Shown one piece after another: positions 1 through 64,000 of a stretch of 64,000 bases of DNA. Below the pieces are notes generated by a model. That model did no database searches. It had not been told where the DNA came from and saw nothing but the letters and a program-made list of their open reading frames with translations. Where the stretch lies: NCBI GenBank assembly GCA_024276605.1, contig JAJRWX010000005.1, positions 49 through 64,048 on the forward strand, in the 5' to 3' direction. The position numbers and the translations under genes were made by a program. The first letter of the stretch is position 1. Each line of letters begins with the position of its first letter. Source of the stretch: Planctomycetota bacterium (lineage in GTDB: Bacteria > Planctomycetota > Phycisphaerae > UBA1845).

Positions 1-317
1 CCCTACCCCTCGTAGCCAGAAAGCGCGCAGTCTGAATTAACCTAACCCGCTCAACCACAAAGCCTTATCGCAATTGCGGAGAAAAAGTACGGGTTAAAGG
101 CATGTCAACCCTGCGCCTGAGGGCGAAAGAACGACTTGTCCTACCAGCTGCATACCTTATAGGGTGATGATATTATAGTATCGTTGGTCCCAACATGCCC
201 GCGCCTAGGGGCTTGGGCATGGCACCCACTACTCACCATTAGCTTGGTCGCCCGACGTGCTTGAACTTATCTGCACCGGCTGCCAACTCAACGGCTCGAC
301 GACCCTCGTCATAGTAC

Positions 318-2801
318 TTATGGAGCTGCACACGGGCTGGCATCCGCGCAGTCAAAACTGCTGAGGAACAATCCACCGATGATCGTGCATTCGGTGTTGT
401 TAGCCTCTTGGCAGCTTCCATCAGGCATACAGCAGGCGCGCACCGGTAGCAGCGGGCCGCAGGTGTCAGTGTCGCACGCCTGTCCCCCATAAAACGTGCC
501 GTTAAAGCTCGTGCATGTGGATTGCGACAGCATGACACACACGCCACTTGGCATGCAGCAGGCGCTCGACGGTGGATCGTCGAGATCGCAGTTATAGAAA
601 CACGCCAATGTGCATGGGTCGCAGTTCAGCAGGAAGTCCCAGATCAGTAATGCGATTAGCACCACGGCGCCCACCGCGGCAATAGCCATCACCGCACTGG
701 CCGCTATTGTCAGCGTTGTGATCGTGCCTATTTTGAGGATGAAGGCGCCGGCTTGTACGGCAAAGATAGCTGCACTGGCGATCGTAAAACCATCGCCAAG
801 CACACGGCGGGCGATGTTTGTGGTGGCGACTTTGGGCTTGGCATGGGGCCTGAGCAGGCTGCTCTTGGCAAACGGATCATTCAGAGAGCCGATGGCTTCC
901 TCCCCGCGCATGACACGGGCAAACCGGCCAGGATTGGCGGCGATCCAAGAGCGGATAACGGAGGCATCCAAGCCATTGATAGGCTCAATTTCATCAATCG
1001 CAGCGACGATGCCCGTATCGGACAGGTCAAGCGCCACCGTTTCCAGCGTTGTCTCGCCATTGATTGTGATGGCCAAACTCACGGTACTGGAATCGTCCGC
1101 CCAGTTGAGTTGTAGTTGTAGATCGGAACCGGAGATTGTCGTCGGACGAAAACGCTCGTCTACAGTCATTTGCACCTTACCCGCCTCGGAAACGATGTCG
1201 AGTCGTGCAATAACGCCCGCTTCTTGCAGAACCGTCACCGCCATACCTGCCTCGTCGTCTCGATAGACAGCTGCAATTTCGTCGAGCGGATTAGTGATGA
1301 CGGCCAGTGTTCCGGACGGGATATCGCCTAGGCTGTTTCGGGCCGTGGCTTGATAAGGTGTGAACGACCACTCGCCAAGCTCCCACTTACCGTGCAGCAG
1401 GCCGCCATCGAGCACCACCTCGCCTGTCCAGATCAGCCGGTTAGTGGGATCGTCTGCGGGATACCATTCTCCGACGAAGTGATCACCCTTCCATGCTGCT
1501 TCAATAACGAATTCGGTGCCATCCTCTGTCGTGCCCTCCACAAGGAGGTTTGCACCATCGAACGAAACTACGGATTGTCCAATCGTTTGCGCGGGATCAG
1601 AGGGTGTCTGGTAGTCTGTCGAGACGCTGCTCCACTCGGCGGTCAGATCGAGGTCATCGGTGGAAGCCACCTTAGCGAAGCCGAAACGTCGAGCACGGTC
1701 GCCGTTCCAATATCCGTGGAGAATCTGGCCGGTCGGGTCCAGCGTGCCGGACCACTGGAAGCCGGACTCGTCTGTGCTGGTGAACATACGACCGTCGTAA
1801 GTTGCCAAGACAGACCAATAGCCGCCCTCGTTGTAGTCACTGGAGAACAACACGCGATGGTCATCGTCACGCTGATGAACGTAGAGATTTGTGCCATCAA
1901 ATATCAGCGATGCCTGTCCGCGAACCGTCACGGTATTTTCGCCGTTGTTTTGGCTACTCATCCACCGACCGGTTATAGCTGTATCGAGAACGCTTGGCTC
2001 ACCTTGACGCTGTAGCGATTGCTGCTCGATGAAAGTGCTGAATTCCTCAATCCAAACGAAAAGCTGCTGATCGGCCTCGACGAGCGCCCGCCATTGGTAA
2101 CCGTTATCCGTAGTACCGGAAAAGACCTTCAGATTGTCATCCCACACGGCGGTGAAAGTAGCTTGTGCGTCATCGGGATCGAGCACATTGAGCAGGCGAC
2201 CATCAAACGCCATGATCCTACGAAACGCCCCTGCTTTAGCGTCCGTCCATTCACCGATCAAGCTGGGCGACGGTTCGAAGGAACGTTGCAGCATCCACTG
2301 CCGATCACCCCCGCTGAGAGTGAGCATGCGACCATCTTCCGAAAACGTGCCAACGCACTCGTCTGGATCGTCGAACAAGTCGTTGATATCGAAGTTGTCG
2401 CCGGAGAGTGATGGGCTGCATGTACCGCGTATGACGGCGCCGTCCCACGCGCCGGAAAACGACCACGAGCCGCCATCGTCCTCGCGAATATCGAGGAACT
2501 GATCCTGATCGAATGCAGTCCCCTGGCCCAGCCCACGAAGCGTCGTGCCTCCGTCGATGCGCTGGCTAATCCAATACCCTTCAGTAGTCGCAGCTAGTGG
2601 AGGAGCAGAGGCATCGTCGTCATTTTGATTCTGGTTGTCGTTCTGATTATCGTTGACATTGTCGCTGGAGTCGCCATTGGGCGTGGGCGTTGGTGCCTTG
2701 CAGCCATTGGAAAGCGCTCCCTGAGCGGCCACGAAAATTATAAGTGACAGGACGCGGAGCACGCGGTTACGAATAGTGTCGGGTGTGAACCAACCAGTCA
2801 T
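318..2801 (-). CDS. Large exported repeat protein with a lipobox N-terminus, a C-terminal hydrophobic pair and a tandem Cys-rich module
   Basis: 827-aa ORF. The signal peptide ends in an LSNGC lipobox and is followed by an Asn/Asp/Gln low-complexity linker. W/G-rich beta-like repeats follow (FQWSGTLDP, LHGYWNGD, LHGKWELGEW). A long hydrophobic stretch precedes two ACCMPxGxC...C...G.F...C...C repeats at the C-terminus. I did not recognise a family. Confidence 0.7.
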   Translation of the reverse strand: MTGWFTPDTIRNRVLRVLSLIIFVAAQGALSNGCKAPTPTPNGDSSDNVNDNQNDNQNQNDDDASAPPLAATTEGYWISQRIDGGTTLRGLGQGTAFDQDQFLDIREDDGGSWSFSGAWDGAVIRGTCSPSLSGDNFDINDLFDDPDECVGTFSEDGRMLTLSGGDRQWMLQRSFEPSPSLIGEWTDAKAGAFRRIMAFDGRLLNVLDPDDAQATFTAVWDDNLKVFSGTTDNGYQWRALVEADQQLFVWIEEFSTFIEQQSLQRQGEPSVLDTAITGRWMSSQNNGENTVTVRGQASLIFDGTNLYVHQRDDDHRVLFSSDYNEGGYWSVLATYDGRMFTSTDESGFQWSGTLDPTGQILHGYWNGDRARRFGFAKVASTDDLDLTAEWSSVSTDYQTPSDPAQTIGQSVVSFDGANLLVEGTTEDGTEFVIEAAWKGDHFVGEWYPADDPTNRLIWTGEVVLDGGLLHGKWELGEWSFTPYQATARNSLGDIPSGTLAVITNPLDEIAAVYRDDEAGMAVTVLQEAGVIARLDIVSEAGKVQMTVDERFRPTTISGSDLQLQLNWADDSSTVSLAITINGETTLETVALDLSDTGIVAAIDEIEPINGLDASVIRSWIAANPGRFARVMRGEEAIGSLNDPFAKSSLLRPHAKPKVATTNIARRVLGDGFTIASAAIFAVQAGAFILKIGTITTLTIAASAVMAIAAVGAVVLIALLIWDFLLNCDPCTLACFYNCDLDDPPSSACCMPSGVCVMLSQSTCTSFNGTFYGGQACDTDTCGPLLPVRACCMPDGSCQEANNTECTIIGGLFLSSFDCADASPCAAP

Positions 2802-3009
2802 AGGCCTACCTCCCTAAAAGTGAAGAGGATGGCCAGTCAAGCGATTTCCACAGATGCGGCGGTCCTCTGTCGAACGCGCAAGTTGCAGTTTACGTGCCAC
2901 AGTCCGTAGTGGACCAGCGATCGGCACGTTGATCTCCTATATTTCATCAACCACGTTCAACAACTCCCGTCGCGGAAATGTTAAAATAGGCGAATTCACG
3001 CAAACGCCG

Positions 3010-4113
3010 TCACTCTGGATAGTCGGGTGGTGGGATGTCTGTCAGGCGATCGAGCGGGCGGCGGCTGACGTAGGGGACGAACCCATTGGTGACCGCATTC
3101 TGATAGGCTTCGGAGGCGTTGTCCGGCTTGCTTGCGTAGTCCACACACAACACCGGCTTGCCCGCATCAAGGTAAATCTTAAGCCAGTCCTCGTAGTAAG
3201 CGCGGCTGTAGCCACACTCCGCATCGTCAGCCGGACATACATCCTGAACGCGGTGGTCTCCTGCATCAGGCTCATTCCAATCAGTATCCGCATTGCCGTC
3301 GAAGTATATCTGCTCTTGGGCGATACCGTCGATGATGTCGAGGTACGCCTGGCCACCGAACTCCACAATCTCAGCCGCGTTTTGTGGGATGACCAGGAAG
3401 CCAGGGTTCTGCGCTCGCGCGAATTGACGTATCTCGCTAATGAAGTCGATCATCTCCTGAGCGAGGTTCAGCCCTTCATTTTCCGCTGCCATCATAACCG
3501 ATGTGTCGGAGTAGGCCTCGACCCAGTCCATATAGATGCCGTCGAACCCGTCGTCCAGTACCTGCTGAAGCACGCTGTTTTTGCCTTGTATCATGATCTC
3601 TTTCCACCGCTCGTCCCAGTAAGCCACTGGGAAGTTGCCGGCCCAGCCGTCCGGGTCAATAGTGATCAGGAAGTCGGGGCTGCCGATTTCGCCCCCTTTG
3701 GGTGCCACCCAATCGGCAGTCCAATACGTTCGCCAGTCCTCGGCCTGACCAATATCGATATAGGCGACGACGAGTTTGGTTCGATCCGGCACACTTGCCG
3801 ACGACTTGTGTAAGCGCTCGACCATGCCAGCCGTGTTGAACTCAGTGTTACCTCGATCGGATCGCGTTGGCTCAAGCACAACGAGGTCGTAGCGAGAGTT
3901 GACCAAGGCATCAATGGCTCCATCGGCCTCTATTTTTTGAATCTGATAGGCCCAGAATTGTACCTCCGGCAGCGTCATGCGTGTGGCAGGTCCGGTCTGG
4001 TTGTCGCTAGCATCGCCACTTCCTCCGGTTTCAACGGAAGGACAACCACCGGCGAGCGAGAGGGAAAGCAAAAGTGGAAGAAGTCGAACGGAACCGTATC
4101 GTCTAAACAGCAT
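3010..4113 (-). CDS. GH114-like / TM1410-MJ1477 family putative glycoside hydrolase (lipoprotein)
   Basis: 367-aa ORF. The signal peptide has an LAGGC lipobox. Motifs WAYQIQ, VVAYIDIGQAEDWRTYW, VAYWDERW and DGIYMDWVE match the TIM-barrel GH114/TM1410 pattern as I remember it. Confidence 0.7.
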   Translation of the reverse strand: MLFRRYGSVRLLPLLLSLSLAGGCPSVETGGSGDASDNQTGPATRMTLPEVQFWAYQIQKIEADGAIDALVNSRYDLVVLEPTRSDRGNTEFNTAGMVERLHKSSASVPDRTKLVVAYIDIGQAEDWRTYWTADWVAPKGGEIGSPDFLITIDPDGWAGNFPVAYWDERWKEIMIQGKNSVLQQVLDDGFDGIYMDWVEAYSDTSVMMAAENEGLNLAQEMIDFISEIRQFARAQNPGFLVIPQNAAEIVEFGGQAYLDIIDGIAQEQIYFDGNADTDWNEPDAGDHRVQDVCPADDAECGYSRAYYEDWLKIYLDAGKPVLCVDYASKPDNASEAYQNAVTNGFVPYVSRRPLDRLTDIPPPDYPE

Positions 4114-4580
4114 GTCTCATCTCCCTATCAAATCGAGGCGCCATTGCTGGGCAACCTATCCGATTCTGCTATAGGACGCTAGGTGCAAGCCTACGGCGTT
4201 CAACTGTACGGCTTAGCAGATGTATCGTCACGGGCATAATAGCAATGAATAATAGGGATAGTCTCGAATGGCACTGCCGTTTGTGCAGTAAAGACTTACA
4301 TCGTTTATGTCCGTTGCTCCTTTGCTTTAGGTGGGCGAGTTTCGAGACAACACTCGATAATCTAACCTAAGGAGTAACGGGCTTGCATCCCCATCTACGG
4401 GCTTGATTCCCACCTGCGCGGAAATGACGAGCGCCTACGTGGGAATGACATCACATAGTCTAGAAGTGCCAAACAAATCCAACTGCAGAAAATAACGTAG
4501 ATCGATCAGGCAACGTGCAGTACAATGAGTTATGCTGTAACCTGTGTGGGCATGGACTTATAGACCACCCTTAGCGGACA

Positions 4581-5075
4581 GTGAATACGAGGACAATGCT
4601 TATGCGATCAGATGAAGCCATCAAACATGCGGCTGATAAAATTGGCGTCAAATCGTTAGCCGCCACGCTTCGTCTTTCCCAGGCCTTGGTATACAAATGG
4701 TGCCAGGAATCGGACCCCAACGATCCCGATACCAGCGGCGCACGCAACCCCCTCGATCGTATAGCCGAGATCGTTCATGCCACCCAGGATACACAAGTGG
4801 TCGAATGGCTATGCCACCAGGCAGGTGGGTTCTTTGTGCGAAACACCTCGCCGATCAACGAAGACATCCCCACGCAGTTGTTGGTCAATACGCAACGTCT
4901 CGTCAATGAATTCAGCCATTTGTTGATGACCGTAACAAAATCAATTGAAGATGACGGGGAAATTGAACCTTCGGAAGCAGAGCGTATCCGCCAATCATGG
5001 CAACAATTCAAATCGTCAGCCGAAGCCTTCACCATCGCCTGTGAACGAGGCAGTTTTCACCATGGCGCATCGTAA
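4581..5075 (+). CDS. Hypothetical protein, possible HTH regulator (phage CII/CP76-like impression only)
   Basis: 164-aa ORF with a GTG start; ATG alternatives lie at 4596 and 4602. The segment KSLAATLRLSQALVYKWCQ looks like a helix-turn-helix. The gene stands alone after a 460-bp spacer. The family call is weak. Confidence 0.45.
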   Translation: MNTRTMLMRSDEAIKHAADKIGVKSLAATLRLSQALVYKWCQESDPNDPDTSGARNPLDRIAEIVHATQDTQVVEWLCHQAGGFFVRNTSPINEDIPTQLLVNTQRLVNEFSHLLMTVTKSIEDDGEIEPSEAERIRQSWQQFKSSAEAFTIACERGSFHHGAS

Positions 5076-5129
5076 CACACAACCAACCACATACAAAAAA
5101 AACCAAAATATGATGCCATATTTATGGCA

Positions 5130-7016
5130 CTAATTCTGAATGGGCTTAAATTCGTTTCTAGCGCGAATTTGATCCGGATCAAGCCAATCACGCATCACAA
5201 CAATGCGTCCCAAACCGATCAATTGGCTAGTGATCTGGGTGCGCTGCGCATCATAATCTTCTTCCGTGCCAGGCGTGGTCTCTTGCCATTGAACCACCAT
5301 CACCATCGCACGCGACTTCAATGAAAACACCGCCGTGGATGGATCAGTATGCTCCAAGTCGAACCACGCCTCGACAACCTCAGCCGGCACATTTCCAATC
5401 CCGCCCGGTATCCAGGCTACATTCGCAGCCGGTCCGGATTGATACGGACTGGGTATATGGCGAAGCACATTGGAAGCTACCATATAACCGGCATCTGATC
5501 CTTCGTAGGCCTGAAAAATTTCATCTAACTCGCTGTCGTTCGTAAACGCTTCCTGCAAACCCCCGTCACCAATGCTTTCAAGAAGCCCTTGGGCATAACC
5601 CAGCGCCACTTCGTACCCCTCCTTGATGCCAAGGTCCGCTATGACACGATCACGCACCTCATCCACAGTTTTTGCCACATGCCCTTCGCGATGATCAATA
5701 ACACGAAAAACATACAGGATGCCGTCGCTACTTTGCAAGGGTACATCAAACGTTTCAAACAAAGCGCGGTAGTCCGAACCATTGACGTCGTTTCCTTTAG
5801 GTACCGTGGGCACAAAGGCTTGATTTTTGAACACCATGGAAGAAAAAGTCCGGAACCGACCACCCGTCGGACGATGACTCGCTAAACCAATCTCAGGCAC
5901 TGAATCCACACTCGATTCATCAAAAAAATCCGTGCTTTCGACAGTTACCGCACTAGGATAATCCAACGTCTTGGGTAATCGGCTCAACAACTCCTGATAA
6001 TAATCTAACTTGGTCACAACCTCAGACGCTTTACGATAACCGCTTTCTTCCCGTTCCTCTGTAAGCGAATCCTGCACAGTACTCTGAATTAAATAGTCTG
6101 CTATACGTGTAGCCGTGTCAGTCGCTTGCTGGCGCCGGATGGCATCCTGTGCTTTTTCTTTGGCCTCTTCCCAGGTCAAATAATCCGGCGCATCGTCCGG
6201 TACTTTGTCACCCTCAGCGACCGCAAGTCGGCGGAATTCAAAACTCTCCCGATTCGCCTCATAGTAGCGTTTAGCTTTGCGTTCGAGGTTGGCTACACCG
6301 ATCACCTTAGCCAATCGATCTGGACTTATTTTTACATATTGCACGCGGATCGTTGGATCCACGAAATAACCAAACGCCAACCCCGCACCGGGTTCCTGGT
6401 CTCGATGGGCTTGCCATTGCGCTTCAATCTCAGCTTGACTGAATTCTCGTCCTGCCAGTTCAAAGGCCCTCGCAGGAAGCATCACGGCTTGTATGCTAAC
6501 TTTCTCAAGCGCATCTCGTGCGCGCATCCGGATGGCTGCAGTGCTGGGAAGGGTACCCACGCTCATCGCTTGCGCCGTCAGTTGAATAGATTGGTATTGA
6601 CGCAGCGCATCATAAAATTGGTCCGGCTTGATACGCAACCTATGGGCTAAGGTATTAATCACTTCGCCCGTTGTTTCTCCGCCATAAATCGCCCGTGCAG
6701 CTTCAATGCCGGTAGACGTTCCGAAGTGACTCGCTTCTCGCGTCAGTAAAATCCAATCGGGAAGTTCAAGCGGCTTTAATGCCCCATAAACCGGTCGCGA
6801 CCAATCAATATTGAAATTCGCAAGCAACTCCGTAGCCCGACGTGCCGCAGCTCGGTCATTCGTGCGAATCTCGCCGAAGCGAGAGTCAAAAACTGCGTAA
6901 TCCGTTTCCGGAGTCAAAAAACTCTGCAGCGCAGTGCCTCCCACAAACACGACCATCAATAAAACCATGAACGTGGCCAACAGCACCTTGTTATATTTTC
7001 GAAAGAACTTCAGCAT
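5130..7016 (-). CDS. PpiD/SurA-N-like periplasmic chaperone (membrane anchored)
   Basis: 628-aa ORF. The N-terminus MLKFFRKYNKVLLATFMVLLMVVFVGG is the typical PpiD-type signal anchor and is followed by a long soluble domain. I saw no clear parvulin motif. Confidence 0.6.
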   Translation of the reverse strand: MLKFFRKYNKVLLATFMVLLMVVFVGGTALQSFLTPETDYAVFDSRFGEIRTNDRAAARRATELLANFNIDWSRPVYGALKPLELPDWILLTREASHFGTSTGIEAARAIYGGETTGEVINTLAHRLRIKPDQFYDALRQYQSIQLTAQAMSVGTLPSTAAIRMRARDALEKVSIQAVMLPARAFELAGREFSQAEIEAQWQAHRDQEPGAGLAFGYFVDPTIRVQYVKISPDRLAKVIGVANLERKAKRYYEANRESFEFRRLAVAEGDKVPDDAPDYLTWEEAKEKAQDAIRRQQATDTATRIADYLIQSTVQDSLTEEREESGYRKASEVVTKLDYYQELLSRLPKTLDYPSAVTVESTDFFDESSVDSVPEIGLASHRPTGGRFRTFSSMVFKNQAFVPTVPKGNDVNGSDYRALFETFDVPLQSSDGILYVFRVIDHREGHVAKTVDEVRDRVIADLGIKEGYEVALGYAQGLLESIGDGGLQEAFTNDSELDEIFQAYEGSDAGYMVASNVLRHIPSPYQSGPAANVAWIPGGIGNVPAEVVEAWFDLEHTDPSTAVFSLKSRAMVMVVQWQETTPGTEEDYDAQRTQITSQLIGLGRIVVMRDWLDPDQIRARNEFKPIQN

Positions 7017-7294
7017 CGTGTCGTAAATCCCCCGTACAACAATAGTTAAAAATTCTTGGCAGCAAAACGGGCACTATAGGCCTTGGCAGCCGAAAATCAA
7101 GCCAAACCAGAACCTCACAACTACAATCGGATTGACAGTATAGGGTTGTCCTGCTAAATCCCCCCATCTTATCGGCTTGACATGGCCTATAATTCCTCAT
7201 TGTTGGAGTAGGTCAACACCTGTGACGATAACTAGGACCGTCGATGATTGTCCGGTGTTGGGCCGATAAGACCCTATGAGAGGACTGACTGATC

Positions 7295-10200
7295 GTGGCG
7301 AAAAAATCACAACCTTCCGGTAAATCGCTGGTTATCGTCGAATCCCCAGCCAAGGCGAAAACTATAAACCGATATCTAGGCGATGGGTACAAAGTCGTGG
7401 CCAGTTTCGGACATGTACGTGATTTACCCGCTCATGACCTCGGTATCGACTTCGAAAACAACTTTGAGCCGGTATACGAGGTGCTTGCTGCCAAACGAAA
7501 AGTCGTCAATTCCCTCAAAAAGCTCGCCAAAAATGCCCCTACCGTCTATCTGGCAACCGACCTGGACCGCGAAGGGGAAGCTATCGCATGGCATCTGGTT
7601 TCTGCCCTGGAATTGGAACACCAAGCCACCGAACGCGTTGTTTTCAATGAAATTACAAAGTCGGCCATTCAAGACGCTTTTGCTCACCCGCATCAACTCG
7701 ACATGGCCAAAGTCAACGCCCAGCAGGCACGCCGCCTGTTAGACCGCATAGTGGGTTATCAATTAAGCCCTTTGCTCCAATCGAAAATTGGTAAGGGACT
7801 TTCTGCCGGGCGTGTGCAGTCCGTGGCTGTACGCCTGATTGTCGATCGAGAGCGTGAAATTCGTGCCTTTATCCCGAAAGAACATTGGCGTTTGCATGGC
7901 TGCTTTACTACCGATCTCGCTAAACTGGAGAAGCTTTCCGGGGCCTGGACTAAATTACTCGCCAAAAGTGAGAAAACAAAGTCCGGACTCACCGTCAAAG
8001 CGCGTAACAAATGGCTAAGCGAACATGAATGCCTCTACGCGGAATTAGCCTCATTAAACGGAAAGCCGTTCAAACCCACTAACGTCAACCAAGCCAAGGA
8101 AGTCGCCGAGCATCTTGGCCTGGTCGTAAACCAAGTCGAGGAATCCGAGTGGGAAGAATATGCCAAGCTCGGACTAAAACGGACCTCGATCATCGGGTCT
8201 ACCATGGCGGGCAAAGCTCCCTCCTTTGAAATCTCCGAAATACAAAAACGTCGCACCAAGACCAAGCCCAACGGGCCGTTTACCACAGCCTCTTTACAAC
8301 AAGCTGCCTCAAGTGAACTGGGGTTCTCACCATCACGCACTATGCGCGTCGCGCAACAATTATATGAAGGTATCGATTTCGGCGGATCAGAAGGCCCGGT
8401 CGGCCTGATCACTTACATGCGAACCGATTCGTATAACCTAAGCAAAGATTCCGTATCCGCTGCCAGGAATCTAATCAGCAACGATTTCGGTGATAAACAT
8501 CTGCCGGCAAAACCCAATGTTTATGGTAGCCGCAAACGAGCCCAAGAGGCCCACGAAGCCGTTCGCCCCTCCGACGTCACCATGCGCCCGGCAGACATCA
8601 TGGCTCATCTTTCTGCAGAACAAACCAAACTATATGGCCTCATTTGGCGGCGATTTGTCGCCTGCCAGATGACACCCGCCGAGTGGGACAGCACCACGGT
8701 GCTCATCAAAGCACCTACCCCCCAGGGCGAAGCCATATTCCGTACCACTGGTCGAAGGCTTGTGTTCGATGGTTTTCTTCGCGTGATGGGACAGCCCGAC
8801 ACCGACGATGTCGTCCTTCCGGCACTAAAAGAAAAGCAAGAACTTGGTCTGCTTCAACTCAAACCGGAGCAACATTACACGACACCTCCAGCGCGATACG
8901 GCGAGGCTTCACTGGTTAAAAAAATGGAAGCAGAAGGCATCGGTCGCCCAAGTACGTACGCCGCCATCATTCAAACGATTCAGGATAGACAATATGTCGA
9001 GCTGATTGACAAAAAATTGCACCCTTCCCCCATTGGCGAAGTTGTCACTGATAGTCTGATCGAACATTTCCCCAAAGTCATGGACTTCAAATTCACCTCG
9101 TTTATGGAGGAAGAACTGGATAAGGTTGAAGAATCGAGCGTCGAATGGCAACACGTTTTAGGTGAATTTTACACGCCGTTCAAAGCTGCGTTGGAAAGCG
9201 CGGGAGCGAACATGCAACGCGCTCGTTCCCAACCCAGTGAATTCATCTGCCCAGAGTGTGGGCGAGAAATGGTATATCGTATTGGCAAAAAGGGCCGCTT
9301 CCTCTCCTGCTCCGGCTATCCCAAATGCAAAGTAGCCATGAACATCGACGCCGATGGACAACCCGTAGCCGATGTCGTAGCCGAAGAACCGTGCCCTAAG
9401 TGCGGCAAAGAACTCATCCTCCGCAAGAGTCGCATCGGACCATTCCTCGGTTGCACCGGCTACCCGGAGTGCAGCCACACGCAGCCTTCGGACGAAAATG
9501 GCATCCCGTTGAAAAAAGTCAGCGCAGAAGACATCAAAGAAACCTGTCCGGACTGCAAATCGGAAATGACGGTCAAATTTTCACGAGGCCGATCGTTCCT
9601 CGGCTGTAGTGCCTACCCCAAATGCAAAGCCACCCAACCGCTGCCCGAAGGTGTATACGTCGAAAAACCCAAACCGGCAGAAGCCGGCGCACGCTGTGAC
9701 AAATGTGGCCGAAACATGGTCATCCGCACCGGTCGTCGTGGACCATTCTTGAGCTGCTCAGGATTTCCGCGTTGTCGAAACGCCATGCCCATGGAAAAAA
9801 TTGACCACCTGCGTGCGCTGGAGGAAGCCGGCGAAATTCCCGAAGCGCCGCCTGATAATGGCAAAACAGGTAGCGCTAAAGCCGACGTGCCGCGCGACAA
9901 GAATGGCAAGGTTGATATAGCTGCGATGGGGCCACCACCGCCCGGATTTGCTTGGACTAGAACAGGTAGACCCGTGGTGGAAACCTGGCCCCAGGACACG
10001 CTCGAATGCCCGGAATGCGGTGGAGAAGTAGACATGAAAACGGGGCGCTTCGGCCCGTACTATGGCTGTACTCGCTTCCCTAAATGTCGCTTTGTCTCTA
10101 ACCTGCGCGGAGCCGCCAAGAAACGCGCCGAGATTGAATTCCCCACAGCCGCCAAACCAAAGCCCATCCCCACAGACATCCCCTGCGATGAGTGCGGTGC

Positions 10201-10327
10201 GCACATGGTGATCCGCACAGGGCGCTCCGGTGAATTTCTAGGTTGCAGTAAATATCCCAAGTGCAAAAACTCTCAACCCATGCCCGAAGGACAATCAGCC
10301 AAAACCTTGGCTGTGGCAGAAAAGTAA
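7295..10327 (+). CDS. topA: DNA topoisomerase I with six C-terminal C4 zinc ribbons
   Basis: 1010-aa ORF with a GTG start. The Toprim N-terminus (LVIVESPAKAKTI, ATDLDREGEAIAWH) and core motifs (GRVQSVA, ITYMRTDS) are present. Six repeats of CPxCG...GxFLxCxxYPxC follow. Confidence 0.95.
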   Translation: MAKKSQPSGKSLVIVESPAKAKTINRYLGDGYKVVASFGHVRDLPAHDLGIDFENNFEPVYEVLAAKRKVVNSLKKLAKNAPTVYLATDLDREGEAIAWHLVSALELEHQATERVVFNEITKSAIQDAFAHPHQLDMAKVNAQQARRLLDRIVGYQLSPLLQSKIGKGLSAGRVQSVAVRLIVDREREIRAFIPKEHWRLHGCFTTDLAKLEKLSGAWTKLLAKSEKTKSGLTVKARNKWLSEHECLYAELASLNGKPFKPTNVNQAKEVAEHLGLVVNQVEESEWEEYAKLGLKRTSIIGSTMAGKAPSFEISEIQKRRTKTKPNGPFTTASLQQAASSELGFSPSRTMRVAQQLYEGIDFGGSEGPVGLITYMRTDSYNLSKDSVSAARNLISNDFGDKHLPAKPNVYGSRKRAQEAHEAVRPSDVTMRPADIMAHLSAEQTKLYGLIWRRFVACQMTPAEWDSTTVLIKAPTPQGEAIFRTTGRRLVFDGFLRVMGQPDTDDVVLPALKEKQELGLLQLKPEQHYTTPPARYGEASLVKKMEAEGIGRPSTYAAIIQTIQDRQYVELIDKKLHPSPIGEVVTDSLIEHFPKVMDFKFTSFMEEELDKVEESSVEWQHVLGEFYTPFKAALESAGANMQRARSQPSEFICPECGREMVYRIGKKGRFLSCSGYPKCKVAMNIDADGQPVADVVAEEPCPKCGKELILRKSRIGPFLGCTGYPECSHTQPSDENGIPLKKVSAEDIKETCPDCKSEMTVKFSRGRSFLGCSAYPKCKATQPLPEGVYVEKPKPAEAGARCDKCGRNMVIRTGRRGPFLSCSGFPRCRNAMPMEKIDHLRALEEAGEIPEAPPDNGKTGSAKADVPRDKNGKVDIAAMGPPPPGFAWTRTGRPVVETWPQDTLECPECGGEVDMKTGRFGPYYGCTRFPKCRFVSNLRGAAKKRAEIEFPTAAKPKPIPTDIPCDECGAHMVIRTGRSGEFLGCSKYPKCKNSQPMPEGQSAKTLAVAEK

Positions 10328-10429
10328 CACAGACGTGTAATTTGTCATTCCCAGGCATGTCGGGGACAGCGTGTTCTATAACGGGGATAGAGCATCACAG
10401 GCATTGAGCAACGAGGCCGTGGAACATCG

Positions 10430-11119
10430 CTATCGACCGGATACTGAAACGATACCCCACGATTGCAGTTTTTCATCGCCACGTCCGCGAAGCGGCCCGG
10501 CCCAGGACCAAAAATGGGGCTTTCTACCTTGCCAACTAAGCAGCGCAACATTACATCGCACCTTACGATCTCCTGTGCCAACCAACTGACGTAGAAATTC
10601 AGTATCGATCAGCGCTTCCACGGTCAGCATGCCATCGGCTACAAATATCGCGGCTAAGCCTGCAGGCGACGATTGCGATTTCCAGTTGCCTCGTCCTTCC
10701 CAAGGCAAAGGCTGTTGCATACGAAACACTTTCGCTTTCTGACCACCTTCAAGCAATGTAATAGCAAAGATAGATGTACTCGCCGCAGGAAAAGCGCAGT
10801 CTACATCCGGAGAAACCATCACAAAAAGCGTATCACCGATCGGCTTTGAACCACTACCCCCTGCGATATATGGGATTCTGATCGTGACATACCATCCCAG
10901 AGGCGAAGCAACTATTTTCGCAGCATGCGTGACACCCGCACGTTCCGGTGTCAATGCAAACTCGGTCGATTCCGCTGGCCAGTCATCCGTTCGACCATCA
11001 AGTCGTATAGGTGCATTCGAGTGCACAAGCTTTTGCTTGGGACGGGCAGCGCCCATCCAAGTCTTAGCCAAGAAATCATCGATAGGCTGCTTCCACATCT
11101 GAGCATCTTCGTTAGTCAC
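10430..11119 (-). CDS. Hypothetical protein (CBM9/DOMON-like impression)
   Basis: 229-aa ORF containing PIRLDGRTDDWP, which resembles the IDGxxDDxW start of CBM9-like domains. No signal peptide is seen. Confidence 0.45.
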   Translation of the reverse strand: MTNEDAQMWKQPIDDFLAKTWMGAARPKQKLVHSNAPIRLDGRTDDWPAESTEFALTPERAGVTHAAKIVASPLGWYVTIRIPYIAGGSGSKPIGDTLFVMVSPDVDCAFPAASTSIFAITLLEGGQKAKVFRMQQPLPWEGRGNWKSQSSPAGLAAIFVADGMLTVEALIDTEFLRQLVGTGDRKVRCNVALLSWQGRKPHFWSWAGPLRGRGDEKLQSWGIVSVSGR

Positions 11120-11149
11120 AACCAGATAGTCGCGATCGAAACAAATCGA

Positions 11150-11905
11150 TTAACACTTCCCGAAACTTCCGAAGGCATAGTGCTTAGGCTCTGCTAACAA
11201 ATCCTGCGGACTTTCGAAGTCAAATAATGCCACCCCATGATAGGTAAGTACTGCCAACATCTTTCGCTCAGATGAGTATGCCACGTCCGTGACCCGGCCT
11301 TTGATTTTCATACGACCAAGAAATTTCGCCCGGCTACCACCCCCGCCTTCAGGGATCTCCAACACAAAAATCTCAGGTTGACTTTCGTATGTTTCCTCTT
11401 TGGTCAACAGATACAACTTCCCCTCAAAAGCAAACATCGCCTAGCCATTACGCGGCCTATTGTCCTCGTATCTAAAATCGATCCGCACCGTCGTCACTGC
11501 AGAAGCCCCGGCAGGTATATCAGCGGAGAATTGATAAATTTGATATCCCTCCCGCGTACGCCCGTTATCACCAATATCTGCCATATACATGCGGCCACGA
11601 GCGTCGCGTGTGATGGCTTCAAAGTCACGGTTGGTAGCGCCGTCCAATTGAACCGATTGCAGCACCACACCCAGATCGTTAAATCGATGGATTTGTGCGG
11701 CATAACCGGAATCACTATGCCCCCAATACTGCCCTGCGCCGCTGGCGTTTGTCATGCCTGACATTTCATCAAGAGCACTACCGTGAATTGTAGCCGTAGG
11801 CAAACTAGGTTCCCCAGCATGGGTTAATTCAGCGGTGAAAATAATACTCAAAGCGGTAAGACAGAATACGATGATTACTTCCAAACGTTTTCCATATGTG
11901 TGCAT
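11150..11905 (-). pseudogene. Secreted beta-propeller-like protein interrupted by an in-frame TAG
   Basis: ORFs 11441-11905 (signal peptide) and 11150-11437 are in the same frame. They are separated only by TAG (11441-11443) plus one Ala codon, giving ...NRPRNG*AMFAFEGKLYLL. The sequence style continues across the stop. Confidence 0.55.
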
Positions 11906-12054
11906 ATAGTGCTCTCAACGCGTCCAACTACCTTGCTGACGAGAAACGACCTTCATCAGGAGTAACAAACCCTCGACGAGTTGTAGCCTCGAAATTTACG
12001 GGGCACACCCGAAGGTGCTCTTGATACGGACACTAAACATACTACGCGCCCACC

Positions 12055-12164
12055 CTAGTGCTTTGTCACACCTTAAGTTTAGGGTTCGCGAAGTCCACTC
12101 CCTCACGGTCGCGGCTCTGATAGGACAAACGCAACCCCAAGATTTAGCTGTGACGCTGCACTAG
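12055..12164. repeat. MITE-like inverted-repeat element, short copy (family shared with 15679-15858)
   Basis: The left arm is ctagtgctttgtcacaccttaagtttagggt. The right arm is accccaagatttagctgtgacgctgcactag. The arms are imperfect reverse complements and both resemble the arms of the 15.7-kb copy. Confidence 0.55.
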
Positions 12165-12286
12165 CGTATGACCAACATCTTCTCGTAGCAAGAATTGCCA
12201 GCCCCTCGCAGACATGTACTATCAACCTTAGTATAAGTTAATTGACATAAGACAGCACCCTGACGGTAGTTTCACGGAAGTTAATT

Positions 12287-13243
12287 GTGATGAAACGCGA
12301 ATATTATGTAATCGATGCCTTTACCAACAACGCCTTCGATGGTAACCCAGCAGCCGTGATACTCCATGCGGAGAGTTTAACCGATGAGCAGATGCTGACC
12401 ATCGCGGCGGAATTCAATCTCAGCGAAACGACGTTTATCACCAAAGTTCAGCCGAATCCGCACCTCGACAACTCCGAAAAAGAGGACGAGACGGCCAAAC
12501 TTCGCTTTCGCTGGTGTACGCCAACTACCGAAGTCGACATGTGTGGTCATGCTACCCTGGCTGGAGTTCATGCGCTGATTGAGTCAGATCAGTTACCGGC
12601 GCCAACGCTCGATGGCAGCGTTCGCCTGCTCATCGACACCCGCTGCGGCACTCTCATAGCCCATATCGAAACGCTTCCCAACACGCCGAACCGTCATACC
12701 ATCTGGCTGGACCTCATTAGCCCCACCATCCAAAAGATATCACTGCCAGAAAACGACTTAGCCCAATACCTCAACATGCCAACCGATGCGTATAATCGTG
12801 ATTTACCACCGGCCCTCACTCAAGATCGTGATGCGATCGTTTTCGTCAAAGATTTTTCCATACTCAATGACATCAAGCCGGATTTTAAGCAGCTAACGGC
12901 TTTATTAGAGAAACATGATCTGCGGGGATTATCCGTAGCTACGATAGCCACGCTGACTCCATCGATTCACGTGCAATCCCGATTCTTTGCTCCAACTTGC
13001 GGGATCATTGAAGATCCCGTCACAGGCAGTGTCCACGGTCCGCTGGGGGTGTACTTGGTGGAGCATGGCGTCATAACGATGCAAGACAACGTCGCCGGTA
13101 TGCAGTGCACGCAGGGAATTCCAGGTGGCAGAACCGGGCTAGTATGGGTCTTGGTACGGAGTGATCCGAGCGGTTCGCTAAGCGTGCGTATAGGCGGACA
13201 AGCAGTTACTACTATGCGCGGTTCTTTATTCAACTGTGATTAG
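12287..13243 (+). CDS. PhzF-family isomerase
   Basis: 318-aa ORF. YVIDAFTNNAFDGNPAAVIL, LSETTF and the internally duplicated fold pattern are typical of the PhzF/YddE family. Confidence 0.85.
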   Translation: MMKREYYVIDAFTNNAFDGNPAAVILHAESLTDEQMLTIAAEFNLSETTFITKVQPNPHLDNSEKEDETAKLRFRWCTPTTEVDMCGHATLAGVHALIESDQLPAPTLDGSVRLLIDTRCGTLIAHIETLPNTPNRHTIWLDLISPTIQKISLPENDLAQYLNMPTDAYNRDLPPALTQDRDAIVFVKDFSILNDIKPDFKQLTALLEKHDLRGLSVATIATLTPSIHVQSRFFAPTCGIIEDPVTGSVHGPLGVYLVEHGVITMQDNVAGMQCTQGIPGGRTGLVWVLVRSDPSGSLSVRIGGQAVTTMRGSLFNCD

Positions 13244-13396
13244 CCCAAACTAAAATTGTTATCGAGAATACAAGGATTATTCGTTTTACCGCAACAGCAC
13301 AACGAAAGTAGGTTAGGTCAGATGCTTGATATTTCGCTTCTTCAAGATGGTTGTCGCTGAAATCCGCCTGTCACATCGGTCAAACTCGAAACAGCA

Positions 13397-15253
13397 TTAC
13401 GGACAGTTAGGTACACACGTACCTGTCAGACAATTCGTCACACCATAGCCAAAATCGCCACCAGCGAATGCGAGCACCTCACGCAGTATGTCACTGCTAC
13501 CTACGATGCCATTGGGGACTTGGCCATCACCGTCAACACGCGATAAATGCGGTGCGGTTTTGAGTAATTGGAATTTTTGAACCACTGCTACGATATCATT
13601 GGTTGTGACAATGCCATCGGCTGCCAACCACACGCCCCCGGAAAATGCACCTACCAAATCGCCATATTGTCTATTGGCATTAACCTGAGGAGAAGTTGTG
13701 AGTAATGGCAGCGTGCACGAGAAAACGACATCATCCTGCGTGGCTTCGATCATATACTCGTTACCAGGAACAATTTCGCAGCCACGAACATGAATAACCG
13801 AGTTCGTCCACTCACAAAATTCTGGGGCCGTCACTAATTCACCTAACATGCCATCCACACCAGCATCTTGTAGCGTACAGCCCACATACCAAGGCGTCGT
13901 CGAACCAGCACGCGTTACCCGCAAAGCGGTTATCTGCCCCGGGTTAGTGCTTGGGTTGAAAGACAAGTACCGATCAGTCGTTATATCATACGGCGCAACT
14001 GCTATGGCAGGAGGTAATGTAGCAAATGAGCTTAACGAATTGCTAAATGAGTATACCGAACCTGCCCCACCAACAAGAACCGTGTCACCACTCATGGAGA
14101 TGGAAAGTCCAAGTTGAGTCAACTGAGCCGCGTCGGAAGCGGCCATCTCTTGTTCCTCGAGCCACGAAGTCCCGTCGAATGTAAATACATACCCAGAACC
14201 ACATGCGATACCCGCCGCGCAGCTATTCTTCCTCGCTCCTACCGCCACCGCCCCCGCACTCATAGAGACGGAATACCCGAACCAAGCACCGTTCCCGACG
14301 TCGGAAGCGGCTAGTTTCTGTTCCTCCACCCAAGCGGTTCCATTATAACGAAACACATACGCAGAGCCGCATAAGCCGCCATCTTGACAATTTGTAAACG
14401 GTGCGCCAACTACAGCGGTGTCACCTTCTATAGACACGGACCATCCAAATCTATCTTCTTCTGCCGCATCAGAGGCACTCAGTTTCTGTTCTTCAGACCA
14501 TGAAACCCCATTGAACCGGAACACATAGGCTGAACCTTTAGTGCTATTATTACCCACTTTTTCCAGTTCCGCACTCAATATAATCGTGTCCACACTCGCG
14601 GAAATAGACCAGCCAAAATAATCATAAGCCTCTTGGTCAGAGGCTGACAGATTCTGCTCCAATACCCATGAGGTTCCATCAAAACGAAAAACGTATGCTG
14701 ATCCGCAATCAAAACCCGCAGGGCAGCTGTCATGCATAGCCCCCACCACAGCCAAATCTCCACTAAGTGAGACACTTAACCCAAACAAATCATAACTTTC
14801 AGCATCGGGTGCGGTCAGCTTCTGCTGCTCAACCCAACTTGTACCATTGAAACTAAACACATACGCAGCCCCACAAAGGTTTCCCGCTGAACAATTTTTA
14901 AGACCGGCTCCCACAAGAATAGTATTCATACTCACAGATACGGCGATACCGAATTCGTCTCCATCGCCAGGATCAGAAGCAGTCAACTTCTGTTCAAGTT
15001 CCCAAGAATCGCCGATTAAGCGATACACATACGCCGATCCGCAATTGGAGCCAATCGCGCAGTCTTCACTCCGAACTCCCATCACAGCAATGTCTCCACT
15101 CAATGAGACAGACCAGCCGAAATCGTTGGCCAGCGTAACAGGAGAGATAAGCTTCTGTTGCTCACTACACTGGGCCAATGCCTGCGCACCACCCAACCCG
15201 AAGATTAGTGTTAGCATGGCAACTATTACCGTTAACCGTGAGAAGGTAGACAT
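13397..15253 (-). CDS. Secreted FG-GAP-like beta-propeller repeat protein
   Basis: 618-aa ORF with a signal peptide. It carries about 7-8 tandem ~50-aa repeats (GSAYVFRFxGTSWxEEQKLxASD...FGWSVSxSGDxAVVGA). The C-terminal region has one dockerin-like DGDGQV loop and a Cys-rich end. Confidence 0.75.
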   Translation of the reverse strand: MSTFSRLTVIVAMLTLIFGLGGAQALAQCSEQQKLISPVTLANDFGWSVSLSGDIAVMGVRSEDCAIGSNCGSAYVYRLIGDSWELEQKLTASDPGDGDEFGIAVSVSMNTILVGAGLKNCSAGNLCGAAYVFSFNGTSWVEQQKLTAPDAESYDLFGLSVSLSGDLAVVGAMHDSCPAGFDCGSAYVFRFDGTSWVLEQNLSASDQEAYDYFGWSISASVDTIILSAELEKVGNNSTKGSAYVFRFNGVSWSEEQKLSASDAAEEDRFGWSVSIEGDTAVVGAPFTNCQDGGLCGSAYVFRYNGTAWVEEQKLAASDVGNGAWFGYSVSMSAGAVAVGARKNSCAAGIACGSGYVFTFDGTSWLEEQEMAASDAAQLTQLGLSISMSGDTVLVGGAGSVYSFSNSLSSFATLPPAIAVAPYDITTDRYLSFNPSTNPGQITALRVTRAGSTTPWYVGCTLQDAGVDGMLGELVTAPEFCEWTNSVIHVRGCEIVPGNEYMIEATQDDVVFSCTLPLLTTSPQVNANRQYGDLVGAFSGGVWLAADGIVTTNDIVAVVQKFQLLKTAPHLSRVDGDGQVPNGIVGSSDILREVLAFAGGDFGYGVTNCLTGTCVPNCP

Positions 15254-15678
15254 GAGTACTCTCCTAACAATATCAACACACGAGACATATAAGCTGCTAA
15301 AAACATGTTCATAGAACCAACTAGCAGATAAAGGTGTAGAGCCAGCGAAAATCTAAGGCCTATAATAGTATTTTAACAACAAAAATACAAGGAATTTTTA
15401 TTTTTTTGTGCACCAGCACAACAAAACGGGGTTAATTCAGATACTTAAATATTTCATCTCAGCCGTCGGTAGGCGTCTTATCGCCATTCTCCCCTTAAAA
15501 CCGGAGTGCCCACAAGTGGCACACAGCTACGGAGTAGGGATCATGATAGCAAAAAAATCAGCCCATTTATATTTTCTATCACACGGGGAGCAGATATGCT
15601 TTTAGTGATTATTAAATAACTGTTCGACGTGACACTCGGATTGTGACTGCTCACAATTACACAATGAAGATGTAACGG

Positions 15679-15858
15679 GCTGGCGCTGTGTCACAGCTAA
15701 ATGTTCGGGTTCATCCAGGGTGGCATGGGCAACGTTTTTTTTTGCCCGTGTCGGCCTCCGGAACTACACGGGTAAGTCCCGATGTATCCCGACGTAAAGT
15801 CGGGATACATCGGGACTTACCCATGCCACCCGAATTCTTAGCTATGACAAAGCACTAG
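15679..15858. repeat. MITE-like nested-palindrome element, long copy
   Basis: The outer arms are 15679-15710 and 15828-15858. A middle inverted repeat is gggtggcatggg / cccatgccaccc. The inner perfect 24-bp stem is gggtaagtcccgatgtatcccgac-gtaaa-gtcgggatacatcgggacttaccc (15770-15822). The outer arms match the 12.1-kb copy. Confidence 0.65.
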
Positions 15859-15893
15859 CGATATCTTTCAATCGCTATCAATGGAGGATTCGT

Positions 15894-16772
15894 ATGGAGA
15901 ACCGTGTGACTGCCATCATCAATCCGGTCTCCGGACGTAGGAGCATGGAACCTGTTGTCCAGGAGATCGGTCGCCTGCTTAAGTTGCATGGTGGTGAATT
16001 ATCGATTCGCAGAACCCTCCGGGCTGGGCACGCCACAGACATAGCCCAAAACCTCGATACGCAAACCAAAGCCGTGCTCGTCGTTGGGGGCGATGGCACG
16101 GTCTGCGAGGTAGTCAATGGCTTGATAGATACACATATCCCTATAGCCATTTTACGAACCGGTACGGAAAATTTACTCGCCCGCGAACTGGGTATGCCTA
16201 CAAAACCGGCGGATGTTGCTCGAACACTTATGCAAGGCCATATTGCGCCCTTCGATGTAGGCGTCATCAACGAAAGACGATTTGTGGCCGTAGCCGGGGT
16301 CGGTTTCGATGCGGAATGCGTGGTTCGCATGACCAACCTACGCAAAGGGCATATTACACACGGCGATTACTTTTGGCCGGTTTGGCGCACTTTTTGGTCG
16401 CACCGGTTTCCGGAAATCGTAGTGTGCGTAGACGACAAGACGCTATTTCAAGGCTGTGGCTTGGCGTTGATCGGCAATATTGCTCGATACTCAATGGGTA
16501 TGCGTATTCTATCCGAAGCTAAGTATAACGACGGCCTGCTCGATCTATGTGTCATGCGGTGCACATCCCGCGTTCAACTCCTGGCCCATGCCGCCCGCGT
16601 TATGCGGGGTGTCCACATTAACCACCAAGATGTAATCTATTGCCAATGTCATCAATGCTCGATCGAATCCGCTACTGACGTACCCGTCGAAGTAGATGGC
16701 GATTGTGCAGGATATCTTCCGTTGCGCGCATCTATTCTCCCCAGTGCGGTTAGCTTTCTGATTCCATCGTAA
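15894..16772 (+). CDS. Diacylglycerol/lipid kinase family protein (YegS/DagK-like)
   Basis: 292-aa ORF. AIINPVSG and VVGGDGTVCEVVNG match the DAGK catalytic-domain pattern. Confidence 0.85.
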   Translation: MENRVTAIINPVSGRRSMEPVVQEIGRLLKLHGGELSIRRTLRAGHATDIAQNLDTQTKAVLVVGGDGTVCEVVNGLIDTHIPIAILRTGTENLLARELGMPTKPADVARTLMQGHIAPFDVGVINERRFVAVAGVGFDAECVVRMTNLRKGHITHGDYFWPVWRTFWSHRFPEIVVCVDDKTLFQGCGLALIGNIARYSMGMRILSEAKYNDGLLDLCVMRCTSRVQLLAHAARVMRGVHINHQDVIYCQCHQCSIESATDVPVEVDGDCAGYLPLRASILPSAVSFLIPS

Positions 16773-16973
16773 GTGCCCTCAACACACTGAAATCACGCCC
16801 CACTAAGCATGTCAATCCTTGACTTTGTTCGTGAAATATTTAACAATGCCCCGCCACAACGACGGCTGGGTGATTAAAACAGGGTCTATCGGGTCGATAG
16901 ATTGCCTAGGTTAGATTTATGTTGGATTGGGCCTTTACAAAATGCGTGCCTATTGGGTTGTTGTGTGCAGCTT

Positions 16974-18131
16974 ATGAGCGTTGAAGAACCACATGCTACT
17001 ACTTCTGATAGTCTACGCGTCAGCGCTACGGATGCCTCACGTGTCGACGATTCCCTAGATGTACCCATGAGCAAAACACCATCAGCAAATGCACTCGATT
17101 TTCCAGTCGAGCCACTGACCGCCTCCATGCTTGGCAAACTCTTCGGCGTTCCCCTGCTTATCATTAGCATTATTGTAGGTGGTGCCGTATGTGTCGTCCT
17201 GTTATTCGGTGCGCCTACCGCTCCCAAAGCACATAGCCTGGACGATCTACTGCAAGCACTGGAAGTCAGCGGCGGTCAGCGCAATGCGGGCATGCTGCTA
17301 CCCCGAGAAAAGGAGCACTGGCAAGCCGGCCTTGAACTATCAGAACGATTGAAAAAGGGTGAGTTTTCTGATGAGCAATTGGAAACCGCTGCCGATCGAC
17401 TCATCCACATGCTAGAACAAGAAATGTCGGCGTCCCCCTCTAAGCAATTGTCATCTAAGACTTCGAGGACGAATGCCTCATCCGCCGGTGCGCTACATGT
17501 ACAGTTTCTTATTCGTGCGTTGGGGCGGACCAATCGTCCGCAAGTCATACCCGTTCTCACCAGCATCCTCCACAATCCTTGGCACACCTATCTTGACAAA
17601 GATCGCAAAGGATTCCTTGTGTACGCCATACAAGAACTGGCTAATTTGCACACAATCGAAGGGGCTGACTCAGCCGTGAACCAGATGTTAGCCCTACTAA
17701 AGGAAATGGATGACACAACCATCCGGCTGGCTGCCTGCACAGCACTATCTGTTTTAGCTGACCGTGATAATCATGCTGTTATTGATGCCCTATCATCTGT
17801 GAGATTATCCTCGGATGGAGAGGTGAGCTGGTCAGCATCCTTAGCTCTAGCGCGGCTGGGAAGCAACGCCGGCAAGTCCACTTTGCTCGACCTGTTGGAC
17901 CGGACGTTTTGGGAGACGGGCGAAAGATACCACACGACCGACGATAATGGTGTAACAAGAAGTTATGCCATGCCTGCTGTTTTGATACAGCAATGGTTGA
18001 TGGCTGCGATTGATGCCTCTGCAAATTTGGATGACGCGGACTTGTGGGAAATGATAAACCGATTAAAGTCTGACGCGTCTCCAGCGGTACAGCAACGGGC
18101 AAAGACTGTGTCGGCAGTACGATCTACCTAG
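16974..18131 (+). CDS. Membrane-anchored HEAT-repeat protein
   Basis: The ORF is open from 16902, and I chose the start at MSVEEPH (16974). It has one TM helix (LFGVPLLIISIIVGGAVCVVLLF) followed by HEAT/PBS-lyase-like helical repeats. It ends 54 nt before the Rieske gene. Confidence 0.55.
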   Translation: MSVEEPHATTSDSLRVSATDASRVDDSLDVPMSKTPSANALDFPVEPLTASMLGKLFGVPLLIISIIVGGAVCVVLLFGAPTAPKAHSLDDLLQALEVSGGQRNAGMLLPREKEHWQAGLELSERLKKGEFSDEQLETAADRLIHMLEQEMSASPSKQLSSKTSRTNASSAGALHVQFLIRALGRTNRPQVIPVLTSILHNPWHTYLDKDRKGFLVYAIQELANLHTIEGADSAVNQMLALLKEMDDTTIRLAACTALSVLADRDNHAVIDALSSVRLSSDGEVSWSASLALARLGSNAGKSTLLDLLDRTFWETGERYHTTDDNGVTRSYAMPAVLIQQWLMAAIDASANLDDADLWEMINRLKSDASPAVQQRAKTVSAVRST

Positions 18132-18184
18132 TTTTATTCGCGCTGCATGGACAATAGACGCATTCGTTGCAGGAAGAAACGAGC

Positions 18185-19261
18185 ATGGCCAAGAAACAAC
18201 TTATCACCAAGGTGTGGATCGAAGAAGGGTGCATCGTCTGTGACGCATGTGAAACCGCCGCCCCGGAGGTGTTTGAAGTTATGGACGACACCTGTGTGAT
18301 TCGCCCGGACGCTCTCAATGCTGAATTTACAAAACCCCGTAGCGAGGGAATTGTGGACGCTGCAGAAGAATGTCCGGTAGATGTCATCAAATTTGACAGT
18401 GATACGGTAGAAGTGGCTGACGAAGCCCCTACTGAACCCGCCGCAGCACCAGCGACTGAGACTCAAACGGCACCATCACCAGCCAAAAAAGCACCGGCAG
18501 CCGAGCCGAAAAAAGCTGCCCCCCAAAAAGCCCCCGCCTCAGTTGGCAAAACCAAAGCGCCCAGTGCAGGCGAGCCTGATCCATCGATTCAAGCCCTGTT
18601 AGAGGCTGCCACTTCGCGCGGCGGAAATGCCGGCATCATGCGAAACTCCACAGAGGTACCAACCAGTGCCCAGGGATGGCGAGCGACAGACGTGGACAAT
18701 CTTCCACCTGATGCGAGACAGGCTAAAGTCGTCGAAGCGGCCCAAAAAGCCAAAAAACAATCCGCGCTGCATCGACGCGATTTTGTGAGCAATAGCGCCG
18801 TAGCCATAGGCTGGACGGCGTTTGGTGTGGGAACGGGCATTTCGATCGGACCGGCCTTTGGGCGTTTTATGATGCCTAACGTATTGGAAGAGCCGGACCC
18901 ACGCATTCGCGTCGGCAAGATCACAAGATACATGGAGATGGCTCCCGGCGATGTGAACGAAGACTACAAGCCACAAGGCATCTGGATGATCCGCGATGAG
19001 GATCGTATCGCAGCTTTGAATATTATCTGCACGCATCTGGGGTGCATACCTAATTGGCAACCAAACGATCGAAAATTCAAATGCCCCTGCCATGGCAGCG
19101 GTTACTATTCGGACGGCATTAACTTCGAAGGACCGACACCGCGCCCGCTGGAACGATTCAAGATCACGATCAAGGATGGCATCGTCATTGTAGATAAGAG
19201 CAAGAAATACCAGTATGAATTAGGACAATGGGATCAGCCGGGAAGTTACATCCTAGTCTAG
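18185..19261 (+). CDS. Ferredoxin-domain / Rieske 2Fe-2S fusion subunit of a cytochrome b6f/bc-type complex
   Basis: The start at MAKKQ is preceded by a GGAAGAAA Shine-Dalgarno. The N-terminus carries CIVCDAC...ECPVDV (a single-cluster ferredoxin). An Ala/Pro/Lys linker follows, then RRDF plus a TM helix (Tat-like anchor). The C-terminus carries the Rieske motifs CTHLGC...CPCHGSGY. Confidence 0.85.
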   Translation: MAKKQLITKVWIEEGCIVCDACETAAPEVFEVMDDTCVIRPDALNAEFTKPRSEGIVDAAEECPVDVIKFDSDTVEVADEAPTEPAAAPATETQTAPSPAKKAPAAEPKKAAPQKAPASVGKTKAPSAGEPDPSIQALLEAATSRGGNAGIMRNSTEVPTSAQGWRATDVDNLPPDARQAKVVEAAQKAKKQSALHRRDFVSNSAVAIGWTAFGVGTGISIGPAFGRFMMPNVLEEPDPRIRVGKITRYMEMAPGDVNEDYKPQGIWMIRDEDRIAALNIICTHLGCIPNWQPNDRKFKCPCHGSGYYSDGINFEGPTPRPLERFKITIKDGIVIVDKSKKYQYELGQWDQPGSYILV

Positions 19262-19296
19262 CGCCCATAGGTCATGCACAGGAACTGAACTAAACC

Positions 19297-20076
19297 ATGA
19301 TTAACCGTTTTGGCAATTGGGTTCGCGAAGGTCAAATTTGGGGGAGCATTTTCCGCCATGGTGTACCACGCGATCGGCGTACACGGGCCATGGCCATTTT
19401 GAGTAACGTGTTTCTACATTTGCATCCGGTAGCCATACGCAAGAGCAGTATCCGCCTCTCGTTCACGTGGTGCATGGGTGGTATCACTTTCTTCTTATTC
19501 CTTGTAGAGATTGTGACCGGCGTTCTGCTGATGTTTTATTACCGTCCTACCGTCGAATATGCTTATTTCGACATCCAAGGCCTTCGAGCACATGTGACGC
19601 TCGGACTGTTACGCGAGTTGCACCGTTGGGGCGCTCACGCGATGGTCATTACCATTTGGCTACACATGCTCCGCGTATTTTTAACGGGCAGCTATAAACC
19701 GCCGCGCGAATTTAATTGGAGCATCGGCGTCATCCTTTTGGTGCTCACCTTGCTACTGTCCTTTACAGGTTATTTGCTCCCGTGGGATCAATTAGCCATG
19801 TGGGCGATTACCGTGGGATCCAACATGGCCCGAGCAACGCCCGGCGCAGGCTCGGAAGGACCGTTGAGCGCATTCATCCAGATCGGCGGTGTACCGTTGG
19901 TTCATGCCGGCGACGATGCACGGTTTGGACTATTGGCCGGTACTTTTGTCGGACCTAATGCCCTGTTACGGTTTTATGTACTCCACTGTGTGTTTATTCC
20001 GTGCGTTGTGACAGTTCTCCTGGCCGTTCACTTTTGGCGTATTCGTAAGGATGGCGGCGTCAGCGGCCCATTGTAA
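19297..20076 (+). CDS. Cytochrome b6-like (N-terminal half of a split cytochrome b)
   Basis: 259-aa ORF with four TM helices. The haem-ligand His context is [36 protein letters not shown]. Confidence 0.9.
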
Positions 20077-20136
20077 TGAACCGCAATAATTGTGATCGAG
20101 CCTTAATACCGGCTATAGAAACTGGCAATCGTTAAT

Positions 20137-21255
20137 ATGGAAAGTGGGATGGATTCGATACTAGCAGCTTCATCAACACTAGACAGCGTTAAACATTTTA
20201 TCAACGTCGCTTGTGAGCCACACTGGTTTTTAATCATATCAGTGTTGGCATTCTTCATCTTCCTGATCGGATATCGCACTTGGACAAAGCCGATCGTGGC
20301 AGGCACGGTGAGTGCGCTGGCTACTTTGTTTTTCCTGGCTAGTTGTGCGGATACCAACTTCGCAAAAATTGTCACTAAAGCGGATAATGTCCCCATCGTC
20401 ATCATGATGGTCACAGTGAGTTTCCTTCTTTGGCTGGCCTTTCGGCAGGCAGCTATCAATGACGAGCGCATGGAAAAAGGTGAGCCACTGATCGAAGCCG
20501 GCGCTGACGACAAAGTGCTTGTTTGGCCGGATCTCGTATATAGTGAACTAATCGCCTTGGTTCTGTGTACCGCACTGCTCATCGTCTGGGCTATCATATT
20601 ACGTGCACCACTGGAACAACCGGCGGACCCCAACGTCGCCCCAAACCCGGCTAAGGCGCCGTGGTACTTCCTCGGCTTGCAGGAAATGCTGGTGTATTTC
20701 GACCCTTGGCTCGCAGGCGTAGTATTTCCAGGACTTATTATTGTAGGGCTCCTTGCCATTCCGTACATCGACAAAAACCCCAGAGGCAATGGGTATTACA
20801 CGTTCAAAGAACGTAAGTTCGCCATTACCACGTTCCTGTTTGGGTTTGTCATATTGTGGGTGGTGTTGATCATTTTCGGCACTTTTCTACGAGGACCAAA
20901 CTGGAACTTCTTCGGCCCTTACGAGTTTTGGGATCCCCACCGACCTGCGGCCCTACTCAACACGGAATTTCACGATTTATTTTGGGTCAATACACTCGGT
21001 CGACCATTGCCTGGTCATTATCTAATACGTGAACTTCCGGGCATCGTATTACTTGGGGCTTACTTCATGCTTGGCCCGGTCATTATGAAATGGTTGTTTT
21101 TCAGAAAGATTTCACGCGACATCGGATTTATACGTTACAGTGTCTTGTGCGTATTGATCCTGTTTATGTTACTCATGCCGATCAAGATGGTGCTCCGTTG
21201 GACGTTGAACCTTCACTACATCGTCGGCATTACGGAATGGTTCTTAAATGTGTAG
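20137..21255 (+). CDS. Cytochrome b C-terminal half / subunit-IV-like protein, extended
   Basis: 372-aa polytopic membrane protein. It carries a PEWY-equivalent motif (KAPWYFLGLQEML). It is longer than canonical PetD because of extra TM helices. Confidence 0.8.
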   Translation: MESGMDSILAASSTLDSVKHFINVACEPHWFLIISVLAFFIFLIGYRTWTKPIVAGTVSALATLFFLASCADTNFAKIVTKADNVPIVIMMVTVSFLLWLAFRQAAINDERMEKGEPLIEAGADDKVLVWPDLVYSELIALVLCTALLIVWAIILRAPLEQPADPNVAPNPAKAPWYFLGLQEMLVYFDPWLAGVVFPGLIIVGLLAIPYIDKNPRGNGYYTFKERKFAITTFLFGFVILWVVLIIFGTFLRGPNWNFFGPYEFWDPHRPAALLNTEFHDLFWVNTLGRPLPGHYLIRELPGIVLLGAYFMLGPVIMKWLFFRKISRDIGFIRYSVLCVLILFMLLMPIKMVLRWTLNLHYIVGITEWFLNV

Positions 21256-21320
21256 ATTTCGCGCATGGCGCGCGGCATAGTTAACCCAAAATAGCCTTAT
21301 CGATCGTGGATTAGAGCATC

Positions 21321-24300
21321 ATGCCGATTCCTGAAAGTTTCCTGTATCGCCCGGAAAAGATAAACGTCTGGTTCGCCGTCAGCAGTGTATTGATGGCCCT
21401 CACTATCGGATGGTTTATAGCCGTCGACTATATTCGTCCCTGGCACGAATACCAAGACGACTATTACGTCGCCAAAGCCGCTATTGCGCATCTGGACTAT
21501 CTGGATGCCATGAAACAGGAGAACCAGCAAAAAATCGATGAAGCGAAAGTGCGTCGAGATGACGCCCAGGAATATATTGATAGCACGGCATCTGAACAAT
21601 TGGCCATGCTCGATGAGAATTTAATCAAAGCTGAGCTGGAATTCAAGAAAGCCAACGCCAATTTCAGTGCAACGTCACAGGTGCTCGATGTGACGCGGGC
21701 CGGGTATGAAGAAATCCTGGCTCAATACGGTGAGCAACATGCCATCACACAGAAATCTCATAAGCAGGTCCGCCTTGAAGAGGATCTTGTCGCAGGGTAT
21801 CAGCAGGATAAAGAACTTTGGGAAGACCGTGTCGCGGAGATTGAGACGCAAATCAAACAGTTGCTCGCCCCGCTCACATCAGCCGAAAAACAGCTTCGCG
21901 ATTTAGAGGCCATAGCCGCGGAAGCCCTCCAGAAAGACCAGCAGTACCGAGGCGTTCTAGACGATGAGGGATTGCTAGGCGGCTTGCCGATCGTCAGTTC
22001 TGTTATCAATGCGCCGTTACTTGACTTTGTCTCTCCTAGAAACACACCGGCTCGCTACCAGGTAAACCAACTGGTACTGCCCGAGATTCGCCAACAACTC
22101 AATTACTTAGTCACCTACACGACCGACCGCTGCACGACCTGTCATTTAGGCATCGCAGATCCGGACTTCTCAAAGGACCGATTAGCCCAGCGATTGGAAC
22201 GATCCCTTCCAGGCATTTTGGAAGCCATGCAACGCATGGGACAAGACCCACCGGACCTTCCCTCGCCACCGAAAACGACTACCGGCACCCCTATTCCTGC
22301 CGGTCAGGTCACGGAACACTGGCAGGAATTAAGCAGACAGCAGCAGGATGATTATTTTGATACGCTGCTGCGCATGGTCAACGAATATTTTAAGGCTAGC
22401 GGGCGCAAGACCATTGAACTGGGCCAACCTTTACTCGCCCACCCGGACCTCGATTTATACGTGTCCGTTGAATCTCCACATCCCATGGCCAAGGTAGGGT
22501 GTACCGTTTGCCATGAGGGCAATCCTCAAGAAACCGATTTCGTTCTTGCCGCCCACACACCACCCACCCACGAAATTGAGGAGGAGTGGGCCGATAAGTA
22601 TTATGATGTCAACCTGGGCGTTCCGACAGCGACATTCGATCTTGTCGAACATTATTGGGATCGCCCCATGCAATTACCGAGGCACAGCGAAGCAGGATGC
22701 GCCAAGTGTCATAGTCAAATCACCGATATTTCCCGCCACCATGAAAAAAATGTAGGGACGATGCTCAATCGTGGCCGCCAATTGTTCACATCGGTCGGCT
22801 GCGTGAACTGTCACACGGAAGACACCATGCCCAACGCACGGCGTGTGGGTCCGGACCTCAGACATATTGCGTCTAAATTGCGTCGCGATTTTGTCGAGCC
22901 TTGGGTTATGTTTCCGCAAAAATTCCGACCTTCCACACGCATGCCGCATTTTTTCTTGCAGGAAAACAATCGGGAAGGGAGTGAGAACCAATTCGATCCC
23001 CATCCATTGTTGCGCAGCGAAACAGAAACCGCTGCCATTGCGCAGTATCTATTTGCTTTGTCCAGTGACTTTTCACCGCTGGAAAAACTCGATGATGTCG
23101 AAGGTGACGTCGAACGGGGTCGCACGTTATTTAAGTCGTTTGGTTGCCTGGCCTGCCATGGCAATATCGCGGAATTCGGGGAAACCTGGATCACGAAAGA
23201 CTTACAACACCGCCTCGATCTAGACGAGAAAACAGCCGGATTCCGCTACAAAGGTATGACTTACATCGAGCGTGTGAAGTATGCCATGGAGCATTTCGGC
23301 TCTGAGTCCGACGGTGTTTTTGACGCGGATCGCGTACGATTCGAGCCGGATCAAGATTATAAACCGCCGACTTTCAGCCGATTTGCACCAGAACTCTCCG
23401 GCATTGGTTCAAAAGTGACGTCCGCATGGCTGTACTCCTGGTTAATGAAACCCGCGCATTATGCCCCTGACACGAAAATGCCCAATATGAGGCTAACCAG
23501 TGCGGACGCCGCCGACATCACCGCCTATCTTATGACGCTTCGGAACGAATCGTTCCAACAAGATCGCATCGACATGAATGCCGACCGTCTCAAGATGGCT
23601 GACGACCTCATATTCACACTGTTGACCGCTCAGCGTAGTGAGCGCCGCAGTCGGGCCATCATGCAGGATGAAGGTCAAGAACTCACTAATATGCTCATAG
23701 CTTTATTAGAACCTTCGTTGGGGCAGCAACCGGCCTATGATTTAATCTCTGCCCAGACGCTCGAAGATAAAAAACTTACCTTTTTGGGCAGCAAAATGAT
23801 TGGTCATTATGGCTGCTATGCCTGCCATAATATTACCGGCTTTGAAACGACCACCCCACCGGGTACAAATCTGACCACGTGGGCACAAAAACCTATCTCG
23901 CAGCTTGATTTCGCGTTTTACAATTACGCGTTCCATCACATGCGAGAGGAAAAAGAAGATGTCTTCGGCCATCTTTATCCTCCAGGGTCGGAAACAGATC
24001 CGGAAGATGTGAACTACTGGTCTCCAGGCATCAACCCACGGGAACAGATCACACATACACATTCCGCTTTCGCCAAACACAAGTTGCGTAATCCACGGTT
24101 GTGGGATAGGGAGAAAATCAAGAAGCCCTACGACAAGTTAAAAATGCCCAACTTCTACCTGACGGACGATGAAGCTGAAACGTTGACAACATTTTTGCTC
24201 TCTCGCAAACCCGCCCTGGTTAGCGAATCGCTACAGATTGATTATCAGCAGAATAGCCTGGGCGCTATCGCCAAAGGGCGAGAACTCACGCGAGAACTGA

Positions 24301-25550
24301 ATTGTATAGCGTGCCATCAAATCGAAGAAAATGCCCCTATCATCCAACAGTATTTCTCACAAGAAATATCAGGCATAAGAATGTTCGACGCCGTCAATGC
24401 CCCTCCGCTTCTATGGGGTGAAGGGGCTAAGATCCAACACCATTGGCTGGACAAATTCCTGCATAATGTAGTACCGTTACGTCCTTGGTTACAAGTACGC
24501 ATGCCAAGCTTTAACTTGACCAAGGCACAGTCTTCGACCTTGGTTGAATACTTCGCCGCGCTGAGTCAACACGACTCTAAACATCTGGACAAGATGACCA
24601 AGCCAGTACATGAATACATCGCAGACGAGAAAAAACGTGCAGCGCATCTTGGGGTGGCAGGTGAAGAAACTCCTTCAGATTCGGAACCGGGATTGGACTG
24701 GTATCAGCAAGAATCCCTATCTTCCATCGCTAAAAATCTACGTCATTGGTCAATTGAGCATAAAGTGATGAGGTCCAGCGAACTAGACCTATTGAGGAAG
24801 TCACCCAAGCAGCTTCGCCAAGCCCATAAGAAATTATTGGAACGTGTTGATTTTCTCACCAGCCTATACGACGTTGAATATCCGTTCGTTGAGCCTACCC
24901 AGTCGCTATCACCGGATGATCGATTCGAAACCGGAAGCAAGTTTTTCAATGACATGGGCTGCTTGAAATGTCACGTATTCGGCGACATGCTGCCAGGACC
25001 GGCCAAGACGACTGACGAATTTGTCAATGTCTACCGCTTAGATGGCGTTCGCGGCGAAGGTGAATCAGCCACGGCTATCATCAACGGCATACCCTATTCC
25101 ATTGGTAGCATCATTGATGGCCACACACTCATCAGCGCGGAAAACATCTTCTACGATACCGGCGATGTTGAAACTAAAGCGATCTTTTCAGGTCCGAATG
25201 CTGCTGGAGAGATGGAAAACATACTGCTAGTGGCAGCCAGCGCCCCCAATCTCGCCTTGACTCATCAGCGATTGCAGCGTGACTGGGTAGTCGGTTGGAT
25301 GCTTGTCCCTCAGCTCATTCAGCCTGGTACGAAGATGCCGCAAAACTTCCCGGGCGGCGAAAGCCCCTTCGCAGGCTCAGAAGAGTACCCAGGAACAGGT
25401 GAGGACCATATCAATCTACTTGTGGATTACCTCTACGATGCCGGGGTTAAAGGTGTCCGATCGCCGCTAACCAAGATTACCCTCGAGGAGGATGACGGCG
25501 AATTTGACGATGAAGAAGGATTTGACGACGAAGAAGAGTTTGACGACTAG
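21321..25550 (+). CDS. Membrane-anchored octahaem cytochrome c (1409 aa) of the bc-type operon
   Basis: It has an N-terminal TM helix and then about 190 aa of heptad-like Glu/Lys/Gln-rich sequence. Eight CxxCH motifs are present: CTTCH, CTVCH, CAKCH, CVNCH, CLACH, CYACH, CIACH, CLKCH. The C-terminal tail is EEDDGEFDDEEGFDDEEEFDD. Confidence 0.85.
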   Translation: MPIPESFLYRPEKINVWFAVSSVLMALTIGWFIAVDYIRPWHEYQDDYYVAKAAIAHLDYLDAMKQENQQKIDEAKVRRDDAQEYIDSTASEQLAMLDENLIKAELEFKKANANFSATSQVLDVTRAGYEEILAQYGEQHAITQKSHKQVRLEEDLVAGYQQDKELWEDRVAEIETQIKQLLAPLTSAEKQLRDLEAIAAEALQKDQQYRGVLDDEGLLGGLPIVSSVINAPLLDFVSPRNTPARYQVNQLVLPEIRQQLNYLVTYTTDRCTTCHLGIADPDFSKDRLAQRLERSLPGILEAMQRMGQDPPDLPSPPKTTTGTPIPAGQVTEHWQELSRQQQDDYFDTLLRMVNEYFKASGRKTIELGQPLLAHPDLDLYVSVESPHPMAKVGCTVCHEGNPQETDFVLAAHTPPTHEIEEEWADKYYDVNLGVPTATFDLVEHYWDRPMQLPRHSEAGCAKCHSQITDISRHHEKNVGTMLNRGRQLFTSVGCVNCHTEDTMPNARRVGPDLRHIASKLRRDFVEPWVMFPQKFRPSTRMPHFFLQENNREGSENQFDPHPLLRSETETAAIAQYLFALSSDFSPLEKLDDVEGDVERGRTLFKSFGCLACHGNIAEFGETWITKDLQHRLDLDEKTAGFRYKGMTYIERVKYAMEHFGSESDGVFDADRVRFEPDQDYKPPTFSRFAPELSGIGSKVTSAWLYSWLMKPAHYAPDTKMPNMRLTSADAADITAYLMTLRNESFQQDRIDMNADRLKMADDLIFTLLTAQRSERRSRAIMQDEGQELTNMLIALLEPSLGQQPAYDLISAQTLEDKKLTFLGSKMIGHYGCYACHNITGFETTTPPGTNLTTWAQKPISQLDFAFYNYAFHHMREEKEDVFGHLYPPGSETDPEDVNYWSPGINPREQITHTHSAFAKHKLRNPRLWDREKIKKPYDKLKMPNFYLTDDEAETLTTFLLSRKPALVSESLQIDYQQNSLGAIAKGRELTRELNCIACHQIEENAPIIQQYFSQEISGIRMFDAVNAPPLLWGEGAKIQHHWLDKFLHNVVPLRPWLQVRMPSFNLTKAQSSTLVEYFAALSQHDSKHLDKMTKPVHEYIADEKKRAAHLGVAGEETPSDSEPGLDWYQQESLSSIAKNLRHWSIEHKVMRSSELDLLRKSPKQLRQAHKKLLERVDFLTSLYDVEYPFVEPTQSLSPDDRFETGSKFFNDMGCLKCHVFGDMLPGPAKTTDEFVNVYRLDGVRGEGESATAIINGIPYSIGSIIDGHTLISAENIFYDTGDVETKAIFSGPNAAGEMENILLVAASAPNLALTHQRLQRDWVVGWMLVPQLIQPGTKMPQNFPGGESPFAGSEEYPGTGEDHINLLVDYLYDAGVKGVRSPLTKITLEEDDGEFDDEEGFDDEEEFDD

Positions 25551-25649
25551 TATGCCCCTCAATTAGAAACAACAAAACACTTGCCATCGCAGGCGTGATC
25601 GCATACAACCCCTGCCTGAAGAATGGGAAGATGCAAGGAGAATAGACCA

Positions 25650-26384
25650 ATGAAACTGAGTATGATAACACTAGCCGCGGCCTTTGCGATCAATACGATT
25701 ACGTTCACCCCGACCCCCTGTCAGGCAGGTGATAAAAATGTGATCACGGGTAAGATTATTTTCAAAGGTGACCTAGCCAAATACAAGCGTACTAAAATTA
25801 ACACCTCAAAAGATCCGAATTGTAAAAAATCCAAAAAAACAATCGGCTCTGAAAAAGTCATTATCAACAAAAAAACTGACCCTCTTACTTTGCGAAACGT
25901 CGTTGTCTCCATCAAGAGTGGGCTGGGCGACAAAGTATTCCCTGTATCAAAGGAGGAACTCAAGGTCACTCAATTCGGATGTCAGTACAAACCGCATATC
26001 ATTGCCGGGCAGTCCGGTCAAACACTACGTATCCTTAACGGCGATAACACAAATCATAACATCCACTTTCTGCCCAAAGTCAACGACGAGCATAATTTTA
26101 CGCAACCCAAGAAGGACATGGTAAAAGGCAAAACCATCGTTCTCAAAGCTGAAGATCCGTTTAAGGTTAAGTGCGACGTTCATCCTTGGATGAACTGTTA
26201 TATAGCTGTATTTGAGCATCCTTTCTTTGATGTCACGGGTAAGGATGGTACATTCAAACTTGCAGGCATGCCCGATGGCAGTTATACCATCCAAGCATGG
26301 CATGAATCCTTTGGTACGGTTACCGCTGAGGCGGAGATATCCGGTAATACCATTGTAACTAAGGACATGACGTTTGAACCATAA
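25650..26384 (+). CDS. Lys-rich amicyanin-like cupredoxin with a carboxypeptidase-regulatory-like C-terminal domain
   Basis: An AAGGAG Shine-Dalgarno lies 8 nt before the ATG at 25650. A signal peptide is present. The type-1 Cu pattern is NHNIHF...CDVHPWM (C-x2-H-x2-M, as in amicyanin CTPHPFM). The mature N-terminus has 14 Lys in about 52 residues. Confidence 0.75.
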   Translation: MKLSMITLAAAFAINTITFTPTPCQAGDKNVITGKIIFKGDLAKYKRTKINTSKDPNCKKSKKTIGSEKVIINKKTDPLTLRNVVVSIKSGLGDKVFPVSKEELKVTQFGCQYKPHIIAGQSGQTLRILNGDNTNHNIHFLPKVNDEHNFTQPKKDMVKGKTIVLKAEDPFKVKCDVHPWMNCYIAVFEHPFFDVTGKDGTFKLAGMPDGSYTIQAWHESFGTVTAEAEISGNTIVTKDMTFEP

Positions 26385-26458
26385 CCTTCATCACCTTAGC
26401 GTGATTGAGTGACAGTTATGGCAGTTAAAACATAGTAATGTCCGTTGGCTGCGCGGTT

Positions 26459-26618
26459 AGCGTCGCTGTCGAACACAGGGCCGGAACGGCAACAGTCGTT
26501 GTCGTCATTGTATTGCGTTTGTGAAAGAGTATATTCGTATTCGTTAGCGAACATGGCCGGTGTCGCTGACGAACTTAGGGCCGGATGATAATAGTCGTTA
26601 TCATCATTGCATTGCATT
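26459..26618. repeat. Two ~60-bp direct repeats exactly 100 bp apart in the cupredoxin-coxB spacer, each with a small hairpin
   Basis: R1 (26459-26518) is gcgtcgctgtcgaacacagggccggaacggcaacagtcgttgtcgtcattgtattgcg. R2 (26559-26618) is gtgtcgctgacgaacttagggccggatgataatagtcgttatcatcattgcattgca. The stems ggcaac/gttgtc and gataat/gttatc differ by paired changes. Confidence 0.6.
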
Positions 26619-26636
26619 AGTAAAAGGAAGGCGGAC

Positions 26637-27518
26637 ATGAATCGTTCGCGTATCATCGGTGTAGCTACTGTCATTGTGGTCATTGTTTGTATGATGGCTC
26701 CCACCGTTGTCTTAGGACAAACGGATGGTCCCGTTGCCTCCGGCCACATCATTGATGGTGATTATGGGTATGGCATGCCGCCCAATGCCTCTAAGGATGG
26801 CCATAACGTTGACAATCTCATCCACATTTTACATTGGTTTATGCTTGCCTTATTTGTGGCATGGGGCATCTTTTTCGTATATTGCTTGATGCGTTTTCGC
26901 GCAAGGGCGGGTCACCGAGCCACGTACGATCCCGTCAAAGCGAAGGTTTCCAAATATGCGGAAATCGGCGTCGCAGCCTTTGAAGCCTTTTTGTTAATCG
27001 GATTATCGATGCCAATATGGGCGGCCACGAAAAATGAGCCACCGGCGAAAGAACTGGCTACACACGTACGTGTCGTAGCGGAACAGTTTCAGTGGAATTT
27101 TCACTATCCTGGAACGGATGGAACTTTCGGACGGACGGCCGCGGCATTTGTAGACACGGTTGACAATCCATTGGGACTTGACCGTAGTGATCCAGCAGCC
27201 GAAGACGATGTATTCGCAACCGAATTACACCTTCCCGTGAATAAGCCGGTCATTTGTGACCTGACCTCCAAGGACGTCATTCACAGCTTCTTTCTGCCTG
27301 TGATGCGCGTCAAGCAAGACGTCATTCCCGGCATGCGTATTCCGGTTTGGTTTACGCCGGTCAAAGAGGGACGCTATGAAGTAGCCTGTGCCCAGTTATG
27401 TGGCAATAACCATTATTCTATGCGGGCGGAGATGGTGATCGAAGACGATGCCTCTTTCGCCACATGGCTTGAAGAAGTCGGCAAAGTGGAAGAGTTCGAC
27501 GAAGACGAGCTGGACTAG
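26637..27518 (+). CDS. ctaC: Cytochrome c oxidase subunit II (no fused cytochrome c domain)
   Basis: The start at MNRSRIIG is preceded by an AAGGAAGG Shine-Dalgarno. It has two TM helices and the CuA site CAQLCGNNHYSM. The acidic C-terminus is VEEFDEDELD. Confidence 0.9.
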   Translation: MNRSRIIGVATVIVVIVCMMAPTVVLGQTDGPVASGHIIDGDYGYGMPPNASKDGHNVDNLIHILHWFMLALFVAWGIFFVYCLMRFRARAGHRATYDPVKAKVSKYAEIGVAAFEAFLLIGLSMPIWAATKNEPPAKELATHVRVVAEQFQWNFHYPGTDGTFGRTAAAFVDTVDNPLGLDRSDPAAEDDVFATELHLPVNKPVICDLTSKDVIHSFFLPVMRVKQDVIPGMRIPVWFTPVKEGRYEVACAQLCGNNHYSMRAEMVIEDDASFATWLEEVGKVEEFDEDELD

Positions 27519-27528
27519 GAACTTATTG

Positions 27529-29259
27529 ATGAGCGGCGATCACCACCACGAACCAAGCTTTATACGCAAATACGTATTTTCCGTCGATCACAAAGTGATT
27601 GGCATTCAATACGGCGTTACGGCGCTTTGTTTCCTATTTCTCGGCTTTTGTTTGATTATGATGATGCGCTGGCAACTTGCCTATCCTGGCGAAACCATGC
27701 CCATCATTGGCAATCTATTTGGCGAAGCAGCTATGCCCGGTGGCGTAATGTTGCCTGAGTTCTACAACTCTTTAGGTGCCATGCACGGTACGATCATGAT
27801 CTTCTTAGGCGTTGTCCCGCTTCTGGTTGGGGCCTTTGGCAACTATGTCATGCCGTTGCAGATCGGTGCCCCGGACATGGCCTTCCCCAAGCTTAATATG
27901 TTAAGCTACTGGTCTTACTTTCTCGGCGGGGTTGTGATGCTAGCCAGTTTTTTCGTGCCCGGCGGCGCAGCCAATTCCGGTTGGACTTCATATCCACCTT
28001 TGTCGGACATTGCCACTACCGGCCAAACATGGTGGCTCTTCGGCATGGTTTGTCTTATCACCTCTTCTTTGCTTGGCTCGGTGAACTTCATTGTAACCAT
28101 CGTGCAATTACGGGTCGAAGGCTTGACTATGTTCCGTTTGCCCTTTTTCGTATGGGCTCAGTTAATTACTTCATTCCTGCTATTACTTGCGTTTCCACCG
28201 CTTGAAGCAGCCGGCGTATTACAATTGATGGACCGCCTTGCGGGTACGAGCTTCTTTCTTCCTGAAGGCCTTGTAGTCAGCGGTGTCGTCCAAACACAGA
28301 TATCCGGTGGTGGTAGCCCTATATTGTGGCAGCACTTGTTCTGGTTCCTAGCTCATCCCGAGGTCTATGTACTTATTCTACCGGCGATGGGCATGGTCGC
28401 AGAGATCATCTCTATCAATACACGCAAGCCATTGTGGGGCTATCGAGCGATGATCTATTCCACCATTTTTCTAGGTTTTATGTCCTTCATCGTCTGGGCA
28501 CATCACATGTTCATGACAGGTATGGGCACGAAAATAAGTGCCTTCTTTGCCACAACTACAATGATCATTTCAATCCCTTCAGTCGTTATTTTAACCGCCA
28601 TGGTCATTAGCCTTTACCAAGGTGCCATTCGCTTTACTGTCCCTATGTTATTCGCCCTGGCTTTTTTGCCGATGTTCGCCATTGGCGGTTTGACCGGGCT
28701 TCCGCTGGGCTTACCCGCCTCTGACATCCATTTGCATGATACATATTACGTCATAGGTCATTTTCATTACGTCGTCGCACCGGGCACCATATTTGCCATA
28801 TTCGCTGGCATCTATCACTGGTTCCCCAAAATCACCGGTCGCACGTTGAATAAAACGCTAGGATACATTCACTTCGCGTTCTCTTTCATCTTCATCAATA
28901 TCATATTCATGCCCATGTTCTGGCAAGGTATGGCCGGTGTTTCCCGGCGACTGTACGACCAAACGGTGTACGCTCATGGCGATGCCGTGCAGTCTCTAAC
29001 CGTGATTTCTTCATGGGGCGCGTGGATGCTTGGGCTTGCACAAATTCCATTTATCATCAACTTTTTCATTAGCATCAAAGCCGGCAAAAAAGTGTCCGAC
29101 AATCCGTGGGAAGCAACAACACTCGAATGGTCCGCCCCTTCGCCGCCTCCGCATGGCAACTTTGCCACCGTCCCGGTCGTCTACCGCGGGCCTTATGAAT
29201 ATAGCGTACCTGGCGCTAGTAGCGATTATATTCCTCAACACATAACTACGGAGGCTTGA
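27529..29259 (+). CDS. ctaD: Cytochrome c oxidase subunit I
   Basis: The start at MSGDHHHEPSF is at 27529. Canonical haem-copper oxidase motifs are present: WFLAHPEVYVLILP, WAHHMF and GHFHYV. Confidence 0.95.
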   Translation: MSGDHHHEPSFIRKYVFSVDHKVIGIQYGVTALCFLFLGFCLIMMMRWQLAYPGETMPIIGNLFGEAAMPGGVMLPEFYNSLGAMHGTIMIFLGVVPLLVGAFGNYVMPLQIGAPDMAFPKLNMLSYWSYFLGGVVMLASFFVPGGAANSGWTSYPPLSDIATTGQTWWLFGMVCLITSSLLGSVNFIVTIVQLRVEGLTMFRLPFFVWAQLITSFLLLLAFPPLEAAGVLQLMDRLAGTSFFLPEGLVVSGVVQTQISGGGSPILWQHLFWFLAHPEVYVLILPAMGMVAEIISINTRKPLWGYRAMIYSTIFLGFMSFIVWAHHMFMTGMGTKISAFFATTTMIISIPSVVILTAMVISLYQGAIRFTVPMLFALAFLPMFAIGGLTGLPLGLPASDIHLHDTYYVIGHFHYVVAPGTIFAIFAGIYHWFPKITGRTLNKTLGYIHFAFSFIFINIIFMPMFWQGMAGVSRRLYDQTVYAHGDAVQSLTVISSWGAWMLGLAQIPFIINFFISIKAGKKVSDNPWEATTLEWSAPSPPPHGNFATVPVVYRGPYEYSVPGASSDYIPQHITTEA

Positions 29260-29263
29260 TTCA

Positions 29264-29884
29264 GTGTCAGCCGAGGTTCTTCCATATACTGTTAAACCGC
29301 ATCCCGTCACCGGCTTGTACAATGGCAAGTTCGGTATTTGGCTGTTTCTTGCCTCCGAGGTAATGCTCTTTGGCGCGTTGTTTTCAACCTATATCTTCCT
29401 GCGTATTGGTGCCCCGGAAACCGGACCAACCGCGTGGCCCACGGGTGAGCAAACCCATCTGAGCTGGAAGCTTGGCGGATTGAACACGCTCATTCTTATT
29501 CTTTCCAGCGTGACCATGGTCATGGCCTGGGTCCAATTCAAGATGGACAATCTCGCTAAGGGGCGCATGTACTTGATTGCCACAGCTGTTTTAGCCATAG
29601 CCTTTGTGGCTATTAAGCTGAAGTTTGAATATATGCATAAGTTTCATCTGGGTATCAAACCCTCCACCAGCGTCTTTTTCGCTATTTACTTTACCATGAC
29701 GGGACTGCACGCACTGCATATCATTGGCGGCGTCGTCGTGATCGCTTATTTCATCGGTCCCGGTGCAAAGCTTTGGCATGAAAACCGCGAATATTACACA
29801 AATCGAATTGAATGCACCGGCCTGTACTGGCACTTTGTCGATCTTGTTTGGATTTTTCTGTTTCCCATTCTCTATTTACTGTAG
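29264..29884 (+). CDS. ctaE: Cytochrome c oxidase subunit III
   Basis: 206-aa ORF with a GTG start and five TM helices. It carries WLFLASEVMLFGALF and the terminal YWHFVDLVWIFLFP motif. Confidence 0.9.
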   Translation: MSAEVLPYTVKPHPVTGLYNGKFGIWLFLASEVMLFGALFSTYIFLRIGAPETGPTAWPTGEQTHLSWKLGGLNTLILILSSVTMVMAWVQFKMDNLAKGRMYLIATAVLAIAFVAIKLKFEYMHKFHLGIKPSTSVFFAIYFTMTGLHALHIIGGVVVIAYFIGPGAKLWHENREYYTNRIECTGLYWHFVDLVWIFLFPILYLL

Positions 29885-29895
29885 GAGATCAGGTC

Positions 29896-30218
29896 ATGAG
29901 TGATGCACATGCAGACGTCACTAAACATGTTAAAGCATACATCGCTGTTTTTACTGCACTGATTACCCTAACGGTCGTCACGGTATTGGCATCCAGACTG
30001 ACGGTTGCACCGTCGGTACATGTAGCCATCGCGCTGGCTATTGCCGGTTTCAAAGCGTCACTCGTGGCTATGATTTTCATGCACCTTAAATGGGAAAGGC
30101 AGGCAATATCTGGTTTGTGCTAGCGCTAACAGCCGTTTTCTTCGCCTTCCTGGTTTGTATTCCTTCACTCGTATCTGCGGATAAACCGCTTGGCACTGTG
30201 TTTACTTCTTGGGGTTAA
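29896..30218 (+). pseudogene. ctaF: Cytochrome c oxidase subunit IV (prokaryotic COX4 type) with an apparent 1-nt frameshift
   Basis: The ATG at 29896 follows a GGAGA Shine-Dalgarno. Two TM helices precede FMHLKWE, and the frame then ends at 30123. The alternative frame reads GNIWFVLALTAVFFAFLVCIPSLVSADKPLGTVFTSWG* (to 30218), which is the expected third helix. The frame switch coincides with the A-run at 30095-30097. Confidence 0.65.
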
Positions 30219-30266
30219 CCAATTTATCGCAATAGCGAAAATATCAAGTAGAGATTTGTCGCAACC

Positions 30267-30473
30267 ATGTCACTCAAAGCATTCCACATTATCTTCGTGA
30301 TCTTTTCGTCGCTAACTGCGTTGGGTTTTGGCTTCTGGGCTATTCGTCACTATCGCCTGCACTGCGAATTGGCTGCTTTGATTGTTGGCATCGCTTCTCT
30401 TGTGGGTTGTGCGATGCTCATTATCTACGGTAAATGGTTCCTGCGTAAACTAAGGGGAGTCAGCTACTTGTGA
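30267..30473 (+). CDS. Small two-TM membrane protein in the oxidase operon
   Basis: 68-aa ORF with two hydrophobic helices. Its stop overlaps the next ORF start (GTGA at 30470-30473). No family recognised. Confidence 0.5.
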   Translation: MSLKAFHIIFVIFSSLTALGFGFWAIRHYRLHCELAALIVGIASLVGCAMLIIYGKWFLRKLRGVSYL

Positions 30474-30736
30474 TCCTACATCATCCACGAACATGCCTTT
30501 TCTTTTCTGTTATGGTGGTGTTTTGCCTGTTCACAACAACATCGGCCCATGCATGTGCCGTCTGTTTCGGCGACCCGGATTCGCCTATGTCCAAAGGCGC
30601 ATTGATGGGCGTGATCGTATTGCTAGGCATCATCGTTTCAGTACTTTGTGGCGTGACGGGTACAATCATATTTTGGATGCACCGTGCTCGGCAATTATCC
30701 ATCCAGCAATCCAACCACTCATCGACTAACATATGA
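30470..30736 (+). CDS. Small exported/anchored protein with a CAVCFGDPDSP motif
   Basis: 88-aa ORF. It has a signal-like N-terminus, a CxxC motif immediately after it, and then one TM helix. Its stop overlaps the ctaA start by 4 nt. Confidence 0.55.
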   Translation: MILHHPRTCLFFSVMVVFCLFTTTSAHACAVCFGDPDSPMSKGALMGVIVLLGIIVSVLCGVTGTIIFWMHRARQLSIQQSNHSSTNI

Positions 30737-31683
30737 CCGGTCCTTCGATATCTTTTTCCTCCACTAATTACCATCGTGGTTTGCACCTACTTGCGATTGC
30801 CACGGCATGTATGGTCTTTCCGCTGATTATCGTTGGCGCAGGTGTCACCAGTCAGGATGCTGGAATGGCTTTCCCGGATTGGCCTACTTCCAACGGACAT
30901 CTCGTGAATCCTCCACAATGGTGGCAACAAAACGACACCCGCTGGGAGCATGGTCATCGCCTTATCGGATGGGTTGTCGGCATGCTCGCTATCGGTACAA
31001 CCGCCCTCAGCTTCAAACGCGGAAAACCCGTCAAGCAACTCGCCATCGCTACGCTCATCGCGATCATCATTCAAGGGGTTCTCGGCGGGTTACGCGTACG
31101 CGAAATTTCTACATCGCTCGCTTTGGTTCACGGTATCTGGGGACAGCTGTGTTTTTGCTTAGCCTGCACGACAGCCCTTCTCTGCTCCAGGGGATGGATG
31201 TGTTATGATGGCGGGCCTCATAAAATTCGCGGTGCGTCGACGTTGCAACGATTATGCCTCGCATCTGTGTTCGCAGTATTCATTCAATTACTTAGCGGTG
31301 CAACCTACCGACACATGGCCATAAGTAGTGCCATATTGATTCATGTTTTGTGGGTTGTCATATTGTCTCTTGTGGTCGGATGTGTGGTGATGTGGATCAT
31401 CACACAAAATCACGGGCAAACGCTTCTTGGGAAACTGGGGAGAGCATTAGCTACCCTTATGGTTATCCAGCTATTCCTCGGTGGGTTCAGCTTTCTTATC
31501 ATCGTATTAAAAATGTCGAGTTCAGCGTTTGCGATATGGGCCATTCCCTCTGCACATGTAGCGGTGGGCGCTTTAATGTTCGCATGTTCGCTTTCGCTAT
31601 GTTTATGTTCTTTTCGTATACTTAGACCTGCTCCGGAGGAGGTCACGATAGATACAACCGGGCAGGCCACGGCTACATCATGA
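30733..31683 (+). CDS. ctaA: Haem A synthase (COX15/CtaA family)
   Basis: 316-aa ORF with eight predicted TM helices. The conserved His contexts are WEHGHRLIGW and YRHMAISSAILIHV. It lies directly before ctaB. Confidence 0.8.
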   Translation: MTGPSISFSSTNYHRGLHLLAIATACMVFPLIIVGAGVTSQDAGMAFPDWPTSNGHLVNPPQWWQQNDTRWEHGHRLIGWVVGMLAIGTTALSFKRGKPVKQLAIATLIAIIIQGVLGGLRVREISTSLALVHGIWGQLCFCLACTTALLCSRGWMCYDGGPHKIRGASTLQRLCLASVFAVFIQLLSGATYRHMAISSAILIHVLWVVILSLVVGCVVMWIITQNHGQTLLGKLGRALATLMVIQLFLGGFSFLIIVLKMSSSAFAIWAIPSAHVAVGALMFACSLSLCLCSFRILRPAPEEVTIDTTGQATATS

Positions 31684-32594
31684 GCGACACCTTACCATTG
31701 GCGGATCACGCGCGGGCCGTAGGCTGGTCTCGTTTTGCAGCCTATATTGAATTAACCAAACCGCGCGTCGCGAGCTTAGTGCTTGTCGCTACAGCCGTCG
31801 GTTATTTTCTCGCATTACCTGCCATCCCAGACATAACCGCATTCATTGGTTTAGCGAGCACCATCCTCGGCATCACGTTGGTCGCCGGTTCAGCCAACGC
31901 CATGAATCAGTTGATCGAGGTTCGCTATGACGCCATGATGACCAGAACACAAGATCGCCCGTTAGTCACGAATCGACTGACACCTTACGAAGTTCTCGTG
32001 TCTGCCACCATCGCTTGTATTCTGGGCATTTCCATTTTGGCTATCCAAACGAATCTACTCGCTGCGGCGCTCGCGCTGCTTTCATTCACAAGCTACGTGT
32101 TTGTCTATACACCACTGAAACGTACAACTACGCTTTGTGTCATCGTCGGGGCAGTTCCCGGTGCATTGCCTCCGGTCATCGGATGGGCGGCAGCCACGGG
32201 CACTATACCTTTAGAAGCTTGGCTGTTATTTGCTATCGTCTTCGTGTGGCAATTACCTCACGTAGCAGCCATCGCATGGCTCCACAAAGAAGACTACCAA
32301 CGTGCTGATTTCGCCATGCTCCCCGTCGTCGACCCCTCCGGCTTGCGCACATGTCTTCACATGATCACGCATTCCATCACGCTTCTTACGGTAAGTTTTC
32401 TACCCATCGTGTACGGTCTAGCAGGGACGACTTATTTACTAGGCGCTATGATACTTGGCGTTTCATTTCTTCTGGTAGGCGTAGCCTTTGTTTGGCTTAA
32501 GACTGCTTACATCGCCCGCGTTCACCTATTTTCTTCCATCACCTACCTACCCGCGTTATTTGCCGCCATGATGGTGGACAAGGTCGGCATCTAG
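31680..32594 (+). CDS. ctaB: Protohaem IX farnesyltransferase (haem O synthase)
   Basis: 304-aa UbiA-family protein carrying NAMNQLIEVRYDAMMTRTQDRP and VWQLPHVAAIAW. Confidence 0.9.
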   Translation: MSDTLPLADHARAVGWSRFAAYIELTKPRVASLVLVATAVGYFLALPAIPDITAFIGLASTILGITLVAGSANAMNQLIEVRYDAMMTRTQDRPLVTNRLTPYEVLVSATIACILGISILAIQTNLLAAALALLSFTSYVFVYTPLKRTTTLCVIVGAVPGALPPVIGWAAATGTIPLEAWLLFAIVFVWQLPHVAAIAWLHKEDYQRADFAMLPVVDPSGLRTCLHMITHSITLLTVSFLPIVYGLAGTTYLLGAMILGVSFLLVGVAFVWLKTAYIARVHLFSSITYLPALFAAMMVDKVGI

Positions 32595-32607
32595 CCTAGA
32601 TAGCGTA

Positions 32608-33570
32608 ATGCCCATGTCAGAGAAAGCCTGTGTTGAGGTCGAGTCAGTTTCCCATCAATACGGAAAGCGTTGGGCGCTCAACGACATTAGCTTTCAAGTA
32701 TACCCAGGCCAATTGTTTGCTTTGCTCGGCCCTAACGGTGGTGGCAAGAGCACGTTATTTCGTATCCTCACCACCCTACTTTCACCCACCAAGGGAACAG
32801 CGCGTATCGAGGGTGCAGACATTATCAAGCAATCGCACGATGTGCGCTGCTCAGTTGGCGTTGTGTTCCAAAACCCCAGCCTCGATGATCGACTCACCGT
32901 TTTGGAAAACCTCACCCACCAGGGACATCTGTACGGTTTGAAAGGCGTACCGCTTCGCCAACGCTGCCATGAAGTCATGGACGAGTTCGATATCGATGAC
33001 CGAGCGAAGGATATGGTTGGCATATTGTCGGGCGGCTTGAAACGACGCGTTGAACTGGCCAAGGCAAACCTTCATCATCCAAAAATACTCATTCTGGACG
33101 AACCCAGTACCGGCCTGGACCCCGCTGCCCGTTTAGGCCTATTTACTTACCTTGAAAAATTGCGCACCGCCGACGGGGTCACCACGCTGGTCACCACGCA
33201 CTTAATGGACGAGGCTGATCGTTGCGATATCGTAGCTTTCTTGGATGACGGCAAGCTAGTGGCCCTTGATTCGCCCTTAGCCTTAAAGCAAGCGATCGGC
33301 GGCGATGTTATTATAGTGACGACCCAAGACGCACCAGCCATGCATGAGAAAATCGCAAATAGATTTGGTGGGCAGGTGGATTTGATAGACAATGGTGTTC
33401 GTATCGAACGGGATCGAGGCCACGAGTTTGTACCGGAGTTAATCGAAGCCTTCCCCAACGAAATCGACAGCGTCACCGTCGGCAAACCCACGCTGGACGA
33501 TGTGTTCCTTCATTTGACAGGTCATCAACTCGCCAGAGATAGTCATGAAAACGTGGAGAATAATCGTTGA
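32608..33570 (+). CDS. ABC transporter ATP-binding protein (ABC-2 subfamily style)
   Basis: Walker A is GPNGGGKST, the signature is LSGGLKRR and Walker B is ILILDEPSTGLD. It overlaps the permease gene by 4 nt. Confidence 0.9.
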   Translation: MPMSEKACVEVESVSHQYGKRWALNDISFQVYPGQLFALLGPNGGGKSTLFRILTTLLSPTKGTARIEGADIIKQSHDVRCSVGVVFQNPSLDDRLTVLENLTHQGHLYGLKGVPLRQRCHEVMDEFDIDDRAKDMVGILSGGLKRRVELAKANLHHPKILILDEPSTGLDPAARLGLFTYLEKLRTADGVTTLVTTHLMDEADRCDIVAFLDDGKLVALDSPLALKQAIGGDVIIVTTQDAPAMHEKIANRFGGQVDLIDNGVRIERDRGHEFVPELIEAFPNEIDSVTVGKPTLDDVFLHLTGHQLARDSHENVENNR

Positions 33571-34361
33571 ATGAGTTGACCGGACATGCCTGGCTACTTC
33601 CTTCCGTCTCTCTTTGGCGACGGGAAGTGGTTCGATTTCTGCGACAGCGAGGACGGGTTGTTGGCGCACTAGGGACACCGGTGGTCTTTTGGCTGCTGAT
33701 TGGTTCCGGATTGCGTAACTCCTTCCGATTGCCGAACATGGACCAATCGATCAACTACCTGGAATACTCATTCCCCGGCATGTTGGCCCTGATCGTTTTA
33801 TTCACGGCTATTTTTGCGACGATTTCGATCATTGAAGATCGACGTGAAGGGTTTATGCAGGCGGTGCTGGCCGCCCCGGTCAGTCGTACAGCGATTGTAC
33901 TCGGTAAAGTTTTCGGTAGCACAACACTCGCCGTCGGCCAGGCATTGGTGTTTCTGCTGCTCATACCGCTTACCGGAATTCACGTCACGCTCGCAGGTAT
34001 CATACTGGCTGTAGCGGCATTAACTGTTATGGCTATCGGCCTGAGCGCCGTCGGCGTGTTGATCGCCTGGCCTATGGACTCCATACAAGGGTTTCATGCC
34101 ATTATGAATCTAGTTCTCATGCCCATGTGGCTATTGTCCGGTGCCTTTTTTCCAGCTAGCGGCGCATCCTCATGGATGGGTTGGATCATGGCCATCAATC
34201 CACTAACATACGGCGTAGCTACGCTGCGTCACGCGCTGTACATGGGCCAAGAACTTCCAGGTTCTCAGTACCCAGCACCGATGATGTCCTGGCTAGTTAG
34301 CTGTGCTTTTTCAGTGACCGCCATTGCTGTAGCGCAACGAATGATTTCACGGAAAGCGTAA
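33567..34361 (+). CDS. ABC-2 type transporter permease
   Basis: 264-aa ORF with six TM helices. It is translationally coupled to the ATPase gene. Confidence 0.85.
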   Translation: MNELTGHAWLLPSVSLWRREVVRFLRQRGRVVGALGTPVVFWLLIGSGLRNSFRLPNMDQSINYLEYSFPGMLALIVLFTAIFATISIIEDRREGFMQAVLAAPVSRTAIVLGKVFGSTTLAVGQALVFLLLIPLTGIHVTLAGIILAVAALTVMAIGLSAVGVLIAWPMDSIQGFHAIMNLVLMPMWLLSGAFFPASGASSWMGWIMAINPLTYGVATLRHALYMGQELPGSQYPAPMMSWLVSCAFSVTAIAVAQRMISRKA

Positions 34362-34362
34362 T

Positions 34363-35055
34363 ATGCTTACACTCGAAGATCCACCGAAAACAGAACCGTT
34401 CAACGAAGACAAGCCGGTCACGACTACCCATAGTCGGCGTGATAACAAATTGGTCGCGTTAGGTTTGGCCATCATCCTCCCTACCGTCGCATTTGCTTGG
34501 GCATGGAACAGTGGCGTAGACTCACTCGACGATACTCCCCTCAGCGTGCTTGGAGACGTACCGGAGTTTTCGCTGATTGACAGTACTGGAAAGATTTTCA
34601 CTAACGACGATCTAGTAGACAAACTATGGGTAGCGAGCTTCATCTTCACAAGGTGCTCAGGCCCTTGTCAGGAACTAAGCGCTCGTATGCGAAGTCTTCA
34701 ATATGCCCTACGGAATAAGGGCAGCGATGTAAAGTTGGTTTCCATCTCCATCGATCCCAAATTCGACACACCAGCTCGCCTGAACATTTTTGCTAAGCGT
34801 TATAACGCAGACCCGGCAACATGGTTTTTTCTGACCGGAGACAGCCAGGATGAGATACACAATCTCATGCGCTACGGTTTCATGCAGACGGTTATGCCGG
34901 CCAGTGGCGATGTACCGATACAACACAGCAACTATTTAGTCATTGTGGATCGCGCGGGCAAAATACGCGCTGTTAGGGATGGCATGGCCCCGGCCAGTAA
35001 GAAGCTAATCCTCCACGATCTTGAAAAGTTACGGGCAGAGAAACCCCTGACATGA
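34363..35055 (+). CDS. SCO1/SenC-family copper chaperone
   Basis: It has one TM anchor and a thioredoxin-like fold with the FIFTRCSGPC (CxxxC) motif and a downstream His (IQHSNYLVIVD). Confidence 0.85.
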   Translation: MLTLEDPPKTEPFNEDKPVTTTHSRRDNKLVALGLAIILPTVAFAWAWNSGVDSLDDTPLSVLGDVPEFSLIDSTGKIFTNDDLVDKLWVASFIFTRCSGPCQELSARMRSLQYALRNKGSDVKLVSISIDPKFDTPARLNIFAKRYNADPATWFFLTGDSQDEIHNLMRYGFMQTVMPASGDVPIQHSNYLVIVDRAGKIRAVRDGMAPASKKLILHDLEKLRAEKPLT

Positions 35056-35483
35056 TCGAATTGAGCGATCTGCCCAAACTGAACGCGACGCTAAATAGCA
35101 TCAGTTTTGTGTTGCTAGTCTCCGGTTTTATCTGTGTCAGGCGTGGCTTCATCACCGCCCACAAACGCCTCATGCTCTCCGCATTTTGCGTTTCCGTGTT
35201 CTTTTTGGCGTCTTACTTAACCTACCGTTTTTTGGGTGAAGAAAAGAGATTCACCGGCCAAGGCTGGATCAGGCCGATCTACTTCTTCATACTCATTACT
35301 CATGTGGTTCTAGCTGCGACAGTGCCAGTGCTCGCCTCCTGGACGCTTGTGCGAGGACTTCAGGGCAAGATCAACAAACACCGCAAATTGGCCCGCTGGA
35401 CGCTGCCTATATGGATATACGTCTCTTTTACAGGCGTCTTAGTCTATCTGTTACTTTTTAGACTCTACGGACCGTCAGGCTAA
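35052..35483 (+). CDS. DUF420-family membrane protein (oxidase-associated)
   Basis: 143-aa ORF. LPKLNATLNSISFVLLVSG...HKRLMLSAF...HRKLARWTLPIWIYVSFTGVLVY matches the DUF420 pattern. It overlaps SCO1 by 4 nt. Confidence 0.75.
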   Translation: MIELSDLPKLNATLNSISFVLLVSGFICVRRGFITAHKRLMLSAFCVSVFFLASYLTYRFLGEEKRFTGQGWIRPIYFFILITHVVLAATVPVLASWTLVRGLQGKINKHRKLARWTLPIWIYVSFTGVLVYLLLFRLYGPSG

Positions 35484-35637
35484 CCCCGATGTATATAAAG
35501 CAGTAGCCGCATGACACATGTCGAGTGGTGAGGATCCGCGTTGACTTCCGATGAGTTAGATTAGCGGCTCGAATTGGAGATTTAAGAATCTCGCAATACA
35601 CGGTTGGTTCGTTAAGCCATAAGGAAAGGTAGCCGAT

Positions 35638-35721
35638 ATGTTCGATCTGGCGATTGGAAGCATCCTGTTTTTTGGCATTCTCTTTTTAGCCACATTTTTG
35701 GGGCTGTTCCAAACGGCGTAG
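35638..35721 (+). CDS. Candidate 27-aa hydrophobic micropeptide (MFDLAIGSILFFGILFLATFLGLFQTA)
   Basis: Not in the ORF track because it is too short. An ATG lies 8 nt after GGAAAGG. It encodes a single TM-length hydrophobic helix. It is a paralogue of the ORF at 35778-35858. Confidence 0.4.
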   Translation: MFDLAIGSILFFGILFLATFLGLFQTA

Positions 35722-35777
35722 GGGAGTTTTATTTCGCGGTGAGCCGGGTCAATGACTTGTTTTAGGAGTAAATAAGC

Positions 35778-35858
35778 ATGAATCTATTTGTGGGTATCAC
35801 CGCATTCGTACTGGCCTTGATGTTTGGATTGTTCGACTTCCTGTTTCAAACGGGCTGA
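35778..35858 (+). CDS. Candidate 26-aa hydrophobic micropeptide (MNLFVGITAFVLALMFGLFDFLFQTG)
   Basis: Not in the ORF track. An ATG lies 10 nt after AGGAG. It shares the C-terminal LFQT[AG]-stop and the hydrophobic pattern of the upstream micro-ORF. Confidence 0.4.
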   Translation: MNLFVGITAFVLALMFGLFDFLFQTG

Positions 35859-36008
35859 TCGTTCAATCTGTACAATAGGGGGTAGCCAAGGATCACTCCG
35901 GTGCCATGGCCGTCCCCCCGCTTGTCAACTTAATCATCTTCTTGTAGAACCTTCGGGCTTCTGCTCGATGATATGGAGGGTTTGCCCTCTAAGCCTCGGG
36001 TTGATGGA

Positions 36009-36091
36009 GGACGTGTGCCCGAGTGGCTAAAGGGGACGGGCTGTAAACCCGTTGGCGAGAGCCTTAGCAGGTTCGAATCCTGCCGCGTCCA
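36009..36091 (+). tRNA. tRNA-Tyr (anticodon GTA), long variable arm, no encoded CCA
   Basis: The acceptor stem is GGACGTG/CGCGTCC with one G-U pair. The anticodon stem-loop is ACGGG-CTGTAAA-CCCGT. The T arm is GCAGG-TTCGAAT-CCTGC, the discriminator is A, and the extra arm is typical of bacterial tRNA-Tyr. Confidence 0.9.
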
Positions 36092-36106
36092 TTTGAAAGA
36101 TATGCT

Positions 36107-36976
36107 ATGCGCATCGATGAACTGCTCAAGGAAAAGAAACCCGCCCTTTCCTTCGAGTTCTTCCCGCCCAAGGATGAAATCGGTTTTTGGGATTTATACC
36201 GCACCATTGAATCTCTAAAGCCACTGAAGCCTACCTATGTCTCCGTCACCTATGGGGCCGCGGGGAGTACACGCGAAAAGACCATCAATCTGGTGCAACG
36301 CATCAAGTCGGATATCGGTATGGAAGCCATGGCCCATCTGACCTGCGTCGGATCTACCAAAGCGGAGCTGGGCAAGATTGTAGATGACTTACGGCAGCAC
36401 GGGGTGGAAAATGTTCTTACGTTGCGCGGCGACCCACCACAAGGGCAAGCATCTTTCCAGGCGGTCGAAGGTGGATTTCAATACGCCAATGAACTCGTCA
36501 GCTTTATACGTGACCGTTGCGACTTATGCATCGGTGCAGCATGTTACCCGGAAGTACACCCCGAAGCATCGAATCCGGAAGATGACTTACTGAATCTTAA
36601 ACGCAAAGTAGACTGCGGCGTCAATTTTCTGGTCACGCAACTATTTTTCGATAACGATTTATTTTTCTCCTTCCGCGAGCGTGTGGAAAAAGCTGGTATG
36701 GACTTGCCGATCATTGCGGGCATCATGCCTATCTTGAGCGTGGGCCAGGTAAAACGCTTCACACAGATGTGCGGTACTGAAATTCCCCAAGACCTGTTAC
36801 GCAAAATCGAAGCCGTAGAAGACGATGCGGAAGCGGTTCGCCATATCGGCACCTACCACGCCACACAACAATGCATCGCACTCATCGAACAAGGCGTCGC
36901 CGGCATCCATTTTTATACACTCAATCGTTCAACTGCGACGCGAGCCATTTATCAGCACATTAAGACGATGATTTGA
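36107..36976 (+). CDS. metF: Methylenetetrahydrofolate reductase
   Basis: 289-aa ORF. SFEFFPPK, VSVTYGAGGS-like (VSVTYGAAGS), HLTC and LRGDPP are classic MetF motifs. Confidence 0.92.
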   Translation: MRIDELLKEKKPALSFEFFPPKDEIGFWDLYRTIESLKPLKPTYVSVTYGAAGSTREKTINLVQRIKSDIGMEAMAHLTCVGSTKAELGKIVDDLRQHGVENVLTLRGDPPQGQASFQAVEGGFQYANELVSFIRDRCDLCIGAACYPEVHPEASNPEDDLLNLKRKVDCGVNFLVTQLFFDNDLFFSFRERVEKAGMDLPIIAGIMPILSVGQVKRFTQMCGTEIPQDLLRKIEAVEDDAEAVRHIGTYHATQQCIALIEQGVAGIHFYTLNRSTATRAIYQHIKTMI

Positions 36977-37013
36977 ATTCTTCCCCTTCGAAATGGCTCT
37001 ATGATACCGTTGG

Positions 37014-37859
37014 ATGGTAGCTCTGGCGACATGTGCGATGACTGAATTCCAAAAGCCAACACGAGCAGAACTGGCTAACATGAGTCCGGAGCGCGAACTC
37101 TTATGGTATGACTACGCAGATGCATGGCTCCGATTTCCGCTGAAACGGGTGCTCGACTACGGTTGTGGATACGGCAACTTTCTTCAAAGACTAGCAGATC
37201 GTTCCACGTCTCGAACCGGTGTTGATATTGACGAGGAAAAAGTCAAGATCGCATCGTCGGTTGACGGTATTCGTGCACAGATTGCACCTCCATCCGCAGC
37301 GCTTCCATACGAAGACGAATCTTTTGATACGGTCATCATCATGGAGGTCATCGAGCATGTCGCTGACGAGCCTACCGTTATGGCTGAGCTTTCGCGCGTA
37401 CTTGCACCGGGCGGTTTTCTACTGTTAACCACACCTCACAAGGGACTGTTAACCTTTATTGATCCCGGTAATTTGAAGTTCGTCATGCCTGGCGTTCATC
37501 GCTTCATTCACCGCACATTGCTAGGACAGAAAGATTATTATGAAAGACGCTTTGGCCAAGCGCGCCTCAACGATAAGGGAATGGTAGCCGATTTCACCAC
37601 GGATCAGATTCCGTGGCATCGACACTATCGATTCCAGACAATCCAATCGGTAGCGCCCCAATGCTTGGAGGTGGTTGCATGGTCAACTTACTTTCCCGCG
37701 TTTCGGGCGTTTTGGACGCTGCGCTTAGTCTTAAAGGTGTTAACCTTGGGATGGATCAAACGGCTTCCATGGCCATTGTCTGCGATCTATCGCAAGTTAA
37801 GCCGAGTCGAGTCCCGCACGGGTGATCAGCTAGTCGTACTCTTTCACAAGAAGACCTGA
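37014..37859 (+). CDS. Class I SAM-dependent methyltransferase
   Basis: 281-aa ORF with motif I VLDYGCGYGNF and a post-I acidic residue, plus VIIMEVIEHV and APGGFLLLTTP. Confidence 0.8.
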   Translation: MVALATCAMTEFQKPTRAELANMSPERELLWYDYADAWLRFPLKRVLDYGCGYGNFLQRLADRSTSRTGVDIDEEKVKIASSVDGIRAQIAPPSAALPYEDESFDTVIIMEVIEHVADEPTVMAELSRVLAPGGFLLLTTPHKGLLTFIDPGNLKFVMPGVHRFIHRTLLGQKDYYERRFGQARLNDKGMVADFTTDQIPWHRHYRFQTIQSVAPQCLEVVAWSTYFPAFRAFWTLRLVLKVLTLGWIKRLPWPLSAIYRKLSRVESRTGDQLVVLFHKKT

Positions 37860-37889
37860 ATGGCTCGAAACACTTGGCTGTTTCATACG

Positions 37890-38357
37890 CTAGTTGCTGG
37901 AACGATAGAGCGTCACATCATCTCCTACACTCACCGTGGCACCATCTAGCACTTCACCAAACACACCGCCCCGCCAGTCTGGCTTGAGTGCCTCTTTCAA
38001 TCCTTCGTGCTGATAGTCCATCAATGCGCAAGGATTCGTCTGCCCCCGAATCATGAGACGAGTTTCACCAATAGTAATTATAGAACCAACCGTATCGCGT
38101 AAATCTATACCCACGACTAAAAAGTTCGCTCTACGCAATAGCCATGAAAGCTCTACTCCCAAATCCCGGCAGGCCGCCAGCCAAGCTTGGTTGTCGAGTA
38201 ACGTCACTTGCCGGATGGAAGCTGGACGTTCTTCTGCGGTTAGCCCTTTCCCGGCAACCACTGCGCACGAGTTGATATCTTGCATAGTCTCACGACGTTT
38301 GCCGCGAAAGGCAATTGCTTTAAGTGAGCCGATATGAGTTTTCACGATTTCGGACAT
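37890..38357 (-). CDS. MOSC domain-containing protein
   Basis: 155-aa ORF. RQVTLL, the conserved Cys context (GQTNPCALMD) and the beta-barrel pattern match small MOSC proteins. Confidence 0.75.
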   Translation of the reverse strand: MSEIVKTHIGSLKAIAFRGKRRETMQDINSCAVVAGKGLTAEERPASIRQVTLLDNQAWLAACRDLGVELSWLLRRANFLVVGIDLRDTVGSIITIGETRLMIRGQTNPCALMDYQHEGLKEALKPDWRGGVFGEVLDGATVSVGDDVTLYRSSN

Positions 38358-38395
38358 GGATCACTCTTTATTGTACCGCTAATACACTAAACTCC

Positions 38396-38788
38396 TTATG
38401 CTTTCGTTTGCGTCGCGATGACAATAACTCCGACCAATACAAGGGCGATGCCGAGCAATTGGCCGTTGCTAAGTCGCTCAGCCAAGGCTGGATGCAGCCG
38501 AGCGATAATAGCAATGAGTGCGAATCCGCCGCCAACCATGATGGGATAAGCTATACTAATTTTGAGGGTATCACTTTGCAGGGCGTACATATAAAAGACG
38601 GCGTTCAATCCGAAACACGCTAAACCAATGATTAACGTCGGCGTAGTCAGCACTATGATCGCGGCACCCAAGGGACCATCCTTGAGTACACCGCCACTCG
38701 CTTGCACGGCTTTCATCCCTAGTTTCATCAGCAAATTTGCAGAAGCATTTAATACCAATGCTATCACCAAGGCGACTATATATTTCAT
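38396..38788 (-). CDS. Small four-TM EamA/SMR-like transporter (ArnE/ArnF-like)
   Basis: I chose the start at MKYIVALV; the ORF is open to 38821. The product is about 130 aa with four TM helices, and the motif NASANLLMKLGM is typical of this superfamily. Confidence 0.6.
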   Translation of the reverse strand: MKYIVALVIALVLNASANLLMKLGMKAVQASGGVLKDGPLGAAIIVLTTPTLIIGLACFGLNAVFYMYALQSDTLKISIAYPIMVGGGFALIAIIARLHPALAERLSNGQLLGIALVLVGVIVIATQTKA

Positions 38789-39004
38789 CCGCTTCTCCTC
38801 TTTGATGTGCATACGGATCACACACTAATGGTGCGACATGCCTCAATTGAGGAATGCCATCTGGTTGAGGGTGTCCAGCCCAGGTAGAGTACGCCCGCGC
38901 CATAGACGATTCCGGACGCACATGGCTGCGCTACGCTTGGCCATGCCACCCATTACCAACCACGTCATTAGTGACGGAACTTGCGTTACACGATACGCTT
39001 TCCA

Positions 39005-39757
39005 TTACTCGGTAGGTGAAACTTTCTCGTCCTTCGTTAAATCAACCATGACCGCGTCTTCGGTCGTTGGTAGATCAAATAAACCTTCTATAGCGTCATG
39101 GTTTACCGATGTAATCGTTATTGTAGATATATTGACAGCCATCGCGTTTATGTCATATGTTGTGATACGAACGGCCACGCCTGTCTGAGCGTCAAAGTGA
39201 ACCACCATACGCGTGATCAAACTATCCGGCGCGGTATACTTTGCTTCAAAAACATACGTTTTACGACCATCGAGGTTTTGCGTTTGAAGGAGTTGTACCG
39301 TACCCAACTTGTGTAGAAACGCGAGCATCGTCGGGGCATCGCGACGGTCAATAGGTGAAGCCTTTTTACGTATGACATATTTTTTATCTACAGAATCCGA
39401 CCTAGATTGTGTAATGTCATCGATGGTCACTGAAATCGCTGCGGATTCCGTGCTCAAAGGCTTACCTCTTATATCGTTAGTCACTTCTGTTTTGACATGC
39501 TTGTAGAACCTTTCTTTTCCGTTGCTGCGATCAATCGCAAAAGTGCCTTCACCCTCGCTGGAGACTCTACCGAATTTATTATGCATCTCGGCTTGAATCT
39601 TTATGGTTGCCGACAAAGATTTCAATTGTTTCCAACTCGCAATCAATTCTTTTTCGATGGACTCCATCTGCGGGGCAGAGGCGTAAGCCTGAGCGCCAAA
39701 AAGAGCCGCAACACCAATCATGACCGTCGCGATACGATTCAGGTTCATCATCATCAA
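39005..39757 (-). CDS. Secreted hypothetical protein (LolA-like impression only)
   Basis: 250-aa ORF with a TTG start and a signal peptide (ATVMIGVAALFGAQAYA). No motif recognised. Confidence 0.5.
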   Translation of the reverse strand: MMMMNLNRIATVMIGVAALFGAQAYASAPQMESIEKELIASWKQLKSLSATIKIQAEMHNKFGRVSSEGEGTFAIDRSNGKERFYKHVKTEVTNDIRGKPLSTESAAISVTIDDITQSRSDSVDKKYVIRKKASPIDRRDAPTMLAFLHKLGTVQLLQTQNLDGRKTYVFEAKYTAPDSLITRMVVHFDAQTGVAVRITTYDINAMAVNISTITITSVNHDAIEGLFDLPTTEDAVMVDLTKDEKVSPTE

Positions 39758-40654
39758 CCTTCAAGATACCCATTTGAACAAAACACTCAGCTCGAAGCAC
39801 GACAACAAAACGCGCCGCACTCGGCTTACCATTACCTATCATTATATAGGCTTTATGATGTTAATGAAGGGATAGAGTCAACTCAATTCTCCGTGCCGTA
39901 CATATCTATACCTATTCCGAAAAGGTTGATTCGACACAGCAACACAGGAAAATCGGGAACATCAACATCGTATACCCAAGCATGTTCGCGCGATAAGTTA
40001 CGTTCTTGTGATAGAAAAGCGTGACCGATGTGATCAATAGACAAGTTGTGGTTATCGGCCATGCAGAGTGCCGCATGTCACATCCCCAAGGCTCCACTTG
40101 ATGCGTGGTGTAGACCTATGAAGGACATTGTTGTGGCACCGGGCGGAACGGTTCGTTGACTAACTCCCGCGGGACAATCGGCGTTGTCTAGTGTGTGTAT
40201 ATTGAGGGTCTACGTGGCCGGGTTGAAGCAACCTTGCTTACAGGCATCATGCGAATAACTCTTGTTGACTTTCAGTTGTCTCCCATAAGTAGAACACGGC
40301 AGACACCGACTGACGAGTATCGTTCACATTGCCGACTGTTCCGAAGCTACAGCAGGCGACACTATTGGTCCACAGCCACTCGTTTTACCGGATGATTGAT
40401 TCGCACGGATACTCCATGATCACCGTTGTCAAACCACGTCAGGTCTATTTCAGGAATTTGCCGCTGCTCTTCAGTTTCCCTATTACTTTGGCCATAATTG
40501 GAACGTTTCGACAAGGGAAGATGTTACAGAAAGCTTGAGACGACTGACTGGCTAGACCAAAAGATAAAGCATCACACAAGCAACGACCGACACGGTTGCC
40601 ATATGACCTTCGTTCACTCTTAAAACCGTGTTCGCAGAACACCCCACTCCGTTC

Positions 40655-40948
40655 CTACAAGTGTATGTCCGGGTCCATGACCTCGTGCAGCACTCGCCGG
40701 ATTCGAAGTTCGTTGTCGGTAAAGGTGTAGAACACAACATGGTGCTCGATCCGCTTGGACCAATAACCCTTGCGCAGCCTATCCCGTTGTTTGCCGGCTT
40801 CCGGCTCACTCGCGAGTTTTTGGATGCTCACCTCTAAGGCGGTAAGCTATCGATCGGCCTGAGCTTCACCCCACTGCTCGAAAGAGTAGACCCAAATGCT
40901 GATGAGATCCATCTCGACCGCGTGGTCTTTGACGATCGTTTTAGCCAT
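40655..40948 (-). pseudogene. parE: ParE-family toxin with an in-frame amber codon
   Basis: The ATG (40946-40948) overlaps the parD stop. The product reads MAKTIVKDHAVEMDLISIWVYSFEQWGEAQADR*LTALEVSIQKLASEPEAGKQRDRLRKGYWSKRIEHHVVFYTFTDNELRIRRVLHEVMDPDIHL. The TAG at 40847-40849 sits where ParE proteins have the Tyr of QADRY. It is not in the ORF track as a single ORF. Confidence 0.75.
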
Positions 40949-41201
40949 GTTCGGCCGTTAATCCAGCTTGATTTCGAGCAGCACGTTTGATTTGGTGGAA
41001 ATCAAGGTGGCCGGCATCGCCGCTTGCTTCCCCGTCGATAAGGGCCTGGCGCAGTGCCTCGACCTTCTGTTCGTGTTCTTCCAGAAGGCGGAGAGACGCA
41101 CGCACTACCTCGCTTGTGTTCCCGAAACGACCGGCTTTGATTTGACTTCCGATAAAATTCTCAAAATGATCGCCCAGAGTAATACTCGTGTTCTTAGCCA
41201 T
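40941..41201 (-). CDS. parD: ParD-family (RHH, COG3609-type) antitoxin
   Basis: 86-aa ORF. MAKNTSITLGDHFENFI...GRFGNTSEVVRASLRLLEE is the characteristic ParD4-like N-terminus. Confidence 0.85.
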   Translation of the reverse strand: MAKNTSITLGDHFENFIGSQIKAGRFGNTSEVVRASLRLLEEHEQKVEALRQALIDGEASGDAGHLDFHQIKRAARNQAGLTAEHG

Positions 41202-41421
41202 AACAACTCCTTCATGCGGTTATACCAAATAGTACCTCATATTGGTATTATTGTCAAGTATGTGTCATTTCTGCAACCCCAGCCCCCTGTTGGCTGACCG
41301 ATAAAGTACACCTTTTCAGCCTCCATACCACAGGACTCATCTAGAGAGGGACTCAATTATCGGATGAACCCACGACACTTGTTCCGGTAATGCTGAATCT
41401 GCAACATAAAAGGGATTTATT

Positions 41422-42062
41422 GTGAATCACAAAGAGAAGAACCGCCTCAATTTCGGTGGTACATTTCTAGCACTGGCTATTTTTCTACTGCTGGGATTGC
41501 CTACGTTTGCAAACCCACCTGCTCAAGAAGAAACTCTATCACTCAAAGAGCTGATTAACTTACCGGAAAAAGACCTGGCCCATGTAGATATTGCGACCAT
41601 GAACCTCGCCGCTGCAGAAGGGTTGCCCGGCTCTCGCAAGATTGATCGCGTGGCCGTTAGCAAGACGATTGACCATTGGGCCAACAAGGTGGCCATCGTG
41701 ACGACGAACAAAGCCCATTTCTTCAAAAGCCATCCAGATTTCTATGGTGGCTCATGGGCCAAATTCTGTTCGATCATGCTCGTATTGACCCTTCAACAAG
41801 ATTTGGCGTTCATTACAACATCGAGCAACGTACCAACCCAAGCCTAGCGAAATCGAAAGATCAATTCATTCACGGCATTATAGATGGCACGGGCGGAACA
41901 TGTGCGTCACTACCAGTTCTTTTCGTGGCCGTGGGGCGGCGTCTTGGGTATCCTGCCGCAAACCATCCAGTTCCAAGCGTTGACGCTTTGAGAGGCGTTG
42001 CATTTTGGGCTGTAATTTACGACGCTCCGCAATCTGCTGGCGGATCATCGTTTCTTTCTTAG
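41422..42062 (+). pseudogene. Transglutaminase-like protein, frameshifted and 3'-truncated
   Basis: Frame 1 (41422-41847) carries a signal peptide and reads up to ..MLVLTLQQD. Frame 2 continues FGVHYNIEQRTNP..FIHGIIDGTGGTCASLPVLFVAVGRRLGYP, the transglutaminase-like Cys motif. The junction is at the T-run 41802-41804. The family similarity stops after GYP. Confidence 0.55.
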
Positions 42063-42306
42063 TCCGGGCTACTTCTTCCTCCTGCTTACATTCCCGCTTG
42101 TTCTGTTCGGCAATCCGGCGGGCCTTACCCGTGAAGCGGTCCAACAACCCCATGACACCTTGACGATAACGGTTCGCCCGGATGATCTTTGATTGCTTAT
42201 GCCACAATACACCAAGGCCAAAGAGTAGCTCTGGTGCTCAAGGGCCGGTCTGCGAGCATGATCGAGTGTATATCAACCCACCGTCCGTAGGTTATGATGG
42301 ACACCT

Positions 42307-43212
42307 ATGGAAACTGAATTCGCCGGGCGAATGTATGCGCTACTTTCCGCTTTAACATGGGCGTGTGCACTCGTGCTATTCAAGCGCAGCGGCGAAAGCA
42401 TATCCCCTTTACCACTGAATCTGTTCAAAAATGTTGTAGGCATGATCCTCCTTGGTCTAACGCTCATATTTTTCATTGATGACCATAGCCACATCACTTC
42501 TTTTCATATTCGAGACATCCTACTTCTTAGCACGAGCGGCATTGTAGGCATTGCTTTAGCGGATACGGCCTTTCTGTTCGCATTGAATAAACTAGGCGTC
42601 AGTCTGATGTCGATTGTGGAGTGCGCGTATAGTCCTGCCGTTATATTTTTTGCCATCTTGATGATATCCGAGGAGTTGCGCTGGCCACAATACTGCGGTG
42701 CAGGTTTAATCGTCTTAGCGGTGCTGATTTCAACGCGACATACACCACCTGCAGGTCAGAGTAGAGCGCAATTGGGCTTAGGGTTTGCCTGGGGCGTTAT
42801 AGCCATGATGCTCATGGCCTTTGGTATTGTATTGGCCAAACCGGTATTAGAGATGCAGCGATTCCCACTCATTTGGGCCACGACTATTCGCCTGGCTGCC
42901 GGTACGGTTATCCTATTGATGTTGGCACTCGCCTCTCCGAAACGACGTGAACTTTTCAACGTATTTCGCCCCTGTGCAACGTGGCGTGTTAGCATACCGG
43001 CCTCCGTACTTGGCACATACTTGGCACTGATATTTTGGATCGCCGGTTTTAAGTATGCTAAAGCCAGTTTGGCTGCCGCCTTGAATCAAACCTCAAGTAT
43101 ATTTGCGATTATTTTGGCCACTATCGTGCTTAAAGAACCTTTCACGCTCCGCAAAGCAATATCTGCGACGTTGGCGATCATTGGCGTGCTGATTGTCACA
43201 TTGACGATGTAA
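42307..43212 (+). CDS. DMT-superfamily transporter (two EamA domains)
   Basis: 301-aa ORF with about 10 TM helices and the duplicated EamA pattern. Confidence 0.85.
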   Translation: METEFAGRMYALLSALTWACALVLFKRSGESISPLPLNLFKNVVGMILLGLTLIFFIDDHSHITSFHIRDILLLSTSGIVGIALADTAFLFALNKLGVSLMSIVECAYSPAVIFFAILMISEELRWPQYCGAGLIVLAVLISTRHTPPAGQSRAQLGLGFAWGVIAMMLMAFGIVLAKPVLEMQRFPLIWATTIRLAAGTVILLMLALASPKRRELFNVFRPCATWRVSIPASVLGTYLALIFWIAGFKYAKASLAAALNQTSSIFAIILATIVLKEPFTLRKAISATLAIIGVLIVTLTM

Positions 43213-43240
43213 TCAACTTGAAGTTGAAGATGAGCCTTGT

Positions 43241-43735
43241 CTATCCGAATAAATCCTGCTGACTGGGATTATCTTGGGCAACGCGCAATTTGACATCGGT
43301 AATTTCTTCGACAAATTGCTCGATGGTATTGAATTTACGATGCACACTCATAAATCTCACGTAGGCGATCTGATTGAGTCGTTGAAGGTGTAAGCCAACA
43401 TAAGCACCGATTTGTTCCGTCGTCACGTCACGATCGTGATTGGCAAATAGTTCCTCTTCGACATGATCAACTAACTGTTGAAGTTGTTCCTCGGTGATGT
43501 TCAGTTTATAACAGGCTCGCTCAATACCGTTATACACATTATCTCTCTGGTAAGGCACGCGCTGAGCATTGGCCTTGCATACGGTTAAACGAAGTTCCTG
43601 CTCGACGCGTTCCTTGGTTGTAAATCTACGCTCACACGCCGCACATACACGACGACGCCGAATCACATTACCGCCTTCGGTCAGCCTGGAATCAATCACT
43701 TTGTTGTTCGTATCTTTGCAGGATGGACACAGCAT
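43241..43735 (-). CDS. nrdR: Transcriptional repressor NrdR
   Basis: MLCPSCKDTNNKVIDSRLTEGGNVIRRRRVCAACERRFTTKERVE is the Zn ribbon. It is followed by an ATP-cone domain. Confidence 0.95.
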   Translation of the reverse strand: MLCPSCKDTNNKVIDSRLTEGGNVIRRRRVCAACERRFTTKERVEQELRLTVCKANAQRVPYQRDNVYNGIERACYKLNITEEQLQQLVDHVEEELFANHDRDVTTEQIGAYVGLHLQRLNQIAYVRFMSVHRKFNTIEQFVEEITDVKLRVAQDNPSQQDLFG

Positions 43736-44307
43736 ATGACTACTATTCCCAGCTAGCGCGCGGTATGACTCCCGTAGGATATTTTCGTACGGGCCAATGA
43801 CGCACGCATGTCGTCATGTTTCTTGAGCATTCTCAATCCACATGAAACGTTAAATCGCCAATCAACTCCGGTAGAATCGTACACCCGGATGCTGCAGCCA
43901 AGCCAAGCTTACTCTAGCGTAACGTCCCCGGTGATCGGGTGTCAAATATAAGTGTCTTTTATAGGTGTTTAGCGGGATAGAACAGAGGAAGGTGCCCCAT
44001 GATGGTAGAATATAGCCTTTTTTGCCCTTTGGCAGACATAGCTATTGCCTCATTGGCCCTGACGTCGTAGCTTCCCTCTCCTTTTATGTGGCGATAGAAG
44101 CCTGGAATACCGTGACTTTTTTTACTACGACATTCTACAGCCGTGAACGTTTGGTGAAAAAATATATTCTCGCGACGGTAGCACATTTAGTGTTGCCGAA
44201 TAACACGGTCCTTGACCGGCTACATATTGAATGAAATCGGTATAGACGCCATGATAGGCGCATGATGAACACTGAACATTAGCTCATGAAAAATTGCGGA
44301 CTAATCC

Positions 44308-45189
44308 ATGGCACGATTGATTAAAAAACAACTCAATGGGATTGAAATTCTAGGATTCTCTCTGGCGGGCGAAGAAACGGTTATTGCTGCGCCGGAACTT
44401 GATGTCGTTTTCGATGCAGGTCGTGCACCACGCGAGATCATTTCGATCAACAACCTTTGTTTGACCCACGGCCATATGGACCACGCCGCGGGGCTGGCCT
44501 ACTACTTGTCGCAACGTGGATTTATCGGCAATGCACCAGGAAGAGTGATTCTTCATCGTAGCTTGGCACAATCCGTGCAGCGCCTGATGGACGTATGGTC
44601 TGAGATCGAAGGCCATCATTCACCCGGGATGATTCTCGGCGTTGAATCATTGGAAGATGTTGAGATTAAGCGCAATCTTACCGTTAGATCCTTTGATGTG
44701 AACCACGCGGCTGGGGCGTTGGGCTTTACGCTCATCGACGTGCGTCACAAACTCAAAGACGAGTTTGTCGGAAAAACAGGCCCTGAGTTAGTCGCGTTGA
44801 AAAAAAAGGGGATCACCATCCAACATCGAGTCGAGATACCTCTCTTGACATGTACCGGTGACACTGCGCTAGGCCGATTCCTCGATCATGATTTTGTGCG
44901 TCGTAGTCCAGCGTTGCTGATCGAATGCACTTTTTTCGATCCTGACCATCGAAGTCGGGCAGTAGCCGGCAGACACATTCATATCGATGATCTGCCCACG
45001 GTGTTAGAGGCGGTACCCGATGCACAGGTTATGCTCACACACTTATCGCGACGAACGGATTTACGAGAAGCGAAACGTATATTGCAACGTATGCTCGGCC
45101 CCAGGGATCTTGAACGTGTTTCGTTTCTAATGGAACGACCGCGGCGTGAAAAAGCTGCACCGGTTATTCATCAGGAAAAGTCGGTGTAG
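44308..45189 (+). CDS. MBL-fold metallo-hydrolase (RNase Z-like)
   Basis: 293-aa ORF with the LTHGHMDHAAG motif and downstream His/Asp ligands. Confidence 0.8.
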   Translation: MARLIKKQLNGIEILGFSLAGEETVIAAPELDVVFDAGRAPREIISINNLCLTHGHMDHAAGLAYYLSQRGFIGNAPGRVILHRSLAQSVQRLMDVWSEIEGHHSPGMILGVESLEDVEIKRNLTVRSFDVNHAAGALGFTLIDVRHKLKDEFVGKTGPELVALKKKGITIQHRVEIPLLTCTGDTALGRFLDHDFVRRSPALLIECTFFDPDHRSRAVAGRHIHIDDLPTVLEAVPDAQVMLTHLSRRTDLREAKRILQRMLGPRDLERVSFLMERPRREKAAPVIHQEKSV

Positions 45190-45865
45190 GTAATAACGTC
45201 GGCATCTGCGACGCCAGGGCGATCCCATTGCGTGGGCTTGAACATGGCGTCATCGAAAACTTGACGAGGTCGGGAAGTGATCTCGCCTTCATTTTTCTCA
45301 TGACACTAGCCCGATGAACTTCAATCGTTTTGGGGCTGAGATGCAGTTCGGCGGCAATGGTTTTATTGGAGGCACCTTGCACGACATACGCCATAACCTC
45401 TTTCTGGCGAGAACTTAGATTGTCAATACGATAAAGTATTTCTTTGCGCCTGTTCATTTCAGCAACCTGCTGAGATGATAGCGCCAGCGCTTCGTCAACC
45501 GTAGACTTCAGCGCATCAGCCGATACGTCATCCATGACAACGTTCAACGCACCCAACCTGATTACACGAACGACAAACGCTATATCCGCCCTGGCGGTAA
45601 TGACTATCGGCTGCAAGCATGACTGAGCATCTCGTAGTCGCCCAAGGATTTGTACGACCTCAACAACGCTGATTGACTCACCGATGATAAGGCAACCTGA
45701 CATGAATTGTCCGTCGTCACAGACAACCGCATGACTAGCCTCTACTTCGACAAATTGTACATGTAATCCGGCAACCCACTGTCGAAATGCTTGATCGACG
45801 GCACGAGTCGTACCGCACAAATAAACTGTTTGGTTCATCGCAAAGCCCATCCTATTTTCATCCAA
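45164..45865 (-). CDS. FixJ/NarL-type regulator with a degenerate (pseudo-)receiver domain and a LuxR HTH
   Basis: The C-terminal LSSRQKEVMAYVVQGASNKTIAAELHLSPKTIEVHRASVMRKM is a LuxR/GerE HTH. The N-terminal domain aligns to FixJ REC but lacks the acidic residues. The start may instead be MNQTV at 45838. Confidence 0.8.
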   Translation of the reverse strand: MDENRMGFAMNQTVYLCGTTRAVDQAFRQWVAGLHVQFVEVEASHAVVCDDGQFMSGCLIIGESISVVEVVQILGRLRDAQSCLQPIVITARADIAFVVRVIRLGALNVVMDDVSADALKSTVDEALALSSQQVAEMNRRKEILYRIDNLSSRQKEVMAYVVQGASNKTIAAELHLSPKTIEVHRASVMRKMKARSLPDLVKFSMTPCSSPRNGIALASQMPTLLPTPTFPDE

Positions 45866-46178
45866 TAGAAACTTCGACCCCCTATGTATGCTCTTTACAT
45901 TTACGTTTGCACCAGTCAGAGATCATTCCATAGTTAATATGATTTACATTACATTATATCACTTTCCGGATGCAAAAGCGAATCGACAGGCACGGTACGT
46001 CGCATAGCGTTCGTGGTATTTAGTAAAGAAATCTATATTGGCGTCACATAAATAGCAATATAGACATGATGATCTATATATAGCTATGTCACCAATATGT
46101 CACAATACACAGTTTAATACTTGTTGTGCGTAGTCATCGGGGCCATGTGGGTCTTAGCGCCACTTAATCAGTGAACCT

Positions 46179-47570
46179 TCATGGCATTGGCAGCACATCT
46201 GCCTGTATGGCCATATTTTCTGTGGAGATGCTTTTTTCAAGGTTCCCAGTAGCCCGGTCCACAACATTTTCATAACGAGCGCGGAATTGATACGGGGTCA
46301 TCTTGGCTTCGTGAGATAAGGCGGCAAGCATCGTAGGGGATTCAAAATCCGCCGGCTCTGGTCTGATCATGTAGGCGCGGGCCACCTTATAAGTATAGCT
46401 TTCCAAATCTACCGTTCGGACCCGCGTCCGATTCGTCTTCGGATCAATCATATCATTGAATGGAACGGGGACTAAGTTGCCACCCTGCAGCGTCACCATC
46501 ACGCCGGGCGGCAGATCGGTCGTCGAATCCAGCAAAAGCCTGACGCCACCGTGTCCTAAGTCTCGCGTATAGGCCATGTCAGACGAAGCGGGCCTGGCAC
46601 ATCGCAGTTCATAACCCAGGTTTTGAAATACAATGGTCACACGATCTTGGCGCTGTTCAAATCGTTTCGTTAATTCATTCTTGAGAAGCTGACCTAACGG
46701 CACTTCGGCGAGCCGAACGTGGCCTGCGGCATCGACTGGAATTTCTCGTCCGAGTAATTTTTCCAGTTCCTTCCGATCACCCAGCTTGTACGCCAGACCT
46801 TCTGCCAGGACGGCTACGCCATCATGACGGCCCATCACCCGACGTTTGAGTATCGCGACTTCCAATATGTCTGCCAATTGTTTGACGCTGGTGGATTCTG
46901 GGAATTCTTCGGGGATAATCGTCAGCGTAGCCCCGGCGGCCTTGCCGATACCAAGTGCCAGATAACCGGCATTACGCCCCATAGTCACCACGATGTACCA
47001 TCTCCGGGTTGTTCTGGAATCCTCCATTAAATTAGCAACGATCTCGGAGCCTAGATGGCGTGCTGTGGCGAAGCCGAAGGTGGGGATGTCGCCCGGTAAC
47101 GGTAAATCGTTGTCGATAGTTTTAGGTACGTGAACGACATGAATGCTGCCGCTAGAAACCTCAGCCACAAAGCGAGCGCTTAGTGCAGTATCATCACCCC
47201 CGATAGTGAGCAAATGTGTGACGCCCAGAGATTGTAATCGTTCGCATACGCGCAGGGTCTTTATCGGGTCCGGCTGCGCTTGAACGGATGTGGAAAGCTT
47301 ATCTGCATCCAACAGACTGGTCCGCGCGGTTCTCAGTATAGACCCGCCGCTGAAATGAATACGAGCCATATCCGCGATAGTTAGTGGTATGACGTGCTCA
47401 TCGGGATCAAAATCCTGGTCTGCCAAGTGAGAAAACCCGTCATAAAAACCCAAGACCTTCAGACCGTTATTGACCGCTTCAATCGCAGCAGCACCAATCA
47501 CACCGTTGATACCCGGTGCAGGACCACCGCCAACAATAATACCCATCGTAGAATTTTGCATTGCCATCAC
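46179..47570 (-). CDS. pfp: Pyrophosphate-dependent 6-phosphofructokinase (PPi-PFK type by motif)
   Basis: It carries GGGPAPGINGVI, TIGGDDT and PKTIDNDL. The Asp in GGDDT and the Lys in KTIDND are the residues associated with PPi rather than ATP use. Confidence 0.85.
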   Translation of the reverse strand: MMAMQNSTMGIIVGGGPAPGINGVIGAAAIEAVNNGLKVLGFYDGFSHLADQDFDPDEHVIPLTIADMARIHFSGGSILRTARTSLLDADKLSTSVQAQPDPIKTLRVCERLQSLGVTHLLTIGGDDTALSARFVAEVSSGSIHVVHVPKTIDNDLPLPGDIPTFGFATARHLGSEIVANLMEDSRTTRRWYIVVTMGRNAGYLALGIGKAAGATLTIIPEEFPESTSVKQLADILEVAILKRRVMGRHDGVAVLAEGLAYKLGDRKELEKLLGREIPVDAAGHVRLAEVPLGQLLKNELTKRFEQRQDRVTIVFQNLGYELRCARPASSDMAYTRDLGHGGVRLLLDSTTDLPPGVMVTLQGGNLVPVPFNDMIDPKTNRTRVRTVDLESYTYKVARAYMIRPEPADFESPTMLAALSHEAKMTPYQFRARYENVVDRATGNLEKSISTENMAIQADVLPMP

Positions 47571-47987
47571 CTTTTTGCCCTACCGAACGCGAGCAGACTA
47601 TATTATCGACCACCAAAAACGTTCACTCTCTTGTAGACTGTCAAAATCGTTATGGCGAACATCGTATTATAGGGATCACACGGTAGAATAGCACAGGAAA
47701 CCCGATGGCAGCAGACTATAGCCTGTCCGTCTTCTATGTTAGTGGCCGGGTGGCCAATGTCCTTCCTTTGGGACATGGGGGAGCCGATGATACACGCCCA
47801 GTTCCATGCCTGCGCACCTATGCAGATGTAACGAACCTAGCGTTCACTATTGCATGATCTACAGATGACAATGTCTTAACTTTCATTCACGATGTGTTTA
47901 TTCCGCGATCATCGACTCCCCCACCTCCAAAGGAGGTAGGCCACCCGACGCCGGACATTGACCGATTCACCTATTATTGAAGGAGGG

Positions 47988-48374
47988 TCAACCGCCTGCC
48001 TCGACGATCACTTTCGCATCCCGCATGATGTCCGGATGCACCTCACAGTAATAAATGAACTCGCCCACTTCGTCGAACGTGTACGTGAATGTTTCGCCTT
48101 GCGATAGAAGCGGGGATTTGAAAATCGAACCGAAGTCCGCATCCTCAGGATTTCCGGAAGTAGTCGTGTGTGGCACGATGTCCCGATTGTTCCACGTAAC
48201 CGACTCACCCGCTTTGATTGTAATGATCATGGGTTCGAAGGTGTTATTGCGCATGAACACTTCGTTCACTCCCTGCTCAACAACCATCGGACAACCCACT
48301 ATCGCAAGCGTGCCTCCAACCACCAACGGCGTTAGCAGCCACATATTCCGGTTCCGTCTCCAGAATCGCTTCAT
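47988..48374 (-). CDS. Cupredoxin (plastocyanin/halocyanin-like blue copper protein)
   Basis: 128-aa ORF with an N-terminal anchor or signal. The ligand pattern is VPHTTTSG...YYCEVHPDIM. Confidence 0.8.
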   Translation of the reverse strand: MKRFWRRNRNMWLLTPLVVGGTLAIVGCPMVVEQGVNEVFMRNNTFEPMIITIKAGESVTWNNRDIVPHTTTSGNPEDADFGSIFKSPLLSQGETFTYTFDEVGEFIYYCEVHPDIMRDAKVIVEAGG

Positions 48375-48436
48375 CGGACTATCTCCTATTTCTTGATGTG
48401 TAATCTGCCCGGCCTCGAAAACGGAAAGTAACCTTC

Positions 48437-48960
48437 GCTTTTCAACGAGTCAACCGCGATCAGAATAGCCGGTAGTGGCCGCCCAGATGGATCATCGCGG
48501 GTATCGTCGTCGGGCAGTGCCCGACCTACAAGGCTTGGTTTTTCAACGAGTCAACTGCAGTCGGGCATCGCCCGACGATGGATCATCGTATGCCTAGATA
48601 ATCATTGCGGAAAAAAAGTCGGGTAGTGCCCGACCTACGATACTCTCCTTAGAATTCAAAACGCAACAACTCACAGGCTGCGAATACCAAGAAGCCATAG
48701 TCTTAGGGCACCAAGGCTTGTCAGGTTTGCTTTCCTATCCGACAATGCGACGTGAGGGACTGATGTCGTTGAAGAACATCAACCCTTGGCTAGAGCAATG
48801 CGTGTTTTCGTGTTACTGTCGTAGGCACTATGAATCATGTATTCATCCGGTGTGTCCGCACGAACTAAAGCATGCGGCTCGCTTCACAGTAGGTCGGGCA
48901 CTGCCCGACGATGGATCATCATAGGCATCGTCGCCGGGCAATGCCCGACCTACAAGGCTA
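48437..48960. repeat. Cluster of REP/BIME-like palindromic units (GTCGGGCA-nn-GCCCGAC cores)
   Basis: Palindromic cores lie at 48509-48525, 48560-48576, 48618-48634, 48893-48909 and 48933-48949. They share the flanks gatggatcatc and cctacaaggct, plus the repeated ttttcaacgagtcaac. The ORFs called across this region are repeat read-through. Confidence 0.7.
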
Positions 48961-49061
48961 GAGCAAGCGCTACTGGAGTTGAGCGCTGTGGAGTAGGTTT
49001 ACTCCAGCGTAATGTATGTGATGATAGGACGGCAGCGCAAAGTACGCAGGGAGGCACAGTT

Positions 49062-49259
49062 ATGAGCCAATCCGGCAAAGAGTGGTTTGTTGAACAATTC
49101 CATTTACAAAGCCCCATCGAGGAATTCCAAACGCATTGCCGCTTGGAGATAGAACGACTACGGAAGGACAAGTCGGATTTCGACGAGGGCAGTTACCGTG
49201 AAGCGATCCATCTGGTCATGGAGCGCTTGCGCCCCGCGGGAATAGGCAATCAACCATGA
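49062..49259 (+). CDS. 65-aa hypothetical protein, translationally coupled to the SMC-like ATPase
   Basis: The ATG at 49062 lies 8 nt after GGGAGG. The longer ORF from 48837 runs through the repeats and is rejected. The product is MSQSGKEWFVEQFHLQSPIEEFQTHCRLEIERLRKDKSDFDEGSYREAIHLVMERLRPAGIGNQP. Its stop overlaps the next start (ATGA). Confidence 0.5.
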   Translation: MSQSGKEWFVEQFHLQSPIEEFQTHCRLEIERLRKDKSDFDEGSYREAIHLVMERLRPAGIGNQP

Positions 49260-51571
49260 TCCTAAAACACATTGAAGCGGAAAATATTCTCAAATATCAG
49301 CGACTCAAACTCACGGACCTTCCTGAGCGTGGACAGATTGCCGTCTCCGGCCTAAATGAATCGGGTAAGACCGCCATCGGAGAGACAATTTGCCTGGCCT
49401 TGTTCGGTCGGACCTATTCACTCGACTCGAATGAACTGCACAAGGTTATTCGTTGGGGTGAATACTCGGGGTATGTGCGCGTGGATTTTGCCGGCTGCGA
49501 TGGTCGCACCTATCGTATTGTGCGCAAGTTGGATAACACCGGCAAACACGAAGCCGAACTTTTTCTTGACGGCAACCGAACACCCACAGCCCAGGGCGTG
49601 GATGAAGTAGCGGATACAATTCAGAAGGTGACGGGGTTTTCGTATCAGAGTTTTGTCGATAGCTTTTATCTGGCGCAACGGGAAATCGAAGTACCCCATA
49701 GTAAAAGTGCCACTGTTAAGGCATTGATCGGTGTCGACAAGTTGGAATCCGCTGCTACTTATCTCAAGCGTGAGCAAACAGAATTCACCAACGCCGCACA
49801 AACACTTGAGGGTGATATCGACAAAACCAGGCAGGCTGTACGCGATATTAATCTGGATCGCTCCAAGTTAGGTAGGCTCGAATCACAGCGTGAAACCGCC
49901 GTATCTGCAGCCGCTGAAGCTGCACAGACCGCCTCGGATTTGACTAACGGTGCAGCTGCGATCGGTAAAGCCACTACGGCATTTGAACAGGCATCGACGG
50001 CTTTTGCACAAAGTTCCGTAGAAACCAACTATGCCCAATGGCGAAACCGTCGTCAGTCGTTGGATACATGCTTGGCGGTAGCATCCAAAGCGTCTAAAGC
50101 GACGGGCTTAGAGGTTGGCGTATCTGCACTGTCGAATACGTCTGAAACTATGCAAGCCTTTGATGTGGGGCTAGCAGAATATGATAAAGTGGCGGACCTG
50201 GCTGGTCGCTACAAGCAACGTTTATCCCACCGTTTGCAGGAAACTATAACACCAACAACCAAGGCCACGATCCAGGACATTACGACAAGGGCCACGGATG
50301 CTAGATTTGCTGATTTACGTCATGCAGCCACACTTAGACTCGAAGAACTCGCCAAACAACGGAGTATGTACATCGGCTCAGTTGTATTCGTCGCACTAGT
50401 ATCCGTGAGTACCTGGCTATGCTGGGGTGCCCTGCAATCTTGGCCCGACACAGCATTAGCCGGTTTTTTAACCGGTATCATTCCCGTAGCAGATGCGACA
50501 CGTCGGGTGATCCTGTTGATCGGCGGCATCGTCGGCACGATTACCACCGCCGGTTTAGTGGCGTTATGCGTGCGTGCTATCCAGCGCATCAAAGAATCTC
50601 AACAGCATCTTGAGCAGATCCAGACGGAAGAGCAAATTGCCCGTACCGAGTTAAACGTCATTGAAGCCATCGACGAAGCCACACTACCCAAGGCTATTGA
50701 AGCCCTTCGCGGGGTACAAAACGATCTGGTCAACAGCGCTGCTGCGTCATTTTTAGATAGTCAAGGCGCTATCCTTATTAAACCGGACAACCTGTCCGAA
50801 AAGTTGAACGAATTAAAACGTGGTAGCGGTCGAGCGGTGTCATCACTCAAGCAAGGACAAGACCGCATCGCGCAACGCGCTGCCCAGGCCAGTGCACAAG
50901 CGGAACAACACCGCCGACAAGCGGCTATCCTGGACGAACAAATCACCGAAGAAAAAGCGATGTGGGATAAAGCCGAGGCGCTGGAACGTGCGCTGGCTGA
51001 TCTGGAGGCTCAGACTAAGCAGCTTCGACGCAATGTTCAGGTTCGCAAGCTGTCTTGCGAGCTTATCGAAGGTGGATGTCGGCGCATCTATGCTCGATTT
51101 GAACCGGAGTTAAGGCGTTTCGTAGGAAAAATTCTCCCACACCTGACCCAAGAAAGATATGAACACCTGGAAATTGATGACGACCTGCACATCCGTGTAT
51201 TTTGCAACAAGAAAAACGACTTCGTCAGTTTGTCTGAAATTTCCAACGGAACGCATAGACAGTTAATGCTCAGCGTTCGCTTAGCCTTGTCGCAAGCGCT
51301 CATCGCGTCTTCAAATAATACGGCGCAGTTTATTTTCTTTGACGAGCCGTTCGCCTTTTTTGACGAGCAGCGGATGGCCAAGGCTATCGAGGTGCTACGC
51401 CGGATCAGTCCGCAGCTTACACAGGTTTGGCTCGCGGCTCAAAATTTTGAAAATGTATCCAGCTTCGACCTTCTCTTGAACTGCACCGTTGATGGCCATG
51501 TGCTCGAAGTCTCTGGAAAGCCGGCTAGACGCTCCCGCTCGTCTCAAGCAGCAGGTACCACGACCGCGTAA
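49256..51571 (+). CDS. Rad50/SbcC-like ABC ATPase with a long coiled coil interrupted by a transmembrane hairpin
   Basis: 771-aa ORF. Walker A is SGLNESGKTAIGE, the Q-loop-like segment is FYLAQRE, the signature-like segment is SEISNGTHRQL and Walker B is FIFFDEPFAFFDE. About 550 aa of Ala/Gln/Glu-rich sequence lies between the head halves. Two hydrophobic helices (MYIGSVVFVALVSVSTWLCWGAL and VILLIGGIVGTITTAGLVALCVRAI) sit at the midpoint. Confidence 0.8.
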   Translation: MILKHIEAENILKYQRLKLTDLPERGQIAVSGLNESGKTAIGETICLALFGRTYSLDSNELHKVIRWGEYSGYVRVDFAGCDGRTYRIVRKLDNTGKHEAELFLDGNRTPTAQGVDEVADTIQKVTGFSYQSFVDSFYLAQREIEVPHSKSATVKALIGVDKLESAATYLKREQTEFTNAAQTLEGDIDKTRQAVRDINLDRSKLGRLESQRETAVSAAAEAAQTASDLTNGAAAIGKATTAFEQASTAFAQSSVETNYAQWRNRRQSLDTCLAVASKASKATGLEVGVSALSNTSETMQAFDVGLAEYDKVADLAGRYKQRLSHRLQETITPTTKATIQDITTRATDARFADLRHAATLRLEELAKQRSMYIGSVVFVALVSVSTWLCWGALQSWPDTALAGFLTGIIPVADATRRVILLIGGIVGTITTAGLVALCVRAIQRIKESQQHLEQIQTEEQIARTELNVIEAIDEATLPKAIEALRGVQNDLVNSAAASFLDSQGAILIKPDNLSEKLNELKRGSGRAVSSLKQGQDRIAQRAAQASAQAEQHRRQAAILDEQITEEKAMWDKAEALERALADLEAQTKQLRRNVQVRKLSCELIEGGCRRIYARFEPELRRFVGKILPHLTQERYEHLEIDDDLHIRVFCNKKNDFVSLSEISNGTHRQLMLSVRLALSQALIASSNNTAQFIFFDEPFAFFDEQRMAKAIEVLRRISPQLTQVWLAAQNFENVSSFDLLLNCTVDGHVLEVSGKPARRSRSSQAAGTTTA

Positions 51572-51667
51572 CGGAGCTAAGCTCGATCATCGAACCCTCT
51601 GTTTCTCGCACACGTAGATAGCTTAGACTCCTGACGTGAGTGAGTCGTAGTCACAAGCGCCATCCAC

Positions 51668-52831
51668 ATGAAGATTTGCCACGTCATTACCCGACTCATC
51701 ATTGGTGGAGCGCAAGAAAACACGATATTAACCTGTCGCGGCCTTGTGGATCGTGACCATAAGGTCACGCTTATCGCAGGTCCGGAAACCGGGCCTGAAG
51801 GGTCACTGTGGGGACAAGCAGAGGAGGCTGGGTGTTCGTTAGTACGGCTCAATTCGCTGCGTCGAGCAGTTTCGCCATGGGCTGATTGGCAGGCGCGACG
51901 CGACCTGGCCAATCTTTTTCAACGTCTTCAACCCGACATCGTCCACACGCACAGTAGCAAAGCCGGTATCCTGGGTCGAGACGCCGCGTCTGTAGCCGGC
52001 GTATCGAAAATTGTACATACCATTCATGGTATGAGTTTCAATCGAACACAATCTGCGATGACGCGTTGGCTCTATCGAACACTCGAACGTCGCGCTGCCC
52101 GTGTGACCACTGCTTTTGTCAGCGTGGCTGATGCCATGACCGCGCAAGCCGTCGAGGCGGGGCTAGCCCCTGCGACACGTTTTACCACGGTACGATCCGG
52201 TATGGAGGTCGATAGATTTCAGCCTAGTCTTGAGCAACGAAAGTCGCTACGAAAAAAATGGGGCATCCGTGACGATGAAGTGGTTATAGGAACCGTTGCC
52301 CGGCAGTTCAAGCATAAAGGCTACGAGGATATCATCAAAGCGATGCCCCATGCAGTGGCAGGCAATGAGAAGTTAACATTTGTGTGGGTCGGTGACGGGG
52401 CTAACCGTAGCCAATACGAACGCGCACTGCATGCGATAAACATGCATGGTCGTGTCCACATGATTGGACTGGTCCCCCCCGCCGATATGCCTGAACTGAT
52501 GAATGGATTTGATATATTGGTTCACGCCTCACGTTGGGAAGGCTTACCGCGCACTGTCGTACAGGCGTCACTCATGGAAGTGCCCGCTATTTCATACGAC
52601 AACGATGGTGCACCGGAAGTTGTCATCCCCGAAGAGACAGGCATTTTGGTACCATGCGGCCATACTCATAAACTCGCTGAGGCCATTATCCAACTCTCAA
52701 CTGATCCAACCAAGCGACGCGTACTCGGGCGTGGCGGTAGAATGAAATGCCTAGCGGATTACGATTGGCGACGCATGGTGGATCAACTCGATCAGCTTTA
52801 TAGGAACCTATGCACGCCCATCGACCGGTAA
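51668..52831 (+). CDS. Glycosyltransferase family 4 (GT-B)
   Basis: MKICHVITRLIIGGAQ forms the N-terminus, and the C-terminal EGLPRTVVQASLMEVP matches the E-x7-E-type motif. Confidence 0.88.
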   Translation: MKICHVITRLIIGGAQENTILTCRGLVDRDHKVTLIAGPETGPEGSLWGQAEEAGCSLVRLNSLRRAVSPWADWQARRDLANLFQRLQPDIVHTHSSKAGILGRDAASVAGVSKIVHTIHGMSFNRTQSAMTRWLYRTLERRAARVTTAFVSVADAMTAQAVEAGLAPATRFTTVRSGMEVDRFQPSLEQRKSLRKKWGIRDDEVVIGTVARQFKHKGYEDIIKAMPHAVAGNEKLTFVWVGDGANRSQYERALHAINMHGRVHMIGLVPPADMPELMNGFDILVHASRWEGLPRTVVQASLMEVPAISYDNDGAPEVVIPEETGILVPCGHTHKLAEAIIQLSTDPTKRRVLGRGGRMKCLADYDWRRMVDQLDQLYRNLCTPIDR

Positions 52832-53105
52832 CCAATGTGGAATAATCAGCCAAATCATGCCCGATAACGCTATGATTGTAAGATAACCTGCATCGTAACA
52901 ACCGCTCACCTATTATTATCGGACCATAACTGTTCTACCACTAGTTTTGGTATAGATCAAAACAATTGCATTTTATCACTAGCCTACCCCAACTACCCCC
53001 GCTATAATGCGACATAGGGTTATTTGTCATTTAGATGGCCCGTGAGTCGCTCCATGTTGGGGTTTGCGACTGAATTGTGGGGGTTATACCGGAGGTTAGG
53101 GAAAG

Positions 53106-53801
53106 ATGAAACGCTTTTTCTCAATGATCATGCTCGTTGCTTGTATGTCGCTGTTGGCCGGTGGTTCATCAGCCATGGCCGCTGGCGAAGTGTTGGATTT
53201 TGGCTTTACGAATTTGAACGGCTCATTCAATTCTTCTTCCAGTCTGTTTACAGCTTCTGATGATGCTAACACAAGTGGCAGTGTTTCACGTTTGGTACCG
53301 TTGGTGGGTGATGCTTTCTTTCAAGGAACTGCTGTGGATGCAGGCTTCCCCAATATGGCTGCCTTCGATCTGTCACTCACGTTGTCCAGTATTACTACAT
53401 CTACAGCCGCAGCAACCGGCGTGATTACCTTCACCGATACCAACGGTGATGTTCTGACGGGAAATGTCAGCGGGGACTGGAATGAGCTGTCAGGCACGAC
53501 TGTGGCCGGTATCTTTTCAGGTGTTATCACAAACTTTATTCCTGTTGATAACTCCGGTGATAATACCTTCGATGGCAACTCCGGACCTGGTTTTTCTACC
53601 ATCTTCAATTCGATGTTGCCATTTGACGGTGCCATCGTCACGCTTGAATTCGGTAATTGGTTTACTGACGGCGGTGGTGTTCCGACTGACTTTTTCAATT
53701 CTGCTACCCAAGCCACAGGCATTGTTGTGCCTGAACCAGCTACGCTGGCCATGCTAGGCCTAGGTGGATTAGCCCTGATCGTGCGACGCCGCAAGAAATA
53801 G
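53106..53801 (+). CDS. PEP-CTERM sorting-domain protein
   Basis: It has a signal peptide and a Thr/Gly/Asn-rich body. The C-terminus VPEPATLAMLGLGGLALIVRRRKK gives the PEP motif, a TM helix and a basic tail. Confidence 0.85.
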   Translation: MKRFFSMIMLVACMSLLAGGSSAMAAGEVLDFGFTNLNGSFNSSSSLFTASDDANTSGSVSRLVPLVGDAFFQGTAVDAGFPNMAAFDLSLTLSSITTSTAAATGVITFTDTNGDVLTGNVSGDWNELSGTTVAGIFSGVITNFIPVDNSGDNTFDGNSGPGFSTIFNSMLPFDGAIVTLEFGNWFTDGGGVPTDFFNSATQATGIVVPEPATLAMLGLGGLALIVRRRKK

Positions 53802-53939
53802 TGACGCTCTATCGTCAACCATCTTGAAACTATTGCTACGCCCGAGCATTGATTCATTGCTCTGGCGTTTTTTTGTTTCAGATGTAGCCTATATGTTGAT
53901 CCTTCCACTGCCACGACTCATAGACAGTGAGCAATAACA

Positions 53940-54746
53940 ATGCCCATAGATACCCGTCTATATGGTTCAACAGGCCCTAACGTGTTTCTTTTGCACGGTG
54001 GTCCGGGCGCGCCGGGTTATATGGCCCCGGTGGCGAAGGTTCTTGCGAATTCTTTTCATGTCATTGAACCCATGCAACGTGGTAGTAGCCATACGCCTCT
54101 CACGGTCGCTGAACACGTATCGGATTTGCACGAATTGGTTCAATCACAGAGCAATCCTGGGAAATCCGCTTTGGTTGGCCATTCTTGGGGGGCGATGCTG
54201 GCGCTGGCTTATGCGGCCCAGCATCCCAGCGAGATCAAATGTTTGGTTCTCGTTGGTTGCGGAACGTTCGATGAGGTTTCTCGTGATCGCCTTGAAGTTA
54301 CTCGCAAAGAACGTATAGACAACACATATTCACGTCAGTTGCAGGGTATTGAGAAGAAGACATTACCACCAAACGAACGAATGCAAGCGATGGGTCGATT
54401 ATATCTTCAACTGGATTCGTATCGATTGGGTTCGGTCAAAGATGAGTTACTAACCTGCGACGCTCGTGGCCATATAGAAACTTGGCAGGATATGCTGAGG
54501 TTGCAAACTGAGGGCGTTTATCCCGCATCGTTTTCCGCTATTGACATACCGACGTTGATGCTGCACGGCGCATACGATCCGCACCCGGGTCACATGATTT
54601 ATGAAAGCTTAAAACCATATCTGCGCTTTTTATCATACAAAGAATGGCAGGCGTGCGGCCATTATCCCTGGCTGGAACGAGAAGTGAAGGAAGCGTTTTA
54701 TGCGACTTTGCATGACTGGCTTAGCGAACAGTTGTCTGATGCGTAA
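53940..54746 (+). CDS. Alpha/beta hydrolase (proline iminopeptidase-like)
   Basis: The oxyanion segment is LHGGPG, the nucleophile elbow is GHSWGA, and a C-terminal His lies in ACGHYPW. Confidence 0.8.
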   Translation: MPIDTRLYGSTGPNVFLLHGGPGAPGYMAPVAKVLANSFHVIEPMQRGSSHTPLTVAEHVSDLHELVQSQSNPGKSALVGHSWGAMLALAYAAQHPSEIKCLVLVGCGTFDEVSRDRLEVTRKERIDNTYSRQLQGIEKKTLPPNERMQAMGRLYLQLDSYRLGSVKDELLTCDARGHIETWQDMLRLQTEGVYPASFSAIDIPTLMLHGAYDPHPGHMIYESLKPYLRFLSYKEWQACGHYPWLEREVKEAFYATLHDWLSEQLSDA

Positions 54747-54754
54747 TCATCGCC

Positions 54755-55702
54755 TTAATAGTTTTTCGTCAAGGTTGCTTTGACCCAGCCATCATTTGTC
54801 GAAAATGGAATGTCGAGCAGAAGCCAATCCCCTTCTTCACGAAGCACCTCAAATACCTTGTTCTTTTTTAACCGGGCGATTTCCGCACCACTACCAGGTA
54901 AGGCGAATAACTTCGCAGAACGAGTGGCGACGGTAATCCATCGCCCTAGTTGTGGATGGGCCACGTTGAGTTTCCAAGAGTAAGATAGAAATTTCACGCG
55001 GAAACCTGTTACGTCGGATTGCAAGTAGGTACTGATGTAATCAACCAACTTGGACTTGCCTCCAAAATCATCGGCGTACCAATCAAAAATTTTGGATAGA
55101 CGTAGCGTGCGCTGGTCTGTTTCGATACGGTTGCGCGAGGAGTCGTGGATAAAGTCGCTCATTTTTTTATCCAATGTAGCGTCCAAATGCTCAGCCACAT
55201 AGGCGCGATCCCATAACGGTGGACAGGAGTGGGCTGCACAAACCAACGCAGCGTGTACGCGTGGGTCTATGAAGGTAGGTCGGATGATTTTATGCTCAAG
55301 ATAGTCCAGCGTGATGGTCTTATGGCTGAGGCGAACAAGCTTCTCCTTGAATACACGATATAGCGATTCGGACGGTGAATAATCCGCTCGGAAGCGTTCA
55401 ATAATGGCACGTATCATCGACGCATTGTACAGATTGATATAAAGGGCGAGTTGCTGGTTTCGTGATAACGTCGTAGGATCAACCTTAGCGAGTGTATCCA
55501 AGTATTCGATTAATTGCGGCCAATGGTTCTTGCGTATATTGAGATAGTCCACACGTTCATCGCGCACGTTAGCCTGCAAAATAGCGTCGAATTTATTGTG
55601 ATCGATAGTTGCGGCTATCGCCCCACTTGGAACTGACAAACATAAAAACAAGATAACCTGAACCGTCCACACGAAGCGTGTCCTCTTCGTTGGGGTATTC
55701 AT
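54755..55702 (-). CDS. DUF547 domain protein with a C-terminal SH3-like domain
   Basis: A signal peptide is present. QQLALYINLYNASMIRAI and ALVCAAHSCPPL are DUF547 hallmarks. The C-terminal ~60 aa look like SH3b (VFEVLREEGDWLLLDI...GWV). Confidence 0.75.
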   Translation of the reverse strand: MNTPTKRTRFVWTVQVILFLCLSVPSGAIAATIDHNKFDAILQANVRDERVDYLNIRKNHWPQLIEYLDTLAKVDPTTLSRNQQLALYINLYNASMIRAIIERFRADYSPSESLYRVFKEKLVRLSHKTITLDYLEHKIIRPTFIDPRVHAALVCAAHSCPPLWDRAYVAEHLDATLDKKMSDFIHDSSRNRIETDQRTLRLSKIFDWYADDFGGKSKLVDYISTYLQSDVTGFRVKFLSYSWKLNVAHPQLGRWITVATRSAKLFALPGSGAEIARLKKNKVFEVLREEGDWLLLDIPFSTNDGWVKATLTKNY

Positions 55703-55883
55703 AACAAAGCTCCTTCAGGCGGACCTGTGACCAACATAGCGAGAGAGTTCGATGATGGCGGCGTAACGAGTTAAATGTAAATTACGCAACTCTGATGATG
55801 CGTGCCAGTTGTACAAGGATTATACTTACTCGACAAAAAAGATCGACCACGGCTCAAGACACATATGCTCCAATAACCAACGA

Positions 55884-56666
55884 TTAGGCCGATGCGGCAA
55901 TACCATAGGCCTCAAGTTGTTTGGTGATGATGCCTACCCAATTACGATTGGCCTGCGGGCTGGCCGGGCTGGGATGTAGTATACGACCAATTGTTACATC
56001 CGCATCACTCAACGCCTCTTGCGCACGCTTCTCGGCAAAGGCGCCAACACCAATCACATAGCATGGCTGCAGGTGTCTGACCAATTGACGTAGCGTTGCA
56101 TCACATGCTTCGAATAGACGCTTGCGCTGGACTGCAGGAAGTTTGTCAGGTGTAAAGTTTCTCCCTGTTGATTCCATAAACACCAACGGACAATAGTTTG
56201 CCACAAAAAAACGCTTGAAAAACCGTTTGGGCGATATGAACGTATCTCTAGCCCAGCCCCACAGCCTCTTTCCGCTAACTTCACTTCGCTGACAGGCAAA
56301 ACCTAGTATTGGTCGCTTGGGATGTTGACTTTTTGGCGGAACAATATCGGTTGATATGCCCAGCCAATCACGCACGAAACCTACCTCACCAAACGGTACA
56401 CCCGTCTGGGCCATGCCCCAAGGACCGGGATTCATCCCCAGTAGCAACACCTGATTCGATGGTATGGCATATTGTTGCAGATACTGCACATGAGCTTGAC
56501 GTGCATACTCGAGCGGATTGTAAACGTGTGTGATCGGTGAAGAAAACTTGAGTAATCTCATGGAAGCAACGAGGTCATCAACCAAGTCGTTGTAAAACTT
56601 GTGTGTGTTGGATTTGATATTGACAGTGGAGGACATTATCGAATTGTACGGTACCACATACCGCAA
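55884..56666 (-). CDS. SMUG1-like (family 3) uracil-DNA glycosylase
   Basis: GMNPGPWGMAQTGVPFG matches the SMUG1 motif-1 pattern, and a C-terminal HPSPASP matches motif 2. The start may be MSSTV, about 30 nt downstream. Confidence 0.8.
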   Translation of the reverse strand: MRYVVPYNSIMSSTVNIKSNTHKFYNDLVDDLVASMRLLKFSSPITHVYNPLEYARQAHVQYLQQYAIPSNQVLLLGMNPGPWGMAQTGVPFGEVGFVRDWLGISTDIVPPKSQHPKRPILGFACQRSEVSGKRLWGWARDTFISPKRFFKRFFVANYCPLVFMESTGRNFTPDKLPAVQRKRLFEACDATLRQLVRHLQPCYVIGVGAFAEKRAQEALSDADVTIGRILHPSPASPQANRNWVGIITKQLEAYGIAASA

Positions 56667-56692
56667 AATCTCACCATGGCAAGTAAATCATG

Positions 56693-57844
56693 CTACGAGA
56701 GTGTCACGATAAAATCGGCGACGCTATTGATACCTTCGTTTTTAAGGGTAGAAGTTTTGAATATGGGTCGCGTTTCTCCCAGGGCACTCATCATCTGAGC
56801 GTGGGTCGTATCCGCACCTTTCAAATCGCACTTATTCAGCACAAAACACGTCGCAATCTCCATAATACCCGCTTTGGAAAACTGCACGGCATCACCGCTA
56901 TCGGGCATCAACACAAGTAGCGTATGCTTGGCTAATTCACGAATGCCTACATCACCCTGCCCCGCCCCGACCGTCTCAACGAGAATGTAGTCGAAACCGA
57001 ACCCCACAAGTAGCTTTAACACATCTGGACATGTTGCGGCAAGACCACCAGCCACGCCGCCGGAAGCGAGGCTACGCACAAAAAAATTGCTTTCAGGGGA
57101 TGCTGACATCATACGCAATCGATCACCCAACAGTGCGCCGCCGGTGATCGGGCTACTAGGATCAATGGCTAATACGGCTACACGTTTCCCCCGAGATACC
57201 AACACCTCACCCAGCTTGCCAATGAAAGAACTTTTTCCAACACCCGGTGCGCCCGTCACGCCAATAATCACAGCATCACCAACGGGTGGTGTAATCCCGT
57301 TTAGTGAACCGCCCCGCTGCACGATGGTAATCATCTTAGCCAGGGCATCTTGTTTACGCTGTTTGTAGCCTTCAAAGATGTCATCAATTTGTACAGGCTC
57401 GTGCGCTGCGGCCAATTGTTTGACCGTATGAACAATGTCATCCACGGATGAACCGGGATTAAATACCGCAGCTACGCCCATGTCGGTCAGCGACGCGTGA
57501 TCTTCAACGGGGACGATACCACCAAGAATCATGGGAATGTGCTCAATGTCTAAGTGCTTGCGCAGTTTGAGCAACTCCGGCATCACGGTTAAGTGAGCGG
57601 CGGATAACAGACTTACGCCCACGACGTCCACATCCTCCTGAAGCGCAGCATACATCGTAGCTTCGCATGTTTGCCAAAGCCCGGTGTAGATCACCTCGAT
57701 GCCGGCATCGCGGAATGAGCGTGCCAAAACTTTGACACCGCGATCATGACCATCCAACCCTATTTTAGCTAGGAGGATGCGCGGGGGATAATTTTTCTTT
57801 TTTGATTTCGTCATAAAGGTAGGCTCAGCCGTCACGGTTACCAT
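56693..57844 (-). CDS. Fusion of a B12-binding domain (mutase small subunit) and a MeaB/ArgK-type G-protein chaperone
   Basis: The N-terminus RILLAKIGLDGHDRGVKV carries the DxHxxG B12 motif. It is followed by GVTGAPGVGKSSFI (P-loop), VETVGAGQ and LNKCD (NKxD). It overlaps the upstream mutase ORF by 7 nt. Confidence 0.9.
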   Translation of the reverse strand: MVTVTAEPTFMTKSKKKNYPPRILLAKIGLDGHDRGVKVLARSFRDAGIEVIYTGLWQTCEATMYAALQEDVDVVGVSLLSAAHLTVMPELLKLRKHLDIEHIPMILGGIVPVEDHASLTDMGVAAVFNPGSSVDDIVHTVKQLAAAHEPVQIDDIFEGYKQRKQDALAKMITIVQRGGSLNGITPPVGDAVIIGVTGAPGVGKSSFIGKLGEVLVSRGKRVAVLAIDPSSPITGGALLGDRLRMMSASPESNFFVRSLASGGVAGGLAATCPDVLKLLVGFGFDYILVETVGAGQGDVGIRELAKHTLLVLMPDSGDAVQFSKAGIMEIATCFVLNKCDLKGADTTHAQMMSALGETRPIFKTSTLKNEGINSVADFIVTLS

Positions 57845-58281
57845 TCCGGCCCTCCGCCATAGGCACCGAATACCTGTTTCATCGTGTCCATCATTTCGCC
57901 GACGGTCGCGTCGGTCTGAGCGGCTTCGATCAACGCCGGCATAACATTTTTGTCGTTTTCCGCATCTTCACGTAGGCGAGACAACGAAGCTTGGTGTTTG
58001 CCCGAATCCCGCTGGTCTTTCATGGCTTTGAGTTTGGAGATTTGCTCATCCTCGGTGTGTTGCGAAATTTTCAACATATCCATACCGTGGCCCCCTTCCT
58101 CAACGAAATCGGTGACGCCCACGATTTTCTGATCACCACCGTCGATACGTCGCTGCTCAGCCTGGGCGGATTCAGCGATCGCGCGCCGGAAGTAACCGCG
58201 ATCTATCGCAGGCAGCACCCCACCCATCGCGTCGATTTGATCAATCATGGCGTAAGCCTTCGCTTCGATCTCATTCGTCAT
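57838..58281 (-). CDS. Acyl-CoA mutase large subunit, C-terminal segment (after an in-frame TAA)
   Basis: 147-aa ORF. MTNEIEAKAYAMIDQIDAMGGVLPAIDRGYF...IVGVTDF...VGEMMDTMKQVFG is collinear with the distal TIM-barrel region of methylmalonyl/isobutyryl-CoA mutases. Confidence 0.85.
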   Translation of the reverse strand: MTNEIEAKAYAMIDQIDAMGGVLPAIDRGYFRRAIAESAQAEQRRIDGGDQKIVGVTDFVEEGGHGMDMLKISQHTEDEQISKLKAMKDQRDSGKHQASLSRLREDAENDKNVMPALIEAAQTDATVGEMMDTMKQVFGAYGGGPEW

Positions 58282-58284
58282 TTT

Positions 58285-59442
58285 TTACACAAAATAACTT
58301 CCACCTAGTGGATCAGCCACTTGAGTTACATTGGTTTCATGCGCTAAAATCTGTTGCGTACGAAGCGCAACCTTAGCCGCCTCTTCAGTAGGTAGTGCGA
58401 GCGTCTCGTCCATACTGTTGGTGTGTAATGATTGCGTTCCACCCAACACCGCCGCCATCGCCTGAAAAGCCACGCGCATGATATTGTTCGTTGGTTGTTG
58501 TTCGGTCAACGACACGCCAGCCGTCTGACAGTGCATTCTCAATTTCCAACTACGCTCATGCTTAGCATGAAAGCGATCGCGCATCACGTGTGCCCAAATG
58601 CGTCTGGCTGCACGTAATTTAGCTATTTCTTCAAAAAAGTCGTTATGCACGTCGAAGAAAAAGCTAAGTCGGGGAGCGAATGCGTCAACATCCATGCCTC
58701 GCTCGATCGACTGTTGGGTATAGGCTATGCCATCCGCAAGTGTAAAAGCTAGTTCCTCCGCAGCGCTGGCACCTGCTTCACGAATGTGATAGCCGCTGAC
58801 ACTGACGGTGTTCCACAGAGGCATTTGCTGCGTGCAATATTCGATGGTATCCACCACGAGCTTCACGCTAGGCTCGGGTGGGAACACATATTCGTTTTGT
58901 GCGTGAAATTCTTTCAAAATATCGTTCTGTAATGTACCACGCAACCGATCAAGTGCAACGCCCTGCTTCTTAGCTACGCAAACATAAAACGCCAGAACAA
59001 TCGCGGCTGGTGCGTTAATGGTCATACTGGTACTCACCTCGCCGAGATCAATACCATCAAAAAGCACCAGCATATCAGAGAGTGAAGAAACGGCGACGCC
59101 GCAACGTCCCACTTCACCTAGAGACAAGGGATCGTCACTATCGCGTCCCATGAGTGTGGGTAGGTCAAACGCGGTACTCAAACCGGTTGTCCCATGCGCA
59201 AGCAGATATTTGAATCGCTCGTTGGTATCAGCCGCAGACCCAAATCCGGCAAATTGCCGCATGGTCCACAACTTATCGCGATACATCGTGCGATGTACAC
59301 CGCGCGAAAAAGGGAACGAACCGGGAACACTTAGCATCGTCGCCGGATCAAAGCCACGCAAATCCTCAGGCCCTACGAATGGCTTACTATCTGATTCATC
59401 GATATTTTGCTTAGACTTCCCAACACCGGGTTCAATGCTCAT
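58285..59442 (-). CDS. Isobutyryl-CoA-mutase-like acyl-CoA mutase large subunit, N-terminal 385 aa
   Basis: It is collinear with MCM/ICM barrels. It reads RQFAGF (Phe where MCM has Tyr89) and [12 protein letters not shown] (Gln where MCM has Arg207), which is the ICM-type pair. It ends ..[12 protein letters not shown] in frame with the next ORF. Confidence 0.85.
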
Positions 59443-59448
59443 ATCGCA

Positions 59449-60198
59449 CTACTCCATCCACGAAGCCGGCCTTTTCTCAACGAAAGCAGCCAGCCCCTCT
59501 TTACTCTCGTCGCCCCCAAAACATTCTACAAAGGCACCAACGTCATCGCCATCCATGAAAGCCCGCTTGGCTAATGCCACCGCCCGCGGCCCTCCCCGTC
59601 GAAACGACTTACAAAACACGGACACCCGCGAGGTCAGATCTTCCGCAGAATTGACGATGTCATCGACAAGCCCCAGAGGCAACCCATCTTCAGCGGATAT
59701 GGGCATAGCACTGAAAAAGAGCTTTTTAGCACACGCAGGACCAATCAAACGCCGTAAACGTCCGATCCCTCCCCAACCCGGTGTTAAACCAAGCGACGTC
59801 TCAGGCAAACCTAGTTTTGCAGTCTTGACCGCAATACGAAAATCGCACGCCAGCGCCAATTCCAACCCACCACCCAACGCCGCCCCATTGATCGAGGCGA
59901 CCGTTAGGCAGGGCATACATTCAAGATCGTTAAACACGGCTTGTCCATGCTCTCCATATGTACGAGCCTGCCGTTCAGAAAAATCAGCCATCTCCTTAAT
60001 ATCCGCACCAGCGATAAAAACCTTACCTTCGGCTTGGATGGTCAACACCCGCACACCGGAAGTATCACGAACCTTGGTTAAAGCTTCGCTGAAACGGCTC
60101 AGCACAGTAGATGACAAGACGTTGACACCCGACGCCGTCGATAACGTGATCGCCGCCAGAGCGCCGTCAATAGATACATCAACTTTCGTATTACTCAT
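59449..60198 (-). CDS. Enoyl-CoA hydratase/isomerase (crotonase family)
   Basis: 249-aa ORF. FIAGADIKEM, GGGLELALACD and the following oxyanion-hole pattern are present. Confidence 0.9.
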   Translation of the reverse strand: MSNTKVDVSIDGALAAITLSTASGVNVLSSTVLSRFSEALTKVRDTSGVRVLTIQAEGKVFIAGADIKEMADFSERQARTYGEHGQAVFNDLECMPCLTVASINGAALGGGLELALACDFRIAVKTAKLGLPETSLGLTPGWGGIGRLRRLIGPACAKKLFFSAMPISAEDGLPLGLVDDIVNSAEDLTSRVSVFCKSFRRGGPRAVALAKRAFMDGDDVGAFVECFGGDESKEGLAAFVEKRPASWME

Positions 60199-61048
60199 AG
60201 CTATAAAATCCCCGTTTGGATTTTCTCCCTAGACGACCGGCTGCCACATACTTGCGGAGCGTCGGACAAGGTCGGTAACGGTCCTCACCGAGATCGCGGA
60301 ATATGACTTCCATGATATGTAAACACACATCCAAACCGATCAGGTCCGCCAGCGCCAACGGCCCCATGGGATGGTTCATGCCGAGTGTCATGATATCGTC
60401 AATAGCTTTCGGCTCAGCGACGCCGTCTTGAAGGGTGAAAATCGCTTCGTTTATCATAGGCATCAAGATACGATTGGAGACAAAACCCGGGTGATCGTTA
60501 CAAGAAACAGCCGTCTTGCCCACCGCCTGGGCTATCTCAATAGTTCTTTGTGCCGTCTCGTCCGAGGTTTGCAAACCACGCACCACTTCAACCAGTTTCA
60601 TTAGAGGCACTGGATTGAAAAAGTGCATACCGATAAATCGCTCGGGGTGATCGACGGTAGCGGCTAGTTGCGTGATGCTAATACTGCTCGTATTGCTGGC
60701 GAGAATACCGTCGGTTGTCAAATGCTGTTGCGCTTCTTGCAGGATAGCTATTTTAATGTCAAGTTTTTCCGTAGCCGCTTCCACAACTAACGGCTGCGTG
60801 CCTATATCGGAGAGATTCTCTACATAATGCAATCGCCCCTTCGTCGCGGTGGCATCCTCAGCCGTAACACGGCCCTTCTCAACTGCTCGGTCCAGCATTT
60901 TGTTTATCTGCGCGGATGCCGATGTTAAGGCTTCAGGATACGCATCGAACATATATGCTTCAAACCCGGACTGCGCGAATACCTGCGCGATCCCCCGGCC
61001 CATAGTCCCGGCACCGATGACAGCTATATTATTATTTGTTTTGGGCAT
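60191..61048 (-). CDS. hbd: 3-hydroxybutyryl-CoA / 3-hydroxyacyl-CoA dehydrogenase
   Basis: VIGAGTMGRGIAQV forms the Rossmann motif. SNTSSISIT and HFFNPVPLMKLVEV are also present. Confidence 0.92.
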   Translation of the reverse strand: MPKTNNNIAVIGAGTMGRGIAQVFAQSGFEAYMFDAYPEALTSASAQINKMLDRAVEKGRVTAEDATATKGRLHYVENLSDIGTQPLVVEAATEKLDIKIAILQEAQQHLTTDGILASNTSSISITQLAATVDHPERFIGMHFFNPVPLMKLVEVVRGLQTSDETAQRTIEIAQAVGKTAVSCNDHPGFVSNRILMPMINEAIFTLQDGVAEPKAIDDIMTLGMNHPMGPLALADLIGLDVCLHIMEVIFRDLGEDRYRPCPTLRKYVAAGRLGRKSKRGFYSYE

Positions 61049-61175
61049 TTTTTTCTCCGCAGCAGAGTAGTCCTTACAGCATCTTGTGCTCTAATGTTTT
61101 ACGGTATCCGTGCGTCCGCGCAGGCTAAAGCCGGCGGCTCATGCAAGACAATAATGCATGATGAACTATAGTGTC

Positions 61176-62330
61176 CTACACCAATGATCGCGCGATGACG
61201 ATTCTATGGATTTCGCTCGTCCCTTCATACAGCTCCGTTATTTTTGCATCGCGTAAAAATCGTTCAACAGGATAGTCTTGGCAATAGCCGTAACCACCAA
61301 ACACCTGCACCGCATGGTTCGCTGCCTTCGAGCACATCTCACTGGCGAAAAGTTTAGCCATCGCACCGGCTTGCACATAATCTCGATCGTTGTCCTTATA
61401 CCATGCGGCCCGATACACTAGCGCCCGCGCGGCTTCGATGCCTACGGCTATGTCAGCGAGTTTATTTTGAATGGCCTGAAACGTACCGATTGGTCGACCG
61501 AACTGTTCGCGGGTGTTGGCATATTTGGTCGCCTCGTACAAACAAGCCTGGGCAATGCCCAACGCCTGAGCGGCGATACCAATCCGACCGCCGTCCAATA
61601 TCGATAACGCAATACGAAGACCTTGACCGCGCTCGCCAAGCAGCGCATCTTCCGAAAGCACACAATCCTCAAACACGAACTCTGCCGTTGAAGAACATCG
61701 AATGCCCAACTTCTTTTCAAATTTTCCAATACGAACACCAGGTGTATTTGTTTCGATGATGAAAGCACTCATGCCGTGCTTTTTCTCATCGGGGTCTGTG
61801 ACGGCCAGCAGTACCATGACTCCGGCTTCTTTGCCATTGGTGACAAAAATTTTAGAGCCGTTAATGTGCCAACCATCGCTTTTCAACTCTGCTCGGCACG
61901 TAGCCGCACCTACATCGCTACCGCTACCCGGCTCGGTGAGTGACAAACATCCGATCGTCTCTCCACTGGCCATGCCCGGCAAATACTTTTTCTTCTGCGC
62001 CTCAGTCCCAAAGGCCATAATGGGATAGACACATAACGACGTATGCGCACTGATTAACACGCCGGTTCCTGCACAAGCTTTGGAAATTTCTTCGACAACC
62101 ATAGTGGATGCGTCGCAACCAAGGCCCGCGCCGCCATAGGACTCTGGAATGGAAATGCCAAACAGGCCCATGTCAGCGAGTTGTTGTATCAATTGCTGGG
62201 GCATTTCAGCCGCGTGATCGCGTGCTTCCGCGCCCTGAGCCACCACCTTGATCGCAAAGTCGCCGACTTGCTCTTGCAGCATTCGTAGATCATCGTCGAA
62301 TTCAAAATCCATGAGACGGTTCCTTAGCAC
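61176..62330 (-). CDS. Acyl-CoA dehydrogenase (short-chain type)
   Basis: 384-aa [12 protein letters not shown], the FAD/substrate motifs and the C-terminal catalytic [14 protein letters not shown] are present. Confidence 0.92.
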
Positions 62331-63466
62331 TTAAGTAGATGTCGGGCGATAATGATACGTTGGATTTGACTTGAACCTTCGCCAATCTCGCATAGCTTGG
62401 CATCACGCATATATCGCTCGACGGGTACCTCTTTGGTATATCCCATGCCGCCAAATATTTGGATGGCATCCAAACATGCCTTCGTCGCCACTTCGCTGGT
62501 AAGCAATTTAGCCATGGATGCTTCGATATTGGAGGGTTTATTCGCATCAGACAGGATGGCTGCCTTTTGTGTGAGCAATCGACCGGCATCGATATTCATA
62601 GCCATGTCCGCAAGCATAAATTGAATGGACTGATGCCTGAACAACGGCTTGCCGAAGGCTGTTCTTTGCGTTGCATAAGCTAACGACTCTTCCAACGCAC
62701 CCCGACCTAAACCAAGCGAGAGGGCGGAAATCGTAATACGACCCCGTTCAAGCACCTTCATGGCATCGATAAATCCGCCGTGTAACTGTCCACACAGGTT
62801 TTCTTTTGGAATGCGTAAGTTTTCGAGTGTGAGTCCTACCGTATCGGAACCACGCATACCAAGCTTATCTTCCTTGGGACCAATGATGAGACCAGAGGTG
62901 TCGCGCTCCACAATAAACGCACTAATGCCCTTAGCCCCGCCTTCAGGTTTGGTTTTGGCTGTGATAACATACACGCCCGCATAATGGCCGTTGGTAATCC
63001 AATGTTTAGCCCCGTTAAGCACCCACGTGTCGCCATCCAACTCCGCCGTCGTTGTCAAGGCTGCGGCATCACTACCACAACCGGGTTCAGAAAGCGCCCA
63101 AGCCCCAAGACATTCACCCTTTGCTAATCGAGGTAAGTAGGTCTTTTTCTGGACATCGTTGGCACCAATAAGCAAATGTGCACAACATAGCGCGTTGTGC
63201 GCATCCAACATCAAGGCCGTTGCCCCGCAATGTCGAGCGATCTCCTCCATGATGACGGTAGCTTCCAAATCACCAAAGCCACACCCGCCATACTCAACCG
63301 GGATAAAAATGCCCAGGAAGCCAAGCTCCGCCAATTTAGCAATCGCCTCACGCTCAATATTCGCTTCACGATCCCATTGCCTGGCCCGGGGCGCGATGTA
63401 CTCCCCGGCGAAACGCCTTGCCACGTCGCGAAGGGCCGTTAAATCTTCGGAAATTTCAAAATTCAT
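62324..63466 (-). CDS. Acyl-CoA dehydrogenase (second paralogue)
   Basis: 380-aa ORF with LSEPGCGSD and [14 protein letters not shown]. It overlaps the downstream ACAD by 7 nt. Confidence 0.92.
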
Positions 63467-63601
63467 TCGTTACACCTCAGTCAACAAGTCGCCAGCTCGG
63501 CAAACATAAGAGTAGCAACTTCCATACCAATCTATAGCAATACCATACCTAACAACCATCCTTATTGTTCGGGTCAGGCAACCGTATCACAACATGGATC
63601 A

Positions 63602-64000
63602 TCACCCGGCTTTTTTCGCCAGTTCCGCCGCGATGACCATGCGTTGAATTTCACTGGTCCCTTCATAAATCGGGGTTACACGGGCATCGCGGAAAAGCTG
63701 CTCGACGCGACACTCTTGCACAAATCCGGACCCGCCATGAACCTGCACCGCACGATAGGCTATGCGATTGGCACTTTCGCTGGCATACAATTTCGCCATC
63801 GAACAAGCACCACGATCAGAATGACCCCGGTCCACAGTCGAAGCCGCCCGCCATATCAAATTTTTTGAAGCTTCAAGTTCAACCGCACTATCAGCCACCA
63901 TGTCCGCCACAGCCTGGAACTTACCTATGGGTTGGCCAAACTGTTCACGATGACTCGCGTATGACGTCATCTCCTCCAAGCAGGCCTCAGCAATGCCACA
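63602..64000 (-). CDS. Acyl-CoA dehydrogenase (third paralogue), C-terminal part only, truncated by the window edge
   Basis: YEGTSEIQRMVIAAELAKKAG forms the C-terminus. The reading frame stays open upstream of the listed Met to the window end. Confidence 0.85.
   Translation of the reverse strand, partial: CGIAEACLEEMTSYASHREQFGQPIGKFQAVADMVADSAVELEASKNLIWRAASTVDRGHSDRGACSMAKLYASESANRIAYRAVQVHGGSGFVQECRVEQLFRDARVTPIYEGTSEIQRMVIAAELAKKAG

Follow-up and report, generated by a model that had tools for sequence, protein, structure and literature searches.

A Phycisphaerae gene cluster encoding an octahaem cytochrome c and a cupredoxin between a b6f-like complex and an A-family oxidase

Blue copper proteins are known to link a Rieske/cytochrome b unit to an oxidase, as do the sulfocyanin of SoxM and halocyanin. 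In b6f-type complexes, the cysteine of a CxGG motif binds haem ci/cn (PMC5600118), and a clade with the APWY motif has also been described (PMC4122944). Among the factors serving the oxidases, DUF420 is CtaM, which is needed for the activity of aa3 and caa3 enzymes in Bacillota, and CtaK and PCuAC have been described as well (PMC9145763).

The locus considered here lies in a 64-kb window, the whole stretch of DNA analysed. It is a conserved gene cluster of marine and groundwater Planctomycetota of the class Phycisphaerae and, rather than a new kind of system, is a still uncharacterised version of respiratory machinery already known. The preferred reading, held with a probability of about 0.6, is that it forms the core of aerobic respiration in a Phycisphaerae bacterium, built of three co-located modules. 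The gene assignments agree with an earlier note on this DNA that a complete route from quinol to O2 is encoded along with oxidase biogenesis factors, and all genes named there were found in the ORF list and by Pfam on the plus strand, at or near the positions given. The region 18185-35483 comprises 17 co-directional plus-strand genes (ORF list and Pfam) rather than the 18 counted before, a number reached only if the halves of ctaF are split or the HEAT gene is added. The cluster probably extends beyond these limits, to the HEAT gene upstream and two mini-ORFs downstream, all previously overlooked.

The quinol-oxidising module

Module 1 (16974-26384) would comprise a b6f-like menaquinol-oxidising complex, an octahaem cytochrome c and a secreted type-1 cupredoxin. 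Its features and flanking elements are as follows:

16819..16847, plus strand: promoter candidate, sigma-70-like, TTGACT-17-AACAAT (consensus scan)
16974..18131, plus strand: membrane-anchored HEAT-repeat protein (Pfam HEAT_2, E=2.4e-8; one TM helix, aa 59-77)
18185..19261, plus strand: ferredoxin-Rieske fusion (Pfam Fer4_13 and Rieske; NCBIfam PetC-like)
19297..20076, plus strand: cytochrome b6-like, four-helix cytochrome b (Pfam Cytochrome_B, E=1e-39)
20137..21255, plus strand: extended subunit-IV-like protein (Pfam Cytochrom_B_C; about eight predicted TM helices)
21321..25550, plus strand: octahaem cytochrome c, 1409 aa (exactly eight CxxCH; Pfam cytochrome c families)
25650..26384, plus strand: secreted type-1 (blue) copper protein (predicted fold and ligand residues; no Pfam match)
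26385..26636, plus strand: largest intergenic gap, module boundary (sequence scans)

The HEAT gene is the conserved first gene of the bc module: a homologue lies immediately 5′ of the Rieske gene in 45 of the 59 loci with enough upstream sequence, some of Vicinamibacterales included. A search of its product against the PDB gave generic HEAT/alphaRep matches only. The promoter candidate located between this gene and an unrelated DAG-kinase-like gene is a consensus match only, and planctomycete promoters are poorly defined.

The Rieske protein starts with a single-cluster 4Fe-4S ferredoxin domain (CIVCDAC...CP, aa 16-64). About 130 aa of low-complexity Ala/Pro/Lys linker separate it from a TM helix accompanied by the twin-arginine motif RRDFV (aa 197), and the Rieske 2Fe-2S domain (CTHLGC...CPCH) forms the C-terminal part. 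The ferredoxin domain, which would be placed in the cytoplasm, is 48-58% identical to free-standing ferredoxins of 63 aa. The fusion, whose class-wide occurrence had escaped notice, is present in every complete Phycisphaerae locus and absent from the homologues in Vicinamibacterales and in locus L075 (individual loci of the comparison carry L numbers).

In the cytochrome b6-like protein, sequence reading reveals His pairs with x13 and x14 spacing, and the CxGG cysteine that corresponds to the haem ci ligand, not remarked on before, occurs as WCMGG (aa 58); WCMGG is found in 63 loci and WCAGG in one more. The subunit-IV-like protein has a PetD-like core (aa 129-242) with extra helices on both flanks and matches b6f subunit 4 in the PDB (E=8e-5). 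Its Qo motif, likewise overlooked, is APWY (aa 174), found in 69 loci.

The octahaem protein, which would take the place of cytochrome f or c1, is anchored in the membrane by an N-terminal TM helix followed by a coiled coil of about 200 aa. Of its haem motifs, the first three occupy a c7/c3-like N-terminal stretch and the remaining five class-I-like domains; the alignment shows invariant His residues at the first three haem sites and an invariant Met-Pro in all five class-I-like domains. At the C-terminus is an acidic tail, EEDDGEFDDEEGFDDEEEFDD (25485-25547). More than 350 homologues were found, all unnamed or annotated as 'c-type cytochrome', and those of Vicinamibacterales, 930 aa long, likewise have eight motifs. 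No relative of solved structure was found; the AF2 model has a pLDDT of 72.

The cupredoxin consists of a signal peptide, a Lys-rich N-terminal segment, the cupredoxin domain and a C-terminal Ig-like CarboxypepD_reg domain, and its mature form has a net charge of about +9. The ligands H136, C175, H178 and M181 (CDVHPWM) are invariant in 31 homologues. In the PDB, its AF2 model (pLDDT 86.9) is matched best in Foldseek by the cupredoxin domain of copper nitrite reductase (NirK) and then by amicyanin, pseudoazurin and plastocyanin; the sequence match to amicyanin is weak.

The oxidase and its biogenesis genes

Module 2 (26637-30736) would provide an A-family aa3 oxidase with two small conserved membrane proteins, and module 3 (30733-35483, perhaps to 35858) would serve to make and insert the cofactors:

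26637..27518, plus strand: oxidase subunit II, CoxII (Pfam COX2)
27529..29259, plus strand: oxidase subunit I, CoxI, A family (Pfam COX1, 446 bits)
29264..29884, plus strand: oxidase subunit III, CoxIII, short five-helix form (Pfam COX3, E=2e-22; TM scan)
29896..30217, plus strand: oxidase subunit IV, CoxIV, ctaF (Pfam COX4_pro; three-frame translation)
30267-30473, plus strand: small membrane protein sm1 (two TM helices; invariant SLKxFH...YGxWFLxKL)
30470-30736, plus strand: small membrane protein sm2 (signal peptide; invariant AC..C.GDP.S; one TM helix)
30733-31683, plus strand: haem A synthase, ctaA (Pfam COX15-CtaA)
31680-32594, plus strand: haem O synthase, ctaB (Pfam UbiA)
32608-33570, plus strand: ABC-2 exporter ATPase (Pfam ABC_tran)
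33567-34361, plus strand: ABC-2 exporter permease (Pfam ABC2_membrane)
34363-35055, plus strand: SCO1 copper chaperone, CSGPC...H (Pfam SCO1-SenC)
35052-35483, plus strand: DUF420/CtaM (Pfam DUF420, E=6e-45)
35638-35721, plus strand: mini-ORF 1, hydrophobic peptide of 27 aa (sequence reading and scan)
35778-35858, plus strand: mini-ORF 2, hydrophobic peptide of 26 aa (sequence reading and scan)

CoxII has the motif of a CuA site, H...CAQLCGNNHYSM, and its C-terminus forms an acidic tail (VEEFDEDELD, about 27471-27515); as proposed before, it has no fused cytochrome c, and CxxCH is missing from it. CoxI retains HPEVY with its Glu and GAPDMAFP with the D-channel Asp. In alignments to 1ar1_A and 8hcr_F, Ile354 (28588-28590) replaces the K-pathway lysine, with IPSVVIL instead of PTGIK. 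This loss, a further point previously missed, is shared by 23 of 23 relatives; among the best 100 library representatives covering the helix, the position is K in 75 and I, L or V in 16. The frameshift in ctaF reported earlier proved real, as comparison with 23 intact relatives at the protein level and DNA alignment reveal that one base has been lost from GGGA(A)AAGG at about 30095-30098, and the shifted frame is conserved up to the stop at 30217. Given the missing lysine and the frameshift in the assembly, activity of this particular oxidase is assumed.

The small proteins sm1 and sm2 have no match in Pfam or NCBIfam, and each is conserved in 21 loci. They always travel with the oxidase block, adjoining coxIV even where the block is inverted. 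The ABC-2 ATPase and permease genes lie between ctaB and sco1 in relatives too, and their products gave only generic DrrA/DrrB-like NCBIfam matches, below cut-off.

Charge co-variation and a candidate electron path

As the earlier note maintained, no carrier other than the octahaem protein and the cupredoxin is encoded between the two complexes, and the 64-kb window holds no other credible ORF for a c-type cytochrome. Electrons would pass from quinol to the Rieske 2Fe-2S cluster, through the eight c haems to the cupredoxin, and via CuA, haem a and haem a3-CuB to O2. The acidic tails of the octahaem protein and CoxII may serve as matching electrostatic sites for docking or tethering the usually basic cupredoxin. 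As with any co-transcription or physical supercomplex, we infer the order of the carriers and the role of the tails.

Across relatives, the charge of the octahaem tail co-varies with that of the CoxII tail (Spearman 0.81; independent contrasts r=0.83, p=1e-7) and, inversely, with cupredoxin net charge (Spearman -0.58; contrasts r=-0.46, p=0.005); the Rieske domain, taken as a control, gave rho=0.06. The charges behind these values are crude net charges with the mature N-terminus placed approximately, and the tree is an NJ tree. Nor is the cupredoxin basic everywhere, being about -1 to -2 in the closest relative, L002, and -6 in L040 despite a poly-Glu tail. At the level of sequence, the co-variation favours transfer from the octahaem protein through the cupredoxin to CuA and lends independent support to dedicated wiring.

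An obligate bc:aa3 supercomplex of the actinobacterial type is unlikely but the best-surviving alternative. The octahaem subunit would then feed CuA directly, and the cupredoxin would be dispensable or a side branch to or from other periplasmic enzymes. Consistent with this, the octahaem protein has a membrane anchor, could span two complexes by its length and is conserved beside the oxidase; part of it weakly matches the model of the actinobacterial dihaem QcrC (E=3e-8, below cut-off), and the strong co-variation of the two tails could stem from a common partner other than the cupredoxin or from a common local environment. In the PDB, CoxI is closest to the oxidases of mycobacterial supercomplexes, but its similarity to the Paracoccus enzyme is practically equal. 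Moreover, two acidic tails of like charge would push each other away instead of docking, and the cupredoxin charge follows them with opposite sign. The presence of the cupredoxin also follows that of cta and cox genes rather than that of the bc module itself: it adjoins the octahaem gene wherever cta/cox genes come next and is missing otherwise (L034-L036, L039, Vicinamibacterales).

Modularity of the locus

Of the 21 close Phycisphaerae loci that were informative, 18 keep the full gene order, which breaks down in more distant relatives. Among 80 related loci, the invariant core comprises the genes for the HEAT protein, Rieske protein, b6, subunit IV and octahaem c, and it is found in Acidobacteriota as well. 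More distant Phycisphaerae have an inverted (L025, L027, L029, L040), relocated (L046) or missing (L001, L008, L026, L032-L036, L039) oxidase block. In all 22 informative loci of Vicinamibacterales and several of Phycisphaerae, the bc-octahaem module stands alone, followed by unrelated genes. These arrangements lend no support to the single 'super-operon' that had been suggested. The breaks in distant relatives always fall at the cupredoxin-coxII junction, that is, in the 252-nt gap, or at the ctaB junctions, and such inversion, movement or absence with breaks at fixed junctions makes the locus modular.

This gap is the largest, as noted before, provided that coxII starts with the ATG at 26637; the remaining genes overlap or are separated by at most 72 nt, with 49 nt downstream of ctaF once its frameshift is corrected. 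Within the 252-nt gap lie two tandem copies of a duplicated stretch of about 99 nt (26462-26527 and 26562-26626), each with a short hairpin, as well as one promoter-like site (26409-26436), the coxII Shine-Dalgarno sequence and a weak terminator-like hairpin (26486-26505), the sole intergenic one of the cluster. The final 100 nt or so are conserved, in a single copy, in L002 and L042; the RNA fold of the gap was not significant (z-score -1.9). Breakpoints coinciding with these promoter-like and terminator-like sites point to at least two or three modules, of which the first two may be transcribed separately.

The same data could be taken to mean that the bc-octahaem unit is a general periplasmic hub with several acceptors, the oxidase being fed by carriers encoded elsewhere and the adjacency due to co-regulation or chance. 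The occurrence of the bc-octahaem module without cupredoxin and oxidase in other lineages does imply that the acceptor is not fixed, and the three c7/c3-like haems resemble a low-potential multihaem module. This explanation is nevertheless rather improbable, since the adjacency of the modules has outlasted at least three independent rearrangements in distant relatives, charges co-vary across proteins of both modules, and no further carrier gene lies within the window.

That the cupredoxin, instead of carrying electrons, serves like PCuAC or CtaK as a chaperone bringing copper to CuA or CuB, or helps to assemble these sites, can be largely dismissed: cupredoxin-ctaA-ctaB(-sco1) arrays do occur without an adjacent oxidase (L008, L031-L033, L052, L075), the protein has extra invariant residues (C58, C111, H116, H190, H218, E219) and Pfam found no PCuAC or CtaG gene in the cluster, but redox-active type-1 sites are marked by this invariant H...C-x2-H-x2-M, spaced as in amicyanin, and by the amicyanin/pseudoazurin/plastocyanin fold, and PCuAC-type chaperones, unlike this protein, have His/Met motifs without Cys.

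Downstream of the DUF420 gene, the two mini-ORFs are tandem paralogues, each preceded by a Shine-Dalgarno sequence. Both are kept in frame in L081, the one relative compared, with mostly synonymous or conservative changes, and their peptides may be small subunits.

Gene run and candidate electron carriers

An octahaem cytochrome c, a cupredoxin and the CuA centre of oxidase subunit II appear, from their sequences, to form a triad held together by co-evolving charged tails. Their genes belong to an unbroken plus-strand run (18185-35483) for which the gene identities proposed in the earlier note agree with the ORF list and Pfam, while the count is 17 genes and not 18. The genes share one strand, have short gaps and no intervening genes, as is usual for an operon. 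The largest gap is indeed the 252 nt at 26385-26636 (taking ATG 26637 as the coxII start), and all other junctions are overlaps or gaps of at most 72 nt. Related loci were collected by an alignment-based scan with one genome per species, giving 80 loci onto which the window proteins were mapped by tblastn; they come from Phycisphaerae MAGs (octahaem protein 39-79% identical) and from Vicinamibacterales (about 31%). All functional assignments are predictions based on sequences, structure models and the comparison of MAGs.

Features of the cluster and its flanks
16819-16847: promoter-like site in the gap before the HEAT-repeat gene
16974-18131, plus strand: gene for a membrane-anchored HEAT-repeat protein, directly 5′ of the Rieske gene and outside the run delimited in the earlier note
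21321-25550, plus strand: octahaem cytochrome c, 1409 aa (octaC)
25650-26384, plus strand: cupredoxin
26409-26436: promoter-like site in the 252-nt gap (consensus scan, weak evidence)
26486-26505: weak terminator-like hairpin in the 252-nt gap, the only intergenic one (consensus scan, weak evidence)
26637-27518, plus strand: oxidase subunit II (CoxII)
27529-29259, plus strand: oxidase subunit I (CoxI)
29896-30217, plus strand: oxidase subunit IV (ctaF)
30267-30473, plus strand: small membrane protein sm1, with invariant N-terminal SLKxFH and C-terminal YGxWFLxKL
30470-30736, plus strand: small membrane protein sm2, with a signal peptide, then invariant AC..C.GDP.S and one TM helix
35638-35721: mini-ORF 1, MFDLAIGSILFFGILFLATFLGLFQTA, after DUF420, with its own Shine-Dalgarno sequence
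35778-35858: mini-ORF 2, MNLFVGITAFVLALMFGLFDFLFQTG, a tandem paralogue of mini-ORF 1, with its own Shine-Dalgarno sequence
36009-36091: tRNA-Tyr (GTA), directly downstream of the cluster

CoxII carries the CuA motif H...CAQLCGNNHYSM and no CxxCH, in agreement with the claim that it lacks a fused cytochrome c. The presence of CuA in subunit II is characteristic of cytochrome c or cupredoxin oxidases rather than quinol oxidases. The octahaem gene is the only one in the 64-kb window that encodes a c-type cytochrome, and its product bears exactly eight CxxCH motifs.

The cupredoxin is missed by Pfam and NCBIfam, which return only a weak CarboxypepD_reg match and amicyanin at E=0.004; its identity was therefore settled by structure prediction and a fold search. 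The AF2 model, built from 31 homologues (pLDDT 86.9), is a beta-sandwich that Foldseek matches with probability 1.0 to the cupredoxin domain of copper nitrite reductase, amicyanin, pseudoazurin and plastocyanin, the target-normalised TM being about 0.6 for single-domain proteins. The type-1 ligands H136, C175, H178 and M181 are invariant in the 31 sequences and align with those of amicyanin. By fold and ligand set, the protein is thus predicted to be a type-1 (blue) copper electron carrier; its signal peptide is followed by a Lys-rich N-terminal part, and an Ig-like domain lies at the C-terminus.

The C-terminal tails of octaC and CoxII are both acidic and have similar motifs, ...EEFDD (25485-25547) and ...EEFDEDELD (27471-27515), which share an (E/D)(E/D)F(D/E)(D/E) flavour and switch type together across clades (FDED-rich, EEFED or poly-Glu). 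Across the loci the charges of the two tails are strongly correlated (Spearman 0.81), also in phylogenetically independent contrasts computed on an NJ tree (r=0.83, p=1e-7). The net charge of the cupredoxin varies with the opposite sign, both relative to the octaC tail (Spearman -0.58; contrasts r=-0.46, p=0.005) and to the CoxII tail (contrasts r=-0.42, p=0.03), and the charge of the Rieske domain, taken as a control, is not correlated (rho=0.06). Two loci, L002 and L040, break the trend. The simplest reading of this co-variation would be a docking shuttle, in which the mostly basic cupredoxin docks on both acidic tails and carries electrons from the last haem of octaC to CuA. This scheme recalls bc1 complexes, with their acidic hinge protein and the acidic domains of c1, and likewise archaeal sulfocyanin and halocyanin.

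Rieske–cytochrome b module and the oxidase

Every complete relative shares with the window the Rieske 2Fe-2S motif CTHLGC...CPCH, and the protein matches Pfam Rieske and a PetC-like NCBIfam family. It begins with a ferredoxin domain for a single cluster (CIVCDAC...CP, Pfam Fer4_13), which a low-complexity stretch of about 130 residues links to a twin-arginine motif, a TM helix and, last, the Rieske domain. Export of the Rieske domain would necessarily leave the ferredoxin domain in the cytoplasm, facing the same compartment as the Qi site and the haem ci implied by CxGG, according to the predicted topology. Among the 80 loci, the fusion occurs in every complete Phycisphaerae locus, and the homologues from Vicinamibacterales and Planctomycetia lack it. 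A homologue search with the ferredoxin domain alone returned fragments and free-standing ferredoxins only, with no full-length fusions; the nearest free-standing relatives are 63-aa ferredoxins.

Cytochrome b6 (Pfam Cytochrome_B, E=1e-39) is of the four-helix type and has two His pairs, His x13 His and His x14 His. The CxGG cysteine for covalent haem ci/cn is found in WCMGG at aa 58, a motif kept in 63 loci, with WCAGG in one more. Subunit IV is encoded by a separate gene, matches Pfam Cytochrom_B_C and b6f subunit 4 in the PDB, and has about 8 helices and an APWY Qo motif. Both the haem-ci CxGG motif and the APWY Qo motif have already been reported for Planctomycetes in comparative studies (PMC5600118; PMC4122944). 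A cytochrome f or c1 homologue was not found by Pfam in the window, the octahaem protein standing in its place, and no PetG/L/M/N homologues were recognised.

OctaC is built of an N-terminal anchor, a coiled coil, three haem motifs in a c7/c3-like stretch and five class-I-like domains, each with an invariant Met-Pro. More than 350 homologues exist, none informatively named, and neither sequence nor fold searches revealed a solved relative. The AF2 model of residues 225-1409 reaches pLDDT 72 (below 50 in the three-haem region) and has no significant fold match in the PDB.

Of the 59 loci with enough upstream sequence, 45 have the HEAT gene as the direct upstream neighbour of the Rieske gene. 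A PDB sequence search with the protein returned only designed alphaRep and generic HEAT repeats. The occurrence of HEAT/PBS-lyase-like repeats beside a haem-ci-type cytochrome b6 is suggestive of an assembly role; that the protein might be a haem ci lyase related to phycobilin lyases is pure speculation.

The ferredoxin fusion might be a natural 'Rosetta stone' indicating that a b6f-type complex exchanges electrons with ferredoxin-level carriers at the n-side, a reading considered unlikely. Either low-potential cytoplasmic electrons would enter the quinone pool via haem ci, or quinol electrons would be bifurcated between the octahaem/cupredoxin/O2 chain and ferredoxin. The ferredoxin:quinone reductase activity of b6f has long been debated, and electron bifurcation has been proposed for the anammox complexes with NAD(P) oxidoreductase modules.

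CoxI belongs to the A-family (Pfam COX1, 446 bits), with both the Glu of AHPEVY and the D-channel Asp of GAPDMAFP present. The K-pathway lysine (K362 in R. sphaeroides, K354 in P. denitrificans), generally regarded as essential, is replaced by Ile354 (28588-28590) in IPSVVIL (aa 349-355, 28573-28593) instead of the canonical PTGIK. All 23 CoxI from related Phycisphaerae have a hydrophobic residue (I/L/V) at this position. In a library of 1.8 billion proteins, the best 100 representatives that cover the K-pathway helix include 16 K-less sequences (I/L/V), which are essentially the closest CoxI relatives, and 75 that keep Lys, comprising the next-nearest and most others; among the more distant homologues, 8 have Gln. 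The K-less sequences define a subfamily of A-family oxidases.

The frameshift in ctaF noted earlier is real: the window reads GGGAAAGG where relatives have GGGA(A/G)AAGG, a deletion of 1 nt near 30095-30098, and the downstream frame is conserved codon by codon to 30217. Since the gene is intact in 23 of 23 relatives, the likely cause is an assembly error or a very recent mutation. The small proteins sm1 and sm2, which match no Pfam or NCBIfam family, accompany coxIV and always move with the block of oxidase genes (cox block). Haem A supply is represented by ctaA and ctaB, and SCO1 carries CxxxC and a His. DUF420 corresponds to CtaM, a protein on which aa3 and caa3 oxidases of Bacillota depend for their activity (PMC9145763). 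The sequence of the ABC-2 exporter is generic, but its position is conserved in relatives.

Relation to known respiratory systems

The clustering of bc and oxidase genes, supercomplexes and cupredoxin carriers are all well known. Hexa- or octahaem c subunits on split-b, haem-ci-type Rieske/cytochrome b complexes, with cytoplasmic redox modules, are also known, from Planctomycete genomics and anammox complexome work (PMC5600118; PMC12954380). The Phycisphaerae gene combination described here was not found in the searchable literature, nor were the ferredoxin-Rieske fusion, the HEAT partner, the co-variation of tail and cupredoxin charge or the K-less A-type oxidase; subscription journals lie largely outside this literature, and prior mention is possible.

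The quinol-side module resembles cytochrome b6f and the b6c-type QcrABC of Bacillota in its split cytochrome b (four-helix b6 plus subunit IV), its Rieske protein and the CxGG cysteine for haem ci/cn, and the cupredoxin is the likely mobile acceptor, as plastocyanin is in b6f. It differs from both in having the 1409-aa octahaem protein instead of cytochrome f or a fused monohaem c, as well as an ~8-helix subunit IV, the APWY Qo motif, a cytoplasmic ferredoxin domain on the Rieske protein and a co-encoded HEAT membrane protein.

A b6-like cytochrome b with a subunit-IV-like protein is likewise encoded in the same phylum by anammox Kuenenia (Kustd1480-1485 and Kuste4569-4574), where a hexa- or octahaem cytochrome c replaces cytochrome f and an extra redox module is present on the cytoplasmic side (PMC12954380; PMC5600118). 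The window cluster resembles these complexes in having a multihaem c in the place of cytochrome f and a cytoplasmic redox module. However, the cytoplasmic module here is a single-cluster ferredoxin domain fused to the Rieske protein, whereas in Kuenenia it is an NAD(P) oxidoreductase subunit; moreover, the HAO-like subunit is absent, and an aa3 oxidase and a cupredoxin are linked, in aerobic or facultative Phycisphaerae.

With the actinobacterial bcc-aa3 supercomplex, the cluster has in common a menaquinol-oxidising Rieske/b complex, a multi-haem c replacing soluble cytochrome c and a CoxII without fused c. In the PDB, CoxI is closest to the oxidases of these supercomplexes, only marginally. 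Unlike the actinobacterial complex, which has dihaem QcrC, an unsplit b and no cupredoxin, the window encodes an octahaem protein of another architecture, a split b and a cupredoxin. A stable supercomplex of this type, with the c subunit bridging to CuA, would be putative here, the charge co-variation of the tails being the one indirect hint of it.

The archaeal SoxM (sulfocyanin) and halocyanin oxidases also have a blue copper protein that is encoded with, and functions between, a Rieske/b unit and CuA. These archaeal systems lack c-type cytochromes; here, the copper protein comes after eight c haems, is secreted, has an extra Ig-like domain and is unrelated in sequence to sulfocyanin and halocyanin apart from the fold. 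The rus operon of Acidithiobacillus ferrooxidans and the ACIII-caa3 clusters also combine aa3 genes with those of a multihaem c or cupredoxin and of outer carriers or a quinol-level complex, the oxidase being co-encoded with its electron donor, as in the window. The donors differ, being Cyc2, Cyc1 and rusticyanin or the molybdopterin-family ACIII, and we know of no such cluster that has a split-b Rieske complex and an octahaem c.

Phycisphaerae occur widely, in groundwater and sponges as well as in marine sediments, and to our knowledge almost nothing is known of their respiration, for which the locus provides a concrete, conserved parts list. Three points deserve attention: the predicted donor–carrier–acceptor triad of octahaem c, cupredoxin and CuA; the natural fusion of ferredoxin to a haem-ci-type b6f-like complex, which bears on what haem ci is for; and the loss of the K-pathway lysine in a subfamily of A-family oxidases. 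None of them overturns current bioenergetics, and each is an entry point for biochemistry and cryo-EM.

Modular gene order, junctions and flanks

The invariant core in all groups consists of the genes for the HEAT protein, Rieske, b6, subunit IV and octahaem c. As to the order proposed as a single super-operon, the full window order is kept in 18 of the 21 informative loci with octahaem identity of at least 54%, but it is broken, inverted or absent in distant Phycisphaerae, and the oxidase is not adjacent in Vicinamibacterales. At 39-53% identity, the cox block is found inverted after ctaAB (four loci), after DUF420 (one), in the window's position (one) or is absent, and four loci of this group have neither cupredoxin nor oxidase. 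In Vicinamibacterales the bc-octahaem module stands alone among unrelated neighbours. Unrelated genes (for an aminotransferase, a WD40/PSCyt1 protein and an isochorismatase-domain protein) lie 3′ of octaC in the oxidase-less loci L001, L035 and L054, and the ctaA-to-DUF420 block occurs without an adjacent cox block in L052.

The Vicinamibacterales (Acidobacteriota) loci L054-L080 contain a compact module (about 7500-12800 in each locus), without cupredoxin or adjacent oxidase. Besides b6 and subunit IV, it encodes a Rieske protein that lacks the ferredoxin domain and a protein of 930 aa with eight CxxCH; the octahaem family thus spans two phyla. In the close relative L008, the octahaem gene and the cupredoxin gene are followed by a divergent ctaA-like gene (34% identity) and then MTHFR (14309-17509), the segment from the cox block through DUF420 being missing at this position relative to the window.

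Rearrangement breakpoints in relatives coincide with the 252-nt gap. Given these synteny breaks and modules that move separately, the locus is best described as three modules that selection keeps side by side in this clade, rather than as a demonstrated single transcription unit. Terminator-like hits number 35 against 19.6 expected and are mostly intragenic or on the minus strand in the GC-rich linker region; RNA folding of the 252-nt gap gives z=-1.9, a stability that does not reach significance. The gap contains a tandem duplication of about 99 nt (copies at 26462-26527 and 26562-26626, 81-88% identical), each copy with a short hairpin and a AGGGCCGGA box. The close relatives L002 and L042 have a single copy, which explains the longer cupredoxin-coxII gap in the window.

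Upstream of the HEAT gene, the next gene is DAG-kinase-like and unrelated. An Rfam search of the cluster gave nothing except the downstream tRNA-Tyr. On that side, DUF420 is followed by the mini-ORFs, tRNA-Tyr and MTHFR, and L081, the closest available relative, has the same flanks. The mini-ORFs encode similar hydrophobic peptides of 26-27 aa, and L081 preserves both reading frames, most of the differences being synonymous or conservative; the peptides may belong to one of the complexes as small subunits. The tRNA-Tyr gene marks the downstream end of the respiratory cluster: the block 5′ of the tRNA that is conserved with L081 contains TTGTCA...TAGAAC, likely the promoter of the tRNA itself. 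Relative to L081, the window has an insertion of about 94 nt at 35490-35583, between the DUF420 stop codon and mini-ORF 1.

Follow-up and report, generated by a model that had tools for sequence, protein, structure and literature searches.

It is usually assumed that a Rieske/cytochrome b complex trades electrons with just two partners, the quinone of the membrane and a high-potential carrier at its outer face. The locus considered here lies in a 64,000-nucleotide stretch of DNA from a Planctomycetota bacterium (the window), and it raises the question of whether such a complex could also carry a redox centre of its own on the opposite face, since a gene for a Rieske subunit appears to begin with a ferredoxin domain. 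In what follows, we ask whether the two domains are truly parts of one protein, on which side of the membrane the ferredoxin would be found, and what it might do there. The features on which the argument draws are collected in Table 1.

Table 1. Features of the ferredoxin-Rieske gene and its operon (positions are those of the window; aa, residues of the encoded protein).
Feature	Position	Strand	Details and evidence
HEAT-repeat protein, one TM helix (aa 83-101)	16902..18131, start codon uncertain	+	Pfam HEAT_2
Ferredoxin-Rieske gene	18185..19261	+	358 aa + stop; ATG 18185, stop 19259-19261
Single-cluster ferredoxin domain, aa 1-78	18185..18418	+	Pfam Fer4_13, AF2, invariant Cys
Variable Ala/Pro/Lys-rich flexible linker, aa 79-130	18419..18574	+	Composition, variability, AF2
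Conserved cytoplasmic tail module (predicted location), aa 131-196	18575..18772	+	Orthologue conservation, AF2 helices
Internal twin-arginine pair R197-R198 (HRRDFVS)	18773..18778	+	Invariant in 76 orthologues
Single weakly hydrophobic Gly-rich helix, aa 203-230	18791..18874	+	Kyte-Doolittle, AF2
Rieske [2Fe-2S] domain, aa 233-358	18881..19258	+	Pfam Rieske, PDB match, Foldseek
Rieske box I, CTHLGC, aa 282-287	19028-19045	+	Read directly
Rieske box II, CPCH, aa 300-303 (CPCHGS 300-305)	19082-19093	+	Read directly
Cytochrome b6-like subunit, 259 aa, 4 TM	19297..20076	+	Pfam Cytochrome_B
Enlarged subunit IV-like protein, 372 aa, ~8 hydrophobic segments, APWY Qo motif	20137..21255	+	Pfam Cytochrom_B_C
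Membrane-anchored octahaem cytochrome c, 1409 aa, 8 CxxCH, acidic C-terminal tail	21321..25550	+	Syntenic in most loci
aa3-type cytochrome c oxidase genes COX2, COX1, COX3	26607..29884	+	Directly downstream; respiratory context

Domain architecture of the ferredoxin-Rieske protein

The protein is a chain of five parts, comprising a ferredoxin domain, a variable linker, a conserved module, a twin-arginine (RR) pair with a helix, and a Rieske domain. In the first of these, the motifs CIVCDAC (residues 16-22) and ECPVDV (residues 62-67) can be read directly, and supply the ligands C16, C19, C22 and C63, the last followed by P64, with a further conserved cysteine at C37. The earlier note on this DNA had recognized a single-cluster ferredoxin in this pattern, and it is genuine, in that all four ligands are present and residues 13-69 match Pfam Fer4_13 above its cut-off (E 1.6e-6, 29.1 bits against 24.5). 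In phmmer searches of the PDB, the domain matches the ferredoxins of Bacillus thermoproteolyticus (1iqz, E 6e-4) and T. maritima (1rof, E 6.5e-3), and it is modeled by AF2 at a pLDDT of 92-97; ferredoxin folds surface only weakly in Foldseek searches with it. By sequence, the domain resembles the monocluster [4Fe-4S] ferredoxins of Bacillus and Thermotoga, and we assign the cluster with moderate confidence to the [4Fe-4S] type. Loss of the cysteine ligands in orthologues had been named beforehand as the outcome that would speak against a ferredoxin, and is seen in none of them: C16, C19, C22, C37, C63 and P64 are 100% conserved across 76 orthologues from species-level genomes.

At the other end of the chain, both cluster-binding boxes (CxHxGC and CxCH) are present together with the two extra disulfide cysteines, and Pfam Rieske matches residues 261-325 (E 3.5e-8; 33.7 bits, with the cut-off at 20.3). 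The Rieske ligands are without exception invariant in the same 76 orthologues, and CTHLGC and CPCH also in a larger set of 142 sequences. The domain is modeled at a pLDDT of 96-98, and its best PDB match is Kustd1480 (9rk3), both by sequence (E 4.8e-37) and in Foldseek, where 9rk3 (TM 0.90, rmsd 1.7 Å) is followed by the PetC chains of b6f complexes. The boxes, the fold and the adjacent cytochrome b all match, and the protein is a Rieske subunit of the bc/b6f type. The AF2 model on which these confidence values are based was built from 142 sequences and has an overall pLDDT of 80.8, while a version built from 28 sequences was poor (pLDDT 58).

That the two domains share one chain is seen from the presence of both motifs in a single open reading frame at all 79 complete loci, and the same pairing recurs in the databases, where the CxxCxxC...CP pattern and the Rieske boxes occur together in 240/240 homologues drawn from two subfamilies. 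The mechanical start of the frame is TTG 18167, six codons upstream of ATG 18185; the latter is the likely translation start, with AGGAAG lying 8 nt upstream of it and the N-termini of homologues (MATKE.../MAKKE...) aligning there. A start further downstream, which the earlier note had set out as the finding that would undo the fusion, was looked for, and none is conserved among the orthologues. It is therefore barely credible that two genes have been mis-joined or that translation really begins near the RR pair, an a priori possibility to which only the existence of Met152 in the window protein lends anything, since the commonest residue in that alignment column reaches only 18%, the N-termini align at MAxK, and the ferredoxin part is under purifying selection (dN/dS of 0.07-0.08 against the two closest relatives, L001 and L002, the only ones for which a value is given because dS is saturated in all others).

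Membrane topology and the cytoplasmic tail

The side of the membrane on which the ferredoxin resides depends on the RR pair and the helix that follows it. The earlier note had read an internal twin-arginine motif here, and R197 and R198 are indeed invariant in 76/76 orthologues and reach a conservation of at least 90% over the two subfamilies. The motif, HRRDF, occupies residues 196-200, such that some 196 soluble residues lie ahead of the RR pair, unlike the usual Tat signal-anchor, where it is found at the extreme N-terminus. The features of a Tat signal-anchor are nevertheless present, namely the RR pair, then x-F/L, and then a moderately hydrophobic h-region, which forms the top hydrophobic peak of the protein (Kyte-Doolittle, 19-residue window, 1.27; AF2 pLDDT 83-93). 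The N-side flank of this helix is strongly basic (KKAKKQSALHRRDF) and its C-side flank acidic. Residues 1-190 contain no hydrophobic segment, the 19-residue Kyte-Doolittle maximum of 0.95 in this range falling inside the soluble ferredoxin domain, and neither a second hydrophobic segment nor a signal-peptidase site was found in the protein. We note that no tat genes were seen among the window's open reading frames scanned with Pfam.

A Tat signal-anchor inserts as a hairpin, with its n-region left on the cis side of the membrane. From these sequence features, the helix is predicted to be an uncleaved signal-anchor in an N-in orientation, and we place the ferredoxin in the cytoplasm: the charges of the two flanks and the lack of a hydrophobic stretch further upstream together argue strongly that this domain would stay there. 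Two topologies had been offered, and cytoplasmic retention is the one that is clearly favored. The other, in which the ferredoxin would be exported with the Rieske domain and add a second Fe-S centre on the periplasmic (p) side, appeals to the ability of Tat to move folded, cofactor-loaded proteins, but we consider it very improbable, as the ferredoxin lies N-terminal to the RR pair, in the part of a Tat substrate that remains cis, and both the flank charges and the lack of a second hydrophobic segment or signal-peptidase site speak against it. An internal RR pair ahead of a Tat-inserted helix has experimental precedent in the three-helix Rieske proteins of actinobacteria (QcrA; Sco2149 of S. 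coelicolor), where the helix following the pair is likewise a Tat-dependent anchor (PMC5449189; PMC3471235). However, two Sec-inserted transmembrane helices precede the RR pair in QcrA, whereas the window protein has in their place a soluble cofactor-binding domain and a linker, with no upstream helix.

The stretch between the two domains, described at first as an Ala/Pro/Lys linker of ~110 residues, consists of two different parts. The description holds for the first ~50 residues (79-130), which are of low complexity (17 Ala, 10 Pro and 7 Lys of 53 residues), differ among orthologues in both length and sequence, and are predicted to be disordered (pLDDT below 50). It does not hold for the following ~65 residues (131-196), which are conserved and partly helical, with the consensus DPxIxALLxAAxxRGG ... 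LPPDARQAKVxEAAxKA, and for which AF2 places helices at 133-144 and 160-166, and a further helix at 175-229 that is continuous with the transmembrane helix.

Long cytoplasmic N-terminal tails ahead of the RR pair are also common in relatives without a ferredoxin, and tails of equal length without any cofactor were found in at least 70 of 150 representatives, which suggests that the tail may have a primary role that is not redox in nature, with the ferredoxin as an add-on. Homology of the module (taken here as residues 128-196) to the [ST]xx[ED]ILAAAR motifs that recur in the relatives lacking a ferredoxin is not supported, as an HMM of the module matches only 3 of the 150 Rieske representatives. 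In this lineage of common long Rieske tails, the protein would widen the range of Tat substrates to include, to judge from its predicted topology, a signal-anchor placed behind a folded and cofactor-loaded cytoplasmic domain.

Operon context, distribution and related complexes

The cluster has a conserved order, running from the HEAT-repeat protein through the ferredoxin-Rieske protein, cytochrome b6, the enlarged subunit IV and the octahaem cytochrome c to the aa3 oxidase genes. Cytochrome b and subunit IV lie directly downstream of the Rieske gene in the window and in nearly all of 80 loci, and cytochrome b is split, with Pfam Cytochrome_B and Cytochrom_B_C falling on separate open reading frames. 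The cytochrome b6-like subunit has the haem cn motif CMGG (CxGG) at residues 59-62, with Cys59 aligning with Cys35 of b6, and a conserved N-terminal extension bearing H21, H41 and H43; H41 and H43 (FLHLHP), together with R248, R250 and K251 (RIRK, 248-251), are invariant in the 83 sequences compared. The operon has no cytochrome f gene, its Qo motif is APWY and not PEWY, and the octahaem cytochrome c fills the slot expected for a cytochrome f or c1 gene. The COX genes are followed by CtaA, CtaB and SCO1, in the same order as in L081, and the presence of aa3 oxidase genes after the operon points to an aerobic context.

The upstream HEAT gene is syntenic in about 70 of the 80 loci, and its product may be an accessory or assembly subunit. 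We rejected a strictly ferredoxin-specific partnership for this protein, as the gene also lies upstream of a Rieske gene without a ferredoxin in L085 and is absent beside some genes of the ferredoxin type in L086. In L087, the upstream position is held by an unannotated gene of 362 aa.

Relatives of the protein are encoded in 253 species-level genomes, and the fusion architecture extends over two large subfamilies with about 11,500 90%-identity clusters in total. It is characteristic of a large lineage whose MAG records bear the labels Phycisphaerae/Planctomycetota. The suggestion that the architecture is unusual is thus apt when set against textbook bc1/b6f complexes, but not within the protein's own lineage, where it is the rule. 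In divergent subfamilies with short linkers (P0122, P0128, P0136, P0139, P0140), the ferredoxin is kept with only ~20-30 residues before the RR pair, and one subfamily (P0141) has two ferredoxin domains in tandem. Because the short-linker subfamilies retain the ferredoxin and P0141 has two, the covalent link of ferredoxin to anchor seems, on this comparison of sequences, to matter more than the long linker. We found no description of a ferredoxin-Rieske fusion in the searchable literature, outside of which most papers in subscription journals fall.

The closest Rieske domain of solved structure, that of 9rk3, belongs to the complex Kustd1480-1485 of the anammox bacterium Kuenenia stuttgartiensis, which also has the complex Kuste4569-4574 (PMC12954380). 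Both complexes share with that of the window a cytochrome b that is b6-like, with four helices and haem cN, and a subunit IV that is enlarged; cytochrome f is replaced by a large multihaem (octahaem) cytochrome c, and a redox module is found on the cytoplasmic face, which in the window follows from the predicted topology. In Kuenenia, however, this n-side module is a separate, operon-encoded FeS/FAD NAD(P) oxidoreductase, whereas the window has a single ferredoxin fused to the N-terminus of the Rieske protein, and no gene for such an oxidoreductase between positions 15894 and 36976, an interval in which the neighboring genes are those of DAG-kinase-like, HEAT and CarboxypepD_reg proteins and of the COX subunits. 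The operon of the window, followed by aa3 oxidase genes in what appears to be an aerobic setting, is also unlike that of the anammox organism in this regard. The Kuenenia oxidoreductase has been proposed to draw electrons from the n-side of the b6-like core via an extra haem b, for which a His near the N-terminus of cytochrome b would be the ligand, the haem itself being an AF3 prediction (PMC12954380). In the cytochrome b of the window, H41 and H43 of the N-terminal extension are at most candidates for such a ligand. As this paper uses neither the word "ferredoxin" nor "N-terminal", we take it that no N-terminal ferredoxin is reported on the Kuenenia Rieske proteins.

The complex also resembles cytochrome b6f, in its split b6/subunit IV, its CxGG haem cn motif, and a Rieske protein with an RR signal-anchor, but differs from it in that b6f is photosynthetic and has cytochrome f and PEWY, whereas here the setting is respiratory, with no cytochrome f gene and APWY. 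Action of ferredoxin at the n-side Qi/haem cn site of b6f has long been proposed in the context of cyclic electron flow (PMC5600118; 10.1101/2020.08.22.262592). That ferredoxin is a free [2Fe-2S] protein, the direct reaction of which with the complex is debated, in contrast to the covalently tethered ferredoxin of the window, of probable [4Fe-4S] type. Covalent joining of a Rieske/cytochrome b-type module to cytoplasmic Fe-S domains is likewise seen in the "PDWF-FeS clade" (Kao and Hunte 2014, PMC4122944), where cytochrome b carries the fused 4Fe-4S or flavin domains and the proteins are probably components of different enzyme complexes. In the window, by contrast, it is the Rieske subunit that carries the fusion, and the operon is complete, with genes for Rieske, cytochrome b, subunit IV and cytochrome c.

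Possible roles of the tethered ferredoxin

The best explanation overall, to which we give a little less than an even chance, is that the protein combines a tethered n-side electron port with the Tat-anchored Rieske domain of a respiratory b6-type complex. On this reading, the organism respires with a b6-type Rieske/cytochrome b complex of which the gene product is the Rieske subunit. The internal RR pair and the single Gly-rich helix would work as an uncleaved Tat signal-anchor, such that the Rieske domain crosses to the p side in folded form while everything N-terminal of the RR pair remains cytoplasmic. The cytoplasmic part would then consist of a helical stalk extending the membrane helix, a tether of ~50 residues rich in Ala, Pro and Lys, and a [4Fe-4S]-type ferredoxin at the tip, and with these parts on the cytoplasmic side, each complex would carry its own captive low-potential one-electron carrier on the n-face, with two per dimer if the complex dimerizes like other Rieske/cytochrome b complexes. 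We propose that the ferredoxin shuttles electrons between redox partners in the cytoplasm and the cofactors of the n-side, which would be haem bH/cn at the Qi site and perhaps one additional haem on that side. The thermodynamically simple direction would be from reduced ferredoxin to Qi/menaquinone, in an "FQR-like" ferredoxin-assisted Q cycle, although the reverse is also conceivable, with Qo bifurcation driving ferredoxin reduction. The arrangement would correspond, in fused form, to the FeS/FAD NAD(P) reductase subunit that the related anammox complexes have on their cytoplasmic side.

There is a partial parallel on the other side of the membrane. Cytochrome cy of Rhodobacter is a one-electron carrier held on a membrane anchor by a long Ala/Pro-rich linker, by which it shuttles locally between complexes; it is a p-side haem c protein of high potential. 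The carrier proposed here would be its mirror image, being an n-side Fe-S ferredoxin with a catalytic subunit as its anchor.

That electrons pass between the ferredoxin and the complex, and in which direction, is a weak inference, and we regard it as possible but somewhat doubtful that the tethered ferredoxin is a working n-side port of a haem-cn b6-type complex, whether by feeding Qi or by draining an electron from Qo bifurcation. The disordered tether of ~50 residues could just as well reach a partner at some distance, the gene cluster is that of an ordinary aerobic chain (a bc-type complex and then aa3 genes) with no obvious need for a ferredoxin, and sensing may suit a low-potential [4Fe-4S] cluster in the cytoplasm of an aerobe better than the bulk transfer of electrons does.

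This last consideration leads to the possibility, which we consider unlikely but worth weighing, that the ferredoxin is a sensor or regulatory domain, the Fe-S cluster of which reports on O2, iron or redox state and acts on the complex through its assembly, Tat export, stability or activity, without carrying catalytic electrons. The aerobic context, in which a need for ferredoxin is not evident, is in line with such a role, as is the adjoining conserved membrane-anchored HEAT-repeat protein, which could be a binding partner. Furthermore, relatives without a ferredoxin keep long cytoplasmic tails with conserved short motifs, suggesting that the tail serves as a platform for regulation or scaffolding. 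However, the fold is the classical one of an electron-transfer ferredoxin, its four Cys ligands are kept as strictly as those of the Rieske cluster, the tandem variant P0141 is more suggestive of an electron wire than of a sensor, and the n-side redox module of the related anammox complexes is catalytic.

We hold it to be more doubtful still that the ferredoxin serves a different enzyme nearby (PFOR, FNR, a complex I-like or a biosynthetic Fe-S enzyme), with the Rieske protein merely localizing it at the membrane and no electrons passing between it and the bc complex. A long disordered linker could sweep a large area around its anchor, and a PFOR gene does lie ~6 kb from the operon in L081, but this proximity occurs at one genomic place only (two near-identical contigs), and variants with short linkers keep the ferredoxin at the complex. 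In addition, the fusion remains specific to the Rieske protein across subfamilies with differing operon contexts, which argues for a function tied to the Rieske/cytochrome b complex. It is improbable, in turn, that the linker is cut after synthesis to release a soluble ferredoxin and a normal Rieske protein, with the fusion ensuring co-expression only: while an Ala/Pro-rich disordered linker is accessible to proteases in principle, it contains no conserved cleavage motif and is dispensable in the short variants, and the conserved stalk module between linker and RR pair would be pointless.

A role as an n-side port, if true, would be of consequence for two older ideas of a redox port on this face, namely electron transfer from ferredoxin to haem cn of b6f in cyclic flow and that of a low-potential electron to NAD(P)+ in anammox bacteria, both of which rest on indirect evidence. 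A ferredoxin tied to the n-side of a haem-cn-type complex, and conserved over thousands of sequences, would amount to a natural experiment pointing the same way. It would be the first natural fusion to directly support electron exchange between ferredoxin and haem cn, which is a disputed step in b6f cyclic flow and the basis of the proposed NAD(P)H-generating mechanism of anammox, and would make this exchange testable, the ferredoxin-Rieske protein lending itself, as a simple construct, to EPR, potentiometry, kinetics and cryo-EM. Should the ferredoxin instead be only regulatory, the finding would still be a useful correction to annotation; at present, such genes are named in the databases just "Rieske 2Fe-2S domain-containing protein".

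Architecture and conservation of the ferredoxin-Rieske protein

The translated reading frame contains, in order, CIVCDAC, ECPVDV, an Ala/Pro/Lys-rich stretch, HRRDF, one Gly-rich hydrophobic stretch and the two Rieske boxes, in agreement with the earlier note, which had placed a ferredoxin (Fd) domain and an internal twin-arginine pair (RR; R197-R198 in the present numbering) ahead of a Rieske domain in this gene. Pfam matches to Fer4_13 (aa 13-69, E 1.6e-6, 29.1 bits against a cut-off of 24.5) and to Rieske (aa 261-325, E 3.5e-8) bear this out, and NCBIfam places the C-terminal part nearest to the b6f and bc1 iron-sulfur subunits. The N-terminal domain is a Fer4_13 member, and the protein belongs to the Rieske ISP family, with ligands, fold and operon all fitting.

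Features of the ferredoxin-Rieske gene, its product and the surrounding gene block (aa numbers count from ATG 18185)
Feature	Position	Strand	Remarks
HEAT-repeat (HEAT_2) protein	16902-18131, start codon uncertain	+	one strongly hydrophobic helix, aa 83-101
Fd-Rieske ORF	18167 (TTG) or 18185 (ATG) to 19261	+	358 aa from ATG
CIVCDAC	aa 16-22		read from translated ORF
ECPVDV	aa 62-67		read from translated ORF
HRRDF	aa 196-200		read from translated ORF
Rieske box CTHLGC	aa 282-287		read from translated ORF
Rieske box CPCHGS	aa 300-305		read from translated ORF
Fd domain	aa 1-78		AlphaFold2 pLDDT 92-97
Linker	aa 81-126		AlphaFold2 pLDDT below 50, disordered
Short helices	aa 133-144, 160-166		AlphaFold2
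Long helix	aa 175-229		AlphaFold2; from cytoplasmic LPPDARQAKV... segment through RR into membrane segment
Rieske domain	C-terminal		AlphaFold2 pLDDT 96-98
Cytochrome b6-like subunit	19297-20076	+	259 aa, CMGG haem cn motif
Enlarged subunit IV	20137-21255	+	372 aa, ~8 predicted hydrophobic segments, Qo motif APWY
Octahaem cytochrome c	21321-25550	+	1409 aa, 8 CxxCH motifs, N-terminal anchor
CarboxypepD_reg-like domain protein	25623-26384	+	253 aa, between octahaem cytochrome gene and COX2
aa3-type oxidase cluster	26607-35055	+	COX2, COX1, COX3, CtaA, CtaB, ABC transporter, SCO1

A translation start further downstream, near RRDF, was looked for and none was found: homologue N-termini align as MA(T/K)K on ATG 18185, which is preceded by AGGAAG 8 nt upstream, and Met152, the sole internal Met ahead of RR, is not conserved in the orthologue alignment. 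Searching 5.8 billion proteins gave 3537 matches. The best 120 all match over the full length (coverage 99-100%, identity 60-83%), with both Pfam domains in 117/120 according to precomputed annotation. With each species represented by one genome, relatives were found in 253 genomes; the best 80 are exclusively MAGs of Planctomycetota, most of them bearing the label Phycisphaerae. CxxCxxC and the Rieske box lie within a single uninterrupted ORF in 79/79 complete loci (the 80th, where a contig end cuts the gene, was left out of this count), and 76 aligned orthologues show 100% conservation of C16, C19, C22, C37, C63, P64, R197, R198 and every Rieske ligand, so that the loss of Cys ligands considered earlier does not occur; against these counts, an artefact is scarcely credible. 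The dN/dS of the Fd part, relative to the two closest relatives, is 0.07-0.08.

An AlphaFold2 model built from a 142-sequence alignment has a mean pLDDT of 80.8. What had been described as a linker of about 110 aa is in part just that, ~50 residues being a true flexible tether (the 76 orthologues differ in both length and sequence over residues 79-130), while conservation and the model identify the other ~65 as a conserved stalk module with the consensus DPxIxALLxAAxxRGG ... LPPDARQAKVxEAAxKA. The closest sequence matches of the Fd domain are monocluster [4Fe-4S] ferredoxins, from Bacillus thermoproteolyticus (1iqz, E 6e-4) and Thermotoga maritima (1rof). For the Rieske domain, the nearest match is Kustd1480 of Kuenenia stuttgartiensis (9rk3; sequence E 4.8e-37, Foldseek TM 0.90, rmsd 1.7 A), followed by Kuste4569 of the second anammox complex and then by b6f PetC chains.

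Membrane topology and gene cluster

In a Kyte-Doolittle scan, aa 1-190 contain no hydrophobic segment. The sole candidate membrane helix, aa 203-230, scores 1.27, a value typical for weakly hydrophobic Tat h-regions, and it has a strongly basic flank ahead of it (KKAKKQSALHRRDF) and an acidic one behind it (NVLEEPDP). Tat signals enter the membrane as hairpins whose n-region stays on the cis side, and Rieske signal-anchors normally remain uncleaved; sequence inspection of the protein revealed no AxA-type cleavage site. Experimental precedent for an internal RR before a Tat-inserted helix is described for actinobacterial three-helix Rieske proteins (PMC3471235, PMC5449189), although the present protein, having no helices upstream of RR, is not of this dual Sec/Tat type. 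The missing upstream segment, the flank charges, hairpin insertion and the actinobacterial precedent together allow us to predict with high confidence that Fd, tether and stalk remain cytoplasmic and that the Rieske domain alone is exported. Of the two options raised in the earlier note, cytoplasmic retention is thus strongly favoured, and co-export of Fd to the periplasm is extremely improbable, as Fd precedes RR and would stay with the Tat n-region.

The gene order, from the membrane-anchored HEAT-repeat protein through Fd-Rieske, cytochrome b6 and enlarged subunit IV to octahaem cytochrome c, is conserved in nearly all of the 80 best loci. The HEAT-repeat gene, whose product may act as an accessory subunit or in assembly, lies directly upstream of the Rieske gene in about 70/80 loci; among relatives, it precedes an Fd-less Rieske gene in locus L085 and is absent in L083, L084 and L086. 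The complex works like a b6-type one, and the CMGG Cys of its cytochrome b6 aligns with b6 Cys35. It departs from b6f on two counts, having no cytochrome f and a Qo motif that reads APWY and not PEWY. Subunit IV is of unusual size; its counterpart has 3 hydrophobic segments in b6f and 5 in the anammox models. Compared with b6, the cytochrome b carries an almost invariant N-terminal extension of ~24 residues with H21, H41 and H43 (aa 18-58 region); FLHLHP (H41, H43) and the C-terminal RIRK (248-251) are invariant. The cluster encodes a haem-cn-type Rieske/cytochrome b complex with a captive ferredoxin that is confidently placed at its cytoplasmic face.

The bc operon and the aa3-type oxidase cluster form one long aerobic-respiration gene block on the same strand, which is the organism's aerobic quinol-to-oxygen chain and not an exotic side enzyme. 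As its gene sits between the bc and oxidase genes, the octahaem cytochrome c may wire the two complexes together; its C-terminal tail is strikingly acidic (EEDDGEFDDEEGFDDEEEFDD). The CarboxypepD_reg-like gene occupies the identical position in L081 and L082.

Distribution and variants

In a search of 1.84 billion cluster representatives for which the query was just the segment from RR through the helix to the Rieske domain, the entire family of the present protein collapsed to one representative. Among the 150 best, 14 carry an N-terminal Fd, all matched by a profile of this family's Fd domain (E 1e-13 to 1e-51), at least 70 have long cytoplasmic tails of 45-290 residues ahead of RR and no Fd, and 16 have the canonical short N-terminus. 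The Fd-to-RR spacing is only ~20-30 residues in P0122, P0128, P0136, P0139 and P0140, and P0141 (L081, 8001-9245) has two tandem Fd domains before the tail module and Rieske domain, in a HEAT/cytochrome b/subunit IV/multihaem c/COX2 cluster like the present one. Some Fd-bearing forms adjoin cytochrome b and subunit IV without an adjacent multihaem c. A second large subfamily (query P0154), labelled Phycisphaerales/Phycisphaeraceae, has both motifs in 120/120 members listed.

The fusion is widespread, and homology of the Fd domains across these forms suggests that it is old. Checking for clade restriction, we found it, as far as names are available, confined to Planctomycetota and mainly to Phycisphaerae; the named examples are all MAGs, with no cultured representative found. 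We note that a pyruvate:ferredoxin oxidoreductase gene lies ~6 kb upstream of the P0141 gene, on the opposite strand. The Fd-less P0149, P0156, P0158, P0160, P0176, P0181, P0183 and P0269 (loci L083, L084) have Ala/Pro-rich cytoplasmic tails of 200-290 residues with 2-4 copies of [ST]xx[ED]ILAAAR(G), which resembles a short linear motif, so far unrecognised, at the n-side (cytoplasmic face) of a Rieske protein; such repeats occur in 12 of the at least 70 long-tailed Fd-less representatives.

Possible role of the tethered ferredoxin

We tentatively propose, at somewhat less than even confidence, that the tethered Fd serves as an n-side electron port of the complex. This is based on a classical electron-transfer domain whose conservation is as strict as that of the Rieske ligands, on the short-linker and tandem-Fd variants, which imply that nearness to the complex, and not a long tether, is the selected feature, on the nearest characterised relatives, which carry a redox subunit on the same face, and on the long-standing proposal that ferredoxin donates to b6f haem cn (PMC5600118, 10.1101/2020.08.22.262592). 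On the n-side of both anammox complexes sits a cytoplasmic FeS/FAD NAD(P) oxidoreductase. The low-potential electron is proposed to reach it via haem bH/cN and one further haem b, for which a His of the cytochrome b N-terminus would be the ligand; in Kuste4571, His43/Arg247 are proposed to bind this haem (PMC12954380). The residue numbers of H41/H43 and RIRK in the present cytochrome b are close to these. The Kustd1480-85 type is the closest system, but its defining NAD(P) reductase subunit is missing here, and no NAD(P) oxidoreductase gene was found within the Fd-Rieske cluster.

A sensor or regulator domain seems somewhat unlikely in the face of such strict conservation, even though an aerobe could use a [4Fe-4S] cluster for sensing, an aerobic chain has no obvious need for ferredoxin, and the many relatives with long cofactor-free tails would fit a tail that primarily scaffolds or regulates. 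It is quite unlikely that the domain is a membrane-localised ferredoxin serving another enzyme; the short-linker variants keep Fd close to the complex. A cleaved, released ferredoxin is very improbable.

The searchable literature, which leaves most subscription journals outside so that prior mention is possible, yielded no description of a ferredoxin-Rieske fusion, and in database records such proteins go under the names 'Rieske 2Fe-2S domain-containing protein', '4Fe-4S domain-containing protein' or 'cytochrome b6-f complex iron-sulfur subunit'. The design is real and strongly conserved and appears to be undescribed, and the electron-port function is what we infer for it. An electron port could run downhill, from reduced ferredoxin to Qi/menaquinone in a ferredoxin-assisted Q cycle, or uphill, with Qo bifurcation reducing ferredoxin, as the anammox model would predict. 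The design bears on the open question of whether b6-type complexes swap electrons with soluble low-potential carriers on the n-side. The arrangement mirrors that of the membrane-tethered cytochrome cy, which works on the p-side (periplasmic face).

Follow-up and report, generated by a model that had tools for sequence, protein, structure and literature searches.

A two-gene module of a Rad50-like ATPase with a predicted transmembrane apex and a dedicated 65-residue protein in a Planctomycetota genome

What kind of machine is formed by a Rad50/SbcC-like ATPase that is hydrophobic in its middle and is encoded directly behind, and overlapping with, the gene for a 65-residue protein? The question is raised by a locus in a 64,000-nucleotide stretch of Planctomycetota DNA (contig JAJRWX010000005.1), the whole of which was analysed and is termed the window here. 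Region 49062-51571 of the window is a self-contained two-gene operon, and the pair is kept across distant bacterial phyla; its features are collected in Table 1. As judged from sequence comparisons, the pair is proposed as a new family related to the Rad50/SbcC kind, composed of a Rad50-like ATPase with a predicted transmembrane apex and a dedicated 65-residue protein. ATPases of the SMC/Rad50 type are central in chromosome folding, in repair and, lately, in immunity, and the hinge or zinc hook at their apex is usually seen as a soluble dimerisation device; the hook of Rad50 and the hinge of SMC have been described as dimerisation modules that can replace each other (PMC6969161).

The window pair displays the features of the proposed family, i.e. 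two predicted mid-protein transmembrane segments, a Gln in the H-loop, and an overlapping upstream gene for a helical protein of ~65 aa. The ORF listing also holds an alternative in-frame ORF of 140 aa that begins at 48837 and encompasses the small ORF; the 65-aa start was preferred because homologues and the Shine-Dalgarno site favour it, and our reading of the sequence agrees with the preliminary description in that a GGGAGG-led 65-aa ORF ends in ATGA over the ATPase start. In comparison with L001, the small ORF carries 24 synonymous-only and four non-synonymous codon changes; it is a real gene under purifying selection. An exact-sequence look-up of the window ATPase gave no recorded match.

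Table 1. Predicted features of the two-gene locus and its upstream region (positions in the window)
Feature	Position	Strand	Remarks
Five 17-nt palindromes GTCGGGCANTGCCCGAC	48509..48953	.	In the 687-nt intergenic region upstream of the pair
Shine-Dalgarno GGGAGG of the small ORF	49049..49054	+	7 nt 5' of its ATG; read from sequence
Small subunit gene	49062..49259	+	ATG start; 65 aa; acidic; helix-loop-helix core
Stop and start codons overlapping as ATGA (translational coupling)	49256..49259	+	Read from sequence
Rad50/SbcC-like ABC ATPase gene	49256..51571	+	771 aa; predicted membrane-anchored
Walker A GLNESGKT, aa 32-39	49349..49372	+	Aligned to Rad50 Walker A
Q-loop FYLAQRE, aa 137-143	49664..49684	+	Aligned to Rad50 Q-loop
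N-terminal coiled-coil arm, aa 160-368	49733..50359	+	AF2 secondary structure
Transmembrane helix 1, aa 371-393	50366..50434	+	Predicted; Kyte-Doolittle and Hessa-type scans
Short predicted periplasmic loop, aa 394-417	50435..50506	+	Short helix at aa 400-408
Transmembrane helix 2, aa 418-439	50507..50572	+	Predicted; hydropathy scans; small-xxx-small motifs GGIVG, AGLVA
C-terminal coiled-coil arm, aa 441-630	50576..51145	+	AF2
Non-coiled-coil insert in C-terminal arm, aa 472-509	50669..50782	+	Conserved; three short helices in AF2
Signature-like SEISNGTHRQL, aa 660-670	51233..51265	+	Aligned to Rad50 LSGGE
Walker B and D-loop FIFFDEPFAFFDE, aa 692-704	51329..51367	+	Motif conservation
H-loop position VWLAAQNF, aa 724-731	51425..51448	+	Gln729 where His is usual

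A homologue of the small ORF was found directly upstream of the ATPase gene in 68/74 related loci, with the identical 4-nt overlap in 44 of the 68 paired loci, and reverse look-ups from three small proteins found the ATPase downstream in all three cases; the coupled novel partner proposed from the window alone is thereby supported. Carriers of the pair comprise Phycisphaerae, Binatia, Gammaproteobacteria, Magnetococcales and others, and relatives occur in at least 474 species-level genomes. The family proteins differ in length by clade (~600 to ~770 aa), along with arm length; the small ORF also sits 5' of short-form ATPases (~600-700 aa), and in the short-form clade a conserved protein of 64-65 aa with two transmembrane segments is encoded directly downstream. 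The Magnetococcus matches are from metagenome-assembled genomes; at least one cultured carrier is available, Endothiovibrio diazotrophicus (WP_459866965.1), which makes the family open to experiment.

These counts bear on the reading that the ATPase is nothing more than an SbcC/YhaN homologue, orphaned or in decay after the loss of its nuclease partner, next to which the small ORF would be a chance or lineage-specific occurrence. The labels used in the source annotations, 'SbcCD ATPase subunit' and 'AAA family ATPase', would suit it; however, it is contradicted by the conservation data, i.e. the recurrent pairing and gene overlap, the purifying selection, the number of genomes with relatives and catalytic motifs that are invariant across phyla, and the family is without zinc hook, AAA_27 (YhaN) signature or adjacent nuclease. 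We regard this reading as very improbable.

The small protein is modelled with helices at aa 5-12, 18-35 and 42-56 (AF2, pLDDT 78). It is acidic (median pI 5.2) and has the core F..EF....E..R.R....FDE....EA..LV..KL. Its family comprises 299 clusters at 50% identity; among the best 150 of the 299 clusters, the proteins are 57-119 aa in size and never fused to a larger protein. No match was obtained in a Pfam search, and the best matches in Foldseek against the PDB (E = 5.6) and in a PDB HMM search (E = 0.055) were at chance level. The pair thus adds an unannotated small-protein family, for which the ATPase with the predicted transmembrane apex is the only known context.

The assignment of the 771-aa protein as a Rad50/SbcC-like, SMC-type ATPase stands, as Pfam, PDB profile search and Foldseek agree. 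The best PDB profile match is Rad50 (E = 1e-37; archaeal and fungal Rad50 on top), the top Foldseek matches of the AF2 model (pLDDT 82) are Rad50 7zr1, 3auy and 5dny, and Pfam predicted AAA_23 (above the Pfam cut-off), SMC_N and SbcC_Walker_B, an architecture shared by 17-18 of 18 family members. The N- and C-terminal thirds fold back into one Rad50-type ABC head, and the split head motifs listed in the preliminary description (Walker A, Q-loop, signature-like, Walker B) were all located and are conserved in homologues. Among 70 homologues, the invariant residues are G32, N34, E35, G37 and K38 of Walker A, Y138 and L139 of the Q-loop (Q141 being at least 90% conserved), S663, G665 and Q669 of the signature-like motif, and D696, E697, P698 and D703 of Walker B/D-loop. 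The motifs for ATP binding and for ATP-sandwich dimerisation are thus all intact. The replacement of the H-loop His, suspected from the window sequence, extends to every family member: Q729 is invariant in the 70 homologues, and its counterpart in M. jannaschii Rad50 (5f3w) is, by HMM alignment, the first of the two His residues of THH.

In the model, the head is linked to the apex by two arms of ~200 residues, which would span ~30 nm if fully extended; the helix of the N-terminal arm breaks near aa 199-201, 252-258, 283-288 and 328-350 (AF2), and the insert in the C-terminal arm has the consensus LP.A..ALR.V.NDL..SA..SF..G.GA.L. The helical stretch that had been described between the head halves is present, but is shorter than the ~550 aa given for it, i.e. 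~470 aa (aa 160-630), with ~517 aa from Q-loop to signature. By charge and conservation profile, the base of the C-terminal arm (aa 596-632) is strongly conserved and the sole net-basic soluble segment (median charge +4; conserved R597, R609, R614, R620 and K625).

At the midpoint, where two hydrophobic helices of ~23 aa had been noted at a distance of ~25 residues, segments were found at aa ~371-393 and ~418-439, spaced 24 residues apart, and each is part of one long helix running on from an arm in the AF2 model. Their 19-residue sums on a Hessa-type scale are -0.5 and +0.95, with +8.8 for the next-best segment; the homologue medians are -1.0 and +0.6, with +7.1 for the third-best. Exactly two mid-protein hydrophobic segments with short loops are present in 68/70 homologues, with 4-5 K/R on the flanks. 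The segments hence score as membrane-insertable and the pattern is family-wide, the opposite of the outcome that had been set beforehand as speaking against a transmembrane hairpin. The topology is derived from hydropathy scales and the positive-inside rule, by which both arms are placed in the cytoplasm and the loop in the periplasm. An invariant R369 directly precedes transmembrane helix 1; the loop comprises 5-30 residues and is poorly conserved between clades, its P397 is near-invariant, and an AP(D/E)S..AGWL-type loop motif is conserved inside the Phycisphaerae clade. No CxxC occurs anywhere along the window ATPase, and one in the central 40% of the protein was found in 1/70 homologues and judged a chance match. 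The near-invariant loop proline and the two-transmembrane protein of the short-form clade are hints of a possible role of the membrane part beyond anchoring.

Rad50/SbcC provides the closest sequence and fold matches, and has Walker A, Q-loop, signature, Walker B and D-loop as well as the long intramolecular antiparallel helical arm in common with the window ATPase. The two differ at the apex (CxxC zinc hook versus predicted transmembrane hairpin), in the H-loop (His versus invariant Gln) and in the partner, which for Rad50/SbcC is Mre11/SbcD, usually encoded alongside, and for the window family the obligate, unannotated 65-aa protein. The window ATPase also scores far below the curated NCBIfam thresholds, reaching 61 of the 700 bits required for the Rad50 equivalogs and 35 of the 478.5 bits required for TIGR00618 sbcc.

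The closest characterised analogue is SbcE/YhaN of B. subtilis, an SbcC-like protein of ~106 kDa from Gram-positives that has no CxxC and whose central domain, hydrophobic, insoluble and with a conserved proline, lies between two long heptad regions; it has roles at the competence pole and in the repair of double-strand breaks, and its gene adjoins that of its interactor, the Mre11-like nuclease YhaO/SbcF (PMC2811018). The hydrophobic centre and conserved proline resemble the transmembrane segments and P397 of the window ATPase, the central domains being likened by description only, and the family may illuminate this neglected domain of SbcE/YhaN. In contrast to SbcE/YhaN, the window family has diderm carriers, no nuclease and the 65-aa partner, and it lacks the AAA_27 signature (Pfam PF13514, which we take to be the YhaN-type N-terminal AAA domain): AAA_27 gave no match in the window ATPase at E <= 1 (Pfam) and was found in 1/18 close family members at 1e-3, with some distant or short forms marginal, near the cut-off. 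A search of the literature on transmembrane or membrane-anchored SMC/Rad50-like proteins yielded SbcE/YhaN as the only precedent, while the ABC-ATPase classification literature may already list the family.

No Mre11/SbcD/YhaO nuclease gene adjoins the ATPase gene in the 74 related loci; metallophosphoesterase motifs (D.H / GD / GNH(D/E)) were found in 1/1105 flanking ORFs (one locus, 1.8 kb away), and the Pfam-annotated neighbourhoods of relatives contain no metallophosphoesterase. Next to the window pair there is no nuclease, kleisin or HNH gene either, in keeping with the earlier statement that no known partner lies beside it. Of the three outcomes that the preliminary description had listed as refuting it, none applies. 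The neighbours of the 74 related loci comprise no third gene conserved across clades, by which a conserved third gene for the whole family was ruled out. The neighbouring genes are housekeeping genes (among them acyl-CoA dehydrogenase, LysA, DapF, MurI, valyl-tRNA synthetase and phosphofructokinase), with a glycosyltransferase gene directly downstream in the window clade, and synteny is stable within clades, as in Binatia, where ~16 genomes have the pair in the same place. In one gammaproteobacterial clade, a gene for a small lipoprotein lies downstream of the pair; the lipoprotein resembles LptM/YifL, which is part of the lysA-dapF cluster. No DNA-metabolism genes are conserved near the pair in related loci. 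SOS regulation was considered and set aside, since LexA boxes of the E. coli type show no enrichment upstream (3/68 loci versus ~1.7 expected); this is a weak test, as LexA motifs vary from phylum to phylum.

This context also decides on a role in anti-phage or anti-plasmid defence, which the preliminary description had suggested and in which the ATPase would be a sensor of foreign DNA close to the membrane, the hairpin an abortive-infection effector in the membrane and the small protein an inhibitor or adaptor. Transmembrane effectors are frequent in defence systems, and Lamassu, as does the window pair, has a small accessory subunit. To our knowledge, a transmembrane apex is not a feature of Lamassu. 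SMC-like ATPases recur as sensors in defence systems (review PMC10586767), and the window ATPase has weak PADLOC matches to the SMC/Rad50-like ATPases mad3 (2e-16), LmuB (3e-14; 51 bits) and mad8, and Foldseek matches to LmuB structures; in addition, the genes beside the distant family member L086 encode an SNF2 helicase (1296 aa) and a protein without annotation (563 aa). However, the PADLOC matches are confined to generic head regions; the effector LmuA (and LmuC), which are encoded together with LmuB in Lamassu, do not adjoin the ATPase in the window or in relatives, nor is there a multi-gene MADS context. Lamassu and MADS are defence systems, whereas the window locus is in neither a defence nor a mobile context: no defence matches were obtained among the window neighbours, the G+C content is even throughout the region, and no family members were found among 72,556 plasmids and 50,697 phages. 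Because of the genomic context, including the housekeeping neighbours and clade-stable synteny, the defence reading was rejected, and we judge it quite unlikely.

The SMC-kleisin complexes (Smc-ScpAB, MukBEF, Wadjet JetABC) share the layout of head, arm and apex with the window ATPase, and Foldseek also matches MukB, Smc5/6 and JetC; the 65-aa protein, which may bind close to the head-proximal coiled coil, would be analogous to a partner of these complexes. SMC proper, MukB and JetC have a hinge and kleisin (plus KITE or HAWK) partners, whereas no SMC_hinge match was obtained for the window ATPase and family members (Pfam) and no kleisin or KITE genes are present; the 65-aa protein is the only conserved partner and, unlike a kleisin, is too short for bridging two heads.

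The membrane-tethered, SMC-like machine with a novel small partner that had been envisaged is supported by the transmembrane-grade apex, the Rad50-type head and the conserved small ORF. We see an even chance that the pair represents an undescribed broad class, in which a nuclease-free Rad50-type ATPase is permanently held in the inner membrane via its apex and accompanied by a 65-residue subunit, and which may couple DNA or an ATP-driven conformational cycle to the membrane as a chromosomal core system of diderms (Planctomycetota, Binatia, Chromatiales, Magnetococcales and others). Our best guess for its mode of action, put forward tentatively, is that it works as a nuclease-free, ATP-gated clamp and keeps DNA at the inner membrane. 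Head-to-head dimerisation on ATP is general for Rad50/SMC proteins. Two of the ATPases would dimerise in this way, with their apices kept within the inner-membrane plane, where they may pack laterally via the small-xxx-small motifs, and the membrane would close one side of the resulting clamp or ring. The Gln in the H-loop suggests slow hydrolysis, which would fit a long-lived clamp better than a rapid motor.

Translational coupling probably keeps the synthesis of the 65-aa protein at a fixed ratio to that of the ATPase. The protein would most likely dock on the head or on the base of the coiled coil, which is conserved and basic, and could there regulate head engagement; this is proposed because the small protein is acidic and the base of the C-terminal arm is conserved and the only net-basic soluble segment. 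The head-proximal coiled-coil base is used in this way by Mre11, whose helix-loop-helix domain attaches there to Rad50, and by kleisins, whose N-termini attach to the necks of SMC proteins. Given the absence of a nuclease and the housekeeping chromosomal context, DNA capture or tethering at the inner membrane appears the most likely job, and the tethered DNA would be the chromosome or incoming DNA; the membrane/DNA-tethering idea of the preliminary description is plausible. Observations against a DNA clamp are the net-acidic head lobes (charge analysis), the few conserved basic residues in the strand-loop-helix region, the lack of SOS enrichment and the lack of DNA-metabolism neighbours.

The acidic head lobes, in which a conserved cluster of basic residues for DNA binding was not found, would also suit a membrane or envelope mechanotransducer or scaffold unrelated to DNA, in which ATP-driven head engagement is passed on via rigid arms to the hairpin and loop, as in the mechanotransmission ABC systems FtsEX and MacB, or else an organiser of membrane domains or structures. 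The loop proline and the Phycisphaerae-clade loop motif, the downstream two-transmembrane protein of the short-form clade, and the metabolic and envelope neighbours with the glycosyltransferase are in its favour, as is, as a weak point, that many carrier lineages (Planctomycetota, Chromatiales, Magnetococcales) have elaborate internal membranes. However, the head is specifically Rad50/SbcC-like and all characterised members of that clade act on DNA, the periplasmic loop is just 5-30 residues long and little conserved between clades, and arm length varies by clade, which is hard to square with precise force transmission. We therefore consider an envelope function rather unlikely and prefer the DNA clamp at the membrane. 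If true, the family would be a natural system for studying DNA-membrane tethering in bacteria, an old and poorly settled question, and would show how coiled-coil ATPases behave with one end fixed in the bilayer.

The palindromic cluster upstream of the pair does not belong to the conserved module: it is absent from all 78 related loci, including relatives of 84% identity, and an Rfam search gave sub-threshold, miRNA-like hairpin matches only, so that a conserved regulatory or RNA element was discarded as an explanation. In the window itself, the dense cluster reported directly before the pair was confirmed, with five copies of GTCGGGCANTGCCCGAC versus 0.02 expected by chance.

Both ORFs of the pair (see table), the Shine-Dalgarno sequence GGGAGG 7 nt upstream of the small-ORF ATG, and the ATGA in which the end of the small ORF overlaps the start of the ATPase gene were seen in the ORF listing and the raw sequence as claimed in the preliminary description. 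The mechanical ORF list also contains an in-frame, 140-aa version of the small gene, which begins at an upstream ATG and passes through palindromic repeats; the start at 49062 is favoured over that at 48837 because of the Shine-Dalgarno site and the length of about 65 aa in nearly all homologues. Automated annotation could mis-call the 140-aa form; the annotation of the source assembly appears to have the 65-aa form (P0298).

Coordinates of the gene pair, of motifs in the ATPase and of accompanying features
Feature	Position	Located in	Remarks
Small ORF, 65 aa	49062-49259	window, +	ORF listing and raw sequence
ATPase ORF, 771 aa	49256-51571	window, +	ORF listing and raw sequence
Alternative small ORF, 140 aa	48837-49259	window	mechanical ORF list
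Walker A	G32-T39	771-aa ATPase	named in preliminary description
Q-loop	F137-E143	771-aa ATPase	named in preliminary description
Signature-like motif	S660-L670	771-aa ATPase	named in preliminary description
Walker B and D-loop	F692-E704	771-aa ATPase	named in preliminary description
C-arm insert	50669-50782	window	aa 472-509
Five copies of GTCGGGCANTGCCCGAC	48509-48953	window	17-nt perfect or near-perfect palindrome; intergenic, upstream of pair
Phosphofructokinase gene	46179-47570	window, -	opposite strand to pair
Gene for protein with two hydrophobic segments	7800-7994	locus L079	directly 3' of ATPase, overlapping or abutting
Same	5795-5989	locus L088	same
Same	5773-5970	locus L089	same
Flanking genes	502-4392 and 7308-8999	locus L086

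Relatives of the ATPase were sought in one genome per GTDB species and at least 474 were found, in Phycisphaerae/Planctomycetota, Binatia, many Gammaproteobacteria (Chromatiales and allies), Magnetococcales, Desulfobulbaceae and others. A small-ORF homologue on the + strand, ending at the ATPase start, was detected with jackhmmer in 68 of 74 usable loci, and the identical 4-nt overlap of the two genes is present in 44 of these 68; ATPase variants with shorter arms (about 600-700 aa) are also paired with the small ORF. In a comparison with L001, a relative that is 84% identical, 24 codon changes in the small ORF are synonymous-only and 4 are non-synonymous, and the DNA 5' of the ORF is unalignable. 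In the reverse look-up, each of three distant small proteins overlaps by 4 nt a downstream AAA_23 ATPase (700-750 aa) or a contig-truncated ORF. By these sequence comparisons the small ORF, previously described as coupled to the ATPase, is shown to be a genuine, dedicated partner in an obligate pairing.

Clustering divides the small-protein family into 81 groups at 90% identity and 299 at 50% identity; the 150 best-scoring representatives of the 299 are all 57-119 aa long, and no fusion with a larger protein occurs among them. Its members are typically acidic (median pI 5.2) and, where the source gives a name, 'hypothetical'. No Pfam, PDB-sequence or fold match was obtained for the small protein, which AlphaFold2 (AF2; pLDDT 78) models as a helix-loop-helix (aa 18-35 and 42-56) preceded by a short helix at the N-terminus. 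In the short-armed clade (about 600 aa) a third gene encodes a conserved protein of 64-65 aa that has two hydrophobic segments (F.RALAFS.IGAA..G..A.W.G), and the resulting three-gene module lies between rnb and hrpB; nothing equivalent is found 3' of the window's ATPase.

The head motifs named in the preliminary description hold up in a 70-sequence family alignment, in which G32, N34, E35, G37, K38, S663, G665, Q669, D696, E697, P698 and D703 are invariant and Q141 is kept in at least 90% of the sequences. These conserved ATP-binding and dimerisation motifs match the Rad50 motifs in position in an HMM alignment to Methanocaldococcus jannaschii Rad50 (5f3w), and the suspected replacement of the H-loop His is confirmed there as an invariant Gln729. 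Pfam AAA_23 matches the window ATPase above its cut-off and SMC_N and SbcC_Walker_B just under theirs (this trio recurs in 17-18 of 18 relatives), and the NCBIfam Rad50 and SbcC models match with scores far under their cut-offs. In a PDB search with the family profile, archaeal Rad50 heads match at E = 1e-37, and SbcC and Smc5 much more weakly. An AF2 model of the ATPase built with the 70-sequence alignment (pLDDT 82) has a beta-rich head in two halves (aa 2-104 and 638-753) separated by very long helices. The top Foldseek matches of this model are Rad50 structures (7zr1 at 2e-17, then 3auy and 5dny), followed by MukB, Smc5/6, SbcC, LmuB and JetC. As proposed, the 771-aa protein is an ATPase of the Rad50/SbcC type, though a non-canonical member.

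At the apex of the arms, where Rad50 has its zinc hook, a sequence scan found no CxxC hook in the window ATPase and a domain search no hinge match. A Kyte-Doolittle scan gave hydrophobic segments at about aa 371-393 and 418-439, and two such mid-length segments are present in 68 of 70 homologues; on a Hessa-type insertion scale, the family medians are -1.0 and +0.6 for the two best-scoring stretches of 19 residues, and the third-best averages +7.1. In the AF2 model each segment and its arm form one continuous helix (H351-395, H413-471). The transmembrane-hairpin apex, already suggested for this protein, is thus a predicted trait of the family. The segments are flanked by 4-5 Lys/Arg in the homologues, and the loops between them (5-31 residues) are neutral or acidic, a pattern consistent with the positive-inside rule and with a predicted cytoplasmic location of both arms. 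Among 18 diverse full-length members, R369 directly before TM1 is invariant and loop residue P397 nearly so; TM2 contains small-xxx-small motifs (GGIVG, AGLVA). The C-arm contains a conserved insert of non-heptad sequence (LP.A..ALR.V.NDL..SA..SF..G.GA.L), which faces an N-arm break with invariant W262 (aa 252-290); the two may make up an elbow- or joint-like module some 30-70 residues from the membrane, which is missing from the ATPase forms of about 600 aa.

By analogy, the closest characterised relative in design is Bacillus subtilis SbcE/YhaN, an SbcC-like protein without CxxC, with a hydrophobic, insoluble central domain containing a conserved proline, and with roles at the competence pole and in the repair of double-strand breaks (PMC2811018). 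The SbcE/YhaN family occurs in Gram-positive hosts and has the SbcD-like YhaO/SbcF as its defining partner, whereas the present pair occurs in other phyla, has no nuclease and has the 65-aa protein as partner, and its ATPase has no convincing AAA_27 signature in Pfam. For these reasons the ATPase, which by analogy works like a Rad50/SbcE-type protein, nevertheless lies outside the families against which membership was tested (Rad50/SbcC, SbcE/YhaN, SMC-kleisin and Lamassu). No account of the pair was found in the searchable literature, which does not extend to the catalogue of greatest relevance (Krishnan et al. 2020). Judged from its sequences and against that literature, the pair is a distinct and widespread Rad50-like family with a predicted transmembrane apex and a new small subunit.

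The most likely function of the pair is a nuclease-free, ATP-gated clamp that would keep DNA at the inner membrane. The heads would dimerise head-to-head on ATP, as in all Rad50/SMC proteins, and the Gln H-loop may make hydrolysis slow and switch-like, as in degenerate ABC sites such as that of TAP1. The acidic small subunit would dock on the conserved, net-basic base of the C-arm (aa 596-632; median charge +4; conserved R597, R609, R614, R620 and K625), which we take to correspond to the Rad50 site used by the Mre11 helix-loop-helix domain. Alternatively, the basic patch could be where DNA is contacted; by charge analysis the lobes of the head are otherwise acidic, so DNA binding by the ATPase is putative. 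The transmembrane hairpins may associate laterally through the TM2 motifs; the Rad50 hook and the SMC hinge are interchangeable dimerisation modules according to the title of PMC6969161. A LexA-box check of the upstream regions gave no sign of SOS control of the pair.

When the 1105 flanking ORFs of the related loci were clustered all against all, no third gene common to different clades emerged, and the metallophosphoesterase motif trio occurs in just one of these ORFs, in agreement with the earlier remark that no nuclease partner is present. The multi-locus neighbour clusters, identified by reading representative sequences, reflect within-clade synteny with housekeeping genes: Binatia have acyl-CoA dehydrogenase, SDR, luciferase-like monooxygenase and MurI; one gammaproteobacterial clade has LysA and DapF; the clade of the window has valyl-tRNA synthetase or a glycosyltransferase; and phosphofructokinase, fructose-1,6-bisphosphatase, phosphoribulokinase and PstS are found in other loci. 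The window's own neighbours (cupredoxin, PPi-type phosphofructokinase, LuxR regulator, GT4 glycosyltransferase, PEP-CTERM protein, hydrolase, DUF547 protein and UDG) include no defence-gene matches, G+C content is flat over the region, and the family is absent from the plasmid and phage collections searched; weak PADLOC matches of the ATPase to mad3, LmuB and mad8 cover generic head regions only.

The GTCGGGCANTGCCCGAC copies upstream of the pair are set in longer repeat units of 21-50 nt, some as inverted pairs, and GTCGGGCANTGCCCGAC was found nowhere else in the 64-kb window; Rfam gave sub-threshold hairpin matches only. Its absence from all 78 related loci rules out a conserved part of the module, and the palindromes are a strain-specific intergenic feature outside it; they may have arisen by REP/MITE-like expansion at this site or serve as transcription terminators and insulators.

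A phosphofructokinase gene lies about 1-2 kb from the pair, on the opposite strand, in the window (Phycisphaerae) and in at least three gammaproteobacterial loci (L024, L028, L084); no other neighbour recurs across phyla, and this recurrence may be coincidence. In four loci (L038, L050, L054, L074) a lipoprotein-like ORF of 39-43 aa (M..L..L.GCGQKGDLY) lies between the ATPase stop and lysA/dapF; because of its likeness to LptM/YifL of the Escherichia coli yifL-dapF cluster, it probably belongs to a cluster of that type rather than to the module. A distant member of 702 aa with a weak AAA_27 match (L086) is flanked, on the same strand, by genes for an SNF2-family helicase of 1296 aa and an unannotated protein of 563 aa and by a further ORF of 68 aa, a context that looks less housekeeping-like than those of the other loci.
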